Below, piece after piece: positions 1-64,000 of a stretch of DNA of 64,000 nucleotides (positions are counted from its first letter, which is position 1; each line of letters opens with the position of its first letter). Below the pieces are notes generated by a model that made no database searches, had not been told where the DNA came from, and saw nothing but the letters and a program-made list of their open reading frames with translations. The stretch lies in contig CAXXSX010000002.1 in the NCBI GenBank assembly GCA_963677165.2, forward strand, positions 421,988 to 485,987. Direction: 5' to 3'. Source of the stretch: Victivallales bacterium (lineage in GTDB: Bacteria; Verrucomicrobiota; Lentisphaeria; Victivallales; SZUA-371). A program made the position numbers and the translations under genes.

Positions 1-463
1 TCGGTTTCATCCGGTTGAGATCGTTAATGAAACGGTCGCTGATTGGTTTGGTATAATGACTCAGGCGGCTTTGGCTGATTCCAAGGGCGTGGATTAAAAG
101 ATTTTCCTGCTTGTAAATCATTTTAGCGAGGTTGCCGAGTTGCTTGGTTCCGAAGGGGGCGGCTTCTACGTGAATGTGAATTCCAGCGTTTCTATGTGGT
201 TTTGCTCCGGCTTGGCGTAAAGCTCTTACTACTTCCTGCAGAGTTTCAATATCGTTGTATTTCAGTATCGGGCTTACTACTTCGGCATGCGTTCCCGGGA
301 GGCTGCCGTCGTAAGCTGCTTTCCAAACTCTGCCGTCCGGCGCCGTTACTGTGGTATTGCTCAGTCTGCCGCCGATTACGCTTTTAATGGCTCTGGCTGC
401 TGTTGTTCTTGAAATTCCTACGGTTTCAATTTCAATTCCGAATTTTAAATCTTTCATATTCAT
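1..463 (-). CDS. Amidoligase-family protein (Amidoligase_2 / glutamine-synthetase-like COOH-NH2 ligase), N-terminal 154 aa only. The gene runs off the window.
   Basis: My own translation of the minus strand from the ATG at 463-461: MNMKDLKFGIEIETVGISRTTAARAIKSVIGG...DGSLPGTHAEVVSPILKY...AGIHIHVEA. The FGIEIE, E(V)VSP and GIHIH motifs are typical of the family. An AAGGAG RBS lies at 473-478 (reverse complement). Confidence 0.6.
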   Translation of the reverse strand, partial: MNMKDLKFGIEIETVGISRTTAARAIKSVIGGRLSNTTVTAPDGRVWKAAYDGSLPGTHAEVVSPILKYNDIETLQEVVRALRQAGAKPHRNAGIHIHVEAAPFGTKQLGNLAKMIYKQENLLIHALGISQSRLSHYTKPISDRFINDLNRMKP

Positions 464-563
464 TTGTTTAACTCCTTGTGTTTTGTAATTCGTTGCGCTC
501 GTTCGCTTTACTGTCCACACCATAGCGCCACACACGGAGACATCCAGTCGCAAAATAAACTTT

Positions 564-630
564 TTCTAATTTTTTTATTAGAAAAATAAACAAACAAAGG
601 ATTGACAATCTAATATTATTAGAATATAGT
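564..630 (+). promoter_or_regulatory. Sigma70-like promoter with two palindromic operators upstream of the RelE/antitoxin operon
   Basis: TTGACA (602-607), 17-nt spacer, TATAGT (625-630). The palindrome TCTAATATTATTAGA (609-623) fills the spacer. A related palindrome TTCTAAT-N6-ATTAGAA lies at 564-583. Confidence 0.6.
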
Positions 631-646
631 AGATTTTATAACAAGA

Positions 647-916
647 ATGGGAATGAAAATGCTATATGTCATTAAGTGGAAGAGTAAAGCTTTCAAACAA
701 ATGAGGAAATTTCCGGCAAAAGACAGTGCGAAAATCACTGAGTCGGTAAAAGATCTGGAAGATGATACGAAATGGGTAAACGTGAAAAGCTTAAAAAATC
801 ATCAATATGATTACAGAATGAGAGTTGGCAGATATCGGGTCTTATTTAATTGTGACAATGAAATAGAAATTATAAGTATAGAAGAGGTTAAAAAGAGAGA
901 TGAACGCACTTACTGA
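647..916 (+). CDS. relE: RelE/ParE-family type II toxin
   Basis: An 85-89 aa basic protein (...KWKSKAFKQMRKFP...YRMRVGRYRVLFNCDNEIEIISIEEVKKRDE...), the typical RelE/ParE pattern. It overlaps the downstream HTH gene by 17 nt. Confidence 0.75.
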   Translation: MGMKMLYVIKWKSKAFKQMRKFPAKDSAKITESVKDLEDDTKWVNVKSLKNHQYDYRMRVGRYRVLFNCDNEIEIISIEEVKKRDERTY

Positions 917-1253
917 AAACGTACAGACCATTATGGAAAACGGAAAACCAGCTTTTGCTGTGATTCCTTATGATCAGTATAAACTGATCTGTAATGAAAT
1001 TGAATCTAAAGAAGTTGTTTATGCTTCAGATGAGATTCCGCATGAAGTTGTAAGTTATGTTTTTGAAAAGCATTACTCTATTGTAAAAGCCTGGAGAACA
1101 TACCTGCGGATGAATCAGAAAGAAGCCGCTGAAAAGATCGGGATTACTCAAGGAGCATTGAGCCAGATCGAGAAAAGTGAAAACAACCAGCGTGGTACTC
1201 TGCAGAGAATAGCTGATGCCTGGGGAATTCACGTCGAACAACTGGAAGTATAA
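900..1253 (+). CDS. Antitoxin with a C-terminal XRE-type HTH. It lies downstream of the toxin, a HigBA-like order.
   Basis: The C-terminal half (MNQKEAAEKIGITQGALSQIEKSENNQRGTLQRIADAWG) is a classic XRE helix-turn-helix. The gene overlaps the toxin gene and is followed by a terminator. Confidence 0.7.
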   Translation: MNALTENVQTIMENGKPAFAVIPYDQYKLICNEIESKEVVYASDEIPHEVVSYVFEKHYSIVKAWRTYLRMNQKEAAEKIGITQGALSQIEKSENNQRGTLQRIADAWGIHVEQLEV

Positions 1254-1270
1254 ATCAGGCATTCTAAAAG

Positions 1271-1299
1271 AAGCGGTCATTTTCAGACCGCTTTTTTTT
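1271..1299. terminator. Rho-independent terminator, usable in both directions
   Basis: AAGCGGTC-attttca-GACCGCTT followed by a T run on the plus strand. On the minus strand the same stem is followed by CTTTT. Confidence 0.7.
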
Positions 1300-1303
1300 A
1301 AAC

Positions 1304-1441
1304 TTACCAACTTATTTCAAGATAATATAATCCGGCAATTCGATACCATATTATTTCCTTGACATAACGTGTGTTGAGTAGATAATACTCGCGTCTAATG
1401 AGAAATTCATATTCCTTCATTCCATCGAAATAACTTTTCAT
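1304..1441 (-). CDS. Hypothetical 45-aa protein downstream of ogr
   Basis: My own translation: MKSYFDGMKEYEFLIRREYYLLNTRYVKEIIWYRIAGLYYLEISW. It is preceded by a strong AAGGAG RBS. It is below the ORF-track size cutoff, and no homology was recognised. Confidence 0.3.
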   Translation of the reverse strand: MKSYFDGMKEYEFLIRREYYLLNTRYVKEIIWYRIAGLYYLEISW

Positions 1442-1522
1442 GGTTATCTCCTTTTTAAAAATTACAGTTAAGGCACCGAATGTAACCTTATATAACTACT
1501 TAGTCATTTTTAATAGGAGACC

Positions 1523-1780
1523 CTAGAGTAGGCTCGGCTGATATTGCCGGGCGATAGCACGTTTTTCGTCATCCGGAAGATTGGCGAACCATTCGTGCAT
1601 TGCATCGGTCAGCGTGGCGGCTGGAGGCGTGAGATCATAAACGTGGCTGATCCGCATTACACTTCTGGCGCCGCAGTCCGGGTTCGGACAATTGATATAG
1701 ATATCGTCCGATGTAGGGGAAATTGGTACTCGGTGCGTTACAATCGCTTTCGTATGGCAATGCGGGCATTTTACTCTCAT
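1523..1780 (-). CDS. ogr: Ogr/Delta-family zinc-finger late transcription activator
   Basis: An 85-aa protein with CPHC...(N20)...CPNPDC, the Cys4 arrangement of P2 Ogr. It has a GGAGG RBS and sits next to the terminase gene. Confidence 0.8.
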   Translation of the reverse strand: MRVKCPHCHTKAIVTHRVPISPTSDDIYINCPNPDCGARSVMRISHVYDLTPPAATLTDAMHEWFANLPDDEKRAIARQYQPSLL

Positions 1781-1815
1781 TTATTAAAGCCTCCAATAGC
1801 TAATAAAATACACTC

Positions 1816-1845
1816 ATAATGAATTTTTGCAATAGAATTCATTAT
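1816..1845. promoter_or_regulatory. 10-bp inverted repeat between the terminase stop and the ogr start
   Basis: ATAATGAATT-N10-AATTCATTAT. It could be an AT-rich terminator for gpP or an operator for ogr. Confidence 0.3.
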
Positions 1846-1847
1846 TG

Positions 1848-3608
1848 CTAGGCGGAGAAAGCCCATTCGCATTCTTCGTCATCATCTTCCAGTAATACAA
1901 AATCCTCATTGATCAGGGCATGCATGATCGCCCATGCGGCGTCAGCGTGGCCGGTTTTGTCGGAGCGGTTTGCCACATACGTAATGCCGCCGCCTCCGGT
2001 TACCGCGCGATGGATCTGCAGGAACCCGGCAGCGATATCGCTCCAGTTTGTATCCCACTCGATACGCTGATCACCGATGACCTGTTGAGCCTTCAGGACC
2101 AGTTTGGTTTTCTTTTCCTGACTGTAGAAAATACCTTCCGCAGCCGGGAAGAAGCGTTCCACCATTTCAAACACTCCGTCTCCAGGTCCTGTGCGGTCAA
2201 TGCCGATGTATTCAACATCATACTTGGCTACCAGGTCTTTGATCGTTGCCGCCTGGAACTGCCAGGCGGTATTCTTCATGTCGATTTTTTCGATTACCCG
2301 GAATTTACCGCGGACTCCTTTCGGTGCGGTCAGTACCACAATACAGGCTCCGTCTCTGGAACGGCTCGGATCATAACCGATCCACACTTTTCCTTTGTAC
2401 GGTTTTTCGGCTTCCGGCTTAAAGTCTTTCCATTCGGAAATATCAGCCAGGCATTTCTCCAGTTCAGAGAATTTGAATACCGATGCCGAATCGTCAATGA
2501 AGTAGCACATGAACAGTTGCCGGAATTCATCCTCGGAATATTCCACTTTCAACTGTTCGATGTTAAACAGGTCACAGCCTTCGCGTTCAGCGTCTTCAAT
2601 AGTGATGATCCGGCGCCATTGCAGATCCTCGCAGCGGATTCCTTTTTTTCGCAGTTCCTTGCGTTCCGGGAAAAGGATTACAGCCTTGTTTGCGCGTTTT
2701 TTTCGTTCGTTATATTCATCGCCTGACCACATTGGATACGCTTCATGAGATTTTGCGGAAGGCGTCGAAAAGAAAGTTTTTCGCCATTTCTTCTGGCTGG
2801 CCATTGCAGTGGCCACTTTCTTAAGTGTGGAAAATTTCGGTATCCAAAAGTATTCGTCAATGTAAACATGGCCATGGTAACTCTGAGCCGTGGCCGAGTT
2901 GGTACTCAAGAAGTAAAGTGTAGCTTTTCCTTTCGGAGTGATCAGCTCTATTTTGTCCTTTCCGGTCAGCTCCACTCCATACCAGTCCAGGGCAAAGAAT
3001 TTAATGTATTCGCGGAACACATCACTCTGGGCCCGTGATGCGGAAAGGAAGATCTGATTGTCTCCGGTAAGCAACGCATTCGTAAAAGCTTCCCGGGCGA
3101 AGTACCAGGTCATGCCGATCTGTCGACTCTTGAGAATGTTCCGGATCCGCTCGTCAATGTGTTCCCAGCAGTCGATCTGATATCCGAACAGGCCGTCGAA
3201 AAATTTCTGCATCAGATCCTTCTCGTCAATTTCCGAGAAATCATTTTTAGCCGGCTTCCGGCCACGGCGGCGCCGTCCATCTCCGGAGGGCTCTCCAGAA
3301 GCCACACTCTCTTCTTTTGCTTTCAGGCTGGCATAAAGTTTCTCAAGCCGAATCACGTTACTGATCAGGCTGTCGAGTTCCTTTATCTCGAGCTCGGTTT
3401 TATTTTCACGTTCAGCCAGGAGGCGCACACGCTTTTTGATGGTATAAAGTGTGTCTTCCTTGTTGAGTGATTTGTCCCAGCCGTCTTTTTTGATCCAGTG
3501 ATAGAGTGTGCGTCGTTCGATGCCCAGCTGCTGTTCTATCTCCGGAACTTTATTTCCAGCCAGGAACAAGCCTTTTGCCTTATCTCTCTGTTCGTCGGTA
3601 TACTTCAA
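1848..3608 (-). CDS. Terminase large (ATPase) subunit, P2 gpP-like
   Basis: 586 aa with an N-terminal HTH-like segment (RRTLYHWIKKDGW), then an ATPase and nuclease body of P2 gpP type. TTG start with a GGGGAG RBS. It is divergent from gpO, as in P2. Confidence 0.9.
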   Translation of the reverse strand: MKYTDEQRDKAKGLFLAGNKVPEIEQQLGIERRTLYHWIKKDGWDKSLNKEDTLYTIKKRVRLLAERENKTELEIKELDSLISNVIRLEKLYASLKAKEESVASGEPSGDGRRRRGRKPAKNDFSEIDEKDLMQKFFDGLFGYQIDCWEHIDERIRNILKSRQIGMTWYFAREAFTNALLTGDNQIFLSASRAQSDVFREYIKFFALDWYGVELTGKDKIELITPKGKATLYFLSTNSATAQSYHGHVYIDEYFWIPKFSTLKKVATAMASQKKWRKTFFSTPSAKSHEAYPMWSGDEYNERKKRANKAVILFPERKELRKKGIRCEDLQWRRIITIEDAEREGCDLFNIEQLKVEYSEDEFRQLFMCYFIDDSASVFKFSELEKCLADISEWKDFKPEAEKPYKGKVWIGYDPSRSRDGACIVVLTAPKGVRGKFRVIEKIDMKNTAWQFQAATIKDLVAKYDVEYIGIDRTGPGDGVFEMVERFFPAAEGIFYSQEKKTKLVLKAQQVIGDQRIEWDTNWSDIAAGFLQIHRAVTGGGGITYVANRSDKTGHADAAWAIMHALINEDFVLLEDDDEECEWAFSA

Positions 3609-3620
3609 TTTTGACTCCCC

Positions 3621-3701
3621 TTTTAGTGTGATTCTAGCACTAAAAAAGTGATACGCATGGAAGAAACATTGTGATTCCTTGTGATATTTTCGATATCACA
3701 A
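3621..3701. promoter_or_regulatory. Divergent late-promoter region with repeated TGTGAT half-sites and dyads (candidate Ogr sites)
   Basis: TGTGATT at 3627-3633 and 3670-3676. Perfect dyad TTGTGATAT-N5-ATATCACAA at 3679-3701. Dyad TTTTAGTG-N9-CACTAAAA at 3621-3645. Confidence 0.45.
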
Positions 3702-3808
3702 TAGCCAACAATAAAACCCTGTGGCAGAATGATTTATCTGCAATAAAATTGTCCTCATTGAGATCATTTATTTAAAAAGTTTTAATGTTAAACGGGGGAT
3801 TTTAATGT

Positions 3809-4720
3809 ATGCCGACTGAATTGTTGACCGAATGGCTGAACATCGGGACCAGCGGTCCTACTGTTGATGGGCGGATTATCAAACCTGAGTGGTTGGAAGA
3901 AGCCGCTGACTCCTACGATCCTGGCGAATATACCGCTGTGGCCAATGCTGAACACTGGTTCGGCAATTACGGTTCGGCACGTAAGCTCCGAACAATAAAA
4001 GATGATAAAGGGCGTACAAAGCTGCAGGCGCGAATCCGTCCGAACAAATACTACCTTGAACAGAATAGCGAAGGAAAACGTCTATTCTTCTCAATGGAAC
4101 TTACCCATGATTTTGCAAAAACCGGCAAAACCTATCTGACTGGACTTGCTACCACTGACAAACCGGCCAGCCTGGGAACATCAGAAGCTCACTTCTCCCG
4201 GCAGGATGATGAAAACGTGTTCCGTGGCGGATCGGAAGAAGTCGACTTCAGCAAGTTTTCTGTGTCTGAATCGGACAGCAAAAATATCGTTGCCGCCGTG
4301 GTTGATGGCATCAAAGATTTATTATTCAAAAACAACAACACCAATGAACAAAAAGAGGATTATGAAATGACTGACGAACAGTTCAACCAGATGCTCGACG
4401 GCCAGAACAAAGTTACAACCGCGCTTGAATCCCTGACCGGAGTAGTAACCAATCTGACCACGAAGCCTGATAAAGACGGCAAGGATGGAAAGGACGGCGA
4501 CGGAAAAGGCGATGACGGCAAGGAGAAAGAAACAGACAAGACCAATGCCACTGCTGGCAATGTCAGTGAAGAACAGTTCAACCAGATGGTCGACGGCCAA
4601 AACAAGCTGAATGACTCCATTGTTGCTCTGACTGGTAAACTTGAAACTGCCTTGAATGGTAAGTTCGGCAAGGATACCTCTGGCGGTACCGGAGCGGAAA
4701 ACGACTGCGAATTCGTATAA
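3809..4720 (+). CDS. Capsid scaffolding protein, P2 gpO-like
   Basis: The N-terminus (...WLNIGTSGPTVDGRIIKPEWLEEAADSYDP..YTAVANAEHW) matches the gpO family pattern. The position between gpP and gpN is as in P2. Confidence 0.85.
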   Translation: MPTELLTEWLNIGTSGPTVDGRIIKPEWLEEAADSYDPGEYTAVANAEHWFGNYGSARKLRTIKDDKGRTKLQARIRPNKYYLEQNSEGKRLFFSMELTHDFAKTGKTYLTGLATTDKPASLGTSEAHFSRQDDENVFRGGSEEVDFSKFSVSESDSKNIVAAVVDGIKDLLFKNNNTNEQKEDYEMTDEQFNQMLDGQNKVTTALESLTGVVTNLTTKPDKDGKDGKDGDGKGDDGKEKETDKTNATAGNVSEEQFNQMVDGQNKLNDSIVALTGKLETALNGKFGKDTSGGTGAENDCEFV

Positions 4721-4762
4721 ATCTGAACTTTTTACATCTGAACTTTTTATAAGGGGATAAAA

Positions 4763-5773
4763 ATGAGACATGCAACTCAGCAAAAATTCAATGCTCTGAT
4801 GACCAACATGGCACAGAGCTATGGCGTGGCAAATATGTCCGAAAGCTTTTCGGCCACCACTCCGATGGCTCAAAAGCTCAATGATGCAATTCAGGCGTCA
4901 GCGGCTTTCCTTTCACGGATTAACATCATTCCGGTTGAAGATATCATGGGGGAAGTTCTCGACATGCAGATCCATTCAACCATTGCCGGCAGAACCGATA
5001 CATCCGGCGATGGGGAACGTGATCCACAGCTTGCCGGATCTCCGGACGGCAGACAGTATGTCTGTAAACAGACCGATTTCGATGTCGGTATCGAATATGC
5101 CCTGCTTGATGCCTGGGCGCGATATGACAACTTCTATCAGCGCTATATGTCCGCGGTTTACAAACGAATCGCGCTTGACCGTATTCTGATCGGATTCTAT
5201 GGTCAGTCAGCAGCATCAACCTCTGACCGTGCAACCAACACAAAACTTCAGGACGTAAACACCGGTTGGCTCTATGACCTGGAGCAGAATATGCCGGAAC
5301 ACTTCCTTTCTGAAGTTGTTGCCGATTCCGGAGCAATTACTCTTGGATCCACTGGTGACTATGTAAATGTCGACCAGCTGGTTTATGATATTGGTTCTCT
5401 GATCGAAGAGCAGTACCGGACTGGCCAGGAAGTCGCGATCGTCGGAAAAGGACTTGTCGCTCATGACATGAACAAAGTTCTGTCTGAACATGCTGAAACT
5501 CCGTCAGAAAAGATCAACTTCCAGATCCTGGGCAAGAGCTATGGCGGTTATACTTCTGTTCTTGTTCCGCAGTTCCCTGATTACGGTTTGCTGGTTACGG
5601 ATCCGCAGAACCTGCATATTTATGTGCAGAGTTCCAGCCTTCGCCGTCATACTGAAAACCAGCCGAAGAAAAACCGAATCGTTGACTTCATCAGTCAGAA
5701 TGAAGCTTACAAAATCGGTAATCTTAACGCTGCTGCTGCGATTGACTACGAAAATCTCAGCATTGTAGACTAA
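4763..5773 (+). CDS. Major capsid protein, P2 gpN-like
   Basis: 336 aa, synteny O-N-M-L. The sequence pattern is typical of P2-family major capsid proteins. Confidence 0.85.
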   Translation: MRHATQQKFNALMTNMAQSYGVANMSESFSATTPMAQKLNDAIQASAAFLSRINIIPVEDIMGEVLDMQIHSTIAGRTDTSGDGERDPQLAGSPDGRQYVCKQTDFDVGIEYALLDAWARYDNFYQRYMSAVYKRIALDRILIGFYGQSAASTSDRATNTKLQDVNTGWLYDLEQNMPEHFLSEVVADSGAITLGSTGDYVNVDQLVYDIGSLIEEQYRTGQEVAIVGKGLVAHDMNKVLSEHAETPSEKINFQILGKSYGGYTSVLVPQFPDYGLLVTDPQNLHIYVQSSSLRRHTENQPKKNRIVDFISQNEAYKIGNLNAAAAIDYENLSIVD

Positions 5774-5788
5774 GGGAGGTGAGTAATC

Positions 5789-6574
5789 ATGATCAGTCCG
5801 GCATGGAAACATCGGCAGCGTGTTCAGGAAAAGCGTGCTGCAGCTGAAGCGGAAAAATCACTGAAAGCTCAGGAACAGGAAACCATTGATAAGATGGCTT
5901 CTAAAAATGGCGAGTTTACTCTTCTGCTGCAGTCCATTGAAAACGACTGCAAACGGATCAGTGAATTGCCAAAAGGCACTGCCAGAACCGACCTGAAGAA
6001 AGAAATTCTGCCAACCTATACTTCTGTTTGCGATGCTTACATCGCTGGGGAAGAAGAATACGAAAACCGCGCCTTGACTCAGGTAATGATCTGGCTGTTT
6101 GACGTTGGTGATATCGACAAGGCTCTGGAGTATGCGGCTGTCGCAATCAAGCAGATTCAGCCGCTTCCTGAACGCTTCACTCGCGATGTCAAAACTTACG
6201 TTGCAGACGCGTTCCTGGAATGGGTTGCCCTGCAGATCGATGAGGACGGATCTGTTGAACCGTATTTCACTTCAATGCTGAATGATGTCATTGAATGGGC
6301 TGTTCATGATGACATCAAGCTGAAATATGTGCGTCAGGCGGCAAAACTGGCCAATGCGGCTGGAGAACTGGACACCGCTTTGGAATACTGCAATAAGGCG
6401 GAAGAGATCGATGCTTCAAAAGCAAAAGTCAAGACCCTTAAGAAGGAACTTGTAAAGGCTATTGCGGCTCGTGATGAAGCTGCTGCAGCAGAAGCCGCTA
6501 AACCGCAGGAAGGTACCGATACTGAAAAATCCGGTACCGGAGAAGACAACACGGAAACCGAAGCAAAGAAATAA
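5789..6574 (+). CDS. Terminase small (endonuclease) subunit, P2 gpM-like
   Basis: The N-terminus MISPAWKHRQRV resembles gpM MTSPAQRHMMRV. It has a charged Ala-rich C-terminus and conserved synteny. Confidence 0.85.
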   Translation: MISPAWKHRQRVQEKRAAAEAEKSLKAQEQETIDKMASKNGEFTLLLQSIENDCKRISELPKGTARTDLKKEILPTYTSVCDAYIAGEEEYENRALTQVMIWLFDVGDIDKALEYAAVAIKQIQPLPERFTRDVKTYVADAFLEWVALQIDEDGSVEPYFTSMLNDVIEWAVHDDIKLKYVRQAAKLANAAGELDTALEYCNKAEEIDASKAKVKTLKKELVKAIAARDEAAAAEAAKPQEGTDTEKSGTGEDNTETEAKK

Positions 6575-6680
6575 ACTCACCCCGCGGGCAGTGGTGTTCG
6601 GACAGAAAGATTTGTCTGGCATTGCCGGGCTGGTCTGACTGAGCCGGAACCACTACCTGCCTTTATAAAGGATCTGAAAT

Positions 6681-7145
6681 ATGGTAACCTGGGGAACTTC
6701 CGACACCACTCCGGAAGAACGGACAATCACAGCCGGTGACTTCTGGCCGTCGCTGGAATCGAAAGATTTTTACGATGGTTACAACATTCCGGCAGAGCTT
6801 ACCGCTTCCACTGTTATCGATCATTTGCGCCAGGCAATCATTCGTGTGCGCCGTGCGATGGATGACTGGAAAGCTGAACAGGAAGTACTTGGCTATACGG
6901 CATTGTCTGAGGTTCCGCAGGAAACCATAGATGAAGAGGGGGAATTGTCTCTGCTCTGGGCCCGTGCGGTCTTCTGCGATGCAAAAGCAGAAATTCTGAA
7001 GGAAACCGAAACCATCAATCGTCGGGAAGTCGCTGAGAATGCAGCAAAGACTTCTGAAGAAACAGAAGAGAAGTTCCGCGAATTTTCCCAGGACGCGATC
7101 CGCGCGATTGTCGGTATGGACAGAATAAGCATTGAGTTGATATAG
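6681..7145 (+). CDS. Head completion/stabilisation protein, P2 gpL-like
   Basis: 154 aa, immediately after gpM. Confidence 0.75.
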   Translation: MVTWGTSDTTPEERTITAGDFWPSLESKDFYDGYNIPAELTASTVIDHLRQAIIRVRRAMDDWKAEQEVLGYTALSEVPQETIDEEGELSLLWARAVFCDAKAEILKETETINRREVAENAAKTSEETEEKFREFSQDAIRAIVGMDRISIELI

Positions 7146-7159
7146 GAGCAATTAAAACC

Positions 7160-7657
7160 ATGGCAGCAGACGCGATCAGGAACCGGTTCTTTGAATTGTG
7201 CAAATACATCAAAACCAAAACAACACTTCTAAAGGTCAAGTCCGATCAGATCGAGAACGAGATCTCAGACCTGTCTGATGAACCAGGTGGGCACAATGAA
7301 ACAGAAGAAGGGTGGCATTTTGCCAATTTCAAATACCGGGGAACGATCTATATCGAGCGTATGCCCGGGGAGTCATTGAGTTTACTCATGGCGTTGATCC
7401 GGGCATGGCTTGACGAATCAGATGATTTACGGGAAAAATACAAACTGCCGGCACCGAAGTTTGAAATCATTACTGAAAACGAAAAGACGATCACGGTATT
7501 CGGAACCATTGAATTTGTTGATGAAGTTTACCTGGTTGAAGCGGATGATGGTCCGATCGAATGGTTCGGAAAAACTTATACAGTCGGAGAATATCCGCTG
7601 ATGATTGCTGAAGCTGGAACTGTAAACGGAGCACCGCTGGATACAGATGATGATTGA
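7160..7657 (+). CDS. Tail completion protein, P2 gpR-like
   Basis: 165 aa. The segment SLSLLMALIRAWLDESDD parallels gpR ...LLIVPVLAWLRENQPD. It directly precedes a gpS-like gene. Confidence 0.5.
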   Translation: MAADAIRNRFFELCKYIKTKTTLLKVKSDQIENEISDLSDEPGGHNETEEGWHFANFKYRGTIYIERMPGESLSLLMALIRAWLDESDDLREKYKLPAPKFEIITENEKTITVFGTIEFVDEVYLVEADDGPIEWFGKTYTVGEYPLMIAEAGTVNGAPLDTDDD

Positions 7658-8423
7658 TTTTGACATAAAGAAAACAGGCTTTAAGAATGCGGTCGACGCC
7701 GTAAAGCTGATGTCTCTGCCTCCGAATCTTCAGAAGAAATATGTTTCCCGGATTGGACGCCTGGTCATTGGCCAGACAAAGAAAAATGTAAAAGACCAGA
7801 AAACGGTAAGTGGGGCTCCGATGGCTCCCCGGGCAAAAACCAAGAAAAAAATCTCCAGAATGGAAGCCCAGGGCAAAAAAGTCAAACTTACTGCCCGGGA
7901 TAACAAAGCCATGCTGAAAGGAATGGTCAAGGGCAGAGTTATTGGAGTCAGGCTTCAGGGGAACGATCACGCAAGAGTCGACTTTTTTCGAAATGCAGGT
8001 CTGATAGGTTGGAAACACCAGCACGGCTATCGGGACACTTACGAAGCATACGATTATCCGAAAACATTCGACACGTCAAAAGTTCAAACCAGGCTCAATA
8101 AAGAAGTTTCCAAAGAGCAATGTACGGCGAATATGGCTGCCACGCTGATCCGGCTGGATCATTTGCCTCCTTGGGCTCGGGATCTTCCTTCCGGAACGGC
8201 GGCAAAACTTCGTTATGTCATGCAGCGGGTAAACAGAAAACAGGCTCTGTTTTTGATCGCAAAAGGAAAAGAGAAAACAAGCAAATCGACGCATGTTTAC
8301 AAAATACCGGCACGTCCGTTCCTGGGAGCAAATGATGAACAGGTCAGCCGGTTCGGTGATGTAATTATGAATTCCCTGGAGGAACGTTTCCGGGCAAAAC
8401 AACACGCAAATTTATTAATTTAG
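7647..8423 (+). CDS. Virion morphogenesis / tail completion protein, P2 gpS-like, with a long internal insertion
   Basis: The ...HQHGY...IPARPFLG... motifs are typical of the virion-morphogenesis family. It is 258 aa, against about 150 aa for the usual family size as I recall it. Confidence 0.6.
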   Translation: MMIDFDIKKTGFKNAVDAVKLMSLPPNLQKKYVSRIGRLVIGQTKKNVKDQKTVSGAPMAPRAKTKKKISRMEAQGKKVKLTARDNKAMLKGMVKGRVIGVRLQGNDHARVDFFRNAGLIGWKHQHGYRDTYEAYDYPKTFDTSKVQTRLNKEVSKEQCTANMAATLIRLDHLPPWARDLPSGTAAKLRYVMQRVNRKQALFLIAKGKEKTSKSTHVYKIPARPFLGANDEQVSRFGDVIMNSLEERFRAKQHANLLI

Positions 8424-8455
8424 TTTAACCGCAACAAAAAAAGGAAATTGGAAGA

Positions 8456-9589
8456 ATGGCTACAGGTTCAGTATCAGTTGTTCAAGTCAACAACATGCAG
8501 GGCTCGTTTGACGAAGTCGAAAGACTTTTTCTTTACATCGGGCGTTCCGGAAACTCCGAAACTCTTGGAGAAATCATTTCCGTCAGTGCGTCAAGCGATC
8601 TTGATGAACTGTTCGGTGAAGATGACTCTGAGCTAAAAACTCAGATCAGTGCCGCAATTGTGAATTCCAGGACCGATAACTTTGTCTGCTATGCGATCGG
8701 CATAGATCCGGACGATGCCGAGGATCCGGATGATTGGAAGGATGCCGTATATTACGCACTGGAAAAACCGAACGATCTCAACGTTGAAGCGATCTGTCTT
8801 TGTTCGCCGGTTACAACCAATGCGGAGGTTGAAGCCTGTTATACTTGTGCGACTAAATGCCTAACCAGCTATGCCAAGTTTGTCACGGTCTTCGCTGCAG
8901 TTAAAGGCATTGATCCGGCAACTCAATCCTGGAGTGATTATATTTCCGAACTTGGAACTTTGGTCAACGGCGTTGCAGCCGATCGTGTGTGTCTGGTTCC
9001 TTTGCTGCATGGCAATAACCTTGGTGTGGTTGCCGGCAGACTCTGTGATCCGGCAGTAACAGTTGCCGATACTCCGATGCGTGTGGCAACCGGCGCACTG
9101 ATTTCCCTTGGTGATGATCCGGTCGACGTGAATGGATCCGATCTGGATTCCGCTACGATATCGGCTCTGGCATCCGCGCGTTTCAGTGTTCCGCAATGGT
9201 ATACCGGTTACGATGGCATGTATTGGGCTGATCATTGTACTCTTGATGTTGAGGCCGGTGATTTTCAGGCTTATGAAAACCGGCGTGTTTTGGATTATTG
9301 CGCCAGGCGTGTGCGGACTCTGGCCATTGGTCGTGTTGCCGATCGGCGTCTGAATTCTACCGCAAAATCGATTGCGGCAAACAAGACTTATTTCATGCGG
9401 CCATTGCGTGAAGCTTCACATTCGGTAACTCTGGCCGGACAGGAAATGCCAGGGATTATCAAGCCTCCGGAAGATGAGGATATCACGATCGAATGGGAAA
9501 GTAACACCTCAGTGATTATTTCCATTGCCGCACGACCTTACAATTGTCCGAAAAAGATAACCCTTTATCTCGGACTGGATATGTCCTGA
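8456..9589 (+). CDS. Contractile tail sheath protein (gpFI-position)
   Basis: 377 aa. It is the first gene of a sheath-tube-chaperone-tape measure block. The call rests on position and size only. Confidence 0.6.
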   Translation: MATGSVSVVQVNNMQGSFDEVERLFLYIGRSGNSETLGEIISVSASSDLDELFGEDDSELKTQISAAIVNSRTDNFVCYAIGIDPDDAEDPDDWKDAVYYALEKPNDLNVEAICLCSPVTTNAEVEACYTCATKCLTSYAKFVTVFAAVKGIDPATQSWSDYISELGTLVNGVAADRVCLVPLLHGNNLGVVAGRLCDPAVTVADTPMRVATGALISLGDDPVDVNGSDLDSATISALASARFSVPQWYTGYDGMYWADHCTLDVEAGDFQAYENRRVLDYCARRVRTLAIGRVADRRLNSTAKSIAANKTYFMRPLREASHSVTLAGQEMPGIIKPPEDEDITIEWESNTSVIISIAARPYNCPKKITLYLGLDMS

Positions 9590-9615
9590 TAAACAAATTT
9601 TGAAGGAGATTATAT

Positions 9616-10074
9616 ATGAGTACTCAAAGATTTAACGGACTGAGCTTTGACATCGATCTCGGAGATTTCTCGGTTCATGTCAAGAAGTTTTCGCTTGAGA
9701 TCACTGATAACTCAGCCATCGCAAAGCGGAACGGTAAACCAAGTGGCTATGTTCTCGGTGACTGTGAAGCTTCAGGAGAAATTGTTGTTTTTCGTGATGG
9801 ACTTAAGGCATTTACCGCTGCAGCGAAAGAAGCCGGCAGTTTTCAGGAGATGGCAACATTCGACATCAACAGCTATGCAAAGGTTGGTGATGATGAACTC
9901 AAAATTGAGGCATTCGACTGCAAGATCAAACTCAGTTCTTTGTTGGACATCGATGAGACCAGTACCGATGAAACAGAGTTCTCTCTGCCGTATGATGTAA
10001 CCGGATCTGATTTCGTCAAAATTGACGGCGTTCCTTACGCCCCGACTGACGATGATGAAGAAACCAGCTCTTAA
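9616..10074 (+). CDS. Tail tube protein (gpFII-position)
   Basis: 152 aa, between the sheath and the tail chaperone. The call rests on position and size. Confidence 0.6.
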   Translation: MSTQRFNGLSFDIDLGDFSVHVKKFSLEITDNSAIAKRNGKPSGYVLGDCEASGEIVVFRDGLKAFTAAAKEAGSFQEMATFDINSYAKVGDDELKIEAFDCKIKLSSLLDIDETSTDETEFSLPYDVTGSDFVKIDGVPYAPTDDDEETSS

Positions 10075-10102
10075 TTCACACTAACATAAAGGAAATATTG
10101 CC

Positions 10103-10366
10103 ATGGCTGAAAAAAAAATAATACTGGGAGTCGGAAATGACGAACTCAACTTCAACGTCAATACCGACAATTTCAACCGTTATACGAACGAATTAACCCC
10201 GGATAACAAGGTGCTTCCTGCAAAGAAATTTCTTCGCAGGAGTCTGGTCGGCAAAGAACAGGCTGAACTTCTGGATGAACTGATGGACAAAGGACTCACT
10301 CTGAATATGGTCGGAGAACTTATTCAGGAGTTCCAGGGCGAGATTGAGATCGCGGTAAAAAAATAA
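10103..10366 (+). CDS. Tail assembly chaperone, gpE-like (short, zero-frame product)
   Basis: 87 aa, immediately upstream of the tape measure gene. It ends in GTA AAA AAA TAA. Confidence 0.75.
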   Translation: MAEKKIILGVGNDELNFNVNTDNFNRYTNELTPDNKVLPAKKFLRRSLVGKEQAELLDELMDKGLTLNMVGELIQEFQGEIEIAVKK

Positions 10367-10542
10367 ACGCCCAGATCCGGGCATATAAACGGGATGAAGG
10401 CTCTCTTGGTCTGCTTTCCATATATGTCCGGAAATGGTTCCCCGGGCGTGAAGTCGATGACGAATCAATGGCTGAAGCGGCGTACCTGGAATGGGACTTC
10501 TGGGAAAAGCTTGGGAATATGCTGGGAGGAAAAGAAAATTAG
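10103..10542 (+). CDS. Tail assembly chaperone -1 frameshift fusion (gpE+E'-like): join 10103..10363 with 10363..10542
   Basis: The slippery heptamer A_AAA_AAA (10357-10363) ends one codon before the stop. The -1 frame stays open for 59 more codons (INAQIRAYKRDEGSLGLLSIYVRKWFPGREVDDESMAEAAYLEWDFWEKLGNMLGGKEN) up to the TAG at 10540-10542. Confidence 0.7.
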
Positions 10543-10694
10543 AGCTTTGCTGTTTTTTTGCGGAGTTTGTTTATCAGCTTAATCCTTCGCGGATCTCTTG
10601 AATTCGCAAACAGAATTAACCAGGCATTATGCAACGCTTTAGGCAGCATAAGTAAAAAGATAATTGCGATTATAAGCATGACAAAGCCAAACAT
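10539..10694 (-). CDS. 51-aa membrane protein with a basic tail, encoded antisense inside the tail operon (moron-like)
   Basis: My own translation: MFGFVMLIIAIIFLLMLPKALHNAWLILFANSRDPRRIKLINKLRKKTAKL. An AGGAG RBS lies 8 nt upstream of the ATG (10694-10692). A dedicated near-consensus promoter is present. The stop overlaps the E' stop by 4 nt. Confidence 0.55.
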   Translation of the reverse strand: MFGFVMLIIAIIFLLMLPKALHNAWLILFANSRDPRRIKLINKLRKKTAKL

Positions 10695-10720
10695 GGCAAA
10701 AACTCCTGTGTTTATAACAA

Positions 10721-10748
10721 ATTATAGCATGAATTAGATATAAGTCAA
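10721..10748 (-). promoter_or_regulatory. Near-consensus sigma70 promoter driving the antisense 51-aa ORF
   Basis: On the minus strand: TTGACT (10748-10743), 16-nt spacer, TATAAT (10726-10721). This is about 25 nt upstream of the ORF start and abuts the tape measure start codon. Confidence 0.6.
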
Positions 10749-10757
10749 GGAAACATC

Positions 10758-13109
10758 ATGACTGGCAGCGCTATCGAAAAACTGTATTTTTCAATTGGTC
10801 TGATCGACAAGGTGACAGGTCCTTCAAAAGGCGTCACGAAAGCGATCAATCAGATCCAGCGATCAATCAAGCAGGGATTGTCTTCCATGGCTATTGGAGG
10901 CGGTACTGTCTATGCTACAGCTAAAAGCATTCTCGGCCTGACTGATAACGCCCGGGATTTCAACAAAGCTCTGAAAGAAGTCGATTCTCTTGATGTCAAA
11001 CAGAAGGAATTGAAAGCCCTGGGAAACGCAAGTAAAAGATTCGCGCTTGATTTTGGCGGTTCTGCTGCCGATGTCGTCCGCTCTGGATACGATATCCAAA
11101 GTTCCATCAACGGCCTGGACAACGGCGAACTTGGAAAATTTACTTATGCCGGAGCAGTACTGGCCAAAGGAACAAAATCAACTGCTGCAGAGATCACCGA
11201 TTACACCGGCACCATGTATGGAATTTTTGAGTCCACTGCAAAGAAGATGGGGAAAACCAAGTGGATTGAGCAGATGACCGGCCAGACCGCAACAGCAGTT
11301 CGAATGTTCAAAACAACCGGTTCAAAAATGGCTGAAGCTTTTTCCCGGTTAGGATCTGCAGGCGAAAAAGCCGGAATAAAGATGGCTGATCAAATGGCAA
11401 TCATGGGAACACTGGGAGCAACAATGAGCGGATCTGAATCCGCTACTCGTTTTAATGCGTTTATCCAGGGCATTGGCAAAGCACAAAAAGCGCTGAAACT
11501 CAAATTCACTGACCCATCAGGAAAAATGCTTCCGGTTGTTGAGATCCTTGAGAGAATCAAAGCAAGTAAATTTGGAGATATGAGCAACATTGCCAACCAG
11601 GACGCTTTGAAAAATGCCTTTGGAACGAAAGAAGCTGTCCAGTTTGTTCAGAATCTCATGGATAAGACCGGTCAATTAAAAAAATCTATGAATGAACTGA
11701 GCCAGGTAAAAGGAATGGATCCAGCAATTAAAATGGCAAAGACCATGGTTGATGAAACAGATAAGATGCAGGGAATGTGGGATGTTATGAAAATTACTTT
11801 TGGCAGCATTCTCTTGCCTGGAGTTTACATGACTTTTTCTGCTTTGTCCAAACTGGGGCAAGGGCTGATCTGGCTTATGGATATGTTTCCTCCTTTGCGC
11901 TGGGCAATTGCCAGTGTTGTTGCAATGATCACTGTACTGGCGATCAGCTGGGGAACAATGAAAATTGTTATGGGCGTCGGAGCTATATTTAATGCAATTG
12001 CAATCAAGCTTCGCATCATGCGTATTGCTCTATGGAAAGCGAATGTCATTACCGGCAACATGACAAAAACTCAAAAGCTGGCAGCCATAGCCAACTGGCT
12101 TTATCAAAAGAGCATTACAGGAGTTACTTCCGCAGTGAACTTCTTACGCCTTAATTTAATTTGGAAGAAAGCGGTTGAATACGGCAGTGCTGCTGCTACC
12201 TGGCTGGTGACAACGGCGCAGGCAGCTATGGCTTTAGGTTTCTGGGGAAGTTGCGCTGCCGTTTGGGGATTTACCGTTGCTTTGCTGGCATGTCCGATTA
12301 CCTGGATTGTCATAGGAATTGTTGCTCTGATCGGAGCTTTGGTCGCATGTATTTATTACTGGGATGAGATTTGTGATTTTGTCGTAAAATATGCTGATTA
12401 CCTGTTAATGATGCTGGGTCCGATCGGCTGGGTCATCGCTGCCTTTAGAAACTGGGACAAAATTGTTGATGTACTGAAAAATATCTGGGGATGGTTCAAA
12501 AAGGCATGCCCGAATATAGCGAATCTGATTGAAAAACTATTCTCGATCTGGTGGTCGGGAGTAACCGGCATATGGACTTTCTGGAAAGGAGTATGGAATT
12601 CAATAAGTGGATTCTTCTCCGGAGTATGGAACGGCATCATTGATACTTTGGCTGAAGGATTCTTATGGATTGCCAATCTCGGTTCATCTGTCTGGAACGG
12701 TTTACTGGAAGGCTGCAGGGAATTCAATGAATATCTGGCAAATATGCTCTTGCCTGTTGTCCAAATGGTAGGAGGCTGGCTTGAATGGCTGGGTAATATT
12801 CCCGGTAAAATTTGGGGTGCAATAACATCTATGTTTTCGGGGCTTGACGGATGGATTGGAAAAGTCCTCCGGACGGTTGCTAAAATTCCAGGACTGGGTT
12901 TTCTGGATCCTGATGTTCAGGTAAACCAGCCAAAAGTCGAACAGCCGGTTGTTTCATCGGTAACAGATGCCAGGAAAAAGGATGTGAACGCAGGAGGGCT
13001 CCGGAGCACAACCAATAATCGTACCACTAATTATGGTGGAGTAACTATTAATACCTCAAGTGCGGTCGGACCCGGTCAGCTTGAAGATATGTGGGCATTA
13101 CAGGGATGA
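10758..13109 (+). CDS. Tail tape measure protein
   Basis: 783 aa. The N-terminal half is like a TP901-type tape-measure core. The C-terminal half is hydrophobic and Trp/Gly-rich. It follows the frameshifted chaperone. Confidence 0.9.
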   Translation: MTGSAIEKLYFSIGLIDKVTGPSKGVTKAINQIQRSIKQGLSSMAIGGGTVYATAKSILGLTDNARDFNKALKEVDSLDVKQKELKALGNASKRFALDFGGSAADVVRSGYDIQSSINGLDNGELGKFTYAGAVLAKGTKSTAAEITDYTGTMYGIFESTAKKMGKTKWIEQMTGQTATAVRMFKTTGSKMAEAFSRLGSAGEKAGIKMADQMAIMGTLGATMSGSESATRFNAFIQGIGKAQKALKLKFTDPSGKMLPVVEILERIKASKFGDMSNIANQDALKNAFGTKEAVQFVQNLMDKTGQLKKSMNELSQVKGMDPAIKMAKTMVDETDKMQGMWDVMKITFGSILLPGVYMTFSALSKLGQGLIWLMDMFPPLRWAIASVVAMITVLAISWGTMKIVMGVGAIFNAIAIKLRIMRIALWKANVITGNMTKTQKLAAIANWLYQKSITGVTSAVNFLRLNLIWKKAVEYGSAAATWLVTTAQAAMALGFWGSCAAVWGFTVALLACPITWIVIGIVALIGALVACIYYWDEICDFVVKYADYLLMMLGPIGWVIAAFRNWDKIVDVLKNIWGWFKKACPNIANLIEKLFSIWWSGVTGIWTFWKGVWNSISGFFSGVWNGIIDTLAEGFLWIANLGSSVWNGLLEGCREFNEYLANMLLPVVQMVGGWLEWLGNIPGKIWGAITSMFSGLDGWIGKVLRTVAKIPGLGFLDPDVQVNQPKVEQPVVSSVTDARKKDVNAGGLRSTTNNRTTNYGGVTINTSSAVGPGQLEDMWALQG

Positions 13110-13447
13110 GTACATACAGCGACATACAGATAAAAGACGACGATGTTAATATTGACGACAACACCCAGGCAACAATAATCTATGACTTGGACGTAATTGC
13201 ACAGGATCTGATTCATGCGATCCGGGAAAGCGGTTACCTGGTTGAATGTGTGGCAGAGCGTTCTCAGGAACGGCGTCAGCTACTGTTGCAAAAAATCATT
13301 CTACTGGTTGAAGATGACGAACGGATTATACCGGGTACCGTTACGATCACTGCGTCGGAAGATAATTTTACAGATAACAAGGGCGTGTGGAATTTGACTG
13401 CCACTACATACGAATTCGGAACAACCAGCCTTGAGCTGTCTTCATAG
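13106..13447 (+). CDS. Baseplate wedge protein, gpW/gp25-like
   Basis: 113 aa from the ATG at 13106, which forms an ATGA overlap with the tape measure stop. It directly precedes the baseplate J gene. Confidence 0.5.
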   Translation: MSTYSDIQIKDDDVNIDDNTQATIIYDLDVIAQDLIHAIRESGYLVECVAERSQERRQLLLQKIILLVEDDERIIPGTVTITASEDNFTDNKGVWNLTATTYEFGTTSLELSS

Positions 13448-13456
13448 GAGTATAAC

Positions 13457-14659
13457 ATGAGTTTGACACTTGATGACTTAACCACAGAACAGCAGCTGTT
13501 CGCTGATGCCCTGGAAGAAGCAGGAATGCCGATCACAGAAGATGACATCAAAGAGGTTCTTCAGGAGATTGCAGATGATTCGAATTTGGACATTGCTAAT
13601 ACCAGCCAGTATTCAGCTTTTTGGAACTTTTGCCAGGAGGCAATCATTTCTCCGACTGAATTCCTGACTGCGTTTCTGATCAAGAACACAATGCCTGGAC
13701 TATATGTTAAAACTGCAGAAGGAGAGATGCTTGATATTATTGCCTGGGGCTATGAAATAACACGTAATGAAGCGGTAAAAATGCAAGGTGAACTTACGTT
13801 TTCCAGATCAAGTTCGGAACAAGCGGTAACAATTCCTGCCGGCACAATAGTCCGGACTATTGAAATTAACTCCAATATTTATCGAGTATCTACTATTGAC
13901 GATGCGGTGCTGGAAGAAGGCGTCAGTTCTTTACGTGTGTTGTGTGAAGCAGAGGAAGCAGGTAGTGCATATAATCTAGCTGCATCATATTTTTCAATAT
14001 TGGATTCCGATGTCCCGGGCGTTACCGGCGTAACCAATGAATCGGATTACCTGATAACAGCTGGAGAAGATGAAGAAACCGATGAAGATCTCAGACTGAG
14101 ATTGCAGAACCATTTCTCCGCGGTTACAGATTGGCATACAGATGCGAAGTATAAAGCAATGATCGCAGAACAGACCGGATTCAGTATTGACCATATCTTT
14201 TTTGATCATGATATACCTCGTGGCGCCGGCTCTGCAGATGCCTATATTTTGTTTGATTATGGAGTATCATCAACTTCCACATTGGAAGCAATTAATGAAT
14301 ATATTTCCACGGATGGAAACCACGGTCATGGTGATGATCTGGTAGTAAAAGCAATACCGGAAACCGAATATGATGTTTCCGTCGAGGTACAATTTTCTGA
14401 CTCCACTACAGAAGAAGAGGCCACGGAATTTCTCAGCCAGATCGAGCAGTTCATCCGCTGCGCCTTTCGGGAAAATACCGATTACTCAGATTATGTAACT
14501 CAAACATGGCCATATGCTCGTTTCAGCTTTTCAAAGCTGTCCGGAGAGCTTCACAGTTATTTCTCCGATATAGCTGCTTTGACCTGGGGACAAGATGACA
14601 TCGAAACAACGCTGGATATTGCACGGCTCGGAACTTTAACCGTAACGGAGGCTGAATGA
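13457..14659 (+). CDS. Baseplate J-like protein (gpJ/gp47 family)
   Basis: 400 aa. The size and position (W-J-I) and the sequence pattern fit baseplate J proteins. Confidence 0.75.
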   Translation: MSLTLDDLTTEQQLFADALEEAGMPITEDDIKEVLQEIADDSNLDIANTSQYSAFWNFCQEAIISPTEFLTAFLIKNTMPGLYVKTAEGEMLDIIAWGYEITRNEAVKMQGELTFSRSSSEQAVTIPAGTIVRTIEINSNIYRVSTIDDAVLEEGVSSLRVLCEAEEAGSAYNLAASYFSILDSDVPGVTGVTNESDYLITAGEDEETDEDLRLRLQNHFSAVTDWHTDAKYKAMIAEQTGFSIDHIFFDHDIPRGAGSADAYILFDYGVSSTSTLEAINEYISTDGNHGHGDDLVVKAIPETEYDVSVEVQFSDSTTEEEATEFLSQIEQFIRCAFRENTDYSDYVTQTWPYARFSFSKLSGELHSYFSDIAALTWGQDDIETTLDIARLGTLTVTEAE

Positions 14660-15195
14660 GCACTGAAACCCGTGACAGAATAAGCCTGAAATTCTGGCAG
14701 AATTCCGGTCAATTGACTCTGATCGGAGAAGTGGCCGACATTTTTTACGATAAATACCAGGCTCTGCTTGAAGATCTGACCGGTCAGGTTGACGCTGAAA
14801 CGGCTCCAATAAAAATGGTGGAGCTTCTTGGCTGGGAACGTGATATCGAACGTTTTCCAGGGGAGTCAGATGAACTCTTTCGGTTACGGGTAAAATATGC
14901 TCTGGCCAATGCACGTGACGCTGGCAGTAAAAGAGGCTTTGAAAAGATATGGGCACGTCTCGGACTGGGAGAGATTACACAGACCGAACGGTTCGATGAA
15001 GAAAACTGGGATGTTATCAATCTGGAGATTGATGAAACTGTGTTCGGTCAATATATGGAGTTGCTGGATGTGATGATCCGGCAATATGGCAGAACCTGCA
15101 GGCGCTATGAATTTGAGTCCGTCACTGAAGGAAAAGAAGGCTTCATACCATTTAATTTTAATTGTGAATATTTTAATACCAAGGCAGGACTATGA
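14656..15195 (+). CDS. Tail protein I-like (P2 gpI family)
   Basis: ELLGWERDIERFPGESDELFRLRV...GSKRGFEKIWARLGLG parallels gpI LLPWLAWAFSVDRWDEKWPEATKR...GTIGAIRRVVEPLGY. Its start overlaps the gpJ stop. Confidence 0.65.
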   Translation: MSTETRDRISLKFWQNSGQLTLIGEVADIFYDKYQALLEDLTGQVDAETAPIKMVELLGWERDIERFPGESDELFRLRVKYALANARDAGSKRGFEKIWARLGLGEITQTERFDEENWDVINLEIDETVFGQYMELLDVMIRQYGRTCRRYEFESVTEGKEGFIPFNFNCEYFNTKAGL

Positions 15196-16190
15196 GCGAA
15201 GAAAATATCAACCTTGAAGACAACTTTTTCACTTTCGGGGATCCGGAACCCGTCGAAAAAGAACACTTACTAGACTATCTGAATGTGTTTGCCGATATTG
15301 GCGGCGAATATTACCTCCCGCCGATTGATCTCTGCGGATTATCAATGATGCGGAGAGCCAATGGTCATCATGGCAGTTGTATTATTCTTCGCTCTAACAC
15401 AACGGCTAATGCTTATGTTTCCGGTCCGCTTCCGGTCCTGGAGCTGTCTTCTGCAGTAACCGACAAGCTGACATTTGGAAATGCTTATTTTCAGATACTC
15501 AGAAACTTGTTTGGACAGCCGACAGGCTTGGAGCATGTTCCTGCGTTGAATATGCGTGTCCGGACAAAAGGTCGTGGATATCGGTTACTGAAACCAAACG
15601 GAGAATATACTGACTTTGAGCCGGATGATATTATTCATGTGAAAGAATATGATACTCAGCAACAGATTTATGGCATTCCAGATTGGATCGGAGGTTTACA
15701 ATCTGCATTATTAAACCAGGACGCTACACTCTTTCGCAGGAAATATTTTGTAAACGGTGCACACCTTGGTTACATCCTTTATACATCCGATCCTAAGATG
15801 GATCCCAAGTTGGTAAAAGCCCTTCAACAGAAAGTTCGGGAAGGAAAAGGCGTCGGAAACTTCAAAAGTCTTCATGTTCATATTCCGAAAGGTGAAGAAA
15901 AAGCCTTCCAGATTATTCCGATTGGTGATATCTCGCAGAAAGATGAATTTAAGAACATAAAAAATATCTCTGCAGCTGATGTTCGCGAGGCACACAGGGT
16001 TCCTCCAGCGCTGATGGGAGTGGTTCCAGAAGGAGCCGCCAGCCTTGGAGATCCGGAGAAAGTCAAAGGGGTATATGAGCAAATAGAAGTTCAGTCAATG
16101 GCACGGTCCTTTGAGATTGTAAATAGAAAGTTACCGAAAAGGCTGCATCTAAAATTTATAGACTTTAAGACTGAAAAAAAGGAGGATTGA
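15192..16190 (+). CDS. Portal protein, P2 gpQ-like (PBSX-type)
   Basis: FTFGDPEPV..., ATLFRRKYFVNGAHLGYILY and GNFKSLHVHIP match gpQ FTFGEPVPV, ATLFRRKYYENGAHAGYIMY and GNFKNLFLYSP as I recall the P2 sequence. Confidence 0.85.
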   Translation: MSEENINLEDNFFTFGDPEPVEKEHLLDYLNVFADIGGEYYLPPIDLCGLSMMRRANGHHGSCIILRSNTTANAYVSGPLPVLELSSAVTDKLTFGNAYFQILRNLFGQPTGLEHVPALNMRVRTKGRGYRLLKPNGEYTDFEPDDIIHVKEYDTQQQIYGIPDWIGGLQSALLNQDATLFRRKYFVNGAHLGYILYTSDPKMDPKLVKALQQKVREGKGVGNFKSLHVHIPKGEEKAFQIIPIGDISQKDEFKNIKNISAADVREAHRVPPALMGVVPEGAASLGDPEKVKGVYEQIEVQSMARSFEIVNRKLPKRLHLKFIDFKTEKKED

Positions 16191-16195
16191 TTTAG

Positions 16196-18313
16196 ATGAG
16201 TAATTCTGTTCTAACGTCTGCCGGCGCGGCTCTAATTGCCCAATGCCAGTTGAACGATGAAGTTCTTAATATCGACCAGATGGTATTTGCTGATATTGAT
16301 GACTTGGATACTTCTGCGACTCCCTCGACTGATACAGAAATGCCGTCAATCGACGATATTGTTCACCAATGTGCGGCAACGAAAGCCGGATTGCTCAACA
16401 GTAATTCGATTGTATATTCCGCAATATTAGATTCTTTAGTCGGTGATTTTTATATTAATTTTATGGGACTTTACTGTTCAGAACATGATGTATTAGTTGC
16501 CGTTTGTGTTATGCCAAGACATAGAAAATATGCGACGAGTTCATTTACTCTCGGAAATTCCCTTATCAAGAACTTTTCGCTTGAAATTACCGATGTTTCC
16601 AACTTGACCGGAATCACAGTCAGTGCCGATACCTGGCAAATGGATTTTACTGCTCGACTCGTACAGATCGATGAGCGTGAAAGGCTGTCCAATTATGATA
16701 TTTATGGCAGTAAATACTTTTTTGATGACGGTTTTTCCATTGTCGAAAGCGATGGAACATATACTTTGCAGGCAGGGATTGGCTATATTGACGGAATCCG
16801 TGTAAAACTTGATGCAGCAAAAGACCTGACTATTACAGATGATACAATTCAATATGTTTATATTGATGCCTGTTTAAATGGAGATATTACCGGCGTTGAG
16901 GCTCTTTGGTCCGTTGAAGTGTCAGATACTGAACAGTCGAATTATGTTGATGACGCCAGCCAGCAGCATTTTGTTGAATTGCTTGGAACCATTGCTGCAG
17001 ATGGAACAATTACAGACAGCCGAGAAAGTGATGACAGTTCGATTATAGGTGAGCAGGATATTGAAAGTCAGATTAATGAACACAATACAGATCCGGACGC
17101 TCATCCCGATACATTTGATCCGTTGGGCGCAGCTGATGAGGCTATTGAAGCTAATATGCTGACTGCAGACAAAACGCTGACATTTGATAACAGCATGACC
17201 GCTGCGGAAATACAAGCGTTAATTGACGCTGTGCCAAAAAATCTAGGTGGCTACACCTTAACGATGCAATTTGCTGATGGTACTTTTGCGTTGGTATCTA
17301 CTCTTAGCCTCATAGGCTTTTATGGAGGTATTCTTAATGTCTATGGGTCTGCGGATGATTTCGCCTATTCAACCAGTAAAAGTGTGCAACTCATGTACAC
17401 AGGTGCTGGCTCCACAGCATTATTATTTGCTCGGGTGTCAGCGCAAGTATATATATATGGTATTACTATAGGCAACAACGCTGAAATAGCTAGTTTTATG
17501 GCAATACGTACAAATCAATGCGCTAACATACATATCAGATATTGTGTACTTCGGGGACAATCTGACGACATATCTGATTATCATTATGGGATTATCAACT
17601 ATCAGTCCCAGTTGACTCTGCAAGACAGCTATATCAATAATTTACATTTTGGACTGTATTCAGAATACGGCGGAGATAATACCATTTTGGGGTGTTATTG
17701 CGGAACTAACACATATGATATGTGGGTATCCAGTAGCAAGATTACTGCTGAAAACTTTGGTAAGTCTAATTACCCCAACAGCTCCTATACTAAACCAGGT
17801 GGCACGATCAATGGGCATGCCTCCGACCGTGTAGGGCAAATAACAACTAATCAACGAACGACCATGCAAGATGCGCTGTTAATGCGTGGTAGCTCCATTA
17901 CCAAAGCAGACTACCCCTTGCTTGTATCTTTTGCAGAAAACAGTAGTTTTATTAAGACCGCTGCCGAACTTGCCGCCGATGAAACTTTACGGACTTTTTT
18001 CACAGAGGATGCAGACGATGACACCATTCTTTACTTACCAGACTGGCGAGGCGTTTCAACACGTGGTCTTGACCCGTCTGGCACTTTTGACCCTGATGGA
18101 GCAAGTCGGTCACTAATGAGCTACCAGGCTGATGCCTATGCCAGCCATACACATACTATTAACTATGGTATAAGTGGATCATCAAGCACAGAGTCTGTAT
18201 ATGGTGATACTGACAATAACACACTCACAGGTACTAAGCCCACAAATGCATCCGGTGGAACTGAAACCCGTGGCAAAAACGTTGCCGTTAACTACTTTAT
18301 TTATTATAATTAG
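16196..18313 (+). CDS. Tail fibre protein: gpH-like N-terminus, central beta-helix-like repeats, C-terminal tail-collar-like domain
   Basis: The N-terminus (LTSAGAALIAQ...FMGLYCSEHDVLVAV) matches the gpH N-terminal domain pattern. The central segment (GITIGNNAEI...IHIRYCVLRG...INNLHFGLYSEYGG) looks like parallel beta-helix repeats. YLPDWRGVSTRGLD resembles the tail-collar LPDLRG motif. Confidence 0.8.
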   Translation: MSNSVLTSAGAALIAQCQLNDEVLNIDQMVFADIDDLDTSATPSTDTEMPSIDDIVHQCAATKAGLLNSNSIVYSAILDSLVGDFYINFMGLYCSEHDVLVAVCVMPRHRKYATSSFTLGNSLIKNFSLEITDVSNLTGITVSADTWQMDFTARLVQIDERERLSNYDIYGSKYFFDDGFSIVESDGTYTLQAGIGYIDGIRVKLDAAKDLTITDDTIQYVYIDACLNGDITGVEALWSVEVSDTEQSNYVDDASQQHFVELLGTIAADGTITDSRESDDSSIIGEQDIESQINEHNTDPDAHPDTFDPLGAADEAIEANMLTADKTLTFDNSMTAAEIQALIDAVPKNLGGYTLTMQFADGTFALVSTLSLIGFYGGILNVYGSADDFAYSTSKSVQLMYTGAGSTALLFARVSAQVYIYGITIGNNAEIASFMAIRTNQCANIHIRYCVLRGQSDDISDYHYGIINYQSQLTLQDSYINNLHFGLYSEYGGDNTILGCYCGTNTYDMWVSSSKITAENFGKSNYPNSSYTKPGGTINGHASDRVGQITTNQRTTMQDALLMRGSSITKADYPLLVSFAENSSFIKTAAELAADETLRTFFTEDADDDTILYLPDWRGVSTRGLDPSGTFDPDGASRSLMSYQADAYASHTHTINYGISGSSSTESVYGDTDNNTLTGTKPTNASGGTETRGKNVAVNYFIYYN

Positions 18314-18324
18314 GAGGCTTTTAA

Positions 18325-19062
18325 ATGTCTGATACTGATACTGATACAGCTATTGAAGAAACCTATGTGTTACGCACTCTAAAATTTTGGGATAGTAATA
18401 AGGTTTATACCCACACAGAAACAGTCAAGATGCAAAGTGATTTAGGAAATCCCCGAAATTGTACCGAAACCGACCTGCCAGATTTAGGCGAAAACGAGGC
18501 GGCGCAATGGAACGGCGAAAGCTGGGATACGGTCGCAGATTACCGGGGAACTGTTGTCTACAGCACCACTGACCAAACACAAACAACCTGGTCGGCAGTC
18601 GGTGCTATTGATGACGGTTACACCGAAACCGCCCCGCCTGAAAGTTACCCGGACTATTACAAATGGGATTCGGATTCTAGCTCCTGGATTGTTAATACCA
18701 GTAAAAAATCTGAGGTGCTGGCAGAACTCGTTGAACAATTCAATGCGGCCACGCAGTCGTTGATTCTGGAAAGCACTGTGACTTTTTCTAGTGATGCCGG
18801 ATCAATTACCGTTACTTGCGACGAAAGCACGCAGCAGAACGCAGCATTGCAGTATCCGCTGGTTTCGGAAAAGGATTATCCTTACACTGTTTGGGACAAA
18901 ACCGAAAGTCTGGATCTGGTAGACGCAGACGAACTGGCCGAGTTTTACAAATTGATCATGAATAAACCGCAAGAGATCCGGACGGAACGAAAGACAACCC
19001 GGGATACTTTTTATGACATGACCACTGCCGAGATCATCGAGCAGCTGGATGCATTAAGCTAA
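18325..19062 (+). CDS. Tail fibre assembly chaperone (gpG-position)
   Basis: 245 aa, acidic and Trp-rich (W..ESWDTVADYRGTVVYST). It lies immediately after the fibre gene. Confidence 0.5.
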   Translation: MSDTDTDTAIEETYVLRTLKFWDSNKVYTHTETVKMQSDLGNPRNCTETDLPDLGENEAAQWNGESWDTVADYRGTVVYSTTDQTQTTWSAVGAIDDGYTETAPPESYPDYYKWDSDSSSWIVNTSKKSEVLAELVEQFNAATQSLILESTVTFSSDAGSITVTCDESTQQNAALQYPLVSEKDYPYTVWDKTESLDLVDADELAEFYKLIMNKPQEIRTERKTTRDTFYDMTTAEIIEQLDALS

Positions 19063-19084
19063 TACCGCAATCACAGGGGGGATC

Positions 19085-19318
19085 ATGAGCGACGAGGATA
19101 AAAAAGATATAGCCGAGCTGGTAGCTCAGAACATTCAGGCCCAGCCATGTCCGCATGGGTTAACAACCGAAGAGGTTGCTGTACTGAAAGAATTTGCCCA
19201 GGCTTGGACCAGCAGCAAAAAAACGTTTATCAAAACAATTGTGTCCGGCATTGGATATGCAATTCTTGTTGCCATTTTTCTTGGAGTTATTGCAAAATTA
19301 AAGGAGCTGATAAAATGA
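19085..19318 (+). CDS. Small membrane protein with one C-terminal TM segment (holin candidate)
   Basis: 77 aa with a TM segment (FIKTIVSGIGYAILVAIFLGVIA) and a charged end. ATGA overlap with the next gene. Confidence 0.4.
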   Translation: MSDEDKKDIAELVAQNIQAQPCPHGLTTEEVAVLKEFAQAWTSSKKTFIKTIVSGIGYAILVAIFLGVIAKLKELIK

Positions 19319-20022
19319 GATTTTTAATCATAATTCTGGCGGCCATATCAATGGCCTGTCTAACCGGCTGCGGTGTTTTTTCTTCTGCTACCGAACAGGC
19401 AAAAGCATACACCGGCGCAGATCTGCATCTGGCTAGCGATGCAAAAAAGCTGGATCAGGCAACCGAAACAATCGATAAAACCAGCAAAAATACGGAAGTT
19501 TTAAGAGCGTCGACCGTTGTAAAATCTGTTGCAACGGAGCTTAAAAAAAAAGATAATGTGGCGAAAGCGCTGCAGCAAAGCCATGATGCACTTCAGAAAG
19601 AAAATACAGAGCTTAAGAGCAGCAAACAAAAGCGAGTAGATAACTTTTTTTTCTGTGGAATTGTTGCCGGTGGCGTTATGGTTGCAGCCAGTATTATCTT
19701 GTTTGTTGCAGCCAATGCGTCCGGAGTCGTTACCCTTACCGGATTAGCTATTCAGATGTTTATTGCCGGGCTAGGAATTATGCTGGCCAGCGGTGTCATG
19801 TTCGTGTTTTTCTTCTGGGGTGTAATGATTTTAGGGGTTGTCCTTTTGGGATGGTTAATCATGCTCATCTTTAAGATCTACAAAGACGGCAAATCATTTA
19901 TGGAATTATCCGGTAGCGTGTCCGGAGATAATAACAGCTTCAGTAAACGAACACAGACACTTCTTGAGAAGTTCCAAAAAAAGCAACAACCAAAAACGGA
20001 GACAGCAACCAATGGATGTTAA
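19315..20022 (+). CDS. Lipoprotein with a coiled-coil and C-terminal multi-TM region (spanin-like topology)
   Basis: From the ATG at 19315: MRFLIIILAAISMACLTGC, a lipobox L-T-G-C. A K/E/Q-rich helical segment follows, then about 4 hydrophobic segments (NFFFCGIVAGGVMVAASIILFVAA...LLGWLIMLIF). Confidence 0.5.
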   Translation: MRFLIIILAAISMACLTGCGVFSSATEQAKAYTGADLHLASDAKKLDQATETIDKTSKNTEVLRASTVVKSVATELKKKDNVAKALQQSHDALQKENTELKSSKQKRVDNFFFCGIVAGGVMVAASIILFVAANASGVVTLTGLAIQMFIAGLGIMLASGVMFVFFFWGVMILGVVLLGWLIMLIFKIYKDGKSFMELSGSVSGDNNSFSKRTQTLLEKFQKKQQPKTETATNGC

Positions 20023-21004
20023 TTTTCATTATTACGCAACGTACCTGGTAGCAGCCCGGGCCGGATATTGTCAGGCAGACGCCCGGGTAATCGCTCACGC
20101 CTGCCAGATGGTCGATGACAACGACACAAAATTTAAAATAGACGCCGGTTATCCGTCTGAATACAGCAATTACGTAAGTCAGACCATGAATATTGCAAAA
20201 CCCCGGGAGGATCTGCTGCGGTTTTATTTGTTTCATCATTTTATGCCAGGTGATCCGGGACACATTGATGCCAGACGTAAAGATGGAAAACGGCACGTCC
20301 TGAATACCACGCCTAACAGCAAAAACGCCCGAGCGGTCTTCCGGAAGGCAAAAGCAACCGGCAATTTGTACATGATCGGTATTGCCTGCCACATGATGGC
20401 AGATACTTACGCCCATCAAAATTTTATCGGTTATAAAGACGACATGAATGCAATGTCCGGAGTGCTGCAGGCTGCCATTCAAAATATTGGCCATGCTGAC
20501 GCATTGACTAAACCGGACGAAATAGGACTGTCCTGGACTGACGACAGACTTATGAAACCAGTTCGACATAACAATGAAATCTTTCTCGATGCAGCACAAT
20601 GTTTGTTTTACTTGTTAAAGGACAAATCTGATCTTCACATTCATGACGAAGCTGCTTGTCTAAATATGGATCTTTGCAATGCCTTCCGCCGGTGGAAGCC
20701 TGCCGATCGGATTCATTACATGAAGGAGTTGGCAAAAGAACCGGAATACAGCAGTCTGGATGTGCCTGTGTTAGGAGGGTTTAAGCTACCGGATTATGAT
20801 GCAGACGTCTGGTTCGATGACGCAATCATTAACGATCGTCACCAAGCGCTGAAATGGCTGGCGCCACGTTGGGCGTGGAAGTCCGGCAATTACAAACAAA
20901 GCAATTGGTATCAGTTCCAGGAAGCCGTCAAAGCTTACCAGGATATTTGCTGGTCTGTGTTAAATGATTCTGTTTTTTCTCAAATCTGCCTAAAAAATCT
21001 GTAA
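20012..21004 (+). CDS. Putative metal-dependent hydrolase with His/Asp motifs reminiscent of the zinc phospholipase C / P1-nuclease fold
   Basis: From the ATG at 20012: MDVNFHYYATYLVA..., HHFMPGD, ACHMMADTYAHQNF, IGHADALTKPD. The fold assignment is by motif resemblance only. Confidence 0.35.
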   Translation: MDVNFHYYATYLVAARAGYCQADARVIAHACQMVDDNDTKFKIDAGYPSEYSNYVSQTMNIAKPREDLLRFYLFHHFMPGDPGHIDARRKDGKRHVLNTTPNSKNARAVFRKAKATGNLYMIGIACHMMADTYAHQNFIGYKDDMNAMSGVLQAAIQNIGHADALTKPDEIGLSWTDDRLMKPVRHNNEIFLDAAQCLFYLLKDKSDLHIHDEAACLNMDLCNAFRRWKPADRIHYMKELAKEPEYSSLDVPVLGGFKLPDYDADVWFDDAIINDRHQALKWLAPRWAWKSGNYKQSNWYQFQEAVKAYQDICWSVLNDSVFSQICLKNL

Positions 21005-21014
21005 AGGTGAAAAA

Positions 21015-21518
21015 GTGATTATATCCGGAAATGGTTTAGAATTAACCGTCGAGTCGATTGGCAAAAACGTCAAGGTTGAAGCTTCTGCGGAATTTGATCG
21101 GAAAGACTTGTCCGGGCAAAATAGTTCCAGTGAAGTCTCGGCTGCCGGCAACAAGCCGAAACGCATTAGAGTTTCCATGATGGTCGAGAAAAAGAAAGCT
21201 GATAATATTACAACGCTTTTAAAAATGGCCGAGGCATTCGATTCTGACGGAAATCCAATCATATATACTATTTCAAGCAAGATTTCAAGAGTAATGCAGA
21301 TCCGACAGGCTATTTTCGATGGCGATGTCCGTGTCCGGGAATCGGAAGGATTATTAAGCTTTGATGTACACTTCGAACTCAAGGAAATGAGTTCTCCGGC
21401 AGAGAAAAAAGAAGAAAGAGAACGCAGCAAAGCAAGCGAAAAAGTTGAAACTGCCGACGGAGAAGTTCAAGTTGGCAGCGCTAATCATGAGAAAGTGGTC
21501 GAGGCTGCCTCAACATGA
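21015..21518 (+). CDS. Tail protein, gpU-like
   Basis: 167 aa, GTG start. The pattern ...RIRVSMMVEKK...LLKMAEAFDSDGNPIIYTI...SFDVHFELKE resembles the gpU family. It precedes hub-like and spike-like genes. Confidence 0.45.
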   Translation: MIISGNGLELTVESIGKNVKVEASAEFDRKDLSGQNSSSEVSAAGNKPKRIRVSMMVEKKKADNITTLLKMAEAFDSDGNPIIYTISSKISRVMQIRQAIFDGDVRVRESEGLLSFDVHFELKEMSSPAEKKEERERSKASEKVETADGEVQVGSANHEKVVEAAST

Positions 21519-22204
21519 AAATTGATAAGATTCTAAAAAATGATTCCGGCATCCTGAAGATCGTCAGCGAAAGTATTGTCCTAGAACAAGACAATGCCGG
21601 TCGTGCTATTTTTGCGGTACAGTCAGAAGATGCGCTTTCCGGAATGGTTTATCTCAGCCTGGCACTGAATAAAGAATACAAGCGCTATCTTACCGGTTAC
21701 ATTGAGTCAAGCCTGCAGGTTGATAGCAAACAGCAACGTTTAGTTGTACGTGAACCGGCAGCGGTACTGGCAAAACGCTGGACGATTTCAAAACGCAACA
21801 CAAATGCGGTCGAGATCCTGGAAGCATTAAACTCTGCGACTGGTTGTGCTTTCAGTATGGGCTCCGGGAATTGGAGTTCTACTTCAATTCCACACTTCAT
21901 TAATATCGGTACCGGCTATGAAGCAATTAAAAATTTAGGCCGTGAACTATGTATAGATGATTTTACCTGGTTAAGTCAGCCAAACGGCACAATATATGTC
22001 GGACCACTGTCGAAAGCAGATATATATCAAAATATTATAGGAGTACCAGCTGATTTTTTCTTTAATCTTTCCGCCTCCGGAGCAGATTGTCCGATTGTCC
22101 CGGGCTTTCGTCCAGGGAAAAGGATCCGCATCGGCAACGGCGAGATCCTGACGATTGACAGCGTAACAGTCTCTGGAACAAACATGAGGATAAACTGGCT
22201 ATGA
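21515..22204 (+). CDS. Baseplate hub protein, short gpD/Mu gp44-like
   Basis: 229 aa, between the gpU-like and gpV-like genes, with overlapping starts and stops. The call rests mainly on position. Confidence 0.4.
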   Translation: MKIDKILKNDSGILKIVSESIVLEQDNAGRAIFAVQSEDALSGMVYLSLALNKEYKRYLTGYIESSLQVDSKQQRLVVREPAAVLAKRWTISKRNTNAVEILEALNSATGCAFSMGSGNWSSTSIPHFINIGTGYEAIKNLGRELCIDDFTWLSQPNGTIYVGPLSKADIYQNIIGVPADFFFNLSASGADCPIVPGFRPGKRIRIGNGEILTIDSVTVSGTNMRINWL

Positions 22205-22965
22205 AAAGCATGATCAAAAAAATTGTTACTAGGCTTTTCCCTGAATTAAACAGCAAAACACACTTACCGCATCTGGGCGTTGTAATCTCCGTTCCGGATC
22301 CTCCAATATCCGGAGAGCAACACACACACGAACGTCCATACTATGCGGTTGATGTCAGGCTGTTAAATTCAGCGGAAGAAATTGATGAGGATATGCCCTT
22401 ATTACGTGACATTCCGGTAGCGATGACAGGATCTGCTCCGCTTCGCGGTTTTGCCGCTCTTCCCCAGCCCGGGACAATTGTTGAAGTGGCTTTTGCCTTT
22501 GGCATGCAATCAAAGCCGTTTATCCGATCGGTACTGCCCTGGAAAATGAAACTGCCGGCAATTGATGCAGAATCCCAACGCTGGCAACAGACCGCAACCA
22601 GCTATCAGGAAGTCGACGCAAACGGCAACTGGAACCGGATCACTGATCAGACCATCAGCGATACCGCGGATATCAACTGTAATCGGACGGCAAAACAGAA
22701 AATCAATGATACAGCTGCTGTGACGAATCAAACATCCAGCACGGAGCATACTTTATTATCACCTCAGATCTACATCGGCAATGAATCGGATAACACTCTG
22801 AAGCTGGACAGCGACTTCATGAACGCCGTGATCAGTGCCTTTAATACTCTGGCCAGCCACACCCATCCTGATGTGGGAACAATTTCACAGGGCAGTGCGG
22901 TATCAAGTCAGGCGACAGCAATAACAGCGTTAAAGACAAAACTTGACGCTATAACCAAAACCTAA
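22201..22965 (+). CDS. Baseplate spike / assembly protein V-like
   Basis: The N-terminal OB-fold pattern (GVVISV...YYAVDVRLL...PQPGTIVEVAFAFG..KPFI) is typical of gpV/gp45/gp5-type spikes. Confidence 0.65.
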   Translation: MKSMIKKIVTRLFPELNSKTHLPHLGVVISVPDPPISGEQHTHERPYYAVDVRLLNSAEEIDEDMPLLRDIPVAMTGSAPLRGFAALPQPGTIVEVAFAFGMQSKPFIRSVLPWKMKLPAIDAESQRWQQTATSYQEVDANGNWNRITDQTISDTADINCNRTAKQKINDTAAVTNQTSSTEHTLLSPQIYIGNESDNTLKLDSDFMNAVISAFNTLASHTHPDVGTISQGSAVSSQATAITALKTKLDAITKT

Positions 22966-22989
22966 AACCATTAACCCGGGAGGTGAAAG

Positions 22990-23781
22990 GTGAAATCACC
23001 AATCATCTACTACGGCGGGAAAACAAATATGCTAAAGCATATCCTGCCGTTGATTCCCGGAGAACACCGCATCTTCGTCGAACCATTTTTCGGCGGCGGC
23101 GCCGTGTTCTTCGGAAAAGAAGAGTCGGATGTCGAAGTTATCAATGATAACCTGGACATGGCCGTAACGTTCTATCGAGTTCTAAAAAACCGATATCCAG
23201 AATTAGAACAGCGTATTAAAACCACGCTTCATGCAGAACAAATGTATCTCGGCTCCAAGAACATTCTGAAAAATCCTGAGCAATACGATGAGATCTCACG
23301 CGCCTGGGCTTTCTGGGCCCAAGCCGCATTATGCTTTTCTGCTCAAATTTGCGGAGGATTTGCTTTTGGCAAGAGATCGTTCGGGCGTCAAACAGCAAAC
23401 CGTGTGGATCAGTTTACTCAAAAGCTATCTGATCGGCTGAGACACACTCAGATATTCTGCCGTGACGCCTTAAACGTAATCGAGCGATTTGATTCGAAAG
23501 ACACATTCTTCTATCTGGATCCTCCGTATGCCAATAGTGACTGCGGACACTATAAAAAAGGAAAGGACGTATTCTATGATCTTCTGAAGCTGCTGCCGAG
23601 CCTGAAAGGACGTTGGCTGCTCTCGAGCTATCCAGGCGAAGAGTTGAACAAACTCCGGAAGTTCACCGGCGCCAATTATAAGGATATCGTCAAAAGCCTG
23701 TCCGTTTCCGGCAAACACAATACCGGCAAGACCAAGACCGAATGCCTAACCTGGAATTATCCGGAGCCAAACACACAATGA
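22990..23781 (+). CDS. dam: N6-adenine DNA methyltransferase (Dam / D12 class), orphan
   Basis: YYGGK..L...I..LIP, EPFFGGGAVFF (the FxGxG SAM motif) and YLDPPY (the DPPY catalytic motif). GTG start with a GGAGG RBS. Confidence 0.85.
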   Translation: MKSPIIYYGGKTNMLKHILPLIPGEHRIFVEPFFGGGAVFFGKEESDVEVINDNLDMAVTFYRVLKNRYPELEQRIKTTLHAEQMYLGSKNILKNPEQYDEISRAWAFWAQAALCFSAQICGGFAFGKRSFGRQTANRVDQFTQKLSDRLRHTQIFCRDALNVIERFDSKDTFFYLDPPYANSDCGHYKKGKDVFYDLLKLLPSLKGRWLLSSYPGEELNKLRKFTGANYKDIVKSLSVSGKHNTGKTKTECLTWNYPEPNTQ

Positions 23782-25109
23782 AGTATGGAAGTGTCTGCAG
23801 CGGAGTAGAAGCAGCCACTTTAGCCTGGGAAACATTGGGATGGAAAGCTTCATTTTTCAGCGAAATTGAAGCTTTTCCCAGTGCGGTCTTGGAGCAAAGA
23901 TGGCCGGAGGTACCGAATCTTGGAGATTTCACAAAAATAGAAAATGATAATTATAATGGAAAAATCGACTTACTTACAGGAGGAACCCCTTGTCAAGCCT
24001 TCAGCATTGCTGGAGCTGGCAGAGGAATTGAAGATCAGCGTGGACAACTTTCCCTCGAGTTTGCAAAGCTTGCTTTTCGATCTAAAGCAAGGTGGATTGT
24101 GTGGGAAAACGTCCCCGGCGTACTATCAAGCAACAAAGGACAGGATTTTGCCGCTTTCCTATCTTTGCTCTGCGGATGGAATGTCAAAGTGCCAAGGATC
24201 CACACCAAACAGAACGGTGAAAAGGTCAGAAAATGGCGAAAAAGCGGAATCATTACACCAGCTCCGGGAGGATTCGGACTGGCATGGCGAACTATTGACG
24301 CTCAATTCGTCAGAGTGGACGGATATAACCGGGCTGTACCTCAGCGACGAAGGCGTCTGTTCGTTGTTGGATATATTGGAGACTGGATCCGTCCCGCAAC
24401 GGTATTATTTGACAAAGGAAGCCTGTCAGGGGGTTCTGCACCGGAGCGAAAAACGAGGCAAAGTTTTACCCGAACCGCTAAAGTCAGCGCTTCAGGCCGT
24501 AGTCGATCAGAAGTGATCTGCATGGCTCATGGTCAGGCAAATGCTGAAGTATGTGAGAACCATGCTTCCACACTCAACTGCAACCATGAAGCACCGATAG
24601 TTTATGAAAATCATCCTGCCGGCTCGAGAGTTCGCCCTTCCGAAGACGTATGTCAAACCCTTAACGCACGAATGGGGACTGGAGGCGGAAACCTACCGTT
24701 CGTTCAATGCTTCACGCAAAACGATGCCGCACACGATGCTGTTGATCATATTGCTCCGACAATGAGATGTGGAGGAACACAGGCAGTATCAATTGCCGGG
24801 AATATAATCAATCGGGCAGTACAACATGGAGGGAATGGTTCAGGCTTCAGTCCAGGAGTGTCTTTCTCTCTGACTACGGCTGACCGTCATGCAGTTTCAT
24901 TATATGGAGAGGTCAGGCGAATGACTCCTCTCGAGTGTGAGAGGCTGATGGGCTTTCCAGACAACCACACCAGAATCAAATGGCGTGGAAAGCCTGAAGA
25001 AGATTGCCCGATCGGACACAGATACAAAGCGTGTGGAAACAGCCAGTGTGTGAATGTTATGCGCTGGATAGGAAAAAGAATCGATAAAATTGATAAATTA
25101 ACAAAGTGA
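23778..25109 (+). CDS. dcm: Cytosine-5 DNA methyltransferase, orphan
   Basis: From the ATG at 23778 (ATGA overlap with dam): GSVCSGVEA (motif I variant), GGTPCQAFSIAG (PCQ motif IV), WENVPG (motif VI), and QRRRRLFVVG. Confidence 0.85.
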   Translation: MKYGSVCSGVEAATLAWETLGWKASFFSEIEAFPSAVLEQRWPEVPNLGDFTKIENDNYNGKIDLLTGGTPCQAFSIAGAGRGIEDQRGQLSLEFAKLAFRSKARWIVWENVPGVLSSNKGQDFAAFLSLLCGWNVKVPRIHTKQNGEKVRKWRKSGIITPAPGGFGLAWRTIDAQFVRVDGYNRAVPQRRRRLFVVGYIGDWIRPATVLFDKGSLSGGSAPERKTRQSFTRTAKVSASGRSRSEVICMAHGQANAEVCENHASTLNCNHEAPIVYENHPAGSRVRPSEDVCQTLNARMGTGGGNLPFVQCFTQNDAAHDAVDHIAPTMRCGGTQAVSIAGNIINRAVQHGGNGSGFSPGVSFSLTTADRHAVSLYGEVRRMTPLECERLMGFPDNHTRIKWRGKPEEDCPIGHRYKACGNSQCVNVMRWIGKRIDKIDKLTK

Positions 25110-25117
25110 AGTAAACT

Positions 25118-25167
25118 AAAAAAAGTTGATGCCATCAGGAGAACGCTCAAATCTTCCTGATGACATC
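25118..25167 (-). terminator. Rho-independent terminator oriented for minus-strand transcripts
   Basis: On the minus strand: GATGTCATCAGGA-N14-TCCTGATGGCATC (13 bp, one mismatch), then AAC and TTTTTTT. Confidence 0.6.
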
Positions 25168-25525
25168 CTAGATATATCAGAGAAGATCGAGACGGAAGGT
25201 CAAGAGCCGTTCGCTGGCCAACACCACTTGGTACCAGCTATCCGTCCGATCTTCAGACCGGACTCAGCACCTAAGGCTGGTAACCTCATTCAATGGTGGA
25301 CGCGCTCTTGACACGACGCAGATAATCTACACTCAAAATAAAACGGTTCAAGCAGAGCACCTAAAATACGGCTTAAGCCGTGAACCTCAAAAAGCCTCGA
25401 ACCCCACGTAACCTCCTGCGATTGTGCAGTACGGCCCCTACAGGCGCACCTAACATACGGCTCAAGCCGTAAGAGCCGCCCCAAAACATCTGACAGAAAA
25501 AATTTACTCGCCCCCGCCTCCTTTT
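25168..25525 (-). other. ORF-poor, hairpin- and repeat-rich segment. Candidates are a structured ncRNA, a cos packaging site, or an att arm.
   Basis: A 114-nt extended hairpin is closed by GTCAAGAGC (25199-25207) and GCTCTTGAC (25304-25312). Two ACGGCTYAAGCCGT hairpins lie at 25368-25381 and 25457-25470. A GC island CTCGCCCCCGCCTCC (25507-25521) sits between A/T runs. Only weak TTG-start ORFs are present. Confidence 0.35.
25267..25453. repeat. Three direct copies of GCACCTAA spaced 90 and 89 bp apart
   Basis: Copies lie at 25267-25274, 25357-25364 and 25446-25453. Copies 2 and 3 extend to GCACCTAAnATACGGCTyAAGCCGTrA. Related G(T/G)AACCTC motifs also recur nearby. Confidence 0.6.
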
Positions 25526-25701
25526 TTTATGCAAAAATGTTAATTTGCGAAACCGGATTATGCAGGATCTAACCAGAAATTAATTTTCACAAAGTGAAAG
25601 CAATGAAAAAATGAAGTATTCAAGAAAAGCGGCTCACATACATTTTCACATACAAATAGATCACTCAGAGGAGTCCTAAAGGAAAATTTTGAGGGAGAAA
25701 G

Positions 25702-25791
25702 TGGCGGAGGGGGTGGGATTCGAACCCACGGAGGCGTTAACCTCGGCGGTTTTCAAGACCGCTGCCTTAAACCAGACTCGACCACCCCTCC
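25702..25791 (-). tRNA. tRNA-Ser (anticodon UGA)
   Basis: Folded by hand. Acceptor GGAGGGG/CCCCTCC, anticodon arm GCGGT-CTTGAAA-ACCGC, long variable arm, T arm GTGGG-TTCGAAT-CCCAC, encoded CCA. Confidence 0.9.
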
Positions 25792-25823
25792 GGGGAATGA
25801 TCTAACAATCATCTTTGAGCTGC

Positions 25824-25853
25824 ATAATATGACACCATAATAACGTTTGTCAA
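25824..25853 (-). promoter_or_regulatory. Sigma70-like promoter for tRNA-Ser(UGA)
   Basis: On the minus strand: TTGACA (25853-25848), 18-nt spacer, TATTAT (25829-25824). This is about 30 nt upstream of the tRNA 5' end. Confidence 0.5.
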
Positions 25854-26008
25854 GCAGAAAAACAAAAAATCCATAGATTGAGTCGTTTTGAGATCAAAAT
25901 GACTCTGTTTGGATTATAGTAGTGCAAGACTTGCCAAGCCCGTACTCGGCTGATGAATGATTAAATATCCAAGTAATATTACGCCGCTGGTGCGGGTAAG
26001 TCAGCTTC

Positions 26009-26201
26009 GCCGAAACTCGGCCTACCGTCTCCTATCCCAAACAAGCTAAAGAGTCTTGCGAAATGAGACGTAATAGGTAGGGCGCGCTCTCCGCAGCGCG
26101 CCGTTTTCCATAATTTTGTGCTCAGGCACAAAATTGCGGACGGTTACGGAGAACCGTCCCTACCCAATAAACTGCATTTCGCACGAGTCTCAAACAAGCT
26201 A
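26009..26201. repeat. REP/REPIN-like cluster: three GTAG-headed hairpins, two forming an inverted doublet around a central hairpin, flanked by an 11-bp direct repeat
   Basis: GTAG+GGCGCGCT-CTCCGC-AGCGCGCC (26077-26102, plus strand). GTAG+GGACGGTT-CTCCGT-AACCGTCC (26163-26138, minus strand). GTAG+GCCGA-GTT-TCGGC (26025-26009, minus strand). Central hairpin AATTTTGTGC-TCAG-GCACAAAATT (26112-26135). CAAACAAGCTA occurs at 26038-26048 and 26191-26201. Confidence 0.6.
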
Positions 26202-26338
26202 TTATAAAAAAATAAAGTAACGCATTAGCAAGAAAGCAGCATAAATTCTCACTTCCTTGCCAAACCTGATTGAAAAAGCTAAAATAGCATTTATCATTAT
26301 TGACTGAACCTAAAATAAACTTATAGGAAAAATTGACA

Positions 26339-27298
26339 ATGATACGAAAAGTTAAAAGAAATAGCTTCCAAGCATATTTTAATCAAACTCTATATTCTTC
26401 TATTATCACGTTAGTACTCTGTCTTTTCACCAGTGCATCTTGCGCCGAAAATAATAATCTTTACTCAAAAATAGAAAAAGACGTCCATTACGAATACAGA
26501 AAAGACAGTTCAAGAAACGTTTTCGACTTGTATTTTCCCGCCAAAGGGAAAAAACCTTATCCGACCCATATCTATATTCATGGCGGAGGCTGGGTTGGAG
26601 GCTCCAAAGGCATCGGCGGAAACGTGAAAACAGTTTTCCGAAAACTGGCGAAGGCCGGTTTTTTAGGAATTGCGGTTGAATACCGTTTGGCCAACAGAAA
26701 AACGGGACCCTATCTCCGCACATGCGTTGTCGATTGCATGGATGCCTTACGCTATATATTCTCCCATGCCAAAGAATATAACATTGACACCAATAATGTA
26801 TTTGTCTGGGGAGGTTCTGCCGGAGGACAGCTTTCGCTGCTTTGTGCTACCGCGCCATCGTCAACCTTTCCCGGAGGTGTTCAGGAGCCCCAAAGCGGCA
26901 TTCATTTCAAGGGTGTTGTGGCCTGGTATCCACCCACTGATATGCTTCACTATGAAGAAATTTCCGTCAAATATAATAAAAAACTGCGTGATCTCAGCAA
27001 ACGCATCGGACGAACTGTCGAAAACGACCCGGTCGCATTTATCGAAGTCAGTCCTCTTGCTCACCTGACCCAAAATGATCCGGTTATGCGGATATTTCAT
27101 GGAGACCACGACACGGTGGTTAACATTCAACATTCCATTCGCTTTGCAGACAAAGCCAAAAAGCTAGGCGTACCCTGTGAGTTGATCGTAATCAAGAATG
27201 CCAATCACGGTTTCAGCGGCAAAAAGATTGATCCCGGCATTGACTTCATTACCAATGCTACGGCCAAATTCTTTATCGATCTTGCCTCAAAAAAATAG
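26339..27298 (+). CDS. Secreted alpha/beta-hydrolase esterase (HGGG / GxSxG type)
   Basis: Signal peptide (ITLVLCLFTSASCAEN), HGGGWVGGS oxyanion motif, GGSAGG nucleophile elbow, and later HGDHD and NANHGF. The ATG at 26339 is preferred to the TTG at 26333. Confidence 0.75.
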   Translation: MIRKVKRNSFQAYFNQTLYSSIITLVLCLFTSASCAENNNLYSKIEKDVHYEYRKDSSRNVFDLYFPAKGKKPYPTHIYIHGGGWVGGSKGIGGNVKTVFRKLAKAGFLGIAVEYRLANRKTGPYLRTCVVDCMDALRYIFSHAKEYNIDTNNVFVWGGSAGGQLSLLCATAPSSTFPGGVQEPQSGIHFKGVVAWYPPTDMLHYEEISVKYNKKLRDLSKRIGRTVENDPVAFIEVSPLAHLTQNDPVMRIFHGDHDTVVNIQHSIRFADKAKKLGVPCELIVIKNANHGFSGKKIDPGIDFITNATAKFFIDLASKK

Positions 27299-27516
27299 TA
27301 AAGATTTCTCCGCAGCAAAGTGAGACATAATTTGAAATTTTGCGATTGAGCATACTCGCAAAGTATAAATGAGCTTAAATTCAAAATATGTCTATAAAAA
27401 CAAAAATTCTTGTGAAGACTTTTGCTATTGGCTCAACTGAATGGCCTGCCATCCGTAGCGGGTAATCTTGTACCGTAAGAGAAGAACTTCCTCTCTTTCC
27501 TGCAGGTCCAGAATCA

Positions 27517-28695
27517 TCATACCTGGTTTTGCTGTATCTCCTTCATTAATTTAGTGGAAACCACCAGGCAGCGCGGCAAATGAAAGAAGGTTTTCCATTT
27601 TCCACCTTTCAGCAGATGGGTCGGTTCTCCTCGACGATTGAGGTATCCGAACCATTCTCCATACTGTGGGTCGGGGAAATGATTCCAGGTCCACTCATCA
27701 ATACGCTTAAACCATGTCAGGAAATCCTGATCATTAGTCATCTTGTAGGCATATAGACAGGCAATCAACGCTTCGTTATGAACCCACCATAATTTCATGT
27801 CCCATTGTAATTCAATATGGGGTTTTCCAAGAACATCCATAAAATAATAGAGTCCGCCAAATTCACGGTCCCAGCCAAATTCAAGCGTGTTTTTGATGAT
27901 TTCAGCAATACCGCGAACCTTTTCCGCATCGGGTGCAACAGTGTCAAAATAATGCAGCATGAACCACATCGCTTCCAGCACATGACCCGGATTGAGCATC
28001 CGGCCCTCGCAACTATCAAGATCCCGGGAACCGTCCGGCAGGATATTTTCAAAGACAAGACCGGTCTCACTGTCCTTAAACTTTGTGAAAACAATATCAG
28101 CAGCCTCCGCGACACGGACACGGTAAGTATCCTCGCCAAGACATGAATCCATCAGTAATCCGAGATTTGCCTGCATCATATAGTGTCCTAACGACAAATA
28201 CCGGCATTTTCCCGGCAGACTTTTCTCCCATTGTCCTTTCGGATTATCGATCCGTGACAGATAACTATTCATTGCCTCAACAGCAGCATCGCGATATCTA
28301 CTTTCACCCGTAGAGCGGTAAAGTACCGCCGCTCCCATCGCCGCAAAACAGTCGGAATAAATATTATATGGAGCAATTGCCGGCTCCCCGGCACGGTTAA
28401 GCGCAAAATAATACGTTCCGTTTTCTGACCGACCGTTCTTATAAAGAAACTCAAATCCCCGCCTGGATATATCAAGCCAATGTGGCTGACTGTATTCCGA
28501 TAGATATAGTTCTCCGAACATATACACAATACGCCACTGCATCCACATATATTTTGTAGAGTCGTAGACCGAACCATCGCGATCCAGGGAAGTAAAATAG
28601 CCGCCGAAATCCAGGTCAATACAGTTTTTCTCCCAAAACGGAATTACGGAGTTTATTAATTCTTTCTCATAACGTTCTAAATATTCTGTAAACAT
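27517..28695 (-). CDS. N-acylglucosamine 2-epimerase (AGE) family protein
   Basis: 392 aa. The N-terminus (...LINSVIPFWEKNCIDLDFGGYFTSLDRDGSVYDSTKYMWMQWR) is typical of the AGE / cellobiose 2-epimerase (alpha/alpha)6 family. Confidence 0.8.
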   Translation of the reverse strand: MFTEYLERYEKELINSVIPFWEKNCIDLDFGGYFTSLDRDGSVYDSTKYMWMQWRIVYMFGELYLSEYSQPHWLDISRRGFEFLYKNGRSENGTYYFALNRAGEPAIAPYNIYSDCFAAMGAAVLYRSTGESRYRDAAVEAMNSYLSRIDNPKGQWEKSLPGKCRYLSLGHYMMQANLGLLMDSCLGEDTYRVRVAEAADIVFTKFKDSETGLVFENILPDGSRDLDSCEGRMLNPGHVLEAMWFMLHYFDTVAPDAEKVRGIAEIIKNTLEFGWDREFGGLYYFMDVLGKPHIELQWDMKLWWVHNEALIACLYAYKMTNDQDFLTWFKRIDEWTWNHFPDPQYGEWFGYLNRRGEPTHLLKGGKWKTFFHLPRCLVVSTKLMKEIQQNQV

Positions 28696-28713
28696 TTTCT
28701 TTTTCTCCTTTTA

Positions 28714-28729
28714 GAACAAACGTGTGTTC
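28714..28729. promoter_or_regulatory. LacI-type palindromic operator upstream of the AGE gene
   Basis: GAACAAACGTGTGTTC, a CG-centred 16-mer 19 nt upstream of the AGE start. It recurs at 29768-29783. Confidence 0.55.
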
Positions 28730-28773
28730 TATATTTAATAAAATAACTCAATGCCTATATCAATTAGTAAAAT

Positions 28774-29745
28774 TTAAGCGGTTGATCTCATAACGATATG
28801 AGGAACCAGAGCCTCGTCTAACTCACTGTTTCCGTAAATTAGATTAATTAGTTTTGTAACAGCCCGTTGTCCCTGTTCACGAAACGGCTGATGAATCGTG
28901 GTAAGTGGCGGGTCAACAAGGGATGTAAGCTGAAGGTCATCATATCCGACCAGCAGCACATCTCTTCCAGGTTCCAATCCGGCAGCCCGAATATAGCGGA
29001 GACAATACATTGCATCTTCATCGGTAGTAGCAAAAACCCCGACAGGAAATTGCCCTCCGCTGTCTTGAAAATTCTGTAGCCACGAAGTTAATTCCGATGA
29101 GGCAATCTCGCGTCGATCACAGTCAGATAGATCATCGATAAAAGCCGAAGTTCTGGGAGAGAATGCCGTTGTTGCCAGATAAACGGAACAGGAATGCCTT
29201 TTCAGGCAATCTGCCGCAGCCTGCACTCCAGCCTTCTCATCCATATAGAGAACAGGCAGTTTCGGATCATTCTGTGGGACGGCATTTAGCAATATTGCCT
29301 TCCCTCCTGAAGAATTATATTCCTTGAATAATTCGCTGATCGTATCAGAAGTATTTATATCAAAAGGATAAGAAATTATACCAGACGACGGATTCCTTAT
29401 ATTATCACGGATAAACCCGGCATAGGATTTATAACTCAGGCCAAAATAGAAGTTCAATGGAAAGCCATTTTCCGCAGCAGTCTCTGAAATACCCGTCATT
29501 AGATCTGCAATCAGCCGATTTGAATATTCCGGCAGAAAAACTCCAATCGTTGCGGAACGCCCCCGTTTCATAAATTCCGCGATCCGGTTATGACGGAATC
29601 CCAAACGCTGTGCGGTTTCCTCCACTAACTGTTTCGTAGCGGGAGATACTCTCGCATTAGCATCCGGATTCGGATTAAGCGCCCGGGACACAACTGAATG
29701 GGATAAATTAAGTTCCCTGGCTATATCTTTTATCGTAATCATCAA
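28774..29745 (-). CDS. LacI-family transcriptional regulator
   Basis: N-terminal HTH (ITIKDIARELNLSHSVVSRALN), then a periplasmic-binding-protein-like sugar-binding fold. Confidence 0.85.
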   Translation of the reverse strand: MMITIKDIARELNLSHSVVSRALNPNPDANARVSPATKQLVEETAQRLGFRHNRIAEFMKRGRSATIGVFLPEYSNRLIADLMTGISETAAENGFPLNFYFGLSYKSYAGFIRDNIRNPSSGIISYPFDINTSDTISELFKEYNSSGGKAILLNAVPQNDPKLPVLYMDEKAGVQAAADCLKRHSCSVYLATTAFSPRTSAFIDDLSDCDRREIASSELTSWLQNFQDSGGQFPVGVFATTDEDAMYCLRYIRAAGLEPGRDVLLVGYDDLQLTSLVDPPLTTIHQPFREQGQRAVTKLINLIYGNSELDEALVPHIVMRSTA

Positions 29746-29767
29746 ATACAGGCCTCTTTTTAATAAA

Positions 29768-29783
29768 AAACAAACGTGTGTTC
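29768..29783. promoter_or_regulatory. Second copy of the LacI-type operator, upstream of the LacI gene itself
   Basis: AAACAAACGTGTGTTC. 15 of 16 positions are identical to the copy at 28714-28729. It lies 23 nt upstream of the LacI start. Confidence 0.55.
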
Positions 29784-29956
29784 TGTATTAAATATAAATC
29801 CACTCGCTCCAAAAACAATATGAGTTTTAATATAATTGGTTTTAATCTTTGAAATTTGCTACCTGAGTCTTATCTCGTTGATATAACGACCTGATAGAGA
29901 TCCTATGCCCATAATTTAACGTTTACAGAAAAAATACAGAAAAAAATTTTTTTCTC

Positions 29957-29987
29957 TTGACAAACCCCATAAGGTATCATAAGGTAT
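29957..29987 (+). promoter_or_regulatory. Promoter-like TTGACA plus a tandem 10-bp direct repeat upstream of the GntR-PBP regulator
   Basis: TTGACA at 29957-29962. CATAAGGTAT occurs twice in tandem (29968-29987). A possible -10 element TAAGGT follows after a 17-nt spacer. Confidence 0.4.
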
Positions 29988-30033
29988 TAATACAATATAA
30001 AATAAAACCTTTAATCATGAATTATAATTAATT

Positions 30034-31146
30034 ATGCATAATAAACAAAAAGAATTGACTGCCGATTTTTCATCTCCGGCATATATCCGGATGGTTGACT
30101 ATCTAACGGAAAAAATCCGTTCTGGGAGTCTGCAACATGGAGAAATATTACCTCCGGAAAAGAAGCTGGCTGAACAATTGAGCTGCAGTCGAGTAACATT
30201 GCGGCACGCATTACAGATTCTTGAGCAGAAAGGATTAATCATTAAACGTCGAGGGCGCAATGGCGGTAATTTTATTAGTTACAGGCCAGATCCGGCCAAT
30301 GTAAAAAGAAAAAATATTGGTTTGATAAGCAATATCACCTCCCCGGCTACAGAACCGTATTTTCTTCATCTATTATCAGGAATTCAGAATGAACTAGTGG
30401 ACAAAGCGAAGCTGCACCTCATTGCGAAGGAAAGCAGGGAATTCCAGGATGTTATGAATGATAACACTATTGATGGCATGTTGCTCATCGGGTGTGGGCG
30501 ATCAGATGAACAAATATATGAATATCTTGAACGAACAGGTATGCCCCATACTATAATCAATTCATACTTTGACTTCTATACCAACCGAGGTTTTGTGTCA
30601 TGTGATTCCGACAACTTTGCCGGTGGGCTTGAAGCAATGAAACACCTCATAGAACTGGGGCATACCCAAATCGGCTACATCGGTTGCTCCAATGAGCGTT
30701 CAAATCAGCTGGATCGTTACAATGCATATAAGCATGCATTAAGCGAAAACAATATTCCATTCAATTCCGGCCTGGTCCATATCTGTGAAAACAATGCTCA
30801 AAACGGTTTCTCATACAATACTGCCATTGACATGTTACAACAAACAAACAAACCGACCGCAATTTTTGTTGCTGGTTATTATATGACGATTGAAGCAATT
30901 CAAGCAATCAAAGAGTGCAATTTACGCGTTCCGGATGATATTTCCATTGTGGGGTTCGACGATTTTAACATCAGTATGCACATTTCTCCACCACTAACTA
31001 CTGTGCGCCAGCCTCTTGAGGAAATTGGCCGGCAGTCAACCCAACAGCTTCTGGAATGGATTACTTCGGGTATAGTAAAAAATAGACAGTTGACATTACC
31101 AACAGAACTAATCATTCGTGGAAGTACGGCTCCGCTGAAAAATTAA
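30034..31146 (+). CDS. GntR-type HTH fused to a LacI/PBP-like sugar-binding domain (regulator)
   Basis: GEILPPEKKLAEQLSCSRVTLRHALQILEQKGLIIKRRGRNGGNFI is a GntR winged helix. The C-terminal region (...ISIVGFDDF...PPLTTVRQP) is a LacI-type ligand domain. Confidence 0.8.
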   Translation: MHNKQKELTADFSSPAYIRMVDYLTEKIRSGSLQHGEILPPEKKLAEQLSCSRVTLRHALQILEQKGLIIKRRGRNGGNFISYRPDPANVKRKNIGLISNITSPATEPYFLHLLSGIQNELVDKAKLHLIAKESREFQDVMNDNTIDGMLLIGCGRSDEQIYEYLERTGMPHTIINSYFDFYTNRGFVSCDSDNFAGGLEAMKHLIELGHTQIGYIGCSNERSNQLDRYNAYKHALSENNIPFNSGLVHICENNAQNGFSYNTAIDMLQQTNKPTAIFVAGYYMTIEAIQAIKECNLRVPDDISIVGFDDFNISMHISPPLTTVRQPLEEIGRQSTQQLLEWITSGIVKNRQLTLPTELIIRGSTAPLKN

Positions 31147-31310
31147 TTAATCATTAAGCTGTATAAGAAAATTTAAGGAAAACATATATGCTAAGATAAT
31201 ATAATCTGATCAGGCTACTTACCGTAAAGGCAAAACATTAAAATCAAATTACCCGACTGTTTTTAGTCGCAATATCATATAAAAAAATAAACCACAGGAG
31301 CTATAAAAAG

Positions 31311-32495
31311 ATGAATTATTATCCATGGAAGCAATTAAGATTTTTAGTCTTTCTGTCCTTGGGACTCGGTTTTATTGTACCCAATGTCCAGGCAAATGAC
31401 TTAACAAAAGTCGTAAAATCCAAAAACTTTAAATATCGAATTATGATCGACAAAGTAAATGGAACACCAAAGCTGAAGGAATCAGAATTTGCGCTAGTGG
31501 CAGCCCAGAAATTCAATATCATTTGTCCCCGCCACGGAGCAGAAGATCCGGTAACGGCGGAACGAAGCGCCAAACTGGCCGGCAAGTATAACCTCATGTG
31601 GATGGGATGGCTCCGAGGAACGCTTCGCACTTCTGACAAGGATGACCAATACACTCTGGAAGACGGGTTCACTTTTAACATATGCAGCCCTAACTCGAAA
31701 CGTCTTTATGACACCTTGAAAAAACGGATTATGACGTTAGCAAAGCTCTCTCTGCGTTATCCTGTACTAGGCGCATTTATGGATTTCGAACTATATGCCA
31801 GGCCACTTCCCAAAACCTACTGGTGTGGTCATGCATACACCTTCAGTTATGATCTTAACAGCTTGAAATCATATTGCCGGACTAAAGGCATAAAATTGCC
31901 TCCATTAACACCCGACAAGCGTGCAGACTGGCTCAACGGCAAGGGAAAACTGGACGACTACAAGCAATGGCAGATAAATGAATGGCGAAAATCGTTACAT
32001 GAACTGCGCGCTACTATTGATAAAGTCAATCCAGATTTTCAATTTGCCATATACCCGGGCCGCTGCTATACACGATATATCGACAAAGCCGTATGGCCGG
32101 AGCTAAGCACGAAACAGGCCCCCGCAATCTGCGCAGAACACTATACCTACGGCAAAGGAGCACCAAAAAAGGATACGAACAAAAACTACTGGAAGATTTC
32201 CGATGAGGAAGGACTTAAATTGAATAATGAGTTTATAATCCGCCGTCGTAATATATTCCGTTCAAGTCCCATTCCGTTCAAAATTATTGGGGGGCTTGAC
32301 CCAATCGACAAAGGAGGTAAAAATCCTGTTTTCATGGCGGCAACCGCCGTTCAAATGTCAAAAATAGGAAATGGCTACTGGGTTTTCTACGAAGGATTAA
32401 AAACTAATTCAATACTGTCAAAAAAATTCGAAAAGTGGTTTACTATTGCCAATGAAGCAATTGAAAACGGAACATTTCATATGCGGGTTTACTAA
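31311..32495 (+). CDS. Secreted hypothetical protein (possible glycan-active enzyme)
   Basis: Signal peptide (LVFLSLGLGFIVPNVQAND). 394 aa, no family recognised. It lies directly upstream of a pseudopilin-like gene. Confidence 0.6.
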   Translation: MNYYPWKQLRFLVFLSLGLGFIVPNVQANDLTKVVKSKNFKYRIMIDKVNGTPKLKESEFALVAAQKFNIICPRHGAEDPVTAERSAKLAGKYNLMWMGWLRGTLRTSDKDDQYTLEDGFTFNICSPNSKRLYDTLKKRIMTLAKLSLRYPVLGAFMDFELYARPLPKTYWCGHAYTFSYDLNSLKSYCRTKGIKLPPLTPDKRADWLNGKGKLDDYKQWQINEWRKSLHELRATIDKVNPDFQFAIYPGRCYTRYIDKAVWPELSTKQAPAICAEHYTYGKGAPKKDTNKNYWKISDEEGLKLNNEFIIRRRNIFRSSPIPFKIIGGLDPIDKGGKNPVFMAATAVQMSKIGNGYWVFYEGLKTNSILSKKFEKWFTIANEAIENGTFHMRVY

Positions 32496-32594
32496 ATGAA
32501 AACAGGCAGGATGTGCGTTCTCTACGCTCGTCCTGCTTGACATGTCACTTAATTAATATATAATTTTATAGAAAATAAATCGGAGTACAAAAAA

Positions 32595-33320
32595 ATGAAA
32601 AAAATTCATGATTTTACACTCATCGAATTGCTGGTCGTGGTAGCAATAATAGCTATTTTAGCCAGTTTGCTGCTCCCCTCTCTATCCAGAGCCAGAGATA
32701 TGGCAAAGACAGCAAGTTGCATCTCCAACCTGAAGCAGCAAGGTAATGCTATTATGCTATATAACTCAGATAATAATGGCTATATGCCGCTCGTGCAGGC
32801 AAATATTTTTGACTGGAACGGACCAAGCAAACGGCGATGCTGGATCCAACTAATTGAAAGCTATGTTGCCGGCGGGAGAAACCCGTGGGCACGTTATAAA
32901 AATTTGTCTCCAGCGCCAGTATTCTTCTGTCCCGGGGATAAGACTCATGCTCAAGTCTACACATATAGCAACTATGGCTCAACATTGACAGCAGGCAATT
33001 ACATGTATAACAGCAGACTTGGCGACTATGCCGGTTATCCAAGCAATCAGAATTATAAACCACGTCTAATCTCAAGGTGCAAATCGCCATCAACCTCAGC
33101 AACTACTGTGGACGGCAACTGCCAGTCTCTCGCCCGTATTAAATTCGATATTTCGTCTCGGGACTCATTGCTTCAGTATGTTGATATGCGACACAGCTCA
33201 AAAGGAGCCAATACACTTTTCGCTGATGGCCATGCTCAAACTTTACCAAAGCTAACATCAATGCCGGAAGCCACTATCTGGAAATATTTCTGGATAAACC
33301 ATTTGAATAATTGGCCCTAA
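32595..33320 (+). CDS. Pseudopilin-like protein: prepilin-type N-terminal segment plus a C-terminal H-X9-DG-type domain (DUF1559-like)
   Basis: [30 protein letters not shown] at the N-terminus, [15 protein letters not shown] at the C-terminus. Confidence 0.85.
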
Positions 33321-33434
33321 TCTCTGCCGGCTTTAATATTCCCACATATTGTTCAATAACTTATCTGTCTTTTTAACAGACTGACAGGCTTTTACTATAC
33401 ATAATTCAATGATAAAAAAATTTCAGGAGTATAA

Positions 33435-34370
33435 ATGAAAATAACTGCTACCTTTATAGATGAAATAAGTCATGATATTCCACACCAGAATTGGGGTCCA
33501 CGAGAATGGGACAAAGACTTTCAGGCCATGAAAGCCATCGGTATTGATACCGTAGTAGTAATCCGTTGTGGCTGGAAACGTTGGATGGCTTATCCCAGTA
33601 GAATACTGGCAGATAAAATTCAGGGCTATATGCCGGAAATTGACCTGATCGATCTTTTTCTGCGTTTAAGCGAGAAATATGAAATGAAACTCTTTTTAGG
33701 CTTGTATGATTCCGGCTTTTACTGGATGCAGGGCGACTGGAATAAAGAAATTGAATTAAATATGCCAGTAATCGATGAGGTTTGGGAACGTTATGGCAGC
33801 TATCCTGCTTTTGGCGGCTGGTATCTGTGCCAGGAAGTTAGCCGTAGAACCGGCAAAGTGGTCGAACTGTATGCCAAGATGGGACGTCATTGCAAGGAAA
33901 TCTCTGGCGGACTCCCCATTCTGATTTCTCCCTATATCCAGGGCAACAAGACCGGTGCCTGGGACCCTCGAGTACTTTCCGGCGAGCAGAGTATCTTGCC
34001 GGAAGATCATGAACGCGAGTGGAACAACATTCTTGATGGCTTAAAAGACATTGTGGACATCGTGGCGTTCCAAGATGGTCATGTGGACTTTTTTGAACTC
34101 AGCTCCTACTTGGAAATAAACCGTAAATTAACGGACCGGTTTAACATGCAATGCTGGACAAACTGTGAAACATTTGATCGGGAAATGCCTATCAAATTCC
34201 TGCCACTAAAATGGGAGAAGGTATTACTGAAATTGAAAGCAGCAGAACAAGCTGGAGCTTGTAAAGCGATTACTTTTGAATTCTCTCATTTTATGAGCCC
34301 AAATTCCTGCTATCCGCAAGCCCATGGACTATATAACCGTTACTGCGAATATTTTGATATCAAAGCATAA
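33435..34370 (+). CDS. DUF4434-like glycoside-hydrolase-like TIM-barrel protein, cytoplasmic
   Basis: ITATFIDEISHDIPHQNWGPREWDKDFQAMKAIGIDTVVVIR matches my recollection of the DUF4434 N-terminal pattern. No signal peptide. Confidence 0.55.
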   Translation: MKITATFIDEISHDIPHQNWGPREWDKDFQAMKAIGIDTVVVIRCGWKRWMAYPSRILADKIQGYMPEIDLIDLFLRLSEKYEMKLFLGLYDSGFYWMQGDWNKEIELNMPVIDEVWERYGSYPAFGGWYLCQEVSRRTGKVVELYAKMGRHCKEISGGLPILISPYIQGNKTGAWDPRVLSGEQSILPEDHEREWNNILDGLKDIVDIVAFQDGHVDFFELSSYLEINRKLTDRFNMQCWTNCETFDREMPIKFLPLKWEKVLLKLKAAEQAGACKAITFEFSHFMSPNSCYPQAHGLYNRYCEYFDIKA

Positions 34371-34728
34371 AGCACAAACAAACTCATTCCCCGAATCAAT
34401 TATATCTTAACATGCATGTAATAAAACGGGGAATTTCTCTTCTTCCTGTTTCTGAAACTCAAGATCTACTTACCCAAAACCCAAACTCAGAAATCATTAT
34501 GACGCCGTGGCGGAAAGTGCAAACGTGAAAGACGACTCCGCCTTATGAAGTAAAGGATGCCTTTCGACATACTTCTATATTTTTTGCCCAGACAATAAAA
34601 TGGCGGTGTGCGCGCAATTAAAACGAAAATTTCTCTGCCGGATAATTTGAATATAATATATTGGATTTGAGCACTTTGCAAGAAAGAAAGATTTTCAAGC
34701 CATCCAAAGTTCAGAAGTCTAATTGATC

Positions 34729-34962
34729 TCATTCCTTTCTGACATTCAAGCCTGCTCTATTTTCTGGAAGCGGATTTGACGGATTTCCTGAATCAAAATT
34801 TGCAGCAAGAAATAAGTCAGATGATATTTTTATCCTTTTCATGTGCGATTTTGTAGAAACTGCTGGCGGAAGCGTAGAGGCATGCCAAAATATTTTTTTG
34901 AAGGCGACAGTAAAATATGTCGGGCTTTCATAGCCACACTGTAAAGTGATTGTGTCCACCAT
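34729..34962 (-). pseudogene. AraC-family regulator remnant: C-terminal HTH only, frameshifted at an A7 run
   Basis: ...ITLQCGYESPTYFTVAFKK. Removing one A from the AAAAAAA run restores KKYFGMPLRFRQQFLQNRT-stop, a canonical AraC C-terminus. There is no N-terminal domain upstream. Confidence 0.6.
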
Positions 34963-35317
34963 AATGTTGGAATTATTGCGTTTTTATGAAATATTACAAT
35001 TCTCTACCACCAATTAATTACTCTTAGCCTTTTACTGTTTAGTCTATGAACTATCTGCTACATCATTTATGCTGAAATTCGTATTCTAAGGGAATTCAAT
35101 CAAACACAAAATAACCCAGTTAAAATACTCTGGGTATAATTGGATAAAATAAATTTACAGCAATAAATAAGCTAAAAAACCACCTTATAAAAATAAACAA
35201 ACCCAAAAGACATCAATCAAATTTGCATTTTTTTCAAGACAGATGTTGACATCTGGTTATTACAGAGGTAATCTTATTAACATAATACAGAAACAAACAG
35301 CAATAAGAGAAAACTGA

Positions 35318-36442
35318 ATGAATACGAATTACACCAAAGCTTCCGTCCAGGAGATAGCCGGACGCATCAAGTCCGATATCCGTCACGGCGGCTATATGCC
35401 AGGTAGCAAACTACCCGGCATGCGGACTTTGAGTGAGAAACTCCGAGTTGACCGCAATATCATCCGGGCAGCCCTCGACAGTCTTGAAACCCAAGGGGCA
35501 GTAACCAAAAAAGCACGCAGTGGAGTCTTTGTCTCTCCCAATATGTTTTCCAGCAATCTTCGTGAGCTTTATATTTATACACACTGTCAGGAAGGAACCA
35601 GACAAGTTTGCTATGTGGAACAGGCATTGGAACTTCATCGAAAATTCGGATACCGTCGTCGCTTCAATATAACGCTGCGTTATTCCGGCTGGAACAAAAT
35701 GTCCAAGGATTTATTGCAAAGTGAACTGCTTAAGGCACGGACAGGCAATGCCACTATTCTCGTGATCAGCGGCGCCATAATTGATGAAGAAAAGCTCGAG
35801 ATTTTAAATAAAATGGAGCTACCGTATTTGGTGATAGGAGAGAGCCAGCATGATCTATCTCGCTTTCGTTTCAATCAGGTATATGCCAGCTGCGCGGCAA
35901 AGGGAATGGATATCGGTAATTTCATAATCCGTAGTCCTTATCAAAATATCGCCTACTTCGCCGTTCCCCAAAATACAATGACCTATGAGGAAGAATATAT
36001 CGATATACTCAAAAAGTATATGAGAAATTCTGAAAAAGAACTAATCGTGAAACGTTTGCAATATGACCAGCATCTTCGGGCCAAATGCTCCCGCTATTAT
36101 GAGGTGGCTGTACGGGAACTGTTGGCTTCGGGCTCACGCCCCGACCTGCTTCATTTTTCGGACGAAATCGATGTTCAGGCTATTGCCCGAATTGTAGGGG
36201 AATACGGACTGCGCGTTCCAGAAGATGTCAACATTCTAGCTTGCTCCCAAAGCATGAAAAATCCAATTCCTGGAATTTTTGTGGTCCAGACTGACTTTGA
36301 TAAATTTGCCAACGAAGTTTTCGATCTATGTGAAAAAATTGCCGATGGAAAATGTGAACCAGAAAAACACAATCTCACACATCTAGTTTCCAATGAAATT
36401 TTGGAACTTAATTTCCAAAATCTCATAAAATTATTCTATTGA
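35318..36442 (+). CDS. GntR-type HTH regulator with a C-terminal PBP-like domain
   Basis: GSKLPGMRTLSEKLRVDRNIIRAALDSLETQGAVTKKARSGVFV is a GntR winged helix. 374 aa. Confidence 0.75.
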   Translation: MNTNYTKASVQEIAGRIKSDIRHGGYMPGSKLPGMRTLSEKLRVDRNIIRAALDSLETQGAVTKKARSGVFVSPNMFSSNLRELYIYTHCQEGTRQVCYVEQALELHRKFGYRRRFNITLRYSGWNKMSKDLLQSELLKARTGNATILVISGAIIDEEKLEILNKMELPYLVIGESQHDLSRFRFNQVYASCAAKGMDIGNFIIRSPYQNIAYFAVPQNTMTYEEEYIDILKKYMRNSEKELIVKRLQYDQHLRAKCSRYYEVAVRELLASGSRPDLLHFSDEIDVQAIARIVGEYGLRVPEDVNILACSQSMKNPIPGIFVVQTDFDKFANEVFDLCEKIADGKCEPEKHNLTHLVSNEILELNFQNLIKLFY

Positions 36443-36704
36443 AGAAATGAAAAAAGCAGATAAAGATTTAATTCTGAACCAATGAACATCATGAGAATAT
36501 TCGCTGATTCAAGTTAATAGAACATTAGAGGGAATGCATAAAATCGAGTATAATTCATTCGTGACGCTGGCTAAAAACTTAATAACATAAATATGTTCAG
36601 TTTTTTAGATAGATATTCAAGAGGTAATTTCTTGCTTCAATTATCACTAAAAAATCAACGCCTAAACGTCAATTTTCTTAACAAAATAACAAAACGAGGG
36701 TTTT

Positions 36705-37373
36705 ATGAAGAAAAAATACTTCACACTGGTCGAGCTCCTTATAGTGATTGCAATTATCGCAATTCTTGCAGCAATGTTACTCCCAGCATTGAACAAAGCC
36801 CGAAAGCGAGCCAGGAGCATTACCTGTTTGAATGCATTGAGGACTAGCGGTCAATTTTTCTGTATGTACACCAATGACTTCAACGGAGTTCTTCCGTCAC
36901 AGGATGCGACGAGTGGGACAGGGCGTTGGATTTCTGTAATGAGTATGCTGTACTACGGAGCTAAGTCTACCGATTACGCAAGCACGCGCAGCACTATTGC
37001 CGGACGCAAAGGCTTCCGCTGTCCTGAAAACGCCACGAAGGCCACCGTCCAGGCATGGACTGAACGGGTTAATTACGGGATGAACAACCTGTTAGGTGGG
37101 GCCGGGAATGCTAAAAATCATTTTCCAATCAATAAAGCAAGAGCACCATCACAAACATTGGTAATAGGAGACGGTCAGTGGAGTGACTCCGGCTGGTTCA
37201 ATAGTCATTTGACAACTAATGGCAGTAGCTATGCAGAGATGCTGGTTCAGGGGCCATCCATTATTCATCAAAACCAAACCTCCATTCTTATGATTGATGG
37301 GCATGTAGAACGGAGAACATTGCATAATATACCTTTATCTCCAACACACACGTTTTGGACAGGGTTAAATTAA
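36705..37373 (+). CDS. Pseudopilin-like protein (prepilin-type N-terminus plus H-X9-DG)
   Basis: [29 protein letters not shown] at the N-terminus, [15 protein letters not shown] at the C-terminus. Confidence 0.85.
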
Positions 37374-37387
37374 CAAGGGAGATATTA

Positions 37388-40300
37388 ATGAAAAAAAATA
37401 TTTATATAATTCTATCATTCTTTACAGTAGCATTATGTCAAGGGAAAGAATGGAGTAATGGAGAGTTTATCACCGTCTCTAGTAATGGCACACTGCATAT
37501 TGGTTCACAATTCTTTGAATTGCAACACTGGGGGAAAGACTGGAAACATTCCCGTCAAAGCAACACTAAAACAATGGATGTGAATAAGAAAGCAGCAAAT
37601 GAACTCCAACTCCAAGGATTCTGGAATGTCCATGGTGGGAAATTCTTATTGCATGAGACTGTGAATTCTATAGATCATAATTCAATTAATTATAAGATAA
37701 AGCTAAAATCTGATAAACCTTGCATGACTATGGCACTGTCATTATGTACCACAATGTTTTTAAAAGATGCCCTGAATCACCAGATTGTAGCAAATGGGAA
37801 AAACATCAATTTTGAAAAAGAGTTCAACTTTAAAAAATGGCAAAAGAAGTTGACTGATGTACGAAAACTTCAGCTGGAGCTGCCCCAAGGGACTGCAATT
37901 ATCACGGGGGAATTTGATCTCATTTTGCAAGATAACCGTAAATTTGCAAAAAACACCTGGGAACTGCGAATCCTTTGCAACTCATCCGACAAAGCCATTA
38001 GCAACGCCTCTTTAGAGCTTAATATAAAACTGATACCCCACCATTCCACAATTGTTCCACTAAACCAATATGTAAACATGGGCTTTGCGGACAACTGCGC
38101 TGATGACCATAAAGGGGGCTGGACTGATCAAGGTCCAGACAACGATCTCAGAATGCTACCAGTAGGCGAACTTAACTGTGCGGGCATACCATTTGAAATT
38201 ATTAACCCAGCCACAAACAAAGGGCGTAGCTGCCTTGTATTGCGTGGTAAACAGCGAAGATGGCTACCTGCGTCCGCTGAAATAGATATTCAAAAACCTA
38301 CAGAGGCAAAATATCTGTACGTCTTAAATGCCATCGCCTGGCCTCCAGAGAAGTCGACAGAAATCGGAGAAATCACTTGTGAATACATCGAAGACCATAA
38401 CGTCGCGGAAGTAAAAAAAGTATTTCCGGTAATAAGAGGAAAGAATGTCGGAAATTTCTGGATGCCCCCCCCTTTATCACATGCAGCATTGGGCTGGGAG
38501 GGACGGAATGCCTCTGCCAGAGTAGGGTTGTATGTCAGTTGTTACGAACTATCAGGAAAACCAGTAAAAAAAATCCGTTTTGAAAGTAAAGGCAATGCCG
38601 TTTGGATGATTGTCGGCGTTACATTTTCTGATCGAATTTTAATAAAAAAAACACCAGATAGGCCAGTCATTATAAAAGCGGACCAAGAGTGGCTTCCTAC
38701 CAAAAACCTTCGTCCCGTTATTCCTGGCAGCATTCTTGATTTTTCCAACCTTCTGGATGCACCTGCGGGAAAACATGGATTTACTCATGCAATCAACGGA
38801 CATCTGGAATTTGAGAAACGCCCAGGAGTATCGGCGCGCTTTTATGGTGCTAATATTGCCTTTTCAACAAACTTCATGGACAAAAAGAATATTGACCGCA
38901 TGGCCGACGAATTTGCATCAACCGGATACAATATCGTCCGACTGCATCACTTCGACCGTGATTTAGCTGAGCGCCGTGATGGAAGTTCTACTAATTTGAA
39001 CTCTGAACGCATAGATTGCATGGATTATCTGATTTCCGCATTTAAAAGGCGCGGAATATATATAACTCTTGATTTATTTATTATTCGCCATTTTGAAAAG
39101 GGCGAAATCTCAGCCTTTCCCAACCGAAAACTTTCCTGCAATGAAGTAAAAGCGTTGTTGTTTATCAATAAAGATGTCCGAGAAAATGTGGAAAGTTTTG
39201 GAGAAAACTTACTTAATCATATAAACCCATATACCAAACTGGCGTGGAAAGACGACCCGGCGATTGTCTCAATCAGTCTTGTCAATGAAGATACCATTTT
39301 CAGTGTAGCCCCCCGGATTCCATGGATCAAGAAAATTTACGAAAAATGTTTTGATAAATATGTCAATGAAAAAAAATTAACAATCACATCTCAAAACAGA
39401 ACGAAATATTGGAAAATATTCCTATCTGACACATATCGCAAGGCATATGCGTTGATGTCAAAAAAATTTCAGGATCTTGGAGTCAGGACCTTATTAACAG
39501 ATCAAAATTACTGGAATAACATTGCGACGACATTATTGCGCGAAGACTATGACATTGCGGACAATCACTTTTACTGGGGACACCCGACTTTTCTGGAAAA
39601 CCGCTGGAAACTTCCGGCAATTGTGGAGCCCGGAAGCTCAATAAGTTGTTATGCTGGAGGATTAAACCAGATGTTTCCAATTCGTATATTCGGAAAGCCA
39701 TTTTCGATCACAGAATGGAATTATGTTAACCCGAATAAGCACAACGTTGAAGGAGCATTTCTAGTAGGGGCATACAGCGCATTACAAGATTGGAGTTTGT
39801 TATGTCGCTTTGCGTATTCACATAGTGCAGCAAAAGTAAACAACGACCAAACTCCAATCCAATTTTTTGATACTGCAGGAGACCCATTACGTTTGCTTTC
39901 CGAGCGCGCAGGAGTTGTAGCGTTTTTGCGCGGAGATGTTGCTACATCCAAAGCTGCATATCCATGCATAATTCCGCGTGACTATCTAAAGAATTACGAG
40001 AATGATACTTATCCTACACTAATAAAACGCATGGGATTAATCGGTCGAACAGGTACACTTCTGATTAGCGACAATAAAGACCTGACTTTGCCAAAAGGAT
40101 GCCGAGCTCTGATTGCATTAAATGAGTACAAGCTCAAAAATTCGCCTGTTCCAATTATTTGTAGCAACGACACTGAAGCTGCTTTCCGAAAAATGCAAAA
40201 AGATGGTATTATTTCGGCCAGAGAATGGAACTGGGAGCAAAATCGCTTTGAAAGTACCACTGGAGAACTGGTTTTGCACCGCAATGACGGTACTTTTCGT

Positions 40301-40735
40301 CAAATAACTCGAAAAAGCGAAGCCTTTGTCCTTGGAGCGGAGCAAAAATTGTCAGGTAACTTTGCCGCTGTGAAAAACAAACTATCTTTTGCCGGAATTT
40401 TAATTGCCAGCTGGGATAATAAAGCATTAACTGAAAGTAAACGTATTCTCATTTTACACTTAACAGACACCAAAAATACCGGTATAAAATTCAAAAACAG
40501 CAACCTTGCAATTCTTGAATCATGGGGAAAAACACCACTGCTGATTCGACGTGGTGAGGTCGATTTAACTTTGACTGGAAATATGGCAGGCTTCAATCTT
40601 TACGGTGTTGATTGGACTGGAAAACGAATTTGCAGAATTCCATTGTCACACTCAAAAAATAAGTGGAGGGCCAAACTTACAACACAAAACGGAAATAATG
40701 TTATTGCGGCCTATGAGTTGGTGAAAGAACCATGA
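37388..40735 (+). CDS. Secreted 1115-aa putative clan GH-A (GH5-like TIM barrel) glycoside hydrolase with a large N-terminal beta-rich region
   Basis: From the ATG at 37388 (AGGGAG RBS): signal peptide MKKNIYIILSFFTVALCQG. YNIVRLHHFD, SLVNEDT (NE acid/base-like) and SITEWNY (nucleophile-like) are spaced as in clan GH-A. Confidence 0.55.
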   Translation: MKKNIYIILSFFTVALCQGKEWSNGEFITVSSNGTLHIGSQFFELQHWGKDWKHSRQSNTKTMDVNKKAANELQLQGFWNVHGGKFLLHETVNSIDHNSINYKIKLKSDKPCMTMALSLCTTMFLKDALNHQIVANGKNINFEKEFNFKKWQKKLTDVRKLQLELPQGTAIITGEFDLILQDNRKFAKNTWELRILCNSSDKAISNASLELNIKLIPHHSTIVPLNQYVNMGFADNCADDHKGGWTDQGPDNDLRMLPVGELNCAGIPFEIINPATNKGRSCLVLRGKQRRWLPASAEIDIQKPTEAKYLYVLNAIAWPPEKSTEIGEITCEYIEDHNVAEVKKVFPVIRGKNVGNFWMPPPLSHAALGWEGRNASARVGLYVSCYELSGKPVKKIRFESKGNAVWMIVGVTFSDRILIKKTPDRPVIIKADQEWLPTKNLRPVIPGSILDFSNLLDAPAGKHGFTHAINGHLEFEKRPGVSARFYGANIAFSTNFMDKKNIDRMADEFASTGYNIVRLHHFDRDLAERRDGSSTNLNSERIDCMDYLISAFKRRGIYITLDLFIIRHFEKGEISAFPNRKLSCNEVKALLFINKDVRENVESFGENLLNHINPYTKLAWKDDPAIVSISLVNEDTIFSVAPRIPWIKKIYEKCFDKYVNEKKLTITSQNRTKYWKIFLSDTYRKAYALMSKKFQDLGVRTLLTDQNYWNNIATTLLREDYDIADNHFYWGHPTFLENRWKLPAIVEPGSSISCYAGGLNQMFPIRIFGKPFSITEWNYVNPNKHNVEGAFLVGAYSALQDWSLLCRFAYSHSAAKVNNDQTPIQFFDTAGDPLRLLSERAGVVAFLRGDVATSKAAYPCIIPRDYLKNYENDTYPTLIKRMGLIGRTGTLLISDNKDLTLPKGCRALIALNEYKLKNSPVPIICSNDTEAAFRKMQKDGIISAREWNWEQNRFESTTGELVLHRNDGTFRQITRKSEAFVLGAEQKLSGNFAAVKNKLSFAGILIASWDNKALTESKRILILHLTDTKNTGIKFKNSNLAILESWGKTPLLIRRGEVDLTLTGNMAGFNLYGVDWTGKRICRIPLSHSKNKWRAKLTTQNGNNVIAAYELVKEP

Positions 40736-41420
40736 TTATTCATCTCATTGCAAGAATGACAATATTCTTGACGCTCCGGTGCCAGATTTACAGTAAAATT
40801 AAACTATTTCCAGAGGAGAACCAATACTCTTCTCCATTAATAAATAACGTGTACCCAGAAGGTACAAGACAACTAAGAGAATTTGCCGTTTAGAGAGAGA
40901 ATGAGGAGAGATATAGGACGATTCGCTCGTTCTCCAAGGTACATCTGCGCGGCCGCTGTAACTTCAAAACCTTTTGATACAATGAAACATACAAAAGAAT
41001 AAGATTCATGGAATATATTGAAGAGAAACGGGATAAAAATAAAATGGCGGTGTATCCGGGCTTAAAAACAACCGCTCTTTAGATGACAAAAATCGCGCAA
41101 CATATTCAAAACAAAGCTCTCACATCAAAGGAAATTCTTGTTAACATTTTTCCATTAGAGGAAATTATTTTAAATCTATGAGTTTATTGGCTTCCTTTTC
41201 TCTCTACTGGAAAATTATTCTTAGTTTACACCCAATTACAATATTTGGTATAATCCGATATGACAGAAAAAAAACTGAGATCATCCATTGAATCTATTGA
41301 TTGAGTTTTGGACCATACATTCAAAAAAACAGAACGAGACAGGCCAATAATTAGTTACAGATATTTGTTCTCCTTCTTAAAATAACTTTATCTAATCAGC
41401 ACCCAGGAATAAGAGAATTA

Positions 41421-43238
41421 TTAAATATTTTGAAAGACATTTTTAAACTTTACATCAGCATTTGTAAATTCTGCGGCATATTCAAGGTCGTGCCATTCCA
41501 TGAGTCCCGGCAAACAGACAGCCATTGACGGAGAATGTTCTGATTGACGGTTGTCACAATACAATATTGATTTCGGAATGCCGTCAAGAATTACTGATAT
41601 AATGTTATCATCCTCAAGTACGGCTGAGAAAAGAGCGGCGGGACCACTGTCGTAATAACCATATAGTTCAACTGATGAATTGGGGAGCATGTCCCGTACA
41701 AACTTTGCCGCAAGCAGCCAGTCTTCTGTCCATTCCCCCATCAAACGTCTTCCGAGCCACATTAAGGCGCGAGATAAATTATGTTGTTTATAATGAACTG
41801 GAAATTCTTCTTTGGCTTCACCTTGTTCGCCAACTCCAAAATGTTCGAAAACTAGAATGGAATCTTCGGAATCCTCAAATACAGGTTTTCCTTCGCTGGA
41901 CGCGATGATCCGGCAATTCCGGTTAGTACCTTTTTTGAATAGCACAGGTAACTGGCGTCTTTTCTTGTCTTCAATAAGATACTTATGGAAAATACCAGAA
42001 GAAAAAAGGTCATAAGTTTCAACGATTTCCACATCAGTAATTTTAAGGATCTGTTTCAAATCATCACTTGAGGCATGCGGACATGGCTTGATCGCGGATT
42101 TTGCTTCCGTGACAAATTCAGGAATGCTTTTTATACCTCTGAAACGTTTTTTGTCTGGAAATGCCCAAAGTGATTCTTCCTCAAGTGGAGTATATTTTGT
42201 TACAAGCGGAGTGCCATCTCCTTCATCCTTCAATTCTTTGAGAAAGAATCCGGTCATGGCTTCCATGGTTTCCGGAAAATAACCGTGTGGAGTATTGAAT
42301 GCCTGACTTGTTAATTTGCCATTAGCGCCGAGAGCCTTATAGACTTTGCGCGCTTCGCTGATCGTTCGATGTGATTCAGTAACTCCAAAAGTACGATTAA
42401 TATCCTGGAGCGCATTACAGATATTCAAGCGCCGTGGCGCGGTCAAAGCGATAACCGCAGATTCCTCACAAAAATCCAGTCCGTCCGGAATCAGCTCGCA
42501 AATACAGTTTGTGCCACAAACATAAGACTGATATGAACCGACGCTGGCAACAGGCATTGACGCCTTGATTCGTTCGTCAAACGCCGCGAGGTACATTGTT
42601 TGATTGCCGCCGCCCGAGGCGCCGGTCGCACCAATATTTTCCTTATCCACATAAGACAGGGAACAAAGCAGGTCTATCCCGCGCATGTTATCGGATAGTT
42701 GCATGCCAATAAGGCTTTCATTGATACTGAATAAGGCACCTCCTAAAAATGCTCCGTGATAAGTGTATTCACCATATTCAGGAGTACGTTCGCCAGCACC
42801 GAAAGCATCAGGAGACAGTACCACAAATCCGTGCTGTACTAGAATATGCGCCCGGGCCTGAACCTCGGCCGCCAAATGACCTTGTAAATAATGTCCATGC
42901 ATATTTATCACAGCAGGAAAAGGTCCGTCTCCCTTTGGAATATAAAGAGCCGCACTTACATATAAATTTTCCCGTGATTGATACGCTATTTTTTTTATGA
43001 TATAGGTTCCACAGTCGATGTCGCCATATTCACGCACGTCTAAAGCACAATTAGGATAATATTTGAACCTGATCGCCTGCTTTATTTGACTGATGATTCG
43101 GGGACGCATTGTTTCCCATTCCTCTACGGTTTCCGGCAACTGAAAACGATGAAAGCGTTTCCCAGCCTCAATTCGTAGTTCACCTTGAACGTCTTCGCCC
43201 GACATAGCTTCCGTCCAAATATTCTTCTCAAAATTCAT
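41421..43238 (-). CDS. Alpha/beta-hydrolase, acetyl-xylan-esterase / dienelactone-hydrolase-like (putative carbohydrate esterase), cytoplasmic
   Basis: PFPAVINMHGH..., GATGASGGGNQT (the GxSxG motif). 605 aa, no signal peptide. Confidence 0.6.
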   Translation of the reverse strand: MNFEKNIWTEAMSGEDVQGELRIEAGKRFHRFQLPETVEEWETMRPRIISQIKQAIRFKYYPNCALDVREYGDIDCGTYIIKKIAYQSRENLYVSAALYIPKGDGPFPAVINMHGHYLQGHLAAEVQARAHILVQHGFVVLSPDAFGAGERTPEYGEYTYHGAFLGGALFSINESLIGMQLSDNMRGIDLLCSLSYVDKENIGATGASGGGNQTMYLAAFDERIKASMPVASVGSYQSYVCGTNCICELIPDGLDFCEESAVIALTAPRRLNICNALQDINRTFGVTESHRTISEARKVYKALGANGKLTSQAFNTPHGYFPETMEAMTGFFLKELKDEGDGTPLVTKYTPLEEESLWAFPDKKRFRGIKSIPEFVTEAKSAIKPCPHASSDDLKQILKITDVEIVETYDLFSSGIFHKYLIEDKKRRQLPVLFKKGTNRNCRIIASSEGKPVFEDSEDSILVFEHFGVGEQGEAKEEFPVHYKQHNLSRALMWLGRRLMGEWTEDWLLAAKFVRDMLPNSSVELYGYYDSGPAALFSAVLEDDNIISVILDGIPKSILYCDNRQSEHSPSMAVCLPGLMEWHDLEYAAEFTNADVKFKNVFQNI

Positions 43239-43305
43239 TATTTTTCCTTAGCTATGATTCGTTGCTGTAAATTTTTATCTGGATATCGTTTATAATGCAC
43301 GAATT

Positions 43306-44502
43306 TCACAATAATTCAAGCATGTTAACCATCCGGTGTTCCCGACGAGAGATTTCTGCGGCTTGTCCAATCGCAGTTGCCAGCAAACCATGCTGTGTAG
43401 TTGCCTTGTTTGGTGTTTTCCCGGAAAGGACCTGTAGAAAATTATCAACCAGTATCGGATCAGCGCCTCCGTGACCTTTATCTGAATTCTCAACTTTATA
43501 TTCAAGTTCGGGCTTATTCCAGCGAGGAATTATGGTGATTTTGCGTTTTTCAAGGCTAACCTCTGCCTGTCCGCGATCACCAACAATCGTAAATATGCGA
43601 TCACAGATTGAAGAAACAAAACATTCCATATGGCTGGCCTTGATTCCTCCGGCATATTCTACGATAGCAATACCATTATCATGTGTATCTTTTTCCGAGG
43701 TATACATACAACAATCCCGATAATAGCCATCAAATTCTGCCGCTTGATTTTGCCACAGATCATCCTGCAGATTTTCTATATCGAATACGTCAGGGCATAT
43801 TTCACGATATGGACAAACTCGGCAAGTCGGACCAATATCAAGGTCTGATTTAACCTCAAACGGAATTTTATCCGCAGAAAAGGCGTTAACAGCAGCAAAA
43901 GCACTGACTCGCTCTGGTTTGGGAAAATTCAGCAACCAATTGAAAATATCAAAATCATGACTGCCTTTGTGAATCCACAATCCACCGCTTTTACTGTAAA
44001 AACGATTCCAGCGTGACATATAGGTCCTTCCTTCATCGTAAAACTCCTGGTTTTGAATCAGAAAAATTTTACCGAGGACGTCATTATCAATCAGCTCTTT
44101 TAATTTAACCAGAACAGGGTGATGCCGCAAATTAAACCCCATCATAACCAACAGGTTATTTTTCTCGGCAGCATTGATGATTTTATGACATCCTTCAACT
44201 GTTGTTGCCAGAGGTTTATCAATCAAAACATTGACCCCATTATTTAAAGCTGAAATGGCGTTTTCTTCATGACAATAATCTGGACTTGTAATGACTACTG
44301 CATCCAGTTCTTCTGAACGGAACATTTCTTCAGTAGTGTCATAGTGTTGCGGTTTTATATTTAATAGGTCACTGGCACATTGAAGCCTTACATGATTAGG
44401 GTCGCAAAGAGCTGAAATCTTGACATTCTCTGCTTCCTTTAATAGTTCTCCGAAACATTTAATTCCTCGGTGTCCACAACCAATTATTCCAATTTTAAGC
44501 AT
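43306..44502 (-). CDS. Gfo/Idh/MocA-family NAD(P)-dependent oxidoreductase
   Basis: MLKIGIIGCGHRG Rossmann motif. The ...DAVVITSPDYCHEE...VLIDKPLA pattern fits the family. Confidence 0.85.
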   Translation of the reverse strand: MLKIGIIGCGHRGIKCFGELLKEAENVKISALCDPNHVRLQCASDLLNIKPQHYDTTEEMFRSEELDAVVITSPDYCHEENAISALNNGVNVLIDKPLATTVEGCHKIINAAEKNNLLVMMGFNLRHHPVLVKLKELIDNDVLGKIFLIQNQEFYDEGRTYMSRWNRFYSKSGGLWIHKGSHDFDIFNWLLNFPKPERVSAFAAVNAFSADKIPFEVKSDLDIGPTCRVCPYREICPDVFDIENLQDDLWQNQAAEFDGYYRDCCMYTSEKDTHDNGIAIVEYAGGIKASHMECFVSSICDRIFTIVGDRGQAEVSLEKRKITIIPRWNKPELEYKVENSDKGHGGADPILVDNFLQVLSGKTPNKATTQHGLLATAIGQAAEISRREHRMVNMLELL

Positions 44503-44705
44503 AAAAATCTTCCTTAAATTATTGTCCGTACGACGAACGGCGTTTCTACCGCTTCAAACTCCAGTCGCTAAAGCTCCTTGCGGAAGCGGAAATTAAATAT
44601 GTTGGGTCAATACTTCGCCCCTTGGGGCGTTTTCTAAAAAAAATTGTGATAAGCTTTTGTTTAAAGCGTTTCCAATACCTCGTATGCTTGCATTGAGATA
44701 ATTTA

Positions 44706-45614
44706 TTAATTGATCAATTTCTTTGGATTATAGTAGCCAACAATTTCAAGTTCTGCATTTGATAGTATCTCAAGTGAGGCTAGGAACTCCATGCATTGTT
44801 TCATGGTAGAACCGGAACCAACCAGACATTGTTTTTCGGGATTATGCAGTTTGCCATTCAGCTCAAGTACAGCATCATTTCCCAGTACGTTGTAACGTCC
44901 GGGAGGAAGTCCGGCAGCCGAAGACATATCGCTGACAACAATTATATTTTCTGCACCTTTCATTTTTACCACGCATTTGATAAATTCCGCCGGCAAATGA
45001 TGTCCGTCTGTAATCAGCATCGGAGTCAGTTCATCACAAGCCAGACTGTTCCATATTGGATTATCGTGGCGCGGCAACATATTGGACAGTCCGTTTCCCA
45101 GATGCGTTAACGTAGAGGCCCCGGCTTCCGCTGCCGCTTTGATTGCGCATTTTCCTGCATTCTGGTGTCCCAGAGAAATGGTAATGTTTCTGCTGGTCGC
45201 ATATTTTATGAAGTTGCAAACTCCTGGCAATTCGGCGGCAACGGTCAGGAGCTTTATCGTATTTCCGGAGAAACCAATTAACTGGTCAAGGATACTGATA
45301 TCGGGATTCTGTACGTATTCTGGATTGTGGGCTCCCACGGCCCCCGGTTCTCGGGAAATGAAAGGGCCTTCCAAATGAAAGCCCGGAACATGTTCTTTCA
45401 GTCCTGCTTTGGATATCGCATTAGTGATGATTTCAATATTGCGTTTATACAATTCCATGCTGCTGGTAATAATTGTCGGAAGGAACGCATGGGTTCCAGA
45501 CTCCAGCAGCTTTTCCGTTGCCTGAAGAAAGTTATCTTCTGTTAACTTGGTGCTGGAAAAATCCACTCCGACAAAACCATTGACCTGAAGGTCTATATAC
45601 CCGGGAATAGCCAT
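44706..45614 (-). CDS. nagA: N-acetylglucosamine-6-phosphate deacetylase-like amidohydrolase, TIM-barrel core only
   Basis: PGYIDLQVNGFVGVDF parallels E. coli NagA PGFIDVQLNGCGGVQF. HLEGPF, LGHQNA, THLGN and DGHH motifs are present. It is 302 aa, starts at the first barrel strand and ends before the C-terminal sandwich strands. Confidence 0.7.
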   Translation of the reverse strand: MAIPGYIDLQVNGFVGVDFSSTKLTEDNFLQATEKLLESGTHAFLPTIITSSMELYKRNIEIITNAISKAGLKEHVPGFHLEGPFISREPGAVGAHNPEYVQNPDISILDQLIGFSGNTIKLLTVAAELPGVCNFIKYATSRNITISLGHQNAGKCAIKAAAEAGASTLTHLGNGLSNMLPRHDNPIWNSLACDELTPMLITDGHHLPAEFIKCVVKMKGAENIIVVSDMSSAAGLPPGRYNVLGNDAVLELNGKLHNPEKQCLVGSGSTMKQCMEFLASLEILSNAELEIVGYYNPKKLIN

Positions 45615-45623
45615 AATGTAACC

Positions 45624-46367
45624 TTATTTGCGGCTCAAAAGTGAAGCTGATCCTTCATCGAGGAATGTATAACATTCCGAATGATTTCTCAGGATGGAAG
45701 CAGGACACATATTGGAGATTTCGCCTTCAATCGCACCTTTTACTGCCTGAGCTTTGCGCTCATCTGGTACGGTATTTATAATGGCTTTACTCTTCATAAT
45801 GTGCCTGATGCTCATCGATATCGCTTTTTTCGGAACATCTTCCAAAGTCGGGAACCAGCCTTCGCCAAGCTGCTGCTTACGGCATGCTTCATCAAGATCA
45901 ACTACAAGGTAAGGCTTTTCTGTTTCGAAGTCTGCCGGGGGATCGTTAAAAGCCAGGTGACCGTTTTCTCCGACCCCAACAAATGCTACATCAATCGGAT
46001 GCTGTTTTATAATTTCATCAAGTTTAAGGCAGTTTTCTACAACATCGCCTTCACCATTTACATAATAGGCCGCTTTTAATGCCATCGGCAACTGCTGTTC
46101 GAAACGTTCTTTCAAATACTTTCTAAAGCTTGCCGGATGACTTTCCGGCAAGCCCACGTACTCGTCAAGATGAAACATTGTGACTTTGGTCCAGTCGATA
46201 CCTTCTGCTTTCACAAGATTTGACATCATTTCAAACTGGCTAGCTCCAGTCGCAACAATAATATTTGCTTCGCCTCGTTCTGCTAATGCTTTACGTATGA
46301 ATTCTGCTCCCTTATTTGCCGCGGCAATTCCCATCTCTTCTTTGTTTTTTAATACATTCAAATTCAT
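45624..46367 (-). CDS. nagB: Glucosamine-6-phosphate deaminase
   Basis: [11 protein letters not shown]..., FHLDEYVGL, and [16 protein letters not shown] are classic NagB motifs. Confidence 0.9.
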
Positions 46368-46384
46368 TGTTCAGTCTCTTTTTG

Positions 46385-47482
46385 TTAATTCAGTTCAAAA
46401 TTCAATCTATGAATAATAATATTTAATGCAGCCCCCAAAGCACCGGCCTCTCGTCCTGATTTTGAAAGCTTTAGCTCAATATTGCTATCTGCAAGATGTT
46501 CCCTGATGATGTCTGCAAAACTTTTTCCTAATTTCCTGAAATATCCCCCCAATACAATTATTCCTGGATCTACAACCCCGGAAAGGATGTTTAACGCATA
46601 GGCTAGACTTTCTGCTATTTCGGAAAAAAGCTTAACCGCTGATTCATTTCCTTGAACAAATAGTTCTATCAGTTCTTCGCGGCTTTTTGTTCTCAACCCT
46701 AATTCTGCCGCTCGCGGAAGTAGATGCTTTTCATTCAAAGCATTTTCAAGAGTAGTTGTTTCCAATTCGGTATTGTTTCTGACCATTATTGGAATATTGC
46801 GAATTTCTCCGGCCATCCCGTTTGCTCCATTGAGAATAATACCGTCTGAAACAATTACAGAACCAATACTTACTCCAGAGGATATATAGAGAAAATTTTT
46901 GCAATTTACCACTACTCCCACTTTCATTTCGGCAAAAGCGGCAGTTCTCGCGCGGTTTCCTAACAAAACCGGTACGTTATGCTTTTGGGAAAAAAACTCT
47001 GCCAGTTTTTTTTCTGCGATATCAAAATTAGAGCTGTATGTTACTTCATTTTTCGTGGTACTTACGATTCCGGAAACTGCAATTCCAACTCCGCAAACTT
47101 TAATTTCGGACTGGTTGTTTAATTCCATAATTATTTGTGATGTAGTTGCAATAATATTGTCATAACTGTTTTCATAGGGTAGCTTATTCGTTTTGATAAT
47201 TTTGCCCAAACCATCACATAAAATGCCTCTAATCGTTCCTTCATCTCCTATATCAATACCGATTGCGCCACTTGTTTCAGGCACAAACTCAAGTATTGTG
47301 GGACGTTTGCCGCCTCTCGAGTTTCCTTTTCCGGTTTCACGTATAAAGTTTTGTTCCAACAACTTGTTTACCAGTTCCGACACTGCTGGACGACTTAGAG
47401 CAGTTTTTCTTGCAATGTCTGCCCTGGAAATCGCTTTTTCTTTATATATCAGTTCAAGTATATTCAATAGGTTTTCGTTCAT
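46385..47482 (-). CDS. ROK-family transcriptional regulator (NagC-like)
   Basis: N-terminal wHTH (ISRADIARKTALSRPAVSELVNKLLEQNFI), then a ROK sugar-kinase-like fold. First gene of a ROK-nagB-nagA string. Confidence 0.8.
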   Translation of the reverse strand: MNENLLNILELIYKEKAISRADIARKTALSRPAVSELVNKLLEQNFIRETGKGNSRGGKRPTILEFVPETSGAIGIDIGDEGTIRGILCDGLGKIIKTNKLPYENSYDNIIATTSQIIMELNNQSEIKVCGVGIAVSGIVSTTKNEVTYSSNFDIAEKKLAEFFSQKHNVPVLLGNRARTAAFAEMKVGVVVNCKNFLYISSGVSIGSVIVSDGIILNGANGMAGEIRNIPIMVRNNTELETTTLENALNEKHLLPRAAELGLRTKSREELIELFVQGNESAVKLFSEIAESLAYALNILSGVVDPGIIVLGGYFRKLGKSFADIIREHLADSNIELKLSKSGREAGALGAALNIIIHRLNFELN

Positions 47483-47527
47483 CTTACCTCGGATATGTAA
47501 ATTATTACAATTAATTAAAGTTAATTT

Positions 47528-47556
47528 TGTTTGTTAGTAAGTATAACTAACAAACA
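47528..47556. promoter_or_regulatory. 11-bp perfect inverted repeat upstream of the ROK-nagB-nagA operon (candidate operator)
   Basis: TGTTTGTTAGT-N7-ACTAACAAACA, about 46 nt upstream of the ROK start. Confidence 0.4.
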
Positions 47557-47734
47557 TTTAAAAGCAAGCCTCTAATTGTAAAAAAATGATAGAAAAAGCT
47601 CTTGGGGTTCAAATGTTTAAAGAATTTGAATTGTTCTATCTGAAACGAATATCGAAATTTACTTGTTAATTTAAAAATAGCAGTGTAAGTTCATTAACAC
47701 GGAAAGCTTGTAAAAATGGAATATCGAAATAATT

Positions 47735-48589
47735 ATGACTACTACTCGGCATGATTACGTTTTAGATCGCAAAGAATTGATATACAATAGCAGTGAATGC
47801 GGTAAGCTCTCTTTCCAATATGAGGAAAATTTAACTTCAATCAATTGTCGTTTGATTGAAGCTACCTTAGTGGAACATCAAAATCATCTTCTGGCTACAC
47901 ATCATCATCCTCCGCCATTCGCCAGAATTTTTCTTCCAGTTAACGGTAAAGCTGTAATTACTCATCTGGAGCAAGAAATGGTTTTACAACCTGGATTAAT
48001 ATATTTTTTCCCCAGTAACCTGACTTTTGATGCTGATTACAGGCAGGGTTTTTCACAGTATTATATTCATGTCTACTATTCGGATGGATTAAATATTCCG
48101 CTTTTTTCCGATCTGAATTCAATAAAGATTATTGATAACAAACTTTTATATCAAAATATTTGTCAGAATAGTGCTGGTATATCCACGCCGCATTTATTGA
48201 ACAATCTTTTATCTCTTGCGCTGATATTACTAGAAGGTAATTATGAAAGTCTTTCCGGTAATATGCAAAAATTCAAGGATTTTTCTGAGTTATTAAAATT
48301 TTTGGACAGGACTCCGATGATTGAGCACACCATTGCTAATTTAGCCATGTTATATTCAGTTAGTCAGGAAGCTTTATCCAAACGTTTCAGGCGTAAAACC
48401 GGAATTACATTAAAAAAATTTTTACTCGAACAAAAACTACAGAAAATTCAAGAGTTATTGCTTAATCGAAATTATAGAATTGATGAAATTGCTTATCAAA
48501 CAGGATTTTCATCGCCTCAATACTTACATCGCTTCTTCAAAAAAAACATGGGGTGTACCCCTGTTGAGTATCGCAATACCCATGCTTAA
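47735..48589 (+). CDS. AraC-family transcriptional regulator
   Basis: C-terminal double HTH (...IDEIAYQTGFSSPQYLHRFFKKNMGCTPVEYR). The N-terminus is cupin-like. Confidence 0.85.
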   Translation: MTTTRHDYVLDRKELIYNSSECGKLSFQYEENLTSINCRLIEATLVEHQNHLLATHHHPPPFARIFLPVNGKAVITHLEQEMVLQPGLIYFFPSNLTFDADYRQGFSQYYIHVYYSDGLNIPLFSDLNSIKIIDNKLLYQNICQNSAGISTPHLLNNLLSLALILLEGNYESLSGNMQKFKDFSELLKFLDRTPMIEHTIANLAMLYSVSQEALSKRFRRKTGITLKKFLLEQKLQKIQELLLNRNYRIDEIAYQTGFSSPQYLHRFFKKNMGCTPVEYRNTHA

Positions 48590-48902
48590 AATCAACTTCA
48601 GAAGGCAAGAGTAACCAATTAGCATTGTCCTATTATTGCAGTGTCCTTTTATTGGACTTTCAACACTGAAACTTGTAAATTATTGGCCAAATGTCCTGAA
48701 AGTATAATTATTATACTTTTTTTCACACTAACCAGTTATTGATATCATAATAATTCTAAAGTATGATATATTATAAGATGCGAATAGAATACTAATGGTC
48801 GTATTCTATTTTTAATAAAATATTAAAATTATTAAGGAATTTTAATACAGGATTGGTCAGCAAATATATAGTTGCCAATTAAGAACAAAAAAGGACACGG
48901 AA

Positions 48903-49637
48903 ATGAGAAACAAAAAGAATTTCACTCTCATCGAATTGCTCGTCGTGATCGCGATTATAGCAATTTTAGCGTCAATACTTTTACCGACACTTGGCCGGGC
49001 AAAAGAAATAGCAAAATCAATTAAATGCGTCAACAAGCAAAAACAAATCAGCGCGGCATTGGGAATGTTCTCTGACGATTTAGGCGGTTACCTGTTGCCT
49101 TATAATACTTATGCAGCCAAAAGGCCTTATCAAACCGGTACAATGCCATATAATGAAGACTTACTGGACGGTTTTTACTGGTACGTAATGCTTCACCGGA
49201 AATATCCGGGACTTAGTGGAAAAAACTATTCTACTTTTCGTTGTCCTCCTTCCGACCTTGTAAAAAATGCTAATGCGACAGTAAAAGATCCCACAGGTAC
49301 AGGCATCAATATTGGTTACAACGTGCATATTAGTAAATATGCTACTGCCCAGCCGGCAGCATATCATACTTCAAAATTAAAGGCACCATCACAAACGATG
49401 CAGACCGCAGATGCCTGGAACGCCAAAATGAGTGGAACTGCTACTGGAAGTGTTTATGTTTCAGCCAGGGACAGCACTTATGACTCCATTCATTATCGTC
49501 ATTTAGGAAAAGCTAATATCAGTTTTCTTGACGGCCATGTTGAAACAAGATCTTTGAAACAGATTCCTCCGACCATTAATGCAGGGGGAGTCGGCAGTAC
49601 TGATGAATGTAAATTATTTTATTATGGACGTAATTAA
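48903..49637 (+). CDS. Pseudopilin-like protein (prepilin-type N-terminus plus H-X9-DG)
   Basis: [30 protein letters not shown] at the N-terminus, YRHLGKANISFLDGH at the C-terminus. Confidence 0.85.
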   Translation: MRNKKNFTLIELLVVIAIIAILASILLPTLGRAKEIAKSIKCVNKQKQISAALGMFSDDLGGYLLPYNTYAAKRPYQTGTMPYNEDLLDGFYWYVMLHRKYPGLSGKNYSTFRCPPSDLVKNANATVKDPTGTGINIGYNVHISKYATAQPAAYHTSKLKAPSQTMQTADAWNAKMSGTATGSVYVSARDSTYDSIHYRHLGKANISFLDGHVETRSLKQIPPTINAGGVGSTDECKLFYYGRN

Positions 49638-49885
49638 AGGCAATTAAGGCTCATTAAAATATTGATTCAGGAAAATCCGGATGACTGCAGGCATCTGTGA
49701 GATGTTTCGACAAAGGGTGTGATCATACTTGTATCTTTTCGAGTTCATGATTTCTACCTTAAATTAGATCACTAAAATGTTGATTATTTACAGGGCTCAA
49801 ATTATTTGAGAGAATGATTTGAATTATTTATCACAACCCAACGAGACTTTCTCTCTAAAACTATTGAAAAAAGGAATTATACTCG

Positions 49886-51892
49886 ATGCGTTTCTTCATA
49901 TCTGCATGTTTGCTGCTGCTTTCCAGCTTAGTCGTAAACGGAAAAAGCCAGGATCTTGTTGCACGTTCAAAAGCTTTTATGCGTCAAACCAGTAAAGATA
50001 AAATACGTTGTTTCTGGATATACTATAAAGACAAGTCTCCGGACTTCTTGCCTTTGCTTCCGACCTTAAAGCAGAACGGTTTTAATATGCTGGCTGTCGG
50101 AAATCGTATTTTCTGGGGAGCCACTCCATCTGATTCTCCATCAAATAAGCCATATTTTAAGACATTAGCTCCAGAGCAGACGGTCTATTTACGAAAAGTT
50201 GTCAGGGCCTGCAAAAAAAATGGAATTGTTCCTCTGATAATGATGATGACTTATTCCGATGAATACAATCTGCTGATCAAAGACAAAAAATATCGGAAGG
50301 TAATGGATAAAAACGGCATTGCCGATCGTTATCTGGCCTGTCCGGGAGACCTGGATTTTCTGCGAGGCATAGAGCTGCCGCGGATACAACTGGCCGCCCG
50401 GATATTAGCCGAAGAAAATATGGTTGGTGGTTTTCTCTATGAAACCGAAGCTTATTGTGCAAAGCCGCATTATCCCGGCTATGGCTCTTCAAAAACCGAG
50501 TTTTGTTATTGCGACCACTGTTTCGGCAATTTCATGAAACTTATCGGAGATAATGGAGCTTTGCCCAAACCATCACTTCGTTATCAATATTTAAGCAAGC
50601 GGGGACTGACCAAGCGCTATTCCGATTATATGATATCAATATATGAAAAAAATTATAAGTTTCTCCTGAAAGAAGCCCGAAAAATACATCCCGGCATGCT
50701 GGCCGGACTATATCAGAGTGCCATGGATGAAAACACGATAGGCTTTGCCCGGGCAACTGGAACGAAAGAATTACCGGCCATGCTGTTTTCGTCAACAGAA
50801 TATTTTGTTGGAATTAATCGGAAGGTATGCAACTTTGCTAACGCTTCCTCTACAGATGATTTCAAAAAATATCTAAAATCACAGAACGTGAATGTTCGGC
50901 TGCTTCCTGGTTTGTTGCTTGGTTCTTATTGGCCCAAGCAATATGCAGCAGAAACGGCCCAGGCATTGAAACATACTGATGGCTATTGGCTTTATGACGG
51001 TACTACCCTAAACAAGCCTTTTAATAAAGTGAAAACCAAGAATCCGGAAAATCGCAGTGAATATCGTTTATTAAGACCTGCTGAAGAATTTTTTAAATAT
51101 CTAGCCAAAGCTCATAAAACGAAAAGTTCCCTTTTGAACAATCCCCCCAGGAAAACTTTAAGTGAATTTACCTGTAAGATGAAATTGGACAAAAAAGCCT
51201 CTCAATTCACAGAGCCCAAAACGATTAATCCCGGTTGGGAACCAAGCGGTGATTTCCCGCAAAAGACTTCGGACGGTATTATTTTCCCCGCAGCGTCAAA
51301 GGATCATTCAGCATATTTCAATCGGTATATTGCCGGGGGCTTTTCGGAATTTCCTAAAGGTGGAAAATGGTATGGCTTTAAAGTCGATGTCAAGCATCTA
51401 GGTGGTCCTGAAGCTCGTATTGTGTCCCTCGGACATTCCTGGGGAAAACTCTATCCGGTTTGTTTTGACGGTAATTTTTATATTGCTCCCGGAGAACATA
51501 AAACGCTGTCTATTGCTATTAAATCCAGGCCATCAGCCAAATATTATTACCGATTTGGCTGCCGGACGGGAGAAGGAACTCTGGCGGCAAAGAATTTCCG
51601 TCTCATGCGACTTTCACGACTTGTCTATCGCAGTGCACCGGTAAGCTTGCCGCAGAACGACAAAGAACTATATCTTACATGGCAGGATGTGCCGTCAGTT
51701 TTCGAGTTGAGTTACGATATTTTCGATTTGCAGGATAACCTGCTTATGGAAAATTGCAATAGAAAAACGGATATTTCCGTGCTTGCTCAGACTCTGGATG
51801 TAAAAAAAGTTAAATTCAAGTTCAACTTCCTGCTCTCGAACGGGAAAAAAGAGATTCCCCCTTTCAAATTTTCCTGGTTGAAGATTAATTAA
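49886..51892 (+). CDS. Secreted 668-aa hypothetical protein (possible glycan-active enzyme)
   Basis: Signal peptide (MRFFISACLLLLSSLVVNG). No family recognised. It is flanked on both sides by pseudopilin-like genes. Confidence 0.6.
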   Translation: MRFFISACLLLLSSLVVNGKSQDLVARSKAFMRQTSKDKIRCFWIYYKDKSPDFLPLLPTLKQNGFNMLAVGNRIFWGATPSDSPSNKPYFKTLAPEQTVYLRKVVRACKKNGIVPLIMMMTYSDEYNLLIKDKKYRKVMDKNGIADRYLACPGDLDFLRGIELPRIQLAARILAEENMVGGFLYETEAYCAKPHYPGYGSSKTEFCYCDHCFGNFMKLIGDNGALPKPSLRYQYLSKRGLTKRYSDYMISIYEKNYKFLLKEARKIHPGMLAGLYQSAMDENTIGFARATGTKELPAMLFSSTEYFVGINRKVCNFANASSTDDFKKYLKSQNVNVRLLPGLLLGSYWPKQYAAETAQALKHTDGYWLYDGTTLNKPFNKVKTKNPENRSEYRLLRPAEEFFKYLAKAHKTKSSLLNNPPRKTLSEFTCKMKLDKKASQFTEPKTINPGWEPSGDFPQKTSDGIIFPAASKDHSAYFNRYIAGGFSEFPKGGKWYGFKVDVKHLGGPEARIVSLGHSWGKLYPVCFDGNFYIAPGEHKTLSIAIKSRPSAKYYYRFGCRTGEGTLAAKNFRLMRLSRLVYRSAPVSLPQNDKELYLTWQDVPSVFELSYDIFDLQDNLLMENCNRKTDISVLAQTLDVKKVKFKFNFLLSNGKKEIPPFKFSWLKIN

Positions 51893-51896
51893 AAGA

Positions 51897-52637
51897 ATGG
51901 AGTTACAAAAAATGAAAAAGAAATATTTTACTCTCCTGGAATTGGTTCTTGTAACAATCGCGGCGATATCACTTTTATGTGGAACATGCCAGATACTCAG
52001 AATGGCAGTACTGCAAAATAATATTTTGACATGTGCCGATCAGCAACGAAAATTAGGCCAATGCATCGTTAAATTTTCTGCCGATGCAGACAACTGGCTG
52101 TTGCCCCGCAATACTGACGCGGCCTATATTCCATTTAAAAGTCGTGACTATACCCCGCTTAACCAGAAACTAATAGGCAACAGATGGTTTGAAACATTAT
52201 CAAAGCTATATCCTGAAGTGGTAAAATCCCCTTTCAGCTGCGTACGCTGCCCGGCTTATACCGGGCCGAAAAATTATCTTTCCACAAAGGCTGAACCAGT
52301 CAAGTCCGGAGGAAATATCGGATATAACGGAGCGACTGGTATTTATGAAAACAAAAATTTTTATCACAAAATGAACCAGCTGCCTTCTCCGTCCAAGACA
52401 TTATGTACTTCCGACTGTTGGAATTCGGTTAATGGCAACGCTGATTATATCGTCACTGGCAAAACTGGCAGGTACAACCAAGTTCATTTCCGTCATCAGG
52501 GCAAAACTGCCAATATTGGTTTCTACGATGGACATGTCGAGAATATTACCGCAGAGAAATTACCGGAAAACCCCACTGCAGGCGCAGCCTCTGCCGCTAA
52601 AACATTCTGGGGTAGAAAGACGTTACAAATACCTTAG
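51897..52637 (+). CDS. Divergent pseudopilin-like protein (degenerate hydrophobic segment, H-X10-DG retained)
   Basis: ...[26 protein letters not shown] at the N-terminus, FRHQGKTANIGFYDGH at the C-terminus. An alternative start lies at 51912. Confidence 0.75.
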   Translation: MELQKMKKKYFTLLELVLVTIAAISLLCGTCQILRMAVLQNNILTCADQQRKLGQCIVKFSADADNWLLPRNTDAAYIPFKSRDYTPLNQKLIGNRWFETLSKLYPEVVKSPFSCVRCPAYTGPKNYLSTKAEPVKSGGNIGYNGATGIYENKNFYHKMNQLPSPSKTLCTSDCWNSVNGNADYIVTGKTGRYNQVHFRHQGKTANIGFYDGHVENITAEKLPENPTAGAASAAKTFWGRKTLQIP

Positions 52638-52660
52638 AATGATGGTTGGAAAATAATAAC

Positions 52661-55600
52661 ATGATAATTGATTTTAGAATTGATTTTGGCTATTCAATGC
52701 TTTATACTCGTCGCTATTCACATCCGATTTGTGTATGGGACGGACATATGGACTGTCGTCACGGAAAAATACTCCGGATGTACAAACTGGAGTATCCGTT
52801 TAACTACTCCGGTCCTGCCTATGATGCCGAAGAAACTCCATTGCCTAATCATAGCTGGCAAATTACTACCCGCCGCAATTTAGCCGGTTTAAGGATCATT
52901 GCGGAAGTTACGGACAACTCAATATTTGTCTTCCACTCCAGCATGGGAGATTTTGAAATTCCTTACGAGCGTATTGCGCGGGAAAAATATTTCAATATTC
53001 CAGTTGGAGACAGTGAAATACATTCCAGCTTGATTATTAACGAAAGCAATTATTATTGGTTTCAGCCGTCTTTTCGGCCGGAGCAACAGGTATTTCATCC
53101 TGCTGATATGAATTTGCTGCGAAAAAATCATTTTCGAATGGATTGTGCATGGCTGCCTCCACAGGGAGAAGTCGATTTTATCATCAATGTACCGAATGCC
53201 GATTGTGTGCCTGATCAAATCGCAGAAGGCCTTTTGCACCTGGTTGTTATGGCGGCATCGGCTCCGCACAATGGAACACCAGACTCTGTACATGACCAAT
53301 TCCCCATGGCGTTGGCTTTAGACGGACAAAATATTGATGTTTTTGATCAATACCTGCGTGATCATGACTTGACAATGCAGATTATGACTGATATTTGGCG
53401 AAGATTTGCAGTTTCTCCCGGAAAACACACACTAACACTGAAAAATTTACACCAATTTTTTTACCTGACTTTGCACAAGGTTATTTTTGAAGTCAAATCT
53501 ACCCGCCATCTTCAAATGACCCTTCCACACTGGTGTCTGTGTAATGAAACATATACCGGCAAAATTTATGCGACCCAAGCGGATACGGTATCTTTGGAAT
53601 TTCAGAATCAGGAAATGCAGTTGGAATTAAAATCCGGTTGGAATGAATTCGATTTTGTCCTTTCTCAATCCGGACAAAATATTGAATTCTGTGCCATCTC
53701 CGGAACTGTTCAGAGTTCTGAAATTATTCCGGAAGTCTATGCCTTGAGCCAGGAAGCTCCAATAGTCAAAGTCGGTTGTGATATGACCACTGTTCCACAC
53801 GATGATAATGGTTTTATGGACTGGCTATTAGATTACATTGTCCGCACTCAAATGGGAAACTTTATTCTATTCAGGCCCTTTCATTACGAAAAGGTGGATA
53901 ATTTTGTAATGACTAAAGCTAATGCCAAATCAATGGCGCGTTTCGGCAGTTTTTGTAAACAGCATCGCCTTTATGCTGAACTGGCATCATCATTCATCGA
54001 ACCCGACATAGTAAAAACAGCCGGGAATTTTTTCAGAGCCGCCGGAAAACACGAATATCCCGGTTTATCCTATCAGGCTAAATCGAGACCGCCTTTTCGT
54101 AGTTACGATCTGAAAGAAGCGGCAGAAAAATTTATCTCCTGCCTACGGGAAAACATTCAAAAAACCAGACAGTTTTCTCCTATGGTATCTTATGGGGATG
54201 CTTCCGGAGCCGCCAGGTACTGCTATCTGGCAGGCGTGGATTTTCTGCGTTCTGAAACCTTGGTGGGACATACTATGCATTTATGTTCCCTGGCACGTCC
54301 AGCCGCTGAAAGTTTAGGGAAAGGCGACTGGGGCGTACACATTGCAATTCAACACAATCTGCAGCCTTTTACCAAAGACCACCTGGGGCTGTTTTTCGTT
54401 TCTTTGCTGCAGCCATGGATGATGGGAGCAAAGGTTTTTGATGAAGAAGACAGCCTGTTTTGTCTTTTTAAAGAAGAACGGCAAAGCTGGGATGATTACT
54501 GCACAAAAGGCAAGCGTGAAATGCTGCGTTGGTTTTACCGATTTGTTCAGACTCATCCCCGCCAGGGAGATCCCGTTCGCAACTTTGCGTCGATCGAAGG
54601 TCGCTATGCTCCGCCTTTTCATTCTTTCAACGCATACAGTGATCGAGACTGTTCGATTTGGGGCGCTTTCGGCAACGAATCAGAACAATGGCAATACCGG
54701 GAGCCCGAAAAAATTCGTCTGGTATTGGAAATGCTTATGCCTGGATATTTTTTGGATCCATTTAAGCAGAAGCATGAAAAAACTCGTTTTTTCTTTTCCG
54801 GAACGCCTTACGGTGATTTTGATCAGGTGCCAATCGAAGCGGATGAAAACTATTTGTCAAAATATAAGCTGCTGTTATTGGGCGGTTGGAATACGATGCA
54901 GGCAGAAGATCATCAAAAGCTTAAAGACTATGTCATTAACGGTGGTACACTTTTCACTGGCATCATGCAGTTTGTTACAGATACCAGTAGAGATTTTCTG
55001 CCGGATACAACGAATGCAAAACTTTACCGGGATGGTGATTTAAGCGAACTATGCGGTGTCAAAATTCTAGGTGCTGGACCTGAATTTTCCGGTCAGTGGC
55101 AAACGGCACAGAAAACAACTTTCAATCAGGATGAATTAAGCAGTCTGCCGACCTTCCCTGAACAATACGACTTATCCTGCCGTATTGCTGATATCGAACT
55201 TACAGATGCCGAGGTAACGGTTTGGGATGGCGAAAATGGTTTGCCGTTAATTATCCGAAAGAAAATCGGTAAAGGATGTGTCTATTTACTGACTTTATGG
55301 GCCTATATGGGACAGAAGCAGACTTTAGAGCTGGTAACATCTTATCTGGAGCGTTTGCTCAAAGATGTCCGTCCTGATATCCGGGTACAAAATGCTGATA
55401 ATGATGTATTCTGGAGTACCTGGAATGATGGGAGTTTGTATATGCTCAATATAAACTGGAGTCGCCCCGGCAGTCATAAGGATGTTCGAATAATAACGCC
55501 TGAAACACAATTCGATATGCAATTAGCGGAACGCCATGCGTACATTATATATACTCTGCCTTTCGGCGCTTTTTATTTGCAAAACAATTCTCATGCCGAA

Positions 55601-55777
55601 ATTATACAAACTGATGACGAACAGGCTGAAATAAAATTGTTCGGTTCTTCACAGGATACTTTATATTTCCATGAAGGAACTGACTCTCCTCCGGTAAAAC
55701 ATGTTGTGGAGTTTAACAATCATGCTACTGAAATTATTTTAATATTAAATAAATCTCAACTCAAGGCAAAAAAATGA
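52661..55777 (+). CDS. Cytoplasmic 1038-aa protein of unknown function (possible glycoside-hydrolase-like)
   Basis: Long uninterrupted ORF with no signal peptide. ATG at 52661 (the ORF track uses the TTG at 52646). Its stop overlaps the sulfatase start. The C-terminal LLLGGWNTMQAEDHQKLKDYVINGGTLFTG resembles the GH42-type trimerisation / GATase-like domain. Confidence 0.6.
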   Translation: MIIDFRIDFGYSMLYTRRYSHPICVWDGHMDCRHGKILRMYKLEYPFNYSGPAYDAEETPLPNHSWQITTRRNLAGLRIIAEVTDNSIFVFHSSMGDFEIPYERIAREKYFNIPVGDSEIHSSLIINESNYYWFQPSFRPEQQVFHPADMNLLRKNHFRMDCAWLPPQGEVDFIINVPNADCVPDQIAEGLLHLVVMAASAPHNGTPDSVHDQFPMALALDGQNIDVFDQYLRDHDLTMQIMTDIWRRFAVSPGKHTLTLKNLHQFFYLTLHKVIFEVKSTRHLQMTLPHWCLCNETYTGKIYATQADTVSLEFQNQEMQLELKSGWNEFDFVLSQSGQNIEFCAISGTVQSSEIIPEVYALSQEAPIVKVGCDMTTVPHDDNGFMDWLLDYIVRTQMGNFILFRPFHYEKVDNFVMTKANAKSMARFGSFCKQHRLYAELASSFIEPDIVKTAGNFFRAAGKHEYPGLSYQAKSRPPFRSYDLKEAAEKFISCLRENIQKTRQFSPMVSYGDASGAARYCYLAGVDFLRSETLVGHTMHLCSLARPAAESLGKGDWGVHIAIQHNLQPFTKDHLGLFFVSLLQPWMMGAKVFDEEDSLFCLFKEERQSWDDYCTKGKREMLRWFYRFVQTHPRQGDPVRNFASIEGRYAPPFHSFNAYSDRDCSIWGAFGNESEQWQYREPEKIRLVLEMLMPGYFLDPFKQKHEKTRFFFSGTPYGDFDQVPIEADENYLSKYKLLLLGGWNTMQAEDHQKLKDYVINGGTLFTGIMQFVTDTSRDFLPDTTNAKLYRDGDLSELCGVKILGAGPEFSGQWQTAQKTTFNQDELSSLPTFPEQYDLSCRIADIELTDAEVTVWDGENGLPLIIRKKIGKGCVYLLTLWAYMGQKQTLELVTSYLERLLKDVRPDIRVQNADNDVFWSTWNDGSLYMLNINWSRPGSHKDVRIITPETQFDMQLAERHAYIIYTLPFGAFYLQNNSHAEIIQTDDEQAEIKLFGSSQDTLYFHEGTDSPPVKHVVEFNNHATEIILILNKSQLKAKK

Positions 55778-57213
55778 AGAAGAAAAACATTCTTTATATC
55801 ATGACCGATCAGCAGTGTCGTAATACGCTTGGACTTTATGGCCTTTTGCCAGTAAAAACACCACATCTTGACAGTTTAGCTGCCGATGCGATGCGATTTG
55901 ATCAGGCATATACCGTGTGTCCGCTTTGTACCCCGGCACGAGCCTCTATGTTAACTGGACGTTACCCGCACGCTCACGGATTGTTATCGAATTTTGCCGT
56001 TTGGCCGGATTCTGACTTTCCGGCTGATACAAAATTACTGAATCATTATCTAAAGTCTCAAAAATATCGTACCGGTTACATTGGCAAATGGCATTGCGGC
56101 GAATCCCAGGGACCTTCAGATTTTGGTTTTGAAGGATTGAGCAATCAGGGCGTATTGGGTTACGGCGGGGCATGCCGGACTCGTGAATATGAGGACTATT
56201 TGCAGAAAAATCATTTGGAACGAAATGAAATCATTTCCCAATATGATTATTACGGAGGTACTTTTAGCGGGTATTCCCGTGGAGATATTCGTGCCAATCA
56301 AGACTATTTTTTAAGTTCCTATGCCATGGATTTGCTGGATACGTTTGAGCAGGAAAGTCCGGATCAGCCATGGTTTTTGTTTTTGTCGTTTTGGAATCCG
56401 CATTCTCCGCTGATTCCCCCGGAAGAGTATCGTGAGCTTTATTCTCCTGAGTCGATAGAATTGAGCGGAACTTTGCATGAAGATTTGTCGGCAAAACCCG
56501 AATATCAGGCATATTTTCGCGACAATTACTGTAATACGGCCTGGACCGAAAATGACTGGAAAAATATCCTTTGTTCCTACTACGGACAAATCACTTTCCT
56601 TGATGCTCAGATCGGACGCTTGTTGGAGTATCTGAAAAAGCAGGGAACCTATGATGATACCTTAATTCTCTTCAGTGCTGACCATGGAGACTATCTCGGA
56701 GCCCATGGTGGTATGCATGACAAAGAAAGAGCCCTTTATGAAGAAATTATGAAAGTTCCCTTGATCGTAAAACTACCCCAAGGAGAATCTCATCCTGGAG
56801 TTTGCCATAAATTTGTTTCTAATATGGACTTAGCTGCCAGTTGTCTCGATTTTGCTGGAATAGAAATACCGGATAATTTTCATAGTCGGTCATTATTGTC
56901 GCTTGCGAGAAAACCCGAAAGCGAGTGGGATGATGATTTCGTCGCAGAATTCAACGGACACAAATATTTGGCCTCTTCACGAATGGTGCGTTTCAGCCAC
57001 TGGAAATATTGTTATAATCCTGGAACGAAAGATGAATTGTACGATCTTTCTGTGGATTCGGGAGAACAATATAACTTGATTGATAAACCGCAGTATACCG
57101 AAATTGTAAAAGAAAGCAAAGATCGTTTGCTGAAGTGGATGCAGAAAACAGATGATAATCTTTGCAACTGGTCGCAAAATTATCTTTCTCAATCTGGGAT
57201 AGCCGCCCAATAA
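55774..57213 (+). CDS. Cys-type sulfatase with no signal peptide (predicted cytoplasmic)
   Basis: NILYIMTDQQ..., and CPLCTPARASMLTGRYPH with the C-x-P-x-R formylglycine motif, here CTPAR. Further family motifs: GKWH and ADHGD. Confidence 0.85.
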   Translation: MKKKNILYIMTDQQCRNTLGLYGLLPVKTPHLDSLAADAMRFDQAYTVCPLCTPARASMLTGRYPHAHGLLSNFAVWPDSDFPADTKLLNHYLKSQKYRTGYIGKWHCGESQGPSDFGFEGLSNQGVLGYGGACRTREYEDYLQKNHLERNEIISQYDYYGGTFSGYSRGDIRANQDYFLSSYAMDLLDTFEQESPDQPWFLFLSFWNPHSPLIPPEEYRELYSPESIELSGTLHEDLSAKPEYQAYFRDNYCNTAWTENDWKNILCSYYGQITFLDAQIGRLLEYLKKQGTYDDTLILFSADHGDYLGAHGGMHDKERALYEEIMKVPLIVKLPQGESHPGVCHKFVSNMDLAASCLDFAGIEIPDNFHSRSLLSLARKPESEWDDDFVAEFNGHKYLASSRMVRFSHWKYCYNPGTKDELYDLSVDSGEQYNLIDKPQYTEIVKESKDRLLKWMQKTDDNLCNWSQNYLSQSGIAAQ

Positions 57214-57238
57214 TAACACTCTATCTGGTAGATATTTA

Positions 57239-58750
57239 ATGAATTTCAGACCTCCAAAAGGTAAATCGTTGTGGGACAGTTGGATTTATGTCCAAAACGA
57301 AAATACTTATCATCTTTTTTATCTTGAAACCGTTGATCGGATATACGATCATATTGGTCATGCCGTTAGTACCGACCTTATAAATTGGGAAGAACTCCGT
57401 TCAATATCGGTCAGCGGAGCTCCCGGCTCCTGGAATAGTCGGATTACGCTCACCGGCATGGTAACACCGTTCCAGGGGAAATACTATATGCTGCTTGGTG
57501 GCTATGCCCCTGAAAACCCTGACAAGGCAATAGAAATTATTGGACGGTATGTATCCGACGACCTTGAAAACTGGCAGGAAGACAAATCATTTCCGTTGTT
57601 GAAGCCATCTTTTCCCTACATGACGGAATGTGATATTTCCTGTGATTGCCGTCACTGGCGTGATCTTTCGCTGTCTTATGACCAAAACAACCAATGGTTT
57701 GATGGCTATCTGATGACGAAGGTAAAACCGGTATCTCCAGATGACTTCGGAACTGCTGTTGGTCATATACGTTCTCGGGATCTGGTGCATTGGGAGATGT
57801 TGGAACCAATCGCGCGTCAAAAACATTTCTATAATATGGAAGTTCCGGAGGTATTTGAATTTAATGGTCGATATTATCTTACTTTTTCAACCAACAGCCT
57901 TACCGGGTTAAAGATAAATTCATCTCGTGGAACAGCATTGCGTGGTACATTTTATTTAACCTCGTCTTCCCGTAATGGCCCTTTTACTTTGCCTCCTGAT
58001 CCATTTCTGATCGGTAGCGGTCATGGTCACTGGGAATCTTATGTGGGGCGAACCCTGGAACAGGATGATCAAAGAATACTTTACCATCACATGGGAAATC
58101 CATTCGAAGTTCGGCCAGCATGGGGAACGCCTAAAAAACTGGCATCTGACAGCGAAGGCAATCTGCATTTGGAATATCTACCGGTATTGCAAAAAATGGA
58201 AAACGGAAAATCGTTTCCTTTAAAAACGCATATTGAGACTGGTGACCGACAAGATCTTATTGGATATTGGAAACGAAACAATAAAGATTATTTTGGTAAG
58301 AACTATTTAGCTGGTACATCCTGCCGGATTGCTGACGATGTCGATAACTGTCATTTCAAGGTGGATTTGTTTCCCGAGGGTAATGGAATGTTTGGTATTA
58401 TTTTCCGGCAGAGCGAATATCAGGCAGGAGCATTTATACTGGACTTGGAGCATCAAAGTATTTTTGTTGGTAATGCAGATATTCCTCCTGACTATAACTA
58501 TGCCCATGGAATGTTTGGTTGGGACTTTTGTATCCATGACCAAACACAACTACCAGAAATGATCAAAGGAAAATATGAGCTGCGGATATTCCTTCGTAAC
58601 GAGTTCTGCGAAGTATATGTAAATGATATTTGGTGTTTTTCTGCTACTTTACCCAAGCTGGCTTCATGCGGAGCTTTAAGTTTATATGTCGAACGGGGAG
58701 AAGCACACTTTGAGAATCTTCACCTAGCCCAACTTAATCCACTACTTTAA
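57239..58750 (+). CDS. Five-bladed beta-propeller glycoside hydrolase (GH32/GH43-like) with a C-terminal beta-sandwich, cytoplasmic
   Basis: The N-terminal LWDSWIY..NTYHLFYL and later FNGRYYLTFS blade-like repeats are present. The C-terminal jelly-roll-like region has EVYVNDIW. The family is not resolved by eye. Confidence 0.5.
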   Translation: MNFRPPKGKSLWDSWIYVQNENTYHLFYLETVDRIYDHIGHAVSTDLINWEELRSISVSGAPGSWNSRITLTGMVTPFQGKYYMLLGGYAPENPDKAIEIIGRYVSDDLENWQEDKSFPLLKPSFPYMTECDISCDCRHWRDLSLSYDQNNQWFDGYLMTKVKPVSPDDFGTAVGHIRSRDLVHWEMLEPIARQKHFYNMEVPEVFEFNGRYYLTFSTNSLTGLKINSSRGTALRGTFYLTSSSRNGPFTLPPDPFLIGSGHGHWESYVGRTLEQDDQRILYHHMGNPFEVRPAWGTPKKLASDSEGNLHLEYLPVLQKMENGKSFPLKTHIETGDRQDLIGYWKRNNKDYFGKNYLAGTSCRIADDVDNCHFKVDLFPEGNGMFGIIFRQSEYQAGAFILDLEHQSIFVGNADIPPDYNYAHGMFGWDFCIHDQTQLPEMIKGKYELRIFLRNEFCEVYVNDIWCFSATLPKLASCGALSLYVERGEAHFENLHLAQLNPLL

Positions 58751-59314
58751 GTAACAACAGTTGAAAACTTTCATTGTTGGAATGAAAAATCCAAGAAATA
58801 TTCATGGAGTCTCCAGTGGGTTGGAGACTCTGAACTCCACAAAGATATTACCTGTATTCCCAATCTGGAAATCTCAGAAGACGGACACATCCACATTCAT
58901 GTACCAATATGCCTGAAGCGTAATAAAGGGCGAAAGCTTGTTATTGCTCCAAAAGCCCTGGATGGAGATATTTCCGGGGCTCCGTCGGCAAAACAGGAAA
59001 CGTTCATTCGGGCAATCGCTACGTCCTGGCAATGGGCAAAAATAGTCGAATCCGGTGAGGTTAAAAATATTTCCGAACTTGCGAAAAAAGTGAAAGTATG
59101 TCGTCCCTATACGTCAAGAATTCTGTCGCTGGTCAATCTATCTCCTGATGTAATCGAAGCCATTGCTTACGGACGGGAGCCCAACAATCTCTCGCTCCAG
59201 AGACTCATCTACGGCTATCCCGACGACTGGGAGGAACAATGGCAGCAGCTGGGATTTGAGGTAAATAAACCGGAATCCCCACCTGAAAAAACTTGCATTC
59301 CAGCTCAAAATTGA
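58751..59314 (+). pseudogene. C-terminal fragment of a recombinase-family (resolvase-type) protein, with no start codon or catalytic domain
   Basis: The frame is open from the GH gene stop. ...WQWAKIVESGEVKNISELAKKVKVCRPYTSRILSLVNLSPDVIEAIAYGREPNNLSLQRL...PDDWEEQWQQLGF matches the conserved tail (LLaPdIveaIldGrqP...W..Q) that I recall from recombinase-family proteins. Confidence 0.45.
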
Positions 59315-59393
59315 TTATATTATCACAAGTCGCTATAAGCAATTAATTTACATCTCCTTCGAAACGGAGATATTCAAACCAAGGGGAATCACC

Positions 59394-59570
59394 ATGGATC
59401 ACAATTTTTATGATGTGAAAGCCAAAGCAAAAGTCACTGCAAAAGTAACCGAGAAAGTAACCTACGGCAAACCCGGAAACGAACGTTATGCGTTCAAAGC
59501 AAAAACTTCAGATGGTCGTAACCTGACCGCTTTCGTCGGTAAAGATACCTGGGATAAAGCCAAGATATAA
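59394..59570 (+). CDS. 58-aa lysine-rich small protein (possible DNA/RNA-binding)
   Basis: My own translation: MDHNFYDVKAKAKVTAKVTEKVTYGKPGNERYAFKAKTSDGRNLTAFVGKDTWDKAKI. RBS AAGGGGA. A strong terminator follows. Confidence 0.55.
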   Translation: MDHNFYDVKAKAKVTAKVTEKVTYGKPGNERYAFKAKTSDGRNLTAFVGKDTWDKAKI

Positions 59571-59587
59571 TAGATATTCTTTCCCTG

Positions 59588-59621
59588 CCGTTCTTCGTTT
59601 TTATCCGAAGAACGGTTTTTT
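59588..59621 (+). terminator. Rho-independent terminator
   Basis: CCGTTCTTCG-N8-CGAAGAACGG followed by TTTTTT. Confidence 0.8.
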
Positions 59622-59845
59622 CGTTTAATGAAGCGTTAAATTTCGATCTAGTAAAGCATGATTCCCTTGCAAACCGGTATTTTTTGCCACTTTGAAGTTT
59701 TGAAACTGTACAAAATGGCACCACTTAAAAACACTCTTGCAACTATTTTACTAGACATTATAATTCAGCATAGAAATGCAAAAAAACAAGTTCTGAAATC
59801 TTGTTCCATATGATAGATTTTTGAAAGTTTTCCCATATTTGGTTT

Positions 59846-60193
59846 TCAATAATATTGCGATGGTGGACATATTTCACCGGAAAATGTAATAAGGTCTTCT
59901 GCAGAGGCAAGGGATTCCCTTATGAATTTGTATATTCGCTTCTCAATGATGTCCCTGTCAATCATGCCGTATCCTGTTGTTTCGGAGATTCTTTTCAACT
60001 CATCTTGAAGCAAATTACATTTAGCTATTGCCTTTTGCAAATCAGTTGTATCAAGGGATACTCTGATTTCTCTACCGGAAGCATAGCCAGGGATGCGACA
60101 CCGGAAGTAATAATGACCGTTTCTGTCTACAAGGTTTTTGACTTTTACTTTCATGTATAACTCCATTTTAGAATTAAAACTAAAATGCGTCAC
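59846..60193 (-). pseudogene. Tyrosine integrase, N-terminal arm-binding fragment only
   Basis: VKNLVDRNGHYYFRCRIPGYASGREIRVSLDTTDLQKAIAKCN is the typical N-terminus of tRNA-targeting (P4-type) integrases. It is about 100-115 aa, against about 400 aa for full-length integrases of this type as I recall. No catalytic domain follows. Confidence 0.6.
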
Positions 60194-60270
60194 ACTGGAT
60201 TTGTCGGAGAGAAGATAGCTCGAACCTCAATCATTCACATTTGAGCGTGAAATGAAGAATCTGGATACAA

Positions 60271-60363
<93 letters not shown>

Positions 60364-60814
60364 GCTTGACATATTTTGCAAAGTCATTTGCGGTAAAATC
60401 ATTGAGAGACATATATCAATTATCTCTCGGGAGTAGTACAATAGCGCTGAACTGAAAATCATCAAATCAATATTTGAAAAATTTCAAGATTTTTTATGTT
60501 TTTAAGTCTCAAACAAGATAAATGAAAAAGCTCTCCTCACGGCATAATCCTGATATTATACGACTTATGATGATATCAGCCAAACCATATACTAACAAAA
60601 AAAACTGTGGATTTTCTTTAAAATGACTTGCAGAATTGCAAAAAAATGGTATTTTACAAATTCTTTAGTCCCGGTTAATTGTATAAAAAGATCTTTTTAA
60701 TACGATATATCGGAGAAAACCAAACAAAAAGGTTGGCTGCTGACGGCGTCAAAATTAATTTTAATAACCAAACGTCGATGTCGCGGAAAAGCTACCGAAA
60801 AGAAAGAGGAAAAA

Positions 60815-61771
60815 ATGGCTAAGATCACAATCAAAGACCTGTTGGAAGCCGGTTGTCATTTCGGACACCAGACGAAACGCTGGAACCCTAAAATGAAAGA
60901 ATATGTTTTCGGCGCAAAGAATGGTATCTCTATCATCGACTTGACCAAGACAATGCATCAGATTGCCGATGCCTGCAATTTTCTGCAGCACAAAGTTATG
61001 GAAGGTGCCGATGTCCTGTTTGTAGGAACAAAGCGTCAGGCTCAGCAGATCATCCGCGAAACTGCCGATAAAACCGGAATGTATTATGTATCTGAACGCT
61101 GGATGGGTGGAACTCTGACGAACAATGTTACTATCCGTAAAAGCATCTCCCGCATGTATGAAATCGACAAAACAATGGACTCCGGTGAAGCCAATTCCCT
61201 CAAGAAAAAAGAACTTGCTTCTCTAAACAGAAAATGCGAAAAACTGCATCGCGACCTTGATGGTATCGCAAAAATGAAAAAGACTCCCGGTGTTATGGTT
61301 GTTGTTGACGTTTGTCATGATGCCATCGCAATCCGCGAAGCTAAGAAACTGGGCATTCCGATTGTTGCAATTTGCGATACAAATGGCGATCCGACCAACA
61401 TTGATTATCCTGTAGCCGCTAATGACGATGCGGTAAAATCAATCAAAATCATCATTGACTTGTTTGCCGACGCAATCAGCGTTGCATCTGAAATCTATCA
61501 GAAAAAAGTAGTTGAAGAAAAAGCAAAAGCTGACGCCGAAGCAAAAGCAAAAGCTGAAGAAAAGAAGGCTGAAGCCAAAGAAAAGGCTGAAAAGAAAGCC
61601 GCAGCTAAAAAATCAACAGCTAAAAAACCAGCTCCTAAAGCTGAAAAGAAAGCTGAAGAAAAACCTGTAGCAAAAGAAGTTAAGGTTGAAGAAAAAGCTG
61701 AAAAGCCTAAAGCTGAAGAAAAACCTGCTGAAGAAGCCAAGGTTGAAGAAAAAGCTGAAGCAGCTGAATAA
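60815..61771 (+). CDS. rpsB: 30S ribosomal protein S2 with a Lys/Ala/Glu-rich C-terminal extension
   Basis: MAKITIKDLLEAGCHFGHQTKRWNPKM is the canonical S2 N-terminus. The body is conserved. The last ~85 aa are KAEEK-type low complexity. Confidence 0.95.
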   Translation: MAKITIKDLLEAGCHFGHQTKRWNPKMKEYVFGAKNGISIIDLTKTMHQIADACNFLQHKVMEGADVLFVGTKRQAQQIIRETADKTGMYYVSERWMGGTLTNNVTIRKSISRMYEIDKTMDSGEANSLKKKELASLNRKCEKLHRDLDGIAKMKKTPGVMVVVDVCHDAIAIREAKKLGIPIVAICDTNGDPTNIDYPVAANDDAVKSIKIIIDLFADAISVASEIYQKKVVEEKAKADAEAKAKAEEKKAEAKEKAEKKAAAKKSTAKKPAPKAEKKAEEKPVAKEVKVEEKAEKPKAEEKPAEEAKVEEKAEAAE

Positions 61772-61805
61772 TTAATATATTTTATAATTTGGGAGATATT
61801 ACATT

Positions 61806-62603
61806 ATGGCTATTACTGCCGCAATGGTAAAAGATCTGCGCGAAAAGACTGGCGCAGGCATGATGGATTGCAAGAAAGCTCTTGCAGCCGCCGATGGTGA
61901 TATGGAAAAAGCAGTTGAAAACCTGCGTAAATCAGGTATCGCCAAAGCTGAAAAGAAAGCCGCAAGGGCAACGAAAGAAGGTCGTATTGCTACTTCTATT
62001 GAAGGTGGTAAAGGCGCTATCGTTGAAGTTCTCTGCGAAACAGATTTTGTTGCTACCAACGAAAAATTCAACGACTTCCTGTCTACTGTAGCGGCTGACG
62101 CTATGGCACTTGATGGCAATGGTGATATTACCGAAGCTATCAATGAAAAAGAAAAAGATGCTCTGGTTTCCATGATTGCCACAATCGGAGAAAACATGCA
62201 GCTCCGCAGAGCAGCAAAATGGGAAAGCGCTGGACAAATCGCATCCTACATCCATCAGGGCGGACGTATCGTTGTGATGGTTGATGTTGAAGGCGAAGCC
62301 GATGCGGAAACTCTCAGTGATCTCTGCATGCATATCGCAGCTTTCAGCCCGGCTTATATTACTCCGGAAGATATTCCTGCCGAAGCAGTCGAAAAGGAAA
62401 AGGAAATCGCAGCTGCTCAGATGGCTGGAAAACCTGCAAATATCATCGACAAGATCATCGGTGGCAAAATCAACAAGTGGTACTCAGAAGTATGCTTGGT
62501 AAAACAGCCTTGGATCAAGGATGACAAAACTTGCTTTGCAAAGCTGGCTCAAAAAGCCACTATCAAACGTTTTGTCCGCTGGTCTATCTCTGACGAGATT
62601 TAA
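61806..62603 (+). CDS. tsf: Elongation factor Ts
   Basis: MAITAAMVKDLREKTGAGMMDCKKAL is the canonical EF-Ts UBA-like N-terminus. It lies immediately downstream of rpsB. Confidence 0.95.
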   Translation: MAITAAMVKDLREKTGAGMMDCKKALAAADGDMEKAVENLRKSGIAKAEKKAARATKEGRIATSIEGGKGAIVEVLCETDFVATNEKFNDFLSTVAADAMALDGNGDITEAINEKEKDALVSMIATIGENMQLRRAAKWESAGQIASYIHQGGRIVVMVDVEGEADAETLSDLCMHIAAFSPAYITPEDIPAEAVEKEKEIAAAQMAGKPANIIDKIIGGKINKWYSEVCLVKQPWIKDDKTCFAKLAQKATIKRFVRWSISDEI

Positions 62604-62628
62604 TAAGCTACGACATCATTGATTATTC

Positions 62629-62662
62629 CGGACGGAAGCAAATGCTTCCGTCCGTTTTTTTT
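62629..62662 (+). terminator. Rho-independent terminator of rpsB-tsf
   Basis: CGGACGGAAGC-aaat-GCTTCCGTCCG followed by T8. Confidence 0.85.
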
Positions 62663-62740
62663 GTACTCACAACTGTTTTCCGATTTGTATATTTTCAAGA
62701 AACAGTTATTGTGTATAATCAACTTCAGAAAGGGTTAATC

Positions 62741-63325
62741 ATGAAAAAATGGTTTTGTTCCGTTTTAACGATACTTGTGCTTCCGCTAATAATGTTTACA
62801 GCCGGATGTCGCCAGATAAGTGTTGCAGAAGTTCTTCAGCAACCACAAAATGCTACAATTTATACCCAACATAATCTCTGGTATGATACCGGAAATACAA
62901 TTTCTTCCATCAACTATCAGTCGGGCAGATTACTTAGACTCGGTACAGAAGTAAAAATTATCAGCGCCACTGACTCCTCCATTAAATTTAAAACCGGAGA
63001 AGGCAAGGTTTTTACGATTGACTTCAAACCGGAATGGATGATGCTGTCAATGCCAGCATATATCAAACAGACCTTCACACTCAAATCCTCGGAAAAACTC
63101 TGTTCCGGACTGAATCGCAACCAGATTAGCGACATTATGCATGGCGTAGTTAAAAAAGGCATGACCCGCAGAGAAGTCCTGCTTTGCTGCGGACCACCAC
63201 CCGCGTGCCGAACTCCTTCCGTTACATGTGACACATGGGTTTACTGGACCGATAGATATACCACCGTCAGAGTGGTTTTCAAAAACAATAAAGTGGTTGA
63301 AATCATTTCGCTAAAAACCTTATAA
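62741..63325 (+). CDS. Lipoprotein with a BamE/SmpA_OmlA-like C-terminal domain
   Basis: From the ATG at 62741: [23 protein letters not shown] (lipobox). The C-terminus ([16 protein letters not shown]...WVYW...[11 protein letters not shown]) follows the BamE-like pattern. Confidence 0.6.
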
Positions 63326-63356
63326 TGAGCATTTATTCCGGGAGCATTTCTTTACT

Positions 63357-64000
63357 ATGAGCAAAACAATTCTGGTTACAGGAGGCGGGGGATTTATTGG
63401 TTCTCATCTCTGTGAACGCCTGTTAAACGATGGACACGATGTTATATGTCTTGATAACTTTTTTACCGGCTCAAAAGATAACATACGCCATCTTTTAAGC
63501 GATCCTGATTTTGAGTTGGTCCGACATGATATCTGTCAGCCTTATTATGCGGAAGTCGACATGGTTTTTAATATGGCATGTCCGGCTTCTCCAGTCCACT
63601 ACCAATACAACCCGGTTCATACGACTAAAACTTGCGTCATGGGGTCCATTAACATGCTGGGACTTGCCAAACGCAGACAAGCTGTAATTTTGCAGGCGTC
63701 TACTTCTGAAGTTTATGGCGATCCCAATATTCATCCCCAAACTGAAGCTTACTGGGGCAACGTAAATTGCATTGGTAAACGCAGTTGTTATGATGAAGGA
63801 AAACGTTGTGCTGAAACATTGTTTTTTGATTATTACCGCGAACACAATGTTAAAATTAAAGTTGTTAGAATTTTCAATACCTACGGACCACGCATGCTTC
63901 CAAATGACGGCAGAGTTGTAAGTAATTTCATTGTCCAGGCTCTGAAAAATGAAGATATTACCATTTATGGAGAGGGACAGCAAACTCGTAGCTTCTGTTA
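63357..64000 (+). CDS. UDP-glucuronate decarboxylase (UDP-xylose synthase-like SDR), 3'-truncated by the window
   Basis: My own translation: [23 protein letters not shown]..., [18 protein letters not shown] (the YxxxK motif), IFNTYGPRM. These are highly characteristic of UXS-type extended SDRs. Confidence 0.85.

What the first reader, a model, noticed from the sequence alone, without database searches (positions are those of the whole stretch)
19085..21004. The lysis-position cassette has no recognisable endolysin: holin-like protein + lipoprotein/multi-TM protein + His/Asp metal-hydrolase
Between the fibre-assembly gene and the gpU-like gene, P2 relatives could be expected to carry lysis functions. 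Three overlapping genes are found there. The first is a 77-aa single-TM protein. The second is a 235-aa protein with a lipobox (LTGC), a coiled-coil and about 4 C-terminal TM segments. An outer-membrane lipid anchor plus an inner-membrane anchor in one chain is the topology of unimolecular spanins, but here it is fused to a multi-TM block. The third is a 330-aa soluble protein with FHYYATY, HHFMPGD, CHMMADTYAHQNF and IGHADA motifs. These are reminiscent of the zinc phospholipase C / P1 nuclease fold rather than of a lysozyme, amidase, transglycosylase or endopeptidase. No other candidate muralytic gene is seen in the 25 kb. This could be a non-canonical, membrane-targeting lysis enzyme or a new endolysin fold in a PVC host.
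Basis: inference. Interest (0 to 1): 0.6.

Follow-up and report, generated by a model that had tools for sequence, protein, structure and literature searches.

The report
Unusual three-gene phage envelope cassette
A complete prophage in a PVC-group bacterium has no recognisable cell-wall-cutting enzyme, but it carries three tightly linked late genes (a small membrane protein, a lipid-anchored three-helix membrane protein and a leaderless His/Asp metal enzyme of unknown function) that recur together in other phages and may be an unconventional way of bursting the host, though this is unproven.

Summary
Three coupled genes lie at 19085-21004: g1 (77 aa, one C-terminal TM helix), g2 (235 aa, lipobox LTGC, periplasmic helices, 3 TM helices) and g3 (330 aa, soluble). 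g3 is a clear member of Pfam DUF6765 (E 2.3e-61), an uncharacterised family. Its invariant residues follow the H-D-H-H-D-H-H-D ligand order of S1/P1 nucleases, but profile and fold searches do not reach significance.

I delimited the whole 39-kb HP1-like prophage by a 29-bp att repeat. No endolysin, holin or spanin family was found in it. The slot where relative phi3 keeps endolysin and spanin is empty.

g2 defines a rare phage-only lipoprotein family. The g2-DUF6765 pair occurs in five independent phages, and their DUF6765 proteins form one exclusive clade (support 0.98).

Counter-evidence: DUF6765 is mostly a stand-alone, leaderless chromosomal gene. It sits in moron-like positions in other phages. 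g2 also occurs without it, and a control prophage with g2 alone also lacks any detectable endolysin.

Best reading (about 0.4): a late-expressed lysis or envelope module with a non-muralytic effector. Rivals are superinfection exclusion, or an accessory enzyme beside membrane lysis proteins.

The parts
19085..19318 (+). g1: 77-aa tail-anchored membrane protein (acidic N-terminal 45 aa, one TM helix ~47-70, KLKELIK tail); holin-like candidate
   Evidence: ORF and RBS. TM scan. No Pfam, PHROG, NCBIfam or PADLOC family. Non-homologous small TM ORFs sit at the same place upstream of g2 in L003 (92 aa), G011/L128 (79 aa) and L112 (68 aa).
19315..20022 (+). g2: 235-aa lipoprotein (lipobox LTGC, Cys19) with periplasmic helices, 3 TM helices and a cytoplasmic tail; member of a rare phage-only family
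   Evidence: Profile search: 65 relatives, all about 220-260 aa with a lipobox. AF2 model pLDDT 74 with helices 39-56, 60-136, 139-164 and 166-202. Weak Foldseek resemblance to the SmhB/AhlB pore-forming toxins.
20012..21004 (+). g3: 330-aa leaderless soluble DUF6765 protein with invariant H6 D35 N37 Q57 H76 H127 D131 H135 H161 D169 W175 D177 N187; probable multinuclear metal hydrolase
   Evidence: Pfam PF20551 E 2.3e-61. Alignments. AF2 pLDDT 90, pTM 0.92. Fold searches without significant hits.
18325..19062 (+). Upstream flank: tail-fibre assembly protein
   Evidence: phrog_1807 E 1.5e-17 and phrog_105 E 1.4e-16.
21015..21518 (+).
   Evidence: PF25759 E 5.3e-31 and phrog_1398 E 1.9e-34.
10075..10757 (+). 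Empty lysis slot. The space between tube and tape measure, where relative phi3 carries endolysin and Rz-like spanin, holds only the chaperone ORFs here.
   Evidence: phi3 annotation. ORF list for this region. tblastn of phi3 lysis proteins found nothing.
25698..25726 (.). attR core (29 bp, inside the 3' end of tRNA-Ser). Its twin lies at C2:408726, beside the integrase. The pair delimits a prophage of about 39 kb.
   Evidence: Exact 29-bp repeat. tRNA-Ser. Integrase phrog_1 E 3.4e-38.

Best explanation
The three genes form one late-expressed phage module that acts on the host envelope, and it is most likely this prophage's lysis cassette.

Proposed mechanism:
- g1, the small tail-anchored membrane protein, acts as the holin-like trigger.
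- g2 is lipid-anchored at its N-terminus, crosses the periplasm as helices and sits in the inner membrane with three helices. It acts as a spanin-like and/or pore-forming component that links the two membranes.
- g3 (DUF6765) has no signal peptide. It accumulates in the cytoplasm and is the soluble effector, reaching or attacking the envelope once the membrane proteins fire.
- g3's chemistry is probably phosphoester hydrolysis at a multinuclear zinc site of the S1/P1-nuclease / phospholipase-C type. Its target would then be a phosphodiester-containing envelope component (phospholipid, or a lipid-linked cell-wall precursor) and not the glycan or peptide bonds cut by classical endolysins.

Shown here: gene structure, translational coupling, family membership, invariant residues, co-inheritance of g2 and g3, and absence of recognisable lysis genes.

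Inferred only: the roles of g1 and g2, the metal site, the substrate, and lysis itself.
For: 1. Late-operon setting. The cassette is translationally coupled, lies inside the late tail operon, and has no promoter or terminator room around it.
2. No other lysis genes. I delimited the whole prophage. No ORF matches an endolysin, holin or spanin family. The slot that holds endolysin and Rz in the relative phi3 is empty. g1 and g2 are the only membrane proteins of the late operon.
3. Independent recurrence. The g2-DUF6765 pair recurs in five independent phages of different morphotypes: the window, L003, IMG/VR contig L008, L114 and the G011 prophage L128. It is usually preceded by a small non-homologous TM ORF, which is the pattern expected of holins.
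4. Co-inheritance. The five paired DUF6765 proteins form an exclusive clade with support 0.98 among 83 sequences, and all catalytic-looking residues are kept. This indicates a long-standing functional partnership.
5. A second complete prophage. In G011 the cassette is the last block of the late operon after the fibre and its assembly gene, and 33 unknown ORFs gave no lysin family.
6. g2 topology. A lipobox plus about 90 periplasmic, mostly helical residues plus TM helices can bridge the two membranes. There is a weak Rz-like spanin hit (E 0.021) and a weak resemblance to alpha-pore-forming toxins.
7. g3 active site. Five invariant His and three to four invariant Asp lie in the order H-D-H-H-D-H-H-D. 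The first His is at residue 6 of a fixed N-terminus. This matches the S1-P1 alignment built here (W1 H6 D57 H77 H139 D143 H149 H190 D194).
8. Host wall. The three PVC genomes examined contain SLT and Amidase_3 housekeeping genes, so the hosts have a wall. None of these genes lies in the prophages. Phage_lysozyme, Amidase_2 and Peptidase_M15_4 are absent from all three genomes.
Against: - DUF6765 is mostly chromosomal. It occurs in at least 411 species genomes across many phyla, is leaderless and stand-alone, and has no conserved neighbours. That is unlike a dedicated lysis enzyme.
- Distant DUF6765-like genes sit in moron-like places in other phages. In L010/L011 the gene is on the opposite strand inside a baseplate cluster. 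In L009 it lies downstream of what looks by eye like an Amidase_2 endolysin.
- g2 occurs without DUF6765 in L112, L115, three G169 prophages and G172. In L113 it lies in an early region, after a gene that looks RusA-like by eye.
- The control prophage of G169 (g2 only) also shows no Pfam-detectable endolysin. 'No endolysin found' may therefore only mean that the lysins of PVC phages are unrecognisable.
- A phosphoesterase does not cut peptidoglycan, so wall breakdown is unexplained.
- The fold and homology link to PLC/P1 is not significant.
Confidence: 0.4

Rival explanations
1. Superinfection-exclusion or envelope-modifying accessory module. g2 is a membrane lipoprotein that blocks a receptor or DNA entry, as Cor, Llp, Imm or Sie proteins do. 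DUF6765 is a cytoplasmic phosphodiesterase or nuclease that works with it, for example by destroying incoming nucleic acid at the entry site. Lysis is done by unrecognised genes.
For: g2 family genes lie directly after tail-fibre or fibre-assembly genes, which by recalled knowledge is the classical place of cor/llp-type exclusion genes, in the window, L003, L112, L114, L115, L128, L129-L131 and L132. One copy lies in an early region (L113). g2 occurs without DUF6765 in several phages. DUF6765-like genes are moron-like cargo in L009 and L010/L011. DUF6765 has no signal peptide.
Against: There is no promoter or terminator space around the cassette in the window, so lysogen expression is not evident. 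By recalled knowledge the known receptor-blocking lipoproteins are small and have no TM helices. g2 is the single most widely shared gene among otherwise unrelated phages of these hosts, which is unusual for exclusion genes. The pair is also on a 178-kb IMG/VR contig that encodes ribonucleotide reductase. No PADLOC family matches.
Confidence: 0.25
2. Mixed reading. g1 and g2 are the membrane lysis proteins (holin-like and spanin-like). DUF6765 is an unrelated accessory enzyme carried alongside them, for example a nuclease for host nucleic-acid scavenging, a lipid-remodelling enzyme or an anti-defence enzyme. The true endolysin is an unrecognised protein elsewhere in the prophage.
For: g2 is present in all of these phages, but DUF6765 only in a subset. 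The G169 control shows that endolysins of these phages can escape detection. The DUF6765 ligand pattern is that of nucleases and phospholipases, not muralytic enzymes. The family is mainly cytoplasmic and chromosomal.
Against: The exclusive clade and strict adjacency of the paired DUF6765 genes argue for a functional tie to g2. An all-against-all comparison of these prophages found no shared unknown protein that could be a common endolysin. No other late gene of the window prophage is unassigned.
Confidence: 0.2
3. Toxin-immunity or abortive-infection-type cargo. DUF6765 is a toxic phosphoesterase, and the lipoprotein g2 is its membrane-bound regulator or immunity protein, by analogy with lipase effectors and their lipoprotein immunity proteins.
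For: One chromosomal DUF6765 (L005) lies beside Tle1-like lipase genes and a lipoprotein gene. Several chromosomal loci have an upstream lipoprotein gene, and three of these lipoproteins are homologous to each other. The distribution is patchy, as for mobile elements.
Against: No secretion-system genes were seen next to the phage cassettes. Most chromosomal DUF6765 genes have no partner. No PADLOC match. The L005 lipoprotein more likely belongs to the neighbouring Tle1-like gene. The cassette lies inside a late structural operon.
Confidence: 0.08

Closest known systems
Pfam DUF6765 (PF20551), uncharacterised family
   Same: g3 matches over its whole length (residues 1-314 of 330, 208.6 bits against a cut-off of 26.6). 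It shares every invariant residue of the family.
   Different: The window's protein belongs to a small clade that is always paired with the g2 lipoprotein in phages. Most family members are stand-alone chromosomal genes.
S1/P1 nuclease and zinc-dependent phospholipase C superfamily (trinuclear zinc phosphoesterases)
   Same: A mainly alpha-helical model. Five His and three Asp in the same order H-D-H-H-D-H-H-D. An H-x3-D motif inside a helix. The first His five residues after a fixed N-terminus. These families are the recurrent top (but non-significant) Foldseek hits, and Zn_dep_PLPC is the only weak Pfam hit.
   Different: There is no significant sequence, profile or structural similarity (E 0.033; hhalign probability 0.1; Foldseek E >= 1, TM about 0.2). 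g3 has no signal peptide, whereas by recalled knowledge the known members are secreted. g3 has an extra C-terminal helical half, and the spacing of the last ligands differs.
Unimolecular spanin (T1 gp11 type; Kongari et al. 2018, PMC6139136)
   Same: g2 has an N-terminal lipoprotein signal, a C-terminal membrane anchor, no periplasmic cysteine, and lies next to candidate lysis genes.
   Different: g2 has three TM helices instead of one. Its periplasmic domain is helical, whereas that of gp11 is beta-rich. It has a conserved cytoplasmic tail motif. It shows no sequence similarity to any spanin family and its function is untested.
Canonical holin-endolysin-spanin cassette of HP1-like Peduoviridae (e.g. 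Pseudomonas phage phi3, NC_030940)
   Same: A three-part module of membrane proteins plus a soluble leaderless enzyme, co-transcribed with late genes.
   Different: The location differs: after the fibre-assembly gene, not between tube and tape measure. The enzyme is not a lysozyme, amidase, transglycosylase or peptidase. The gene order is holin-like, spanin-like, enzyme.
Receptor-blocking / superinfection-exclusion lipoproteins (Cor, T5 Llp)
   Same: A lipoprotein gene placed directly beside tail-fibre genes.
   Different: By recalled knowledge those proteins are small outer-membrane lipoproteins without TM helices and without an enzyme partner.

Membership tests
DUF6765 (PF20551) | Score above the Pfam gathering threshold over the full-length model | tested here: met
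   208.6 bits against a cut-off of 26.6; residues 1-314 match profile positions 1-322 of 325. 105 homologues besides the window's own protein share the domain.
S1-P1 nuclease / Zn-dependent PLC superfamily | Significant sequence or profile similarity to PF02265 or PF00882 | tested here: not met
   PF00882 E 0.033, 14.6 bits against a cut-off of 26.8. hhalign of A1 against an S1-P1 alignment gave probability 0.14. A PDB sequence-profile search found nothing relevant.
S1-P1 nuclease / Zn-dependent PLC superfamily | Shared fold by structure comparison | tested here: inconclusive
   The model is confident (pLDDT 90). S1 nuclease, B. cereus PC-PLC and alpha-toxin entries fill 13 of the top 22 Foldseek hits, but at E 1.5-7.7 and TM about 0.2.
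S1-P1 nuclease / Zn-dependent PLC superfamily | Metal-ligand set of five His and three acidic residues in conserved order, plus a free N-terminal residue close to the first His | tested here: met
   DUF6765 invariants are H6 D35 H76 H127 D131 H135 H161 D169, with residue 1 fixed. S1-P1 invariants are W1 H6 D57 H77 H139 D143 H149 H190 D194. This is a match of pattern only; metal binding was not tested.
S1-P1 nuclease / Zn-dependent PLC superfamily | Secreted enzyme whose mature N-terminus is made by signal-peptide cleavage (recalled knowledge) | tested here: not met
   g3 and nearly all homologues start M-D/N-x-E/D-F-H with no leader.
Phage endolysin (muralytic enzyme) | Catalytic domain of a lysozyme, transglycosylase, amidase or peptidase family, or a peptidoglycan-binding domain | tested here: not met
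   No such Pfam, PHROG or NCBIfam hit for g3. No match in 50,697 deposited phage genomes or in BFVD.
Phage endolysin (muralytic enzyme) | Degrades cell wall / required for lysis | not testable with these tools
   Needs a zymogram, a lysis assay or a knockout.
Holin (g1) | Small protein with at least one TM domain and a charged end, encoded beside the lytic enzyme | tested here: inconclusive
   77 aa, one TM helix, KLKELIK tail, first gene of the cassette. There is no holin family match, and the N-terminal 45 aa soluble domain is atypical.
Unimolecular spanin (g2) | N-terminal lipoylation signal (lipobox + Cys) | tested here: met
   LTGC with Cys19. Gly-Cys is invariant in 19 family members.
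Unimolecular spanin (g2) | Single C-terminal TM domain and a beta-rich periplasmic domain (T1 gp11 prototype, PMC6139136) | tested here: not met
   Three TM helices and a helical periplasmic part in the model. Feature list.
Unimolecular spanin (g2) | Complements an Rz/Rz1 lysis defect | not testable with these tools
   Requires a lambda RzamRz1am complementation experiment.
Known anti-phage defence systems (PADLOC) | Match to a defence-system protein model | tested here: not met
   No meaningful hit for g1, g2 or g3.

The most novel reading that the evidence does not exclude
DUF6765 is a new class of phage lysis effector. It would be a leaderless, trinuclear-metal phosphoesterase that, together with a lipoprotein/3-TM partner (a new spanin-holin hybrid family), lets phages of PVC bacteria lyse their hosts without any muralytic endolysin. 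It might do this by destroying membrane phospholipid or lipid-linked wall precursors.
Probability: 0.25. Interest if true: 0.85.

Novelty: new variant of a known kind. Interest (0 to 1): 0.55.

Why it matters
Almost all tailed phages studied so far burst their hosts with a holin plus a wall-cutting endolysin, and in Gram-negative hosts usually a spanin as well. Phages of the PVC superphylum are nearly unstudied.

In three large PVC genomes with several prophages I found no Phage_lysozyme, Amidase_2 or Peptidase_M15_4 gene at all. The prophages instead share a previously undescribed lipoprotein/3-TM protein. In one lineage this protein is permanently coupled to an uncharacterised metalloenzyme family, DUF6765, for which the paper library holds no mention.

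If this module causes lysis, it would add a new enzyme class and a new membrane component to the lysis repertoire, and it would give DUF6765 its first function. If it does not, it is still a conserved phage-envelope module whose role (exclusion, toxin, accessory enzyme) can be tested with simple expression experiments.

Tried and rejected
- Canonical lysis genes elsewhere in the prophage. I scanned essentially every ORF of the 39-kb element with PHROGs and/or Pfam, ran tblastn with the phi3 endolysin and Rz proteins, and ran six-frame family searches of the genome. Nothing was found.
- Formal homology of g3 to S1-P1 nuclease by profile-profile comparison: negative. Too few PF00882 members were available in related genomes to build a useful second profile.
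- PDB sequence-profile search and BFVD fold search: no relevant hits.
- g2 or g3 in deposited phage genomes: none.
- Conserved neighbours of chromosomal DUF6765: only lineage-specific synteny. An upstream lipoprotein theme appeared in a few loci but is not general.
- Known defence-system models (PADLOC): only coiled-coil noise.
- Anticorrelation test. I asked whether phages with g2 but no DUF6765 carry a canonical endolysin. The G169 control prophage showed none, so the test did not discriminate and it weakens the elimination argument.
- A shared unknown endolysin among g2-bearing prophages: none by all-against-all BLAST.
- Literature: no paper mentions DUF6765. Nothing useful on Kiritimatiellota prophages.
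- GH108 and GH19 searches are uninformative because the control genomes did not ring.
Full report
**Observation.** The three genes exist as described.
- g1 is 19085-19318 (77 aa).
- g2 is 19315-20022 (235 aa, counted from the internal ATG that gives MRFLIIILAAISMACLTGC).
- g3 is 20012-21004 (330 aa, starting MDVNFHYYATY).
- g1 and g2 overlap by ATGA, and g2 and g3 overlap by 11 nt.
- Each start has a Shine-Dalgarno-like sequence.
- The gaps to the tail-fibre assembly gene (18325-19062) and to the next gene (21015) are 22 and 10 nt. There is no + strand terminator, and only weak promoter-like matches at background frequency.
- The cassette is therefore part of the late tail operon.
- The downstream gene is an HP1_ORF34 baseplate protein (PF25759, E 5.3e-31) and not a demonstrated gpU.

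**The prophage as a whole.**
- The window is C2:421988-485987 of a 6.8-Mb genome.
- A 29-bp exact repeat (AAAGTGGCGGAGGGGGTGGGATTCGAACC) lies at window 25698, inside the 3' end of a tRNA-Ser gene. Its twin lies at C2:408726, next to an integrase gene. Together they delimit an element of about 39 kb.
- Its morphogenetic genes are HP1/P2-like: terminase, scaffold, capsid, adaptor, sheath, tube, tape measure, baseplate J/I, fibre.
- In the annotated relative Pseudomonas phage phi3 (sheath 44% identical), the endolysin and Rz-like spanin lie between the tube gene and the tape-measure chaperones.
- In the window that 684-nt interval holds only the chaperone ORFs. The phi3 lysis proteins find nothing in the prophage or the genome.
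By recalled knowledge P2 also keeps its lysis genes elsewhere.
No ORF hits an endolysin, holin or spanin family in Pfam or PHROGs.
- The only membrane proteins on the late strand are g1, g2 and the tape measure.
- The best named relatives of a flanking AGE epimerase are Victivallales/Victivallaceae (68-71%), Tichowtungia (68%) and Lentisphaeria (62-64%). A PVC host is therefore supported.

**g3.**
- g3 is a full-length member of Pfam DUF6765 (E 2.3e-61), with a sub-threshold hit to Zn_dep_PLPC (E 0.033) over residues 120-147.
- The word-indexed search returned 105 homologues besides the window's own protein. The closest is 50% identical.
- In 83 aligned sequences H6, D35, N37, Q57, H76, H127, D131, H135, H161, D169, W175, D177 and N187 are invariant.
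- Nearly every protein starts exactly five residues before the first His (M-D/N-x-E/D-F-H) and has no leader.
- An alignment of S1-P1 nucleases taken from related genomes has the invariants W1 H6 D57 H77 H139 D143 H149 H190 D194. That is the same ligand order H-D-H-H-D-H-H-D, with the same H-x3-D motif and the same distance of the first His from residue 1.
- From recalled knowledge of P1 nuclease and B. cereus PLC, these residues and the free N-terminal residue bind three zinc ions.
- The AlphaFold model is confident (pLDDT 90, pTM 0.92) and mostly helical.
- Foldseek finds no significant match in the PDB. S1 nuclease, PC-PLC and alpha-toxin entries make up 13 of the top 22 hits, but at E 1.5-7.7.
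- BFVD gives nothing. A PDB profile search gives nothing relevant. hhalign against the S1-P1 profile is negative.
- I therefore treat 'works like a trinuclear-zinc phosphoesterase' as plausible, and 'is a member of that superfamily' as unproven.

**Distribution of DUF6765.**
- The family was found in at least 411 species genomes of many phyla: Cyanobacteria, Desulfobacterota, Binatia, Alpha- and Gammaproteobacteria, Nitrospirota, Halanaerobiales, Clostridia, Bacteroidota, Kiritimatiellae, Pirellulaceae and others.
- In 80 fetched loci the neighbours are not conserved beyond lineage-specific synteny.
- A few loci have an upstream lipoprotein gene. Three of these lipoproteins are homologous to each other but unrelated to g2.
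- One locus lies beside Tle1-like lipase genes.
- Only 2 of 41 genomes (the window's own plus 40 relatives) carry DUF6765.
- No deposited phage genome encodes it, and no paper in the library mentions it.

**g2.**
- The word-indexed search found only g2 itself.
- A profile of three copies found 65 relatives among 1.84 billion representatives, 17 of them below E 1e-10.
- All sequences that I fetched and inspected are about 220-260 aa. They have a lipobox (Gly-Cys invariant), a charged helical segment and a hydrophobic block. Most have a C-terminal Q-S-P-x-T-Q...I-K motif.
- The model (pLDDT 74) shows a signal helix, a disordered linker and helices 39-56 and 60-136. The second helix runs from the periplasm into the first TM segment. 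Two more TM helices and a cytoplasmic helix follow.
- The topology is therefore lipid-anchored N-terminus outside, three TM helices, C-terminus inside. About 90 periplasmic residues could span a periplasm.
- The top Foldseek hits are the SmhB/AhlB components of tripartite alpha-pore-forming toxins (E 0.24-1.7, probability up to 0.92). These are not significant.
- There is a weak PHROG hit to an Rz-like spanin (E 0.021).

**Co-occurrence.** g2 lies immediately upstream of DUF6765 in five independent contexts:
- the window;
- L003/L004, where it follows fibre-like genes and lies two genes (about 440 bp) from an integrase;
- the 178-kb IMG/VR contig L008, which also encodes ribonucleotide reductase;
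- L114, where a TnpB gene has been inserted between the two genes;
- a second-type prophage of genome G011, where fibre, fibre-assembly gene, a 79-aa TM protein, g2 and DUF6765 close the late operon.

Small TM ORFs without mutual similarity precede g2 in the window, L003, L128 and L112, and possibly in L008. In a tree of 83 DUF6765 proteins the five g2-paired ones form an exclusive clade with support 0.98. The pairing therefore arose once and has been maintained through deep divergence (44-50% identity to the window protein).

**Controls and counter-evidence.**
- g2 also occurs alone. In L112 it is the last late gene before an integrase. In L115, L129-L131 and L132 it follows fibre-like genes. 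In L113 it lies in an early region, after a gene that looks RusA-like by eye.
- Distant DUF6765-like genes are cargo in other phages. In L010/L011 the gene is on the opposite strand between baseplate genes. In L009 it is fused to a C-terminal domain that looks jacalin-like by eye, downstream of what looks like an Amidase_2 endolysin (neither was tested by Pfam).
- I scanned 33 unassigned ORFs of the G011 prophage and found no lysin family.
- The control G169 prophage has g2 but no DUF6765, and 27 of its ORFs also gave none. Failure to find an endolysin is therefore not specific to DUF6765-bearing phages, and the elimination argument is weak.
- Six-frame searches of G000, G011 and G169 found no Phage_lysozyme, Amidase_2 or Peptidase_M15_4 anywhere. 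SLT and Amidase_3 genes occur only outside the g2-bearing prophage regions that I mapped.
- The hosts therefore have a wall and housekeeping autolysins, but their prophages lack the common lysin families. The GH108 and GH19 searches were uninformative because the controls were silent.
- No shared unknown protein that could be a common endolysin emerged from an all-against-all comparison.
- PADLOC gave nothing.

**Interpretation.** The evidence firmly shows a conserved, vertically co-inherited phage module: a small TM protein, a new lipoprotein/3-TM family, and a DUF6765 metalloenzyme. It is embedded in late operons of phages whose other genes offer no lysis candidates.
- I rate a lysis cassette with a non-muralytic effector as the single most likely reading, at about 0.4. 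It explains late-operon embedding, holin-like diversity of the first gene, spanin-like topology of the second, the leaderless soluble third protein, and the empty canonical slot.
- The reading does not explain how peptidoglycan would be breached. A phosphoesterase could act on phospholipid or on lipid-linked precursors, which is an inference without any test here.
- The main rivals are an exclusion or accessory module beside the fibre genes (about 0.25), and a mixed model in which g1 and g2 are lysis proteins but DUF6765 is an accessory enzyme (about 0.2). A toxin-immunity or abortive-infection role is less likely (about 0.08).

**Comparison and novelty.** g3 is a member of DUF6765. It resembles S1/P1 nuclease and zinc PLC in ligand pattern only. 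g2 shares the end-to-end topology of unimolecular spanins (features from PMC6139136) but fails the single-TM and beta-rich criteria and has no sequence relative among them. The module is best filed as a new variant of a known kind (a phage late membrane/enzyme cassette) whose function is unproven. Simple expression, complementation and knockout experiments would decide between the readings.

Noticed in passing
window 15192-16190 (+): The P2-Q-type portal gene (phrog_68 E 7.7e-110; TIGR01540 E 1.2e-59) lies between the gpI-like tail gene and the tail fibre gene. It is not beside the terminase on the opposite strand, where it lies in phi3 (and, by recalled knowledge, in P2).
   Followed up: partly
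window 10539-10694 (-): An antisense 51-aa ORF with one TM helix and a strongly basic tail lies in the gap before the tape-measure gene. It has the look of a small membrane toxin or holin-like peptide.
   Followed up: no
L001 18255-18743 (C2:420254-420742); L003 9053-9553(-); G011 prophage (L133 10465-10944, -): A staphylococcal-nuclease-type protein with a signal peptide is conserved in the early or integrase-proximal arm of three cassette-bearing phages. Each time it lies near zinc-ribbon or TM proteins.
   Followed up: no
window 2-553 (-) continuing into L001 19579-19986; L001 19116-19520 (-); L115 6806-9417; L132 63-2733: An amidoligase_2 plus GGACT (gamma-glutamyl cyclotransferase) cargo, with GATase_6 in L115, recurs in unrelated prophages that also carry the g2 family.
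   Followed up: partly
L114 1781-3037 (-): A Cas12f/TnpB-like gene is inserted exactly between the g2 homologue and its DUF6765 partner.
   Followed up: no
L010/L011 8001-9044 (+): A distant DUF6765-like gene sits on the opposite strand between baseplate-J-like and gpW-like genes of a high-GC myovirus-like cluster. This is a typical moron arrangement.
   Followed up: partly
L009 4180-5832 (+): A 550-aa protein has an N-terminal DUF6765-like domain and a C-terminal region that looks like a jacalin-type lectin by eye. An Amidase_2-like endolysin appears to lie upstream on the same contig. Neither was confirmed by Pfam.
   Followed up: no
genomes G000, G011, G169: Three PVC genomes of 6.8-9.3 Mb with several prophages contain no Phage_lysozyme, Amidase_2 or Peptidase_M15_4 match in six frames. 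The E. coli, Bacillus and other controls rang.
   Followed up: partly
L017 4891-5685, L027 2281-2928, L048 310-996: A homologous helical lipoprotein (215-264 aa) lies about 300 nt upstream of chromosomal DUF6765 genes in a Desulfuromonadales, an alphaproteobacterial and a Melioribacteraceae genome. This suggests a second mobile lipoprotein-DUF6765 arrangement.
   Followed up: partly
L136 16454-16738 (G169 prophage): A 94-aa tail-anchored protein has an N-terminal region reminiscent of the 92-aa protein upstream of g2 in L003. In G169 it lies between the head genes and the connector genes.
   Followed up: no
G011 prophage (L133/L134/L128), ORF not resolved: Among 33 scanned ORFs, one gave a weak Pfam hit (E 1.2e-4) to PF07737. 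It is probably part of a minor-capsid-type protein. I did not examine it further.
   Followed up: no

Follow-up and report, generated by a model that had tools for sequence, protein, structure and literature searches.

The 592 nt between the last phage gene and a tRNA-Ser gene, at positions 25110-25701 of the window (the whole 64,000-nt stretch of DNA that we analysed), most probably form the modular right-hand non-coding end of an integrated HP1/P2-like prophage; we put the probability of this reading at about 0.7. The region carries a predicted RNA gene of about 200 nt, which is undescribed, pseudoknotted and strongly covarying. The present analysis established the homology of the region, the covariation of the RNA, its strand, its promoter and terminator, and the modular layout. 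A preliminary description of this stretch of about 600 bp had offered a noncoding RNA, a cos site and an attachment-site arm as alternatives. These readings do not compete, because each suits its own sub-region. Along the minus strand, starting at the tRNA, the proposed order would be as follows: an att core within the 3' end of tRNA-Ser; an A/T-rich attP arm of about 170 bp whose direct repeats would bind integrase; an invariant G/C island between an A-run and a T-run, most likely the staggered-cut site (cos) of a P2-type terminase; two small hairpins, probably halting read-through from the tRNA or int side; and an independent RNA gene, which would be read toward the methylase gene from its own sigma-70-type promoter and end at an intrinsic terminator. 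As a cos/att arrangement this is unremarkable among HP1-like phages; its use is that it sets the limit of the prophage and predicts where the virion ends lie, for a phage lineage of a little-studied phylum. The interest lies in the RNA, with its four covarying helices, long pseudoknot and two invariant complementary loops within some 200 nt.

The relatives are HP1/P2-like prophages in Victivallaceae/Lentisphaerota-type hosts. After the same spike-methylase genes, L005, L165, L166, L168, L169, L170, L301, L303, L305, and L307 carry homologous non-coding ends, which adjoin tRNA-Leu, -Arg, -Tyr or -Val, or no tRNA. As such ends were found in 11 distinct relatives and beside five different tRNAs, the entire stretch is phage DNA. 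For the same reason the prophage boundary does not lie left of 25170, a placement that had been considered earlier: phage-type sequence begins at the 3' end of the tRNA. In L211 and L247 the arm and the island are joined to unrelated DNA, which counts against the present reading, and L209, a relative, has kept the island and lacks the RNA gene. The gene set in the window is itself HP1/P2-like, with homologs of the gpP terminase, gpO, the P2 capsid protein, gpM, gpL, gpR, HP1 Orf24, HP1 ORF34, and the portal. The large terminase is P2-type (1848-3608; Terminase_6N/6C and Terminase_5, with an N-terminal match to a gpP-like family), the small terminase is gpM-like (5789-6574; Phage_term_smal), and the portal gene lies at 15192-16190 (Phage_portal). 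A blastn search of the region against phages and plasmids gave no match, an exact-protein look-up of the methylase gave no record, and a scan of genome contigs for the host esterase gave matches all at 34% identity or less. Among viral contigs, a DNA-pattern scan for the hairpin repeat found nothing, a scan for the P4 block of the RNA recovered the L005 contig alone, and 63 matches to an RNA-loop pattern were chance matches rejected by the covariance model.

The RNA gene is predicted on the minus strand at 25118..25321 (about 195-204 nt) by a covariance model and 11 distinct homologs, with a start at about 25315-25319 and an end at the U-run 25118-25124. The covariance model R1 matches 25120-25321 at 157.7 bits, the only copy in the window, and in the approximately 1.46 Mb screened, matches above 110 bits were confined to the loci of this family. 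A sigma-70-type promoter is predicted on the same strand at 25324..25351 (-35 box TTGAAC at 25351-25346, 16-nt spacer, -10 box TAGATT at 25329-25324), and the pattern TTGnnn-16..18-TAnnnT is found at a constant offset from the RNA in 11/11 relatives. At the other end, the minus-strand intrinsic terminator seen in the preliminary description at 25118-25167 was confirmed: the arms of the hairpin (25128..25167), at 25128-25140 and 25155-25167, are 92% complementary, and the plus-strand A-run at 25118-24 provides the U-run that follows. This terminator adjoins the stop codon (25107-25109) of a convergent C5 methylase gene. Equivalent hairpins of -21 to -33 kcal/mol occur in the relatives, followed by a U-run in 9/11. 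No ORF in the RNA region is kept across all relatives. A conserved promoter and intrinsic terminator, a covarying structure and no conserved ORF are the features of an independent small RNA gene, and this gene is kept in every sampled member but one of the P2/HP1-like prophage lineage. The earlier proposal of a structured RNA transcribed toward the terminator is supported, with the addition of a promoter of its own; the length proposed with it, 350-400 nt, gives way to about 200 nt.

The fold of this RNA is strongly constrained. The main pair count used alignment A8, which was fitted by hand to the structure with N padding because MAFFT and covariance-model realignment mis-registered the 3' strand of helix P1 in five sequences. 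Over the whole fold, 96.0% of cells are paired versus 76.0 +/- 1.2 in shuffles, with 0/500 shuffles as high, whereas slid partners are 27-50% paired. Covariation was found among the 11 distinct homologs: compensatory (both-side) changes affect 33/48 pairs, versus 16.7 in shuffles. On the unfitted MAFFT alignment, RNAalifold reported compensatory changes in 25/34 pairs and predicted P2a, P2, P4, and the pseudoknot helix. The core fold (25199..25312, minus strand) is closed by P1, formed by 25304-25312 (GCTCTTGAC) with 25199-25207 (GTCAAGAGC), in which 9/9 pairs show compensatory changes and 100% of cells are paired. This is the closing helix of the extended hairpin of the preliminary description. 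The GGTACCAGC/GCTGGTAACC pairing placed inside that hairpin is not supported, as these bases fall in two separate covarying hairpins, P4 and P2; the inner GTCCG/CGGAC pairing is present and has a matching local hairpin in 8/11 relatives. Within P1, also on the minus strand, we distinguished P2a (25295-98 with 25268-71; 2/4 pairs compensatory), the hairpin P2 (25272-25288; loop UUACCAG, 5/5 pairs compensatory), the local hairpin P3 (25257-64 with 25244-51), and the hairpin P4 (25213-25238; loop GUGGUG at 25222-25227, 6/10 pairs compensatory). An additional 5' helix, P0, competing with P1, was rejected as weak (87% versus 80% paired, with 13/500 shuffles as high).

A predicted pseudoknot of 13-15 bp (25182..25254, minus strand) joins the strand B, GAAGAUCGGACGG at 25242-25254, to the strand A', CCGUCUCGAUCUUC at 25182-25195, which is located just 3' of P1. 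Compensatory changes affect 11/15 of its pairs, 90.6% of cells are paired, and the duplex has a predicted energy of -12.7 to -24.9 kcal/mol in 11/11 relatives. Since B can alternatively form the local P3 in most relatives, the RNA has two mutually exclusive states. The YACCAR and GUGGUG loops are invariant and mutually complementary, and they could kiss within a compact body in which P1 encloses P2a/P2 and P4. As both loops are invariant, this loop-loop contact shows no covariation.

The two states of strand B raise the question of a cis-acting switch, that is a riboswitch or attenuator whose aptamer-like body would set the formation of the terminator and thereby control whether antisense transcripts enter the convergent methylase and late genes. 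Segment B has two partners, A (giving P3) and A'. In the window, L165, L166, and L168, the terminator's 5' arm can in addition pair with the 3' part of A' (for example AUCUUCUCUGAU:AUCAGGAAGAU for the window and GGUCUUCUC:GAGAAGACC for L166), and riboswitch-controlled antisense RNAs are known. However, the antiterminator is the minimum-energy fold in 1/11 sequences and is absent from L169, L170, L301, L303, L305, and L307, so that the competition between terminator and antiterminator is not conserved. Moreover, there is no regulated gene downstream on the minus strand, the next gene being convergent, and no known aptamer matches the RNA. We therefore regard a cis-acting switch as unlikely. A single long RNA of 350-600 nt, GOLLD/ROOL-like and covering the island, the small hairpins and the core fold, appears very improbable. 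It would account for the stability of all 592 nt on the minus strand relative to shuffles (z -2.83), and the promoter of the tRNA aims into the region with no strong terminator after the tRNA. It conflicts with the conserved promoter directly upstream of the core fold in 11/11 relatives, with the stretch from island to promoter, which varies from 74 to 250 nt among relatives and has wholly lost its hairpins in L170 and L307, with the presence of the island without the RNA in L209, and with the lack of any match to an Rfam large RNA at E up to 10. The least probable of the readings that we weighed places the function of the conserved pairing on the plus strand, as the 3'-UTR of a late or methylase mRNA, or in the DNA itself, as a cruciform or a terminase-binding cosB. 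Both strands of the region are indeed more stably folded than shuffles (z -2.8 and -3.5), a z of -3.67 for the plus strand speaks for this reading, and the late operon has no plus-strand terminator ahead of the region. Yet in the covariation alignment G-U cells outnumber A-C cells 27 to 7 on the minus strand, which favors that strand for the RNA: on the plus strand, the 27 G-U cells would become A-C mismatches, versus just 7 in the reverse case. Promoter and U-run terminator have minus-strand orientation as well, and protein-binding repeats should keep their sequence, whereas here the stems vary and the pairing stays.

A different alternative concerns the island. The G/C island noted earlier at 25507-25521 is present, and we delimit it as an invariant candidate cos core at 25506..25524, reading AAAGGAGGCGGGGGCGAGT on the minus strand with an A-run and a T-run on either side. 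It is the only invariant block in 7- and 12-sequence comparisons of otherwise diverged ends, and it is invariant in 12 distinct relatives independently of the neighboring sequence, as in L209, which has no RNA gene. According to GenBank records, the cohesive end of P2 and P4, GGCGAGGCGGGGAAAGCAC, indeed contains the 9-nt GAGGCGGGG of the island, and the core GGCGGGG is common to the cosL of phiCTX (AGGCGTGGCGGGGGGACGACT) and to Smp131 (GGCGTGGCGGGGAGACGAG). Compared with the P2-family core GGCG(A/T)GGCGGGG, the island has AAGG in place of the upstream GGCG. The flanks also differ from P2 ends, with AAGGA instead of GGCGA upstream and GYGAGT instead of AAAGCAC downstream. GAGGCGGGG recurs at 63382 within the coding sequence of a GGGGFIGSH motif, so the 9-mer by itself carries little weight. 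Large and small terminases of P2 type and a portal are encoded by this element, and the position of the island corresponds to the cos of HP1 and K139, which their GenBank records locate after the last baseplate gene and before attP/int. On this basis, the island is probably the cos. It might instead be bound by some conserved phage protein (a regulator, an Xis/Cox-like protein or a replication factor) or be another sequence signal, with cos elsewhere in the prophage. In favor of such a site, the match to P2 is just 9 nt, as any G-rich island could give; no public contig terminates at the island, and none of at least 120 metagenomic matches to its pattern, including about six family members, lies at a contig end so as to mark cos; and the cos of P2 itself adjoins the portal gene, which is here at 15192-16190. 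We consider this alternative less likely, although not negligible, because the island is the sole invariant block amid diverged ends, because its GGCGGGG core recurs in three P2-family cohesive ends defined by experiment, and because it has the same location as cos in HP1 and K139, classical phages of the same layout. We also tried and rejected a short reading frame following the island's SD-like AAGGAGG, as no start codon is conserved there among the relatives.

The layout resembles that of HP1 and K139 in its succession of last baseplate genes (orf34/orf35 in HP1), a short non-coding stretch, cos, a few hundred bp, and attP, with int at the far side. The window also encodes homologs of HP1_ORF34 and HP1 Orf24, and the attP of HP1 and K139 contains tRNA sequence on the opposite strand, as in the order found here. 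Unlike HP1 and K139, the window has two DNA methylase genes and the RNA gene between the baseplate genes and the candidate cos, and the hosts are of Lentisphaerota type rather than Gammaproteobacteria. The sequence of the island is nearer to P2-type ends, with the G-rich core GGCGGGG and the 9 nt of GAGGCGGGG identical to P2, than to the HP1 cohesive end TCCTTCCCC. In P2, however, cos lies beside the portal gene, whereas the island, as a candidate cos, lies beside attP.

Concerning the identity of the RNA, Rfam 15 at the gathering threshold returned the tRNA only, and relaxing E up to 10 on 24900-26300 added only noise overlapping the tRNA. The kinship with GOLLD or ROOL suggested at the outset is therefore rejected. 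Two chance resemblances, of CUGAAGA in the window to a hammerhead and of GAGCCGUAU from the small hairpins to group II domain V, are not conserved or have no Rfam match. Like DicF, the EHEC prophage anti-sRNAs and the P4 CI/C4-type RNAs, the RNA appears as a stand-alone, moron-like unit with a sigma-70-type promoter and an intrinsic terminator. These prophage sRNAs are mostly short and base-pairing, whereas the RNA described here is a multi-helix pseudoknot of about 200 nt, nearer to a ribozyme, riboswitch or RNP RNA. A structure held this tightly is usual for ribozymes, riboswitch aptamers and RNP scaffolds and not for ordinary base-pairing sRNAs. We know of no such RNA in the P2 family. We infer that it acts in trans as a folded, partner-binding RNA.

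Complementary loops are the principle of phi29 pRNA ring formation, and UGGN:NCCA pairing occurs in T-box RNAs. The two invariant complementary loops (ACCA and UGGU) recall both systems, a resemblance only. By analogy, the RNA may belong to a new functional class, working with the 3' end of tRNAs or as a multimer for packaging at cos, a proposal that we hold to be quite improbable. With tRNA as partner, the GUGGUG loop may hold the NCCA-3' end in the manner of T-box and RNase P RNAs and the YACCAR loop may mimic it, and the switch between P3 and the pseudoknot may sense or tie up tRNA that is uncharged or damaged, for instance to act as a decoy against a tRNA-targeting defence. In packaging, the complementary loops may multimerise RNA copies, with a role at the nearby cos as for pRNA. 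The RNA gene is situated about 190 bp from the candidate packaging site. Unlike pRNA and T-box RNAs, the RNA matches neither model; the terminase and portal are P2-type, with no phi29-type motor, and no specifier or antiterminator architecture of the T-box kind is conserved.

Between the RNA promoter and the island lie two palindromic hairpins, ACGGCTTAAGCCGT at 25368..25381, followed by AUUUUAGG on the minus strand, and ACGGCTCAAGCCGT at 25457..25470. Both were found nowhere else in the window, with 0 expected. The word GCACCTAA, reported three times by the preliminary description, occurs exactly three times in the 64 kb (25267, 25357, 25446; about 1.3 expected for the window). One copy is inside the RNA, the other two belong to the small hairpins, and the word is not conserved in relatives. 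Relatives with the island have 0, 1 or 2 of these hairpins, which argues against a cosB role for the GCACCTAA repeats, and the hairpin sequence is altered yet palindromic in L169, L301, and L005. Of the cosN-cosB arrangement first proposed, the island is thus retained as candidate cos for its invariance, its similarity to the P2 family and its HP1/K139 position, and the three cosB-like repeats are dropped. The recurring G(T/G)AACCTC (GKAACCTC) motifs are attributable to chance, with 3 matches versus 2.5 expected.

The remaining part, 25530-25701, is supported by its sequence as an A/T-rich attachment-site arm with predicted integrase binding, so that the att-arm proposal holds for this segment and not for the GCACCTAA repeats. 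The integration target is tRNA-Ser(TGA) (25702..25791, minus strand; promoter TTGACA-18-TATTAT at 25853-25824). The phage-side sequence abutting its 3' end, CTTTCTCCCTCAAAA on the minus strand (25687..25701), marks the boundary region of the att core; across different prophages, TTTTTAnnCTCAAAAAT comes next after the CCA of tRNA-Ser, -Leu, -Arg, and -Tyr. No repeat of at least 12 nt of the tRNA 3' end was found within the window; the other prophage end, with attL and the integrase, lies outside it. As in an HP1-type attP arm, phage sequence begins at the tRNA 3' end and direct repeats lie in the A/T-rich arm. These repeats, TCACATACA at 25634-42 and 25646-54 (TGTATGTGA on the minus strand, 12-nt period), are candidate arm-type sites that integrase would be expected to bind. 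The arrangement GTATGTAA-N4-GTATGTAA is found in the window, L168, L005, L170, and L211, and different repeats occupy the equivalent place in L169 (GTAGCGAAA, three times) and in L165/L230. Finally, the alignment revealed in the same arm a conserved block, TTCACAAAGTGAAA (minus strand TTTCACTTTGTGAA; 25586..25599), which may be a host-factor or Int/Xis site.

The non-coding stretch at 25110–25701, between the C5-cytosine methylase gene and tRNA-Ser, is a real and composite feature comprising an A/T-rich arm (25530–25701), a G/C-rich island (25506–25524) that is a candidate cos, and a predicted structured RNA gene (25118–25321, minus strand). Every feature listed there in the preliminary description is present and correctly placed. 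Three of these features are clearly non-random, namely the hairpin of the terminator, the GTCAAGAGC/GCTCTTGAC closing stem and the two 14-nt palindromes (0 expected in 64 kb); the GKAACCTC motif is attributable to chance. A search of the region against Rfam 15, with E values up to 10, returned the tRNA as its sole match.

The segment at 900–25109 carries, on the plus strand, the late genes of an HP1/P2-like prophage. It encodes a gpO scaffold, a P2-type capsid, a gpM-type small terminase, gpL, gpR, HP1 Orf24, a tape measure protein and baseplate proteins J and I. The portal gene (PF04860; 15192–16190, plus strand) has the gpI-like baseplate gene on one side and the tail-fibre gene on the other, an unusual location, since in P2 and HP1 it lies beside the terminase; one relative shows the same placement. 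Downstream of the tail fibre are a DUF6765 gene, HP1_ORF34 (21015–21518), a spike-like protein gene (22201–22965) and the N6-adenine and C5-cytosine methylase genes, the latter ending at 25109. The gpP-type large terminase gene (1848–3608) is on the minus strand, and to its left are found an Ogr/Delta zinc finger gene (1523–1780, minus strand), an HTH antitoxin-like gene (900–1253), a Gp49/HigB-like gene (647–916) and, in the 2–1780 stretch, an amidoligase ORF running off the window start. The prophage extends past this point, and its far end, with int, is outside the window. At the other end, tRNA-Ser(TGA) (25702–25791, minus strand; promoter at 25853–25824) has its 3' end toward the phage, and host genes for an esterase, a GlcNAc 2-epimerase and a LacI-type regulator lie beyond. 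Upstream of this tRNA, about 550 nt of non-coding DNA (25792–26338) carry facing terminator-like hairpins at 26081–26102 (plus) and 26159–26138 (minus). A metagenome contig (L001) is identical to the window over 25000–26400; its C5 methylase was called as two ORFs (365 and 73 aa; L001 201–1539) and is a single ORF in the window.

Direct DNA searches with the region recovered no relatives. A profile search over loci fetched via the methylase identified one homologous non-coding end, L005; the same two methylase genes precede it, but its tRNA neighbour is tRNA-Leu. Spike-protein homologues and their contigs yielded L165, L166, L168, L169, L170/171, L301/302, L303/304/306, L305 and L307/308, and L234, L274, L230, L209, L211 and L247 came from a pattern scan of metagenomes. 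The names of the spike homologues point to Victivallaceae/Lentisphaerota hosts, which may hold for the window prophage as well. All relatives share the gene order HP1_ORF34, unknown gene, spike and methylase(s), followed by 550–900 nt of non-coding DNA. These ends adjoin tRNA-Ser, -Leu, -Arg, -Tyr or -Val, or no tRNA; the non-coding stretch therefore moves with the phage and does not belong to a host locus. As the conserved TTTTTAnnCTCAAAAAT starts in the alignment immediately past the CCA end of the tRNA, regardless of which one is used, 25110–25701 is phage DNA right up to the tRNA. When the tRNA neighbours of L165, L230, L170, L307, L301 and L005 were compared, the lineage was seen to use at least five tRNA genes (Ser-TGA, Leu-CAG, Arg-TCT, Tyr-GTA and Val-TAC).

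Five modules, counted from the tRNA along the minus strand, are visible in the alignment and in the relatives' sequences. The A/T-rich arm with direct repeats, nearest the tRNA, is followed by the block AAAGGAGGCGGGGGnGAGT with a T-run, the sole invariant stretch, and by small palindromic hairpins, of which there are none, one or two. A TTGnnn-16..18-TAnnnT motif then occurs at a fixed offset in 11/11 sequences, and the last module, conserved over about 200 nt, finishes in a strong hairpin (−21 to −33 kcal/mol), with a U-run in nine of the 11. The arm repeats have a 12-nt period in the A/T-rich stretch adjoining the tRNA. They read GTATGTRA-N4-GTATGTRA in the window, L168, L005, L170 and L211; in lineages at other tRNAs they are swapped for other repeats, found at the equivalent position in L169 and L165/L230. 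According to GenBank, the last baseplate gene of HP1 and of K139 is followed by about 190 bp, cos, 250–510 bp, attP and int, and attP carries tRNA sequence on the opposite strand. Given this precedent, the repeats and their replacement, the arm would fit an HP1-type attP arm. The earlier proposal that the repeats beside the island are cosB-like fails because the small hairpins range from 0 to 2 copies among relatives; their U-rich 3' flanks (minus strand) suggest that they may stop read-through from the tRNA/int side.

The window has the same order as HP1 and K139, and the island occupies the place expected for cos. It has GAGGCGGGG in common with P2 cosL and GGCGGGG in common with phiCTX cosL; the cohesive end of Smp131 likewise contains GGCGGGG (PMC3931495). 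These matches to P2-family cohesive ends are short. The 9-mer GAGGCGGGG, put forward in the preliminary description, is indeed shared with P2, but taken alone it is weak evidence because a second copy, a chance match, lies at 63382–63390 within a coding GGGGFIGSH Rossmann motif. The prophage has genes for P2-type terminase subunits and for a portal. In L209 (269–1376) a gap of only about 125 nt separates the island from the stop codon of the N6-methylase gene, and the RNA gene is absent, so that conservation of the island is independent of the RNA. Two points count against cos: no contig was found to terminate at the island, and the sequence match is short. From these sequence comparisons, the island is probably cos (probability roughly 0.6–0.65). 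In L211 (around 1560–1960) and L247 (1–600), an L170-type arm and island are fused, about 15 nt beyond the island, to unrelated DNA encoding a small ORF and a HigB-like toxin; the RNA gene is absent, and the L247 block lies inverted on the 5' side of tRNA-Gly/tRNA-Tyr. These loci could represent a satellite with the att and cos of its helper, a prophage remnant or a chimeric assembly.

The att and candidate cos parts belong to known kinds of element. The RNA is a predicted, undescribed structured family with unusually strong comparative support. From a plain MAFFT alignment of 11 distinct sequences, RNAalifold predicted helices P2a, P2 and P4 and a long helix joining internal segment B to A', the strand 3' of P1, with compensatory changes in 25 of 34 predicted pairs. 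Since P1, the closing stem, crosses B:A', the fold is a pseudoknot. Because P1 was displaced by two columns in five sequences in the MAFFT and CM alignments, we built a segment-wise alignment (A8) by hand, checked it against the sequences and found it left unchanged by the aligner. On A8, which was fitted to the proposed structure of 48 pairs, 96.0% of cells were paired (76.0 ± 1.2 in shuffles), 33 pairs changed on both sides (16.7 ± 2.2) and the covariation score was 0.586 (0.200), values reached by none of 500 shuffles. Sliding the partners by 1–3 columns left only 27–50% pairing. Compensatory pairs and paired cells amounted to 9/9 and 100% for P1, 5/5 and 96.4% for P2, 6/10 and 98.0% for P4, 2/4 and 95.5% for P2a, and 11/15 and 90.6% for the pseudoknot. 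The unfitted RNAalifold result and the variety of P1 sequences argue against this signal being an artefact. Loops L2 (YACCAR) and L4 (GUGGUG), invariant and complementary over 5 bp, are 100% paired and show no covariation.

Folding z-scores of −3.07 and −3.67 for the two strands mean that thermodynamics alone does not discriminate between them. The excess of G-U over A-C cells at paired positions (27 vs 7), together with promoter and terminator orientation, assigns the RNA to the minus strand. No ORF in the RNA region is conserved among relatives, and over about 1.46 Mb of fetched loci a covariance model matched solely at these prophage ends. Since no gene follows on its strand, we refrain from classing the RNA as a riboswitch; terminator/antiterminator competition, visible in four sequences, is not general. 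In 8/11 sequences, segment B has the option of folding into a local hairpin, P3 (−8.8 to −14.4 kcal/mol); the pseudoknot can form in all 11 (−12.7 to −24.9 kcal/mol). As P3 excludes the pseudoknot, the RNA has two predicted states, which might constitute a functional switch or arise as an intermediate of folding. In the L005 homologue (7216–7452, minus strand), P3 gives way to an additional hairpin, about 40 nt long with a CCCCCUGUAUGGGGGG core, which leaves segment B free, so that the pseudoknot need not compete with P3 there.

Follow-up and report, generated by a model that had tools for sequence, protein, structure and literature searches.

GspG/PulG and the type IV pilins share a short basic leader, Phe at +1, Glu at +5, a hydrophobic stretch of about 20 residues and a four-stranded sheet onto which a long N-terminal helix packs. 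In Klebsiella, the pul secreton is co-regulated with a glycanase, pullulanase, through the sugar regulator MalT. Substrate-specialised pilus subunits bind polymers and can deliver them through the envelope by retraction, or be induced by the polysaccharide under degradation. Polymer-binding or polysaccharide-induced pilins include the competence pseudopili and ComP (DNA uptake), the chitin-regulated pilus of Vibrio and the lectin-module pilins of Streptococcus sanguinis. The H-X9-DG/DUF1559 family of PVC bacteria (TIGR04294, PF07596) combines an N-terminal prepilin-type domain with a C-terminal H-X9-DG motif. The family comprises 56,289 clusters at 50% identity (E ≤ 1e-30) and is the largest paralog group of Planctopirus limnophila, with 68 genes (PMC10632474). 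In Sulfolobus, the sugar-acquisition proteins of the bindosome have signal peptides of the pilin type and need Bas, an assembly system resembling that of pili (PMC3047682).

We analysed a stretch of 64,000 nucleotides (the window) from a gut/sediment-type Victivallales (Lentisphaerota) bacterium, which holds a 32 kb glycan/amino-sugar island at 26.3-58.75 kb. Like the PULs of Bacteroidota (SusC/SusD), the island combines dedicated regulators, a first-placed non-catalytic envelope protein and glycan-specific enzymes, with per-substrate duplication and diversification of modules. Unlike them, it has no TonB-dependent receptor or SusD, its envelope protein has a predicted pilin fold, and SSF symporters serve the inner membrane where present. 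Substrate-specialised type IV pilins are encoded with their machinery, one or a few per genome, whereas here there are four pilin-like genes in 32 kb, each tied to a different catabolic operon. In contrast to gsp/pil machinery operons, the H-X9-DG genes are singly scattered, one per catabolic operon.

Three regulator-controlled modules in a glycan island

The island contains four pilin-like paralogs, five one-component regulators, signal-peptide proteins and CAZymes. A P2/HP1-like prophage and tRNA-Ser form its left border and tRNA-Ser and rpsB its right border, so the window has no room for a transporter just outside the island. We show that it holds three regulator-controlled, PUL-like glycan-degradation modules, and that an own gene of the H-X9-DG type with a class III signal (pilin/pseudopilin-like) is an integral, conserved part of each. 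The usual order is a one-component sugar regulator, the pilin-like gene, a large and often secreted CAZyme and further enzymes, sometimes with an SSF symporter. Signal peptides of window proteins were called solely by inspection and hydrophobicity.

Module 1 begins with a regulator that joins a GntR HTH to a sugar-binding domain of the LacI type (30034..31146, + strand; Pfam GntR 5.1e-16, Peripla_BP_3 1.2e-36), followed by a 394 aa signal-peptide protein (31311..32495, +; N-terminus MNYYPWKQLRFLVFLSLGLGFIVPNVQA) that matched nothing in Pfam or in a PDB sequence search. A perfect sigma-70 consensus, TTGACA-16-TATAAT (32537..32564, +), lies 30 nt 5' of the gene for pilin-like protein 1; it is a 12/12 match to the consensus, which by itself says nothing on function. 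This protein (32595..33320, +) has 241 aa, the leader MKKIHD|FTLIEL and an H-X10-DGH motif. The DUF4434 protein that follows (33435..34370, +; Pfam 3.1e-72) lacks a signal peptide and has a homologue (3e-77) within the GntR/pilin module of another locus, L027.

Module 2 comprises a GntR + Peripla_BP_3 regulator (35318..36442, +; Pfam), pilin-like protein 2 (36705..37373, +; 222 aa, leader MKKKY|FTLVEL, H-X9-DGH) and a 1115 aa signal-peptide protein (37388..40735, +). The earlier list had a GH-A-like enzyme; in the last of these proteins a GH5/clan GH-A-like region at residues ~490-650 is indicated weakly, by a Pfam Cellulase match below the cut-off (4.5e-4) and a GH5 mannanase in the PDB (1.9e-3).

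Module 3 is headed by an AraC-family regulator (47735..48589, +; Pfam HTH_18 5.2e-20). Pilin-like protein 3 (48903..49637, +; 244 aa, leader MRNKKN|FTLIEL, H-X9-DGH) precedes a 668 aa signal-peptide protein (49886..51892, +), whose predicted structure, a (beta/alpha)8 barrel with a beta-sandwich, is GH-like and whose family is rare (8 homologues). Pilin-like protein 4 (51897..52637, +; 246 aa, H-X10-DGH) is a tandem paralog of protein 3 (BLAST, 34% identity, 4e-35). Three proteins without signal peptide complete the module: a 1043 aa protein (52646..55777, +) in which a GH42 trimerisation-like domain alone was recognised (Pfam Glyco_hydro_42M 1.4e-6; no match in a PDB sequence search), an SGSH-like sulfatase (55774..57213, +; Pfam Sulfatase 2.7e-53, SGSH_C 3.4e-22; N-terminus MKKKNILYIMTDQQ) and a GH32N/GH43-like beta-propeller enzyme (57239..58750, +; Pfam), whose position at the end of the 668 aa module is conserved in L086, L087 and L088 (synteny). 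Pfam thus confirmed the regulators that the original prediction had placed at 30034, 35318 and 47735, and signal-peptide-like segments were seen at the N-termini of the adjoining 31311, 37388 and 49886 products, as it had claimed.

The left end of the island encodes a secreted BD-FAE/alpha-beta-hydrolase esterase (26333..27298, +; Pfam BD-FAE 7.6e-47; N-terminal hydrophobic segment), an N-acylglucosamine 2-epimerase (AGE; 27517..28695, -; Pfam GlcNAc_2-epim 3.6e-58) and a LacI-family regulator (28774..29745, -; Pfam LacI + Peripla_BP_3). Between modules 2 and 3 lie a 605 aa AXE1-like esterase without signal peptide (41421..43238, -; Pfam AXE1 1.6e-9), a GFO/IDH/MocA oxidoreductase (43306..44502, -), a NagA-like GlcNAc-6-P deacetylase that is short at its N-terminus (44706..45614, -; PDB NagA 1.7e-26 over aligned chain residues 55-300; no match in Pfam), the NagB glucosamine-6-P deaminase/isomerase (45624..46367, -; Pfam Glucosamine_iso 2.5e-20) and a NagC-like ROK-family protein with an N-terminal winged HTH (46385..47482, -; Pfam ROK 1.1e-32, HTH_24). 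Of the enzymes listed earlier, the AGE and the esterase at 26333 lie outside the range then given. The nagA of that list corresponds to the NagA-like gene; 46385 was rejected as nagA, being a ROK protein with an HTH according to Pfam.

From 25 to 60 kb, none of the stop-to-stop frames had at least two TM-like segments, and Pfam over the island ORFs gave no transporter, TonB-receptor or SusD family match, in agreement with the claim of no recognisable transporter in this region of ~30 kb. An assembly ATPase, a platform protein, a secretin and a peptidase are all absent from the window. SSF (sodium:solute) symporters are co-oriented in the homologous modules L018, L064, L081 and L089, and one lies close to the family gene in L003; the absence of a transporter is therefore not typical of such modules. 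Conventional transporters co-transcribed just outside the modules would have spoken against the original prediction, and the SSF symporters of the homologous modules do so in part; none lies within the window. NagB, the sulfatase and the GH32/43-like enzymes of the island are cytoplasmic, and their substrate requires an inner-membrane carrier. The step from a missing transporter to import by the pilin itself does not hold: a bitopic, single-span pilin-like protein cannot move substrate over the inner membrane, so a carrier encoded elsewhere is still required.

The pilin-like proteins

All four genes singled out as H-X9-DG pseudopilin-like paralogs were found as ORFs at the given coordinates. 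Their products (222-246 aa) are mutual paralogs of 26-34% pairwise identity; the N-terminus, with F+1 and E+5, resembles that of type IV pilins, and the C-terminal part carries H-X9/10-DGH. Three exceed the TIGR02532 cut-off for the prepilin N-terminal domain (21.5 for protein 1, 20.1 for protein 2, and 23.0, against 16.3). For TIGR04294 (cut-off 19) only protein 3 does so, at 21.0, and protein 1 falls slightly under it at 17.3; protein 3 also exceeds the PF07963 cut-off (31.1). PF07596/DUF1559 scores of 19.8 and 18.0 are under the gathering score of 23.3, and 51897 has no HMM match because its N-terminal helix is degenerate. HMM support for membership in the H-X9-DG/prepilin family, whose curated cut-offs the window proteins lie at or under, is real but borderline. 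PF07596 and PF07963 are found in many of the close homologues, for which JGI uses the name 'prepilin-type processing-associated H-X9-DG protein'. Residues 1-60 have GspG, ComGC and PilA models as their best HMM matches, but the scores are far under the equivalog cut-offs; on protein 1 the GspG model covers the N-terminal 60 aa only.

The AF2 model of protein 3 (pLDDT 78.6) has a helix at residues 9-59 and then four beta-strands, an arrangement that we take for a pilin-type fold. Foldseek showed no relation of the globular part to GspG and type IV pilins and returned no lectin- or CBM-like relative, only weak pilin-helix matches (E > 1). The frequency of the top residue is 0.93 at residues 7-30, 0.60 at 198-216 and 0.19-0.35, with indels, at 61-197, and the conservation pattern is a pilin's. 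F7, T8, L9, E11, C42, a Trp, C-P, H200 and D-G-H are invariant in the four window proteins. Family-wide, F+1 occurs in 212/213 members and E+5 in all 213.

Across 38 divergent members, H200, D210 and H212 never vary, nor do C42 and C114. His...Asp-Gly-His and the conserved Cys pair could accordingly be a metal site, with the protein itself an envelope-anchored, metal-dependent enzyme that modifies the glycan; two His and one Asp are a common metal ligand set. However, the motif falls on the last beta-hairpin of the pilin fold, the site of structural calcium binding in GspG-type pseudopilins, the remaining globular part is hypervariable, and structure and sequence searches matched no enzyme. 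We consider such an activity very unlikely.

Residue -1 is D, Y, N and Y in the window proteins instead of the canonical Gly. Among Lentisphaerota members, 30 of 32 have a residue other than Gly there, whereas in the other two phyla Gly or Ala occupies the position in 35 of 37. Processing by prepilin peptidase is therefore uncertain. If the leader stays uncleaved because Gly is missing, the protein may form no filament and instead be an anchored N-in/C-out bitopic protein of the inner membrane, whose periplasmic domain binds oligosaccharide for hand-over to a symporter or co-senses it. The SSF symporters co-oriented in several modules would suit this, as would SBP_bac_10, the Pfam identifier of DUF1559, and the archaeal precedent of class III signal peptides on sugar-binding proteins (PMC3047682). 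Yet an invariant E+5 and F+1 make little sense unless the protein is cleaved and packs like a pilin, and the fold is pilin-like, not the two-lobed one of solute-binding proteins. The archaeal proteins are true ABC-transporter solute-binding proteins, whereas the window holds no such fold, ABC partner or Bas-like genes. We regard this reading, which would make the protein functionally similar to an anchored solute-binding protein or to the Sulfolobus bindosome proteins, as improbable.

Coupling to regulators and large enzymes in related genomes

We compared 80 loci, selected as best matches to the window proteins and hence not a random sample of the family, using our own crude ORF calls; 27 loci are from Lentisphaerota. 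In these, 10 of the 30 genes at position -1 encoded a GntR-PBP, LacI or AraC regulator, compared with 11 of 248 genes located elsewhere (odds ratio 10.8, p = 7.5e-6), and no gene at position +1 did. The +1 product had at least 600 aa in 14/30 cases against 13/130 (p = 1.5e-5) and was signal-peptide-like in 12/30 against 22/130 (p = 0.011). Pfam families among the ±1 neighbours were Peripla_BP_3 (6), AraC (4), GntR (3), DUF4838 (3), sulfatase (2), heparinase II/III (2) and GH123_N (2); neighbours at least five positions away were housekeeping genes, with none of these families twice among them. As predicted, the family is thus coupled to dedicated regulators and to large genes for secreted proteins or CAZymes; this is recurrent across Lentisphaerota, position- and strand-dependent and beyond chance. 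In the sampled Verrucomicrobiota and Planctomycetota loci, a regulator was found for 1 of 39 upstream neighbours, which was not significant. The coupling is therefore a Lentisphaerota feature and not a PVC-wide one. Our literature search found no published description of H-X9-DG genes coupled to regulators and CAZymes.

In L083, three LacI-pilin-DUF4838 trios stand in tandem; regulators, pilins and enzymes are each paralogous, and whole trios were duplicated as units. The order regulator, pilin, 668 aa protein and GH32/43-like enzyme is kept in two other genomes (L086 and L087) at 34-39% identity. The pilins beside orthologous enzymes are not mutual closest relatives, so no co-evolution with a fixed substrate is visible.

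So large a family (56,289 clusters; 68 genes in P. limnophila), in genomes dense with glycan genes, might adjoin CAZymes and regulators by accident. Such chance co-location is already disfavoured, and it is hard to reconcile with position- and strand-specific enrichment inside the same loci, the prevalence of housekeeping genes farther away, unit-wise duplication and the retained synteny; we hold it to be extremely improbable.

Proposed role of the H-X9-DG proteins

We tentatively propose, with a probability of roughly 0.4, that a shared pilus or pseudopilus captures glycans at the envelope and that the H-X9-DG proteins are its substrate-specific subunits. A sugar-responsive regulator would turn on the operon, and the invariant hydrophobic N-terminal helix would put the protein into the inner membrane. 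Cleavage before F+1, suggested by the invariant E+5, may follow, and a shared assembly machine of the type II secretion/type IV pilus kind, with its genes elsewhere, would take up the protein. The hypervariable globular region (residues ~60-197 and 217-end) would lend the fibre a substrate-specific surface; at the cell envelope this surface would capture the cognate glycan and keep it for, or bring it by retraction to, the co-induced enzymes. Products would pass the inner membrane via conventional carriers, SSF symporters in the sister modules and an elsewhere-encoded carrier for this island.

The co-encoded enzymes also bring in the main rival, in which the H-X9-DG proteins serve a shared type II secretion system as inducible variants of a pseudopilin, each exporting its large exo-enzyme over the outer membrane or tethering it to the surface. 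The Klebsiella pul system offers a precedent, large and signal-peptide-like products are enriched at +1, all three DUF4838 partners in L083 have signal peptides, and one neighbour in the sample is T2SS protein F. GspG is the best match of the N-terminal 60 residues (TIGR01710, 4.9e-9 and 9e-8), but its score of 36 compares with an equivalog cut-off of 88.85. About 60% of the +1 neighbours are not signal-peptide-like; examples are the sulfatase in L030, the GH78 enzyme in L001 and, in the window, the products of 33435 and 52646, and the frequent lack of a signal peptide after the pilin favours a role at the level of substrate over one at the level of cargo. The consensus promoter and first-in-operon position suit an abundant subunit better than an adaptor, and type II secretion systems with cargo-specific pseudopilins are not known to us. 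In Lentisphaerae WC36 and zth2, laminarin induced 'secretion system-related' genes (PMC11361711), and fucoidan up-regulated the type II secretion system of a planctomycete (PMC11685898), both of which would fit secretion. We judge secretion or display rather unlikely and tentatively favour a capture or uptake role.

As subunits of a glycan-capturing fibre, the pilin-like proteins would play the part of SusD or a surface-glycan-binding protein and would not replace the inner-membrane transporter. This role is proposed in a lineage whose studied relatives are without a TonB system: ExbB is missing in WC36 and zth2 (PMC11361711), and TonB-dependent receptors were not found in Kiritimatiella (PMC5148204). 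Planctomycetes have been suggested to take up polysaccharides by means of fibres (PMC12673574). The layout described here, repeated in related genomes, suggests a testable role for the very large and unstudied H-X9-DG family.

Pilin-like proteins of the glycan island

The glycan and amino-sugar island (26.3-58.75 kb of the window) contains four H-X9-DG pseudopilin-like genes, 32595, 36705, 48903 and 51897, here called pilins 1 to 4 (bare numbers are gene start coordinates). The original prediction had named four such ORFs, and they proved to be real paralogs with 26-34% pairwise identity. All four have a basic leader of 5-6 residues followed by F-T-L-x-E-L and a hydrophobic helix, conserved Cys, Trp and Cys-Pro positions, and a C-terminal H-X9/10-D-G-H motif that aligned throughout. 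Agreement of the four with curated models was marginal. Three of them were above the TIGR02532 cut-off of 16.3 bits (32595, 21.5; 36705, 20.1; 48903, 23.0). For PF07963 (cut-off 21.2), 48903 was above at 31.1 and 32595 and 36705 were just below at 19.0 and 20.3. TIGR04294 (cut-off 19 bits) gave 21.0 for 48903 and 17.3, below the cut-off, for 32595, with no reported match for 36705 or 51897. The gathering threshold of DUF1559/PF07596 (SBP_bac_10), 23.3, was not reached (19.8 and 18.0, both confined to short N-terminal stretches), nor was the 88.85-bit cut-off of the GspG equivalog TIGR01710 (36.3, 23.7 and 32.2, over model positions 2-61 of 134 only). Many homologues with 30-37% identity carry PF07596, and H-X(8-11)-DGH was found in 170 of 217 relatives, nine residues being the commonest spacing. 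On motif and homology the window proteins are assigned to the H-X9-DG/DUF1559 superfamily, though they score at or below its curated thresholds.

Pilin 4 (51897-52637) has a degenerate N-terminal helix, ELVLVTIAAISLLCGT, with one additional residue. Because of this degeneracy, HMM scans matched it to neither TIGR02532 nor PF07963 nor any other model used. It retains the Cys, Trp, Cys-Pro and H-X10-DGH positions, and may have lost the ability to assemble.

An AlphaFold model of 48903 (pLDDT 78.6) was helical over residues 9-59 and then had four beta-strands, with the H...DGH motif lying in strands three and four and their connecting turn. As modelled, the protein would have a pilin-type fold and not a two-lobed solute-binding fold. 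When the model was compared with the PDB using Foldseek, only the N-terminal pilin helix was matched (E > 1), no solute-binding protein was returned and no clue to ligand binding was obtained. In an alignment of 38 divergent family members, residues 7-30 of the helix hardly varied and the H-X9-DG hairpin was conserved; residues 61-197 and the tail were hypervariable, with indels. Such a pattern is usual where a module for assembly carries an exposed surface that diversifies.

Among relatives, Glu at +5 was found in 213 of 213 sequences and Phe at +1 in 212 of 213, within the F-T-L-x-E-L stretch that the four window proteins share. The Gly or Ala at -1 of a prepilin peptidase cleavage site is missing in the window proteins, which have D, Y, N and Y. 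Only 2 of 32 Lentisphaerota relatives have Gly at -1, diverse residues (N, S, K, R, D, Y and others) replacing it; Gly or Ala was present in 35 of 37 relatives from Verrucomicrobiota (24/26) and Planctomycetota (11/11). A non-Gly residue at -1 together with an invariant E+5 points either to a Lentisphaerota peptidase with relaxed specificity or to proteins that stay anchored in the membrane with the leader uncleaved, and we regard the second as quite improbable. No gene for a prepilin peptidase, assembly ATPase, platform protein or secretin was present within the 64 kb window. The window proteins are predicted to work as pilins or pseudopilins do, and differ from them in scoring below the GspG equivalog cut-off and in departing from the Gly(-1) rule.

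Gene neighbourhoods in related genomes

We compared by position the neighbours of family members in 80 loci from GTDB representative genomes encoding relatives, with ORFs called de novo. Loci were searched for with a three-sequence alignment (A2), the four-sequence alignment (A1) being too divergent, and family members in them were marked with an HMM built from a further alignment (A3). These 80 loci are the best matches to the window proteins and not a random family sample, and the gene calls are our own ORF calls. In the 27 Lentisphaerota loci among them, the gene immediately upstream (-1) of the pilin gene was a GntR-PBP, LacI or AraC homologue in 10 of 30 cases, compared with 11 of 248 elsewhere (odds ratio 10.8, p = 7.5e-6), and no such regulator occurred at +1, the next position downstream. 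The +1 gene encoded at least 600 aa in 14 of 30 cases, compared with 13 of 130 genes at a distance of at least four positions (p = 1.5e-5), and its product had a signal-peptide-like N-terminus in 12 of 30 as against 22 of 130. A Pfam scan of 114 immediate neighbours found Peripla_BP_3 (6), AraC (4), GntR (3) and DUF4838 (3), as well as sulfatase, heparinase II/III, GH123_N and GH20; 148 genes five or more positions off belonged to housekeeping families, and no neighbour family was found twice among them. Thus the proposal that the coupling in the island is more than random scatter of paralogs is borne out in Lentisphaerota by position-specific enrichment of regulators at -1 and of genes for large proteins at +1. 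Regulator coupling was absent from the sampled Verrucomicrobiota and Planctomycetota loci (1/39).

The order of regulator, pilin gene and enzyme gene recurs with different partners. LacI precedes a pilin gene and a 1694 aa GH2 in L090; GntR lies beside pilin-227 aa-DUF4838 in L091; and regulator and pilin are followed by GH78 in L001. In L084 a divergent AraC stands beside DUF4838-pilin-BNR and an AraC beside pilin-GH123-like-BNR. Longer arrangements include GntR, pilin, a 1030 aa protein, a sodium:solute symporter (SSF), GDSL and FG-GAP in L081; a regulator, pilin, LamG/GH123-like and, further on, SSF in L018; and LacI, then GH130-pilin-DUF4838-GH130-GH5 and later SSF in L089. L083 has three tandem LacI/PBP-pilin-DUF4838 modules. 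Their regulators are 25-35% and their enzymes 25-29% identical; two of the three pilins share about 40% identity, and the third can be aligned over its N-terminal part only. Since regulators, pilins and enzymes are each paralogous, the trio was copied as a unit.

Synteny is also conserved around the 668 aa protein (49886). Homologues with 39% and 34% identity are found in two other genomes in the order regulator, pilin, homologue, GH32N/43-like gene, whereas in the window pilin 4, the gene for a 1043 aa protein (52646) and a sulfatase gene are inserted ahead of the GH32/43-like gene. Orthology of the pilins beside these 668 aa proteins with pilin 3 (48903) was tested and rejected. In L088 only 748 bp lie upstream of a 668 aa homologue, and they hold no ORF. 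A homologue (3e-77) of the DUF4434 protein (33435) belongs to a GntR/pilin module in L027.

A cluster of another kind was seen in L085 (10001-18476), where two H-X9-DG genes flank MotA/ExbB, DUF2149 and CobN (1584 aa), with no CAZyme. An ExbB-ExbD-like/CobN context is normally tied to TonB-type energised uptake. This single case hints at uptake.

Island genes and the transporter question

The window from 1 to 25109 is a P2/HP1-like prophage with large and small terminase, GPO scaffold, P2 capsid, tail and baseplate genes, and with a Dam-type N6-adenine and a C5-cytosine DNA methyltransferase at its right end. Its gene order is rearranged compared with P2, a portal-like gene lying among the tail genes. 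tRNA-Ser(tga) (25702-25791) is beside this right end. To the right of the island follow non-coding DNA, a DUF6538 fragment (59846-60193, a 115 aa ORF with only this integrase N-terminal domain), tRNA-Ser(gct) (60274-60363), rpsB and tsf. A tRNA-Ser gene thus stands on either side of the glycan island, and the DUF6538 ORF beside the second appears to be what is left of an integrative element. The S2 protein of rpsB (60815-61771) has 318 aa, including a Lys/Ala/Glu-rich C-terminal extension of about 90 residues. EF-Ts shares 82% identity with its counterpart in a Victivallales MAG and 68-71% with those of other Lentisphaerota, which places the organism in Victivallales.

The regulators 30034 and 35318 (both GntR-PBP) and 47735 (AraC), which head modules 1 to 3, are as described originally, and the products of 31311, 37388 and 49886 have the signal-peptide-like N-termini ascribed to them. 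No such N-terminus was seen in the DUF4434 protein, the 605 aa esterase, the 1043 aa protein, the sulfatase or the GH32/43-like enzyme. The first list of catabolic genes needs small corrections: 46385 encodes a ROK/HTH protein and the nagA-like gene is 44706-45614 (minus strand); AGE and one esterase fall to the left of the range 30034-58750 assigned to the loci. The island also encodes a LacI regulator and a GFO/IDH/MocA oxidoreductase. The NagA-like protein (302 aa) has no Pfam match, and its alignment with solved NagA structures starts near their residue 55; its N-terminal beta-sandwich part is truly missing, because the gap to nagB is only 9 bp. Modules 1 and 2 are 950 bp apart, and the gap holds a 77 aa ORF on the minus strand (34729-34962) with a partial AraC HTH (E ~1e-3), probably left over from an AraC regulator that was lost.

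The 668 aa protein belongs to a rare family (8 homologues). Its model, of moderate confidence (pLDDT 63), has a (beta/alpha)8 barrel and a beta-sandwich and resembles GH5, GH13, GH42 and GH66 enzymes. Searching PDB sequences with 31311, 49886 and 52646 gave nothing usable. An origin of 49886 and 52646 by duplication of a pair was rejected, as BLAST found no match between them.

Pfam scans covered all island ORFs of at least 100 aa. Between 25 and 60 kb there was no frame with two or more membrane-span-like segments and no match to a transporter, TonB-receptor or SusD family; the island held no ABC genes, and its ORFs showed no candidate for a polytopic or large beta-barrel protein. The claim that transporters are lacking therefore stands for the island, but not as a trait of the module type, because SSF symporters recur in sister modules: in L018, L064, L081 and L089 they follow family genes in the same orientation, and L003 has one near a family gene. 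Unusually long SSF proteins (680-780 aa) with a shared N-terminus (..DW.IV.IPV..) are encoded in or next to such modules at L003:2524-4848, L018:15578-17629, L064:10890-13178 and L089:16961-18798. Replacement of a transporter by the pilin-like protein was rejected on account of its single span and these symporters. A single-span protein cannot deliver substrate to the cytoplasmic NagB, sulfatase and GH32/43-like enzymes. An inner-membrane carrier for the island must be encoded elsewhere, and the pilin-like protein can only act in the periplasm, at the outer membrane or on the surface.

Possible role in glycan handling at the envelope

The regulator would induce the operon. Once in the membrane, the pilin-like protein would be cut ahead of F+1, a shared machine of the type II secretion or type IV pilus-like kind would assemble it, and its variable surface would confer substrate specificity at the envelope. 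We favour glycan capture or delivery by the pilin-like protein, at a probability of roughly 40%, over secretion or display. That it serves cargo-specific secretion or display of the partner enzymes is more doubtful: the gene after the pilin often lacks a signal peptide, which suggests a partnership at the level of the substrate and not of the protein. Capture is also favoured because an abundant subunit fits both the first-in-operon position of the pilin gene and the promoter of pilin 1. The latter is a sigma-70 consensus, TTGACA-16-TATAAT, at 32537-32564, 30 nt upstream of the gene; it is a consensus match only (12/12), and the sole 12/12 match in the scanned stretches 29700-41500 and 47400-59200. 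Capture further agrees with the lack of a TonB system in studied relatives, ExbB being absent from Lentisphaerae WC36/zth2 (PMC11361711) and no TonB-dependent receptors having been found in Kiritimatiella (PMC5148204), and with polymer internalisation in planctomycetes, documented or proposed and possibly fibre-mediated (PMC12673574). Laminarin induces 'secretion system-related' genes in Lentisphaerae (PMC11361711), and type II secretion is up-regulated on fucoidan in a planctomycete (PMC11685898).

The window loci resemble a Bacteroidota polysaccharide utilization locus (PUL) in logic, but the SusC-like TonB-dependent transporter and SusD-like lipoprotein are absent from the island. Competence pili, chitin-regulated pili and pilins with lectin modules are among the closest functional precedents. 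So is the Sulfolobus bindosome (PMC3047682), from which the island differs in having no ABC genes and in the fold of its pilin-like protein, which as modelled is not a solute-binding one. A more specific form of capture, which we think unlikely, is that a retractile pseudopilus, built from interchangeable H-X9-DG subunits with differing substrate specificity, pulls polysaccharide through a secretin into the periplasm. If true, this would be 'selfish' glycan uptake independent of SusC/D and TonB, analogous to DNA uptake by competence pili, and would explain both the expansion of the family in PVC bacteria and polymer feeding without TonB-dependent transporters.

With more than 56,000 clusters at 50% identity (E <= 1e-30), H-X9-DG/DUF1559 ranks among the largest protein families that are still uncharacterised. 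No paralog group is larger in a model planctomycete, for which an essential-gene study of 2023 called the function of the family unknown (PMC10632474). In the open-access literature searched, we found no account of a coupling between this family and regulators or CAZymes. In guts and sediments, complex and sulfated glycans are broken down by Lentisphaerota and other PVC bacteria; TonB-dependent machinery explains such degradation in Bacteroidota, and parts of it are missing in studied Lentisphaerota/PVC members. In Lentisphaerota the family members sit one to an operon, placed between a regulator of the sugar type and the enzymes, and are duplicated along with both. This architecture is solid and generalises; the function is put forward as a hypothesis that is now sharply testable. 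The order regulator, pilin-like gene, large enzyme provides a rule for finding PUL-like loci in Lentisphaerota genomes, and the coupling turns an 'unknown paralog family' into a genetically testable hypothesis on polymer handling at the envelope.
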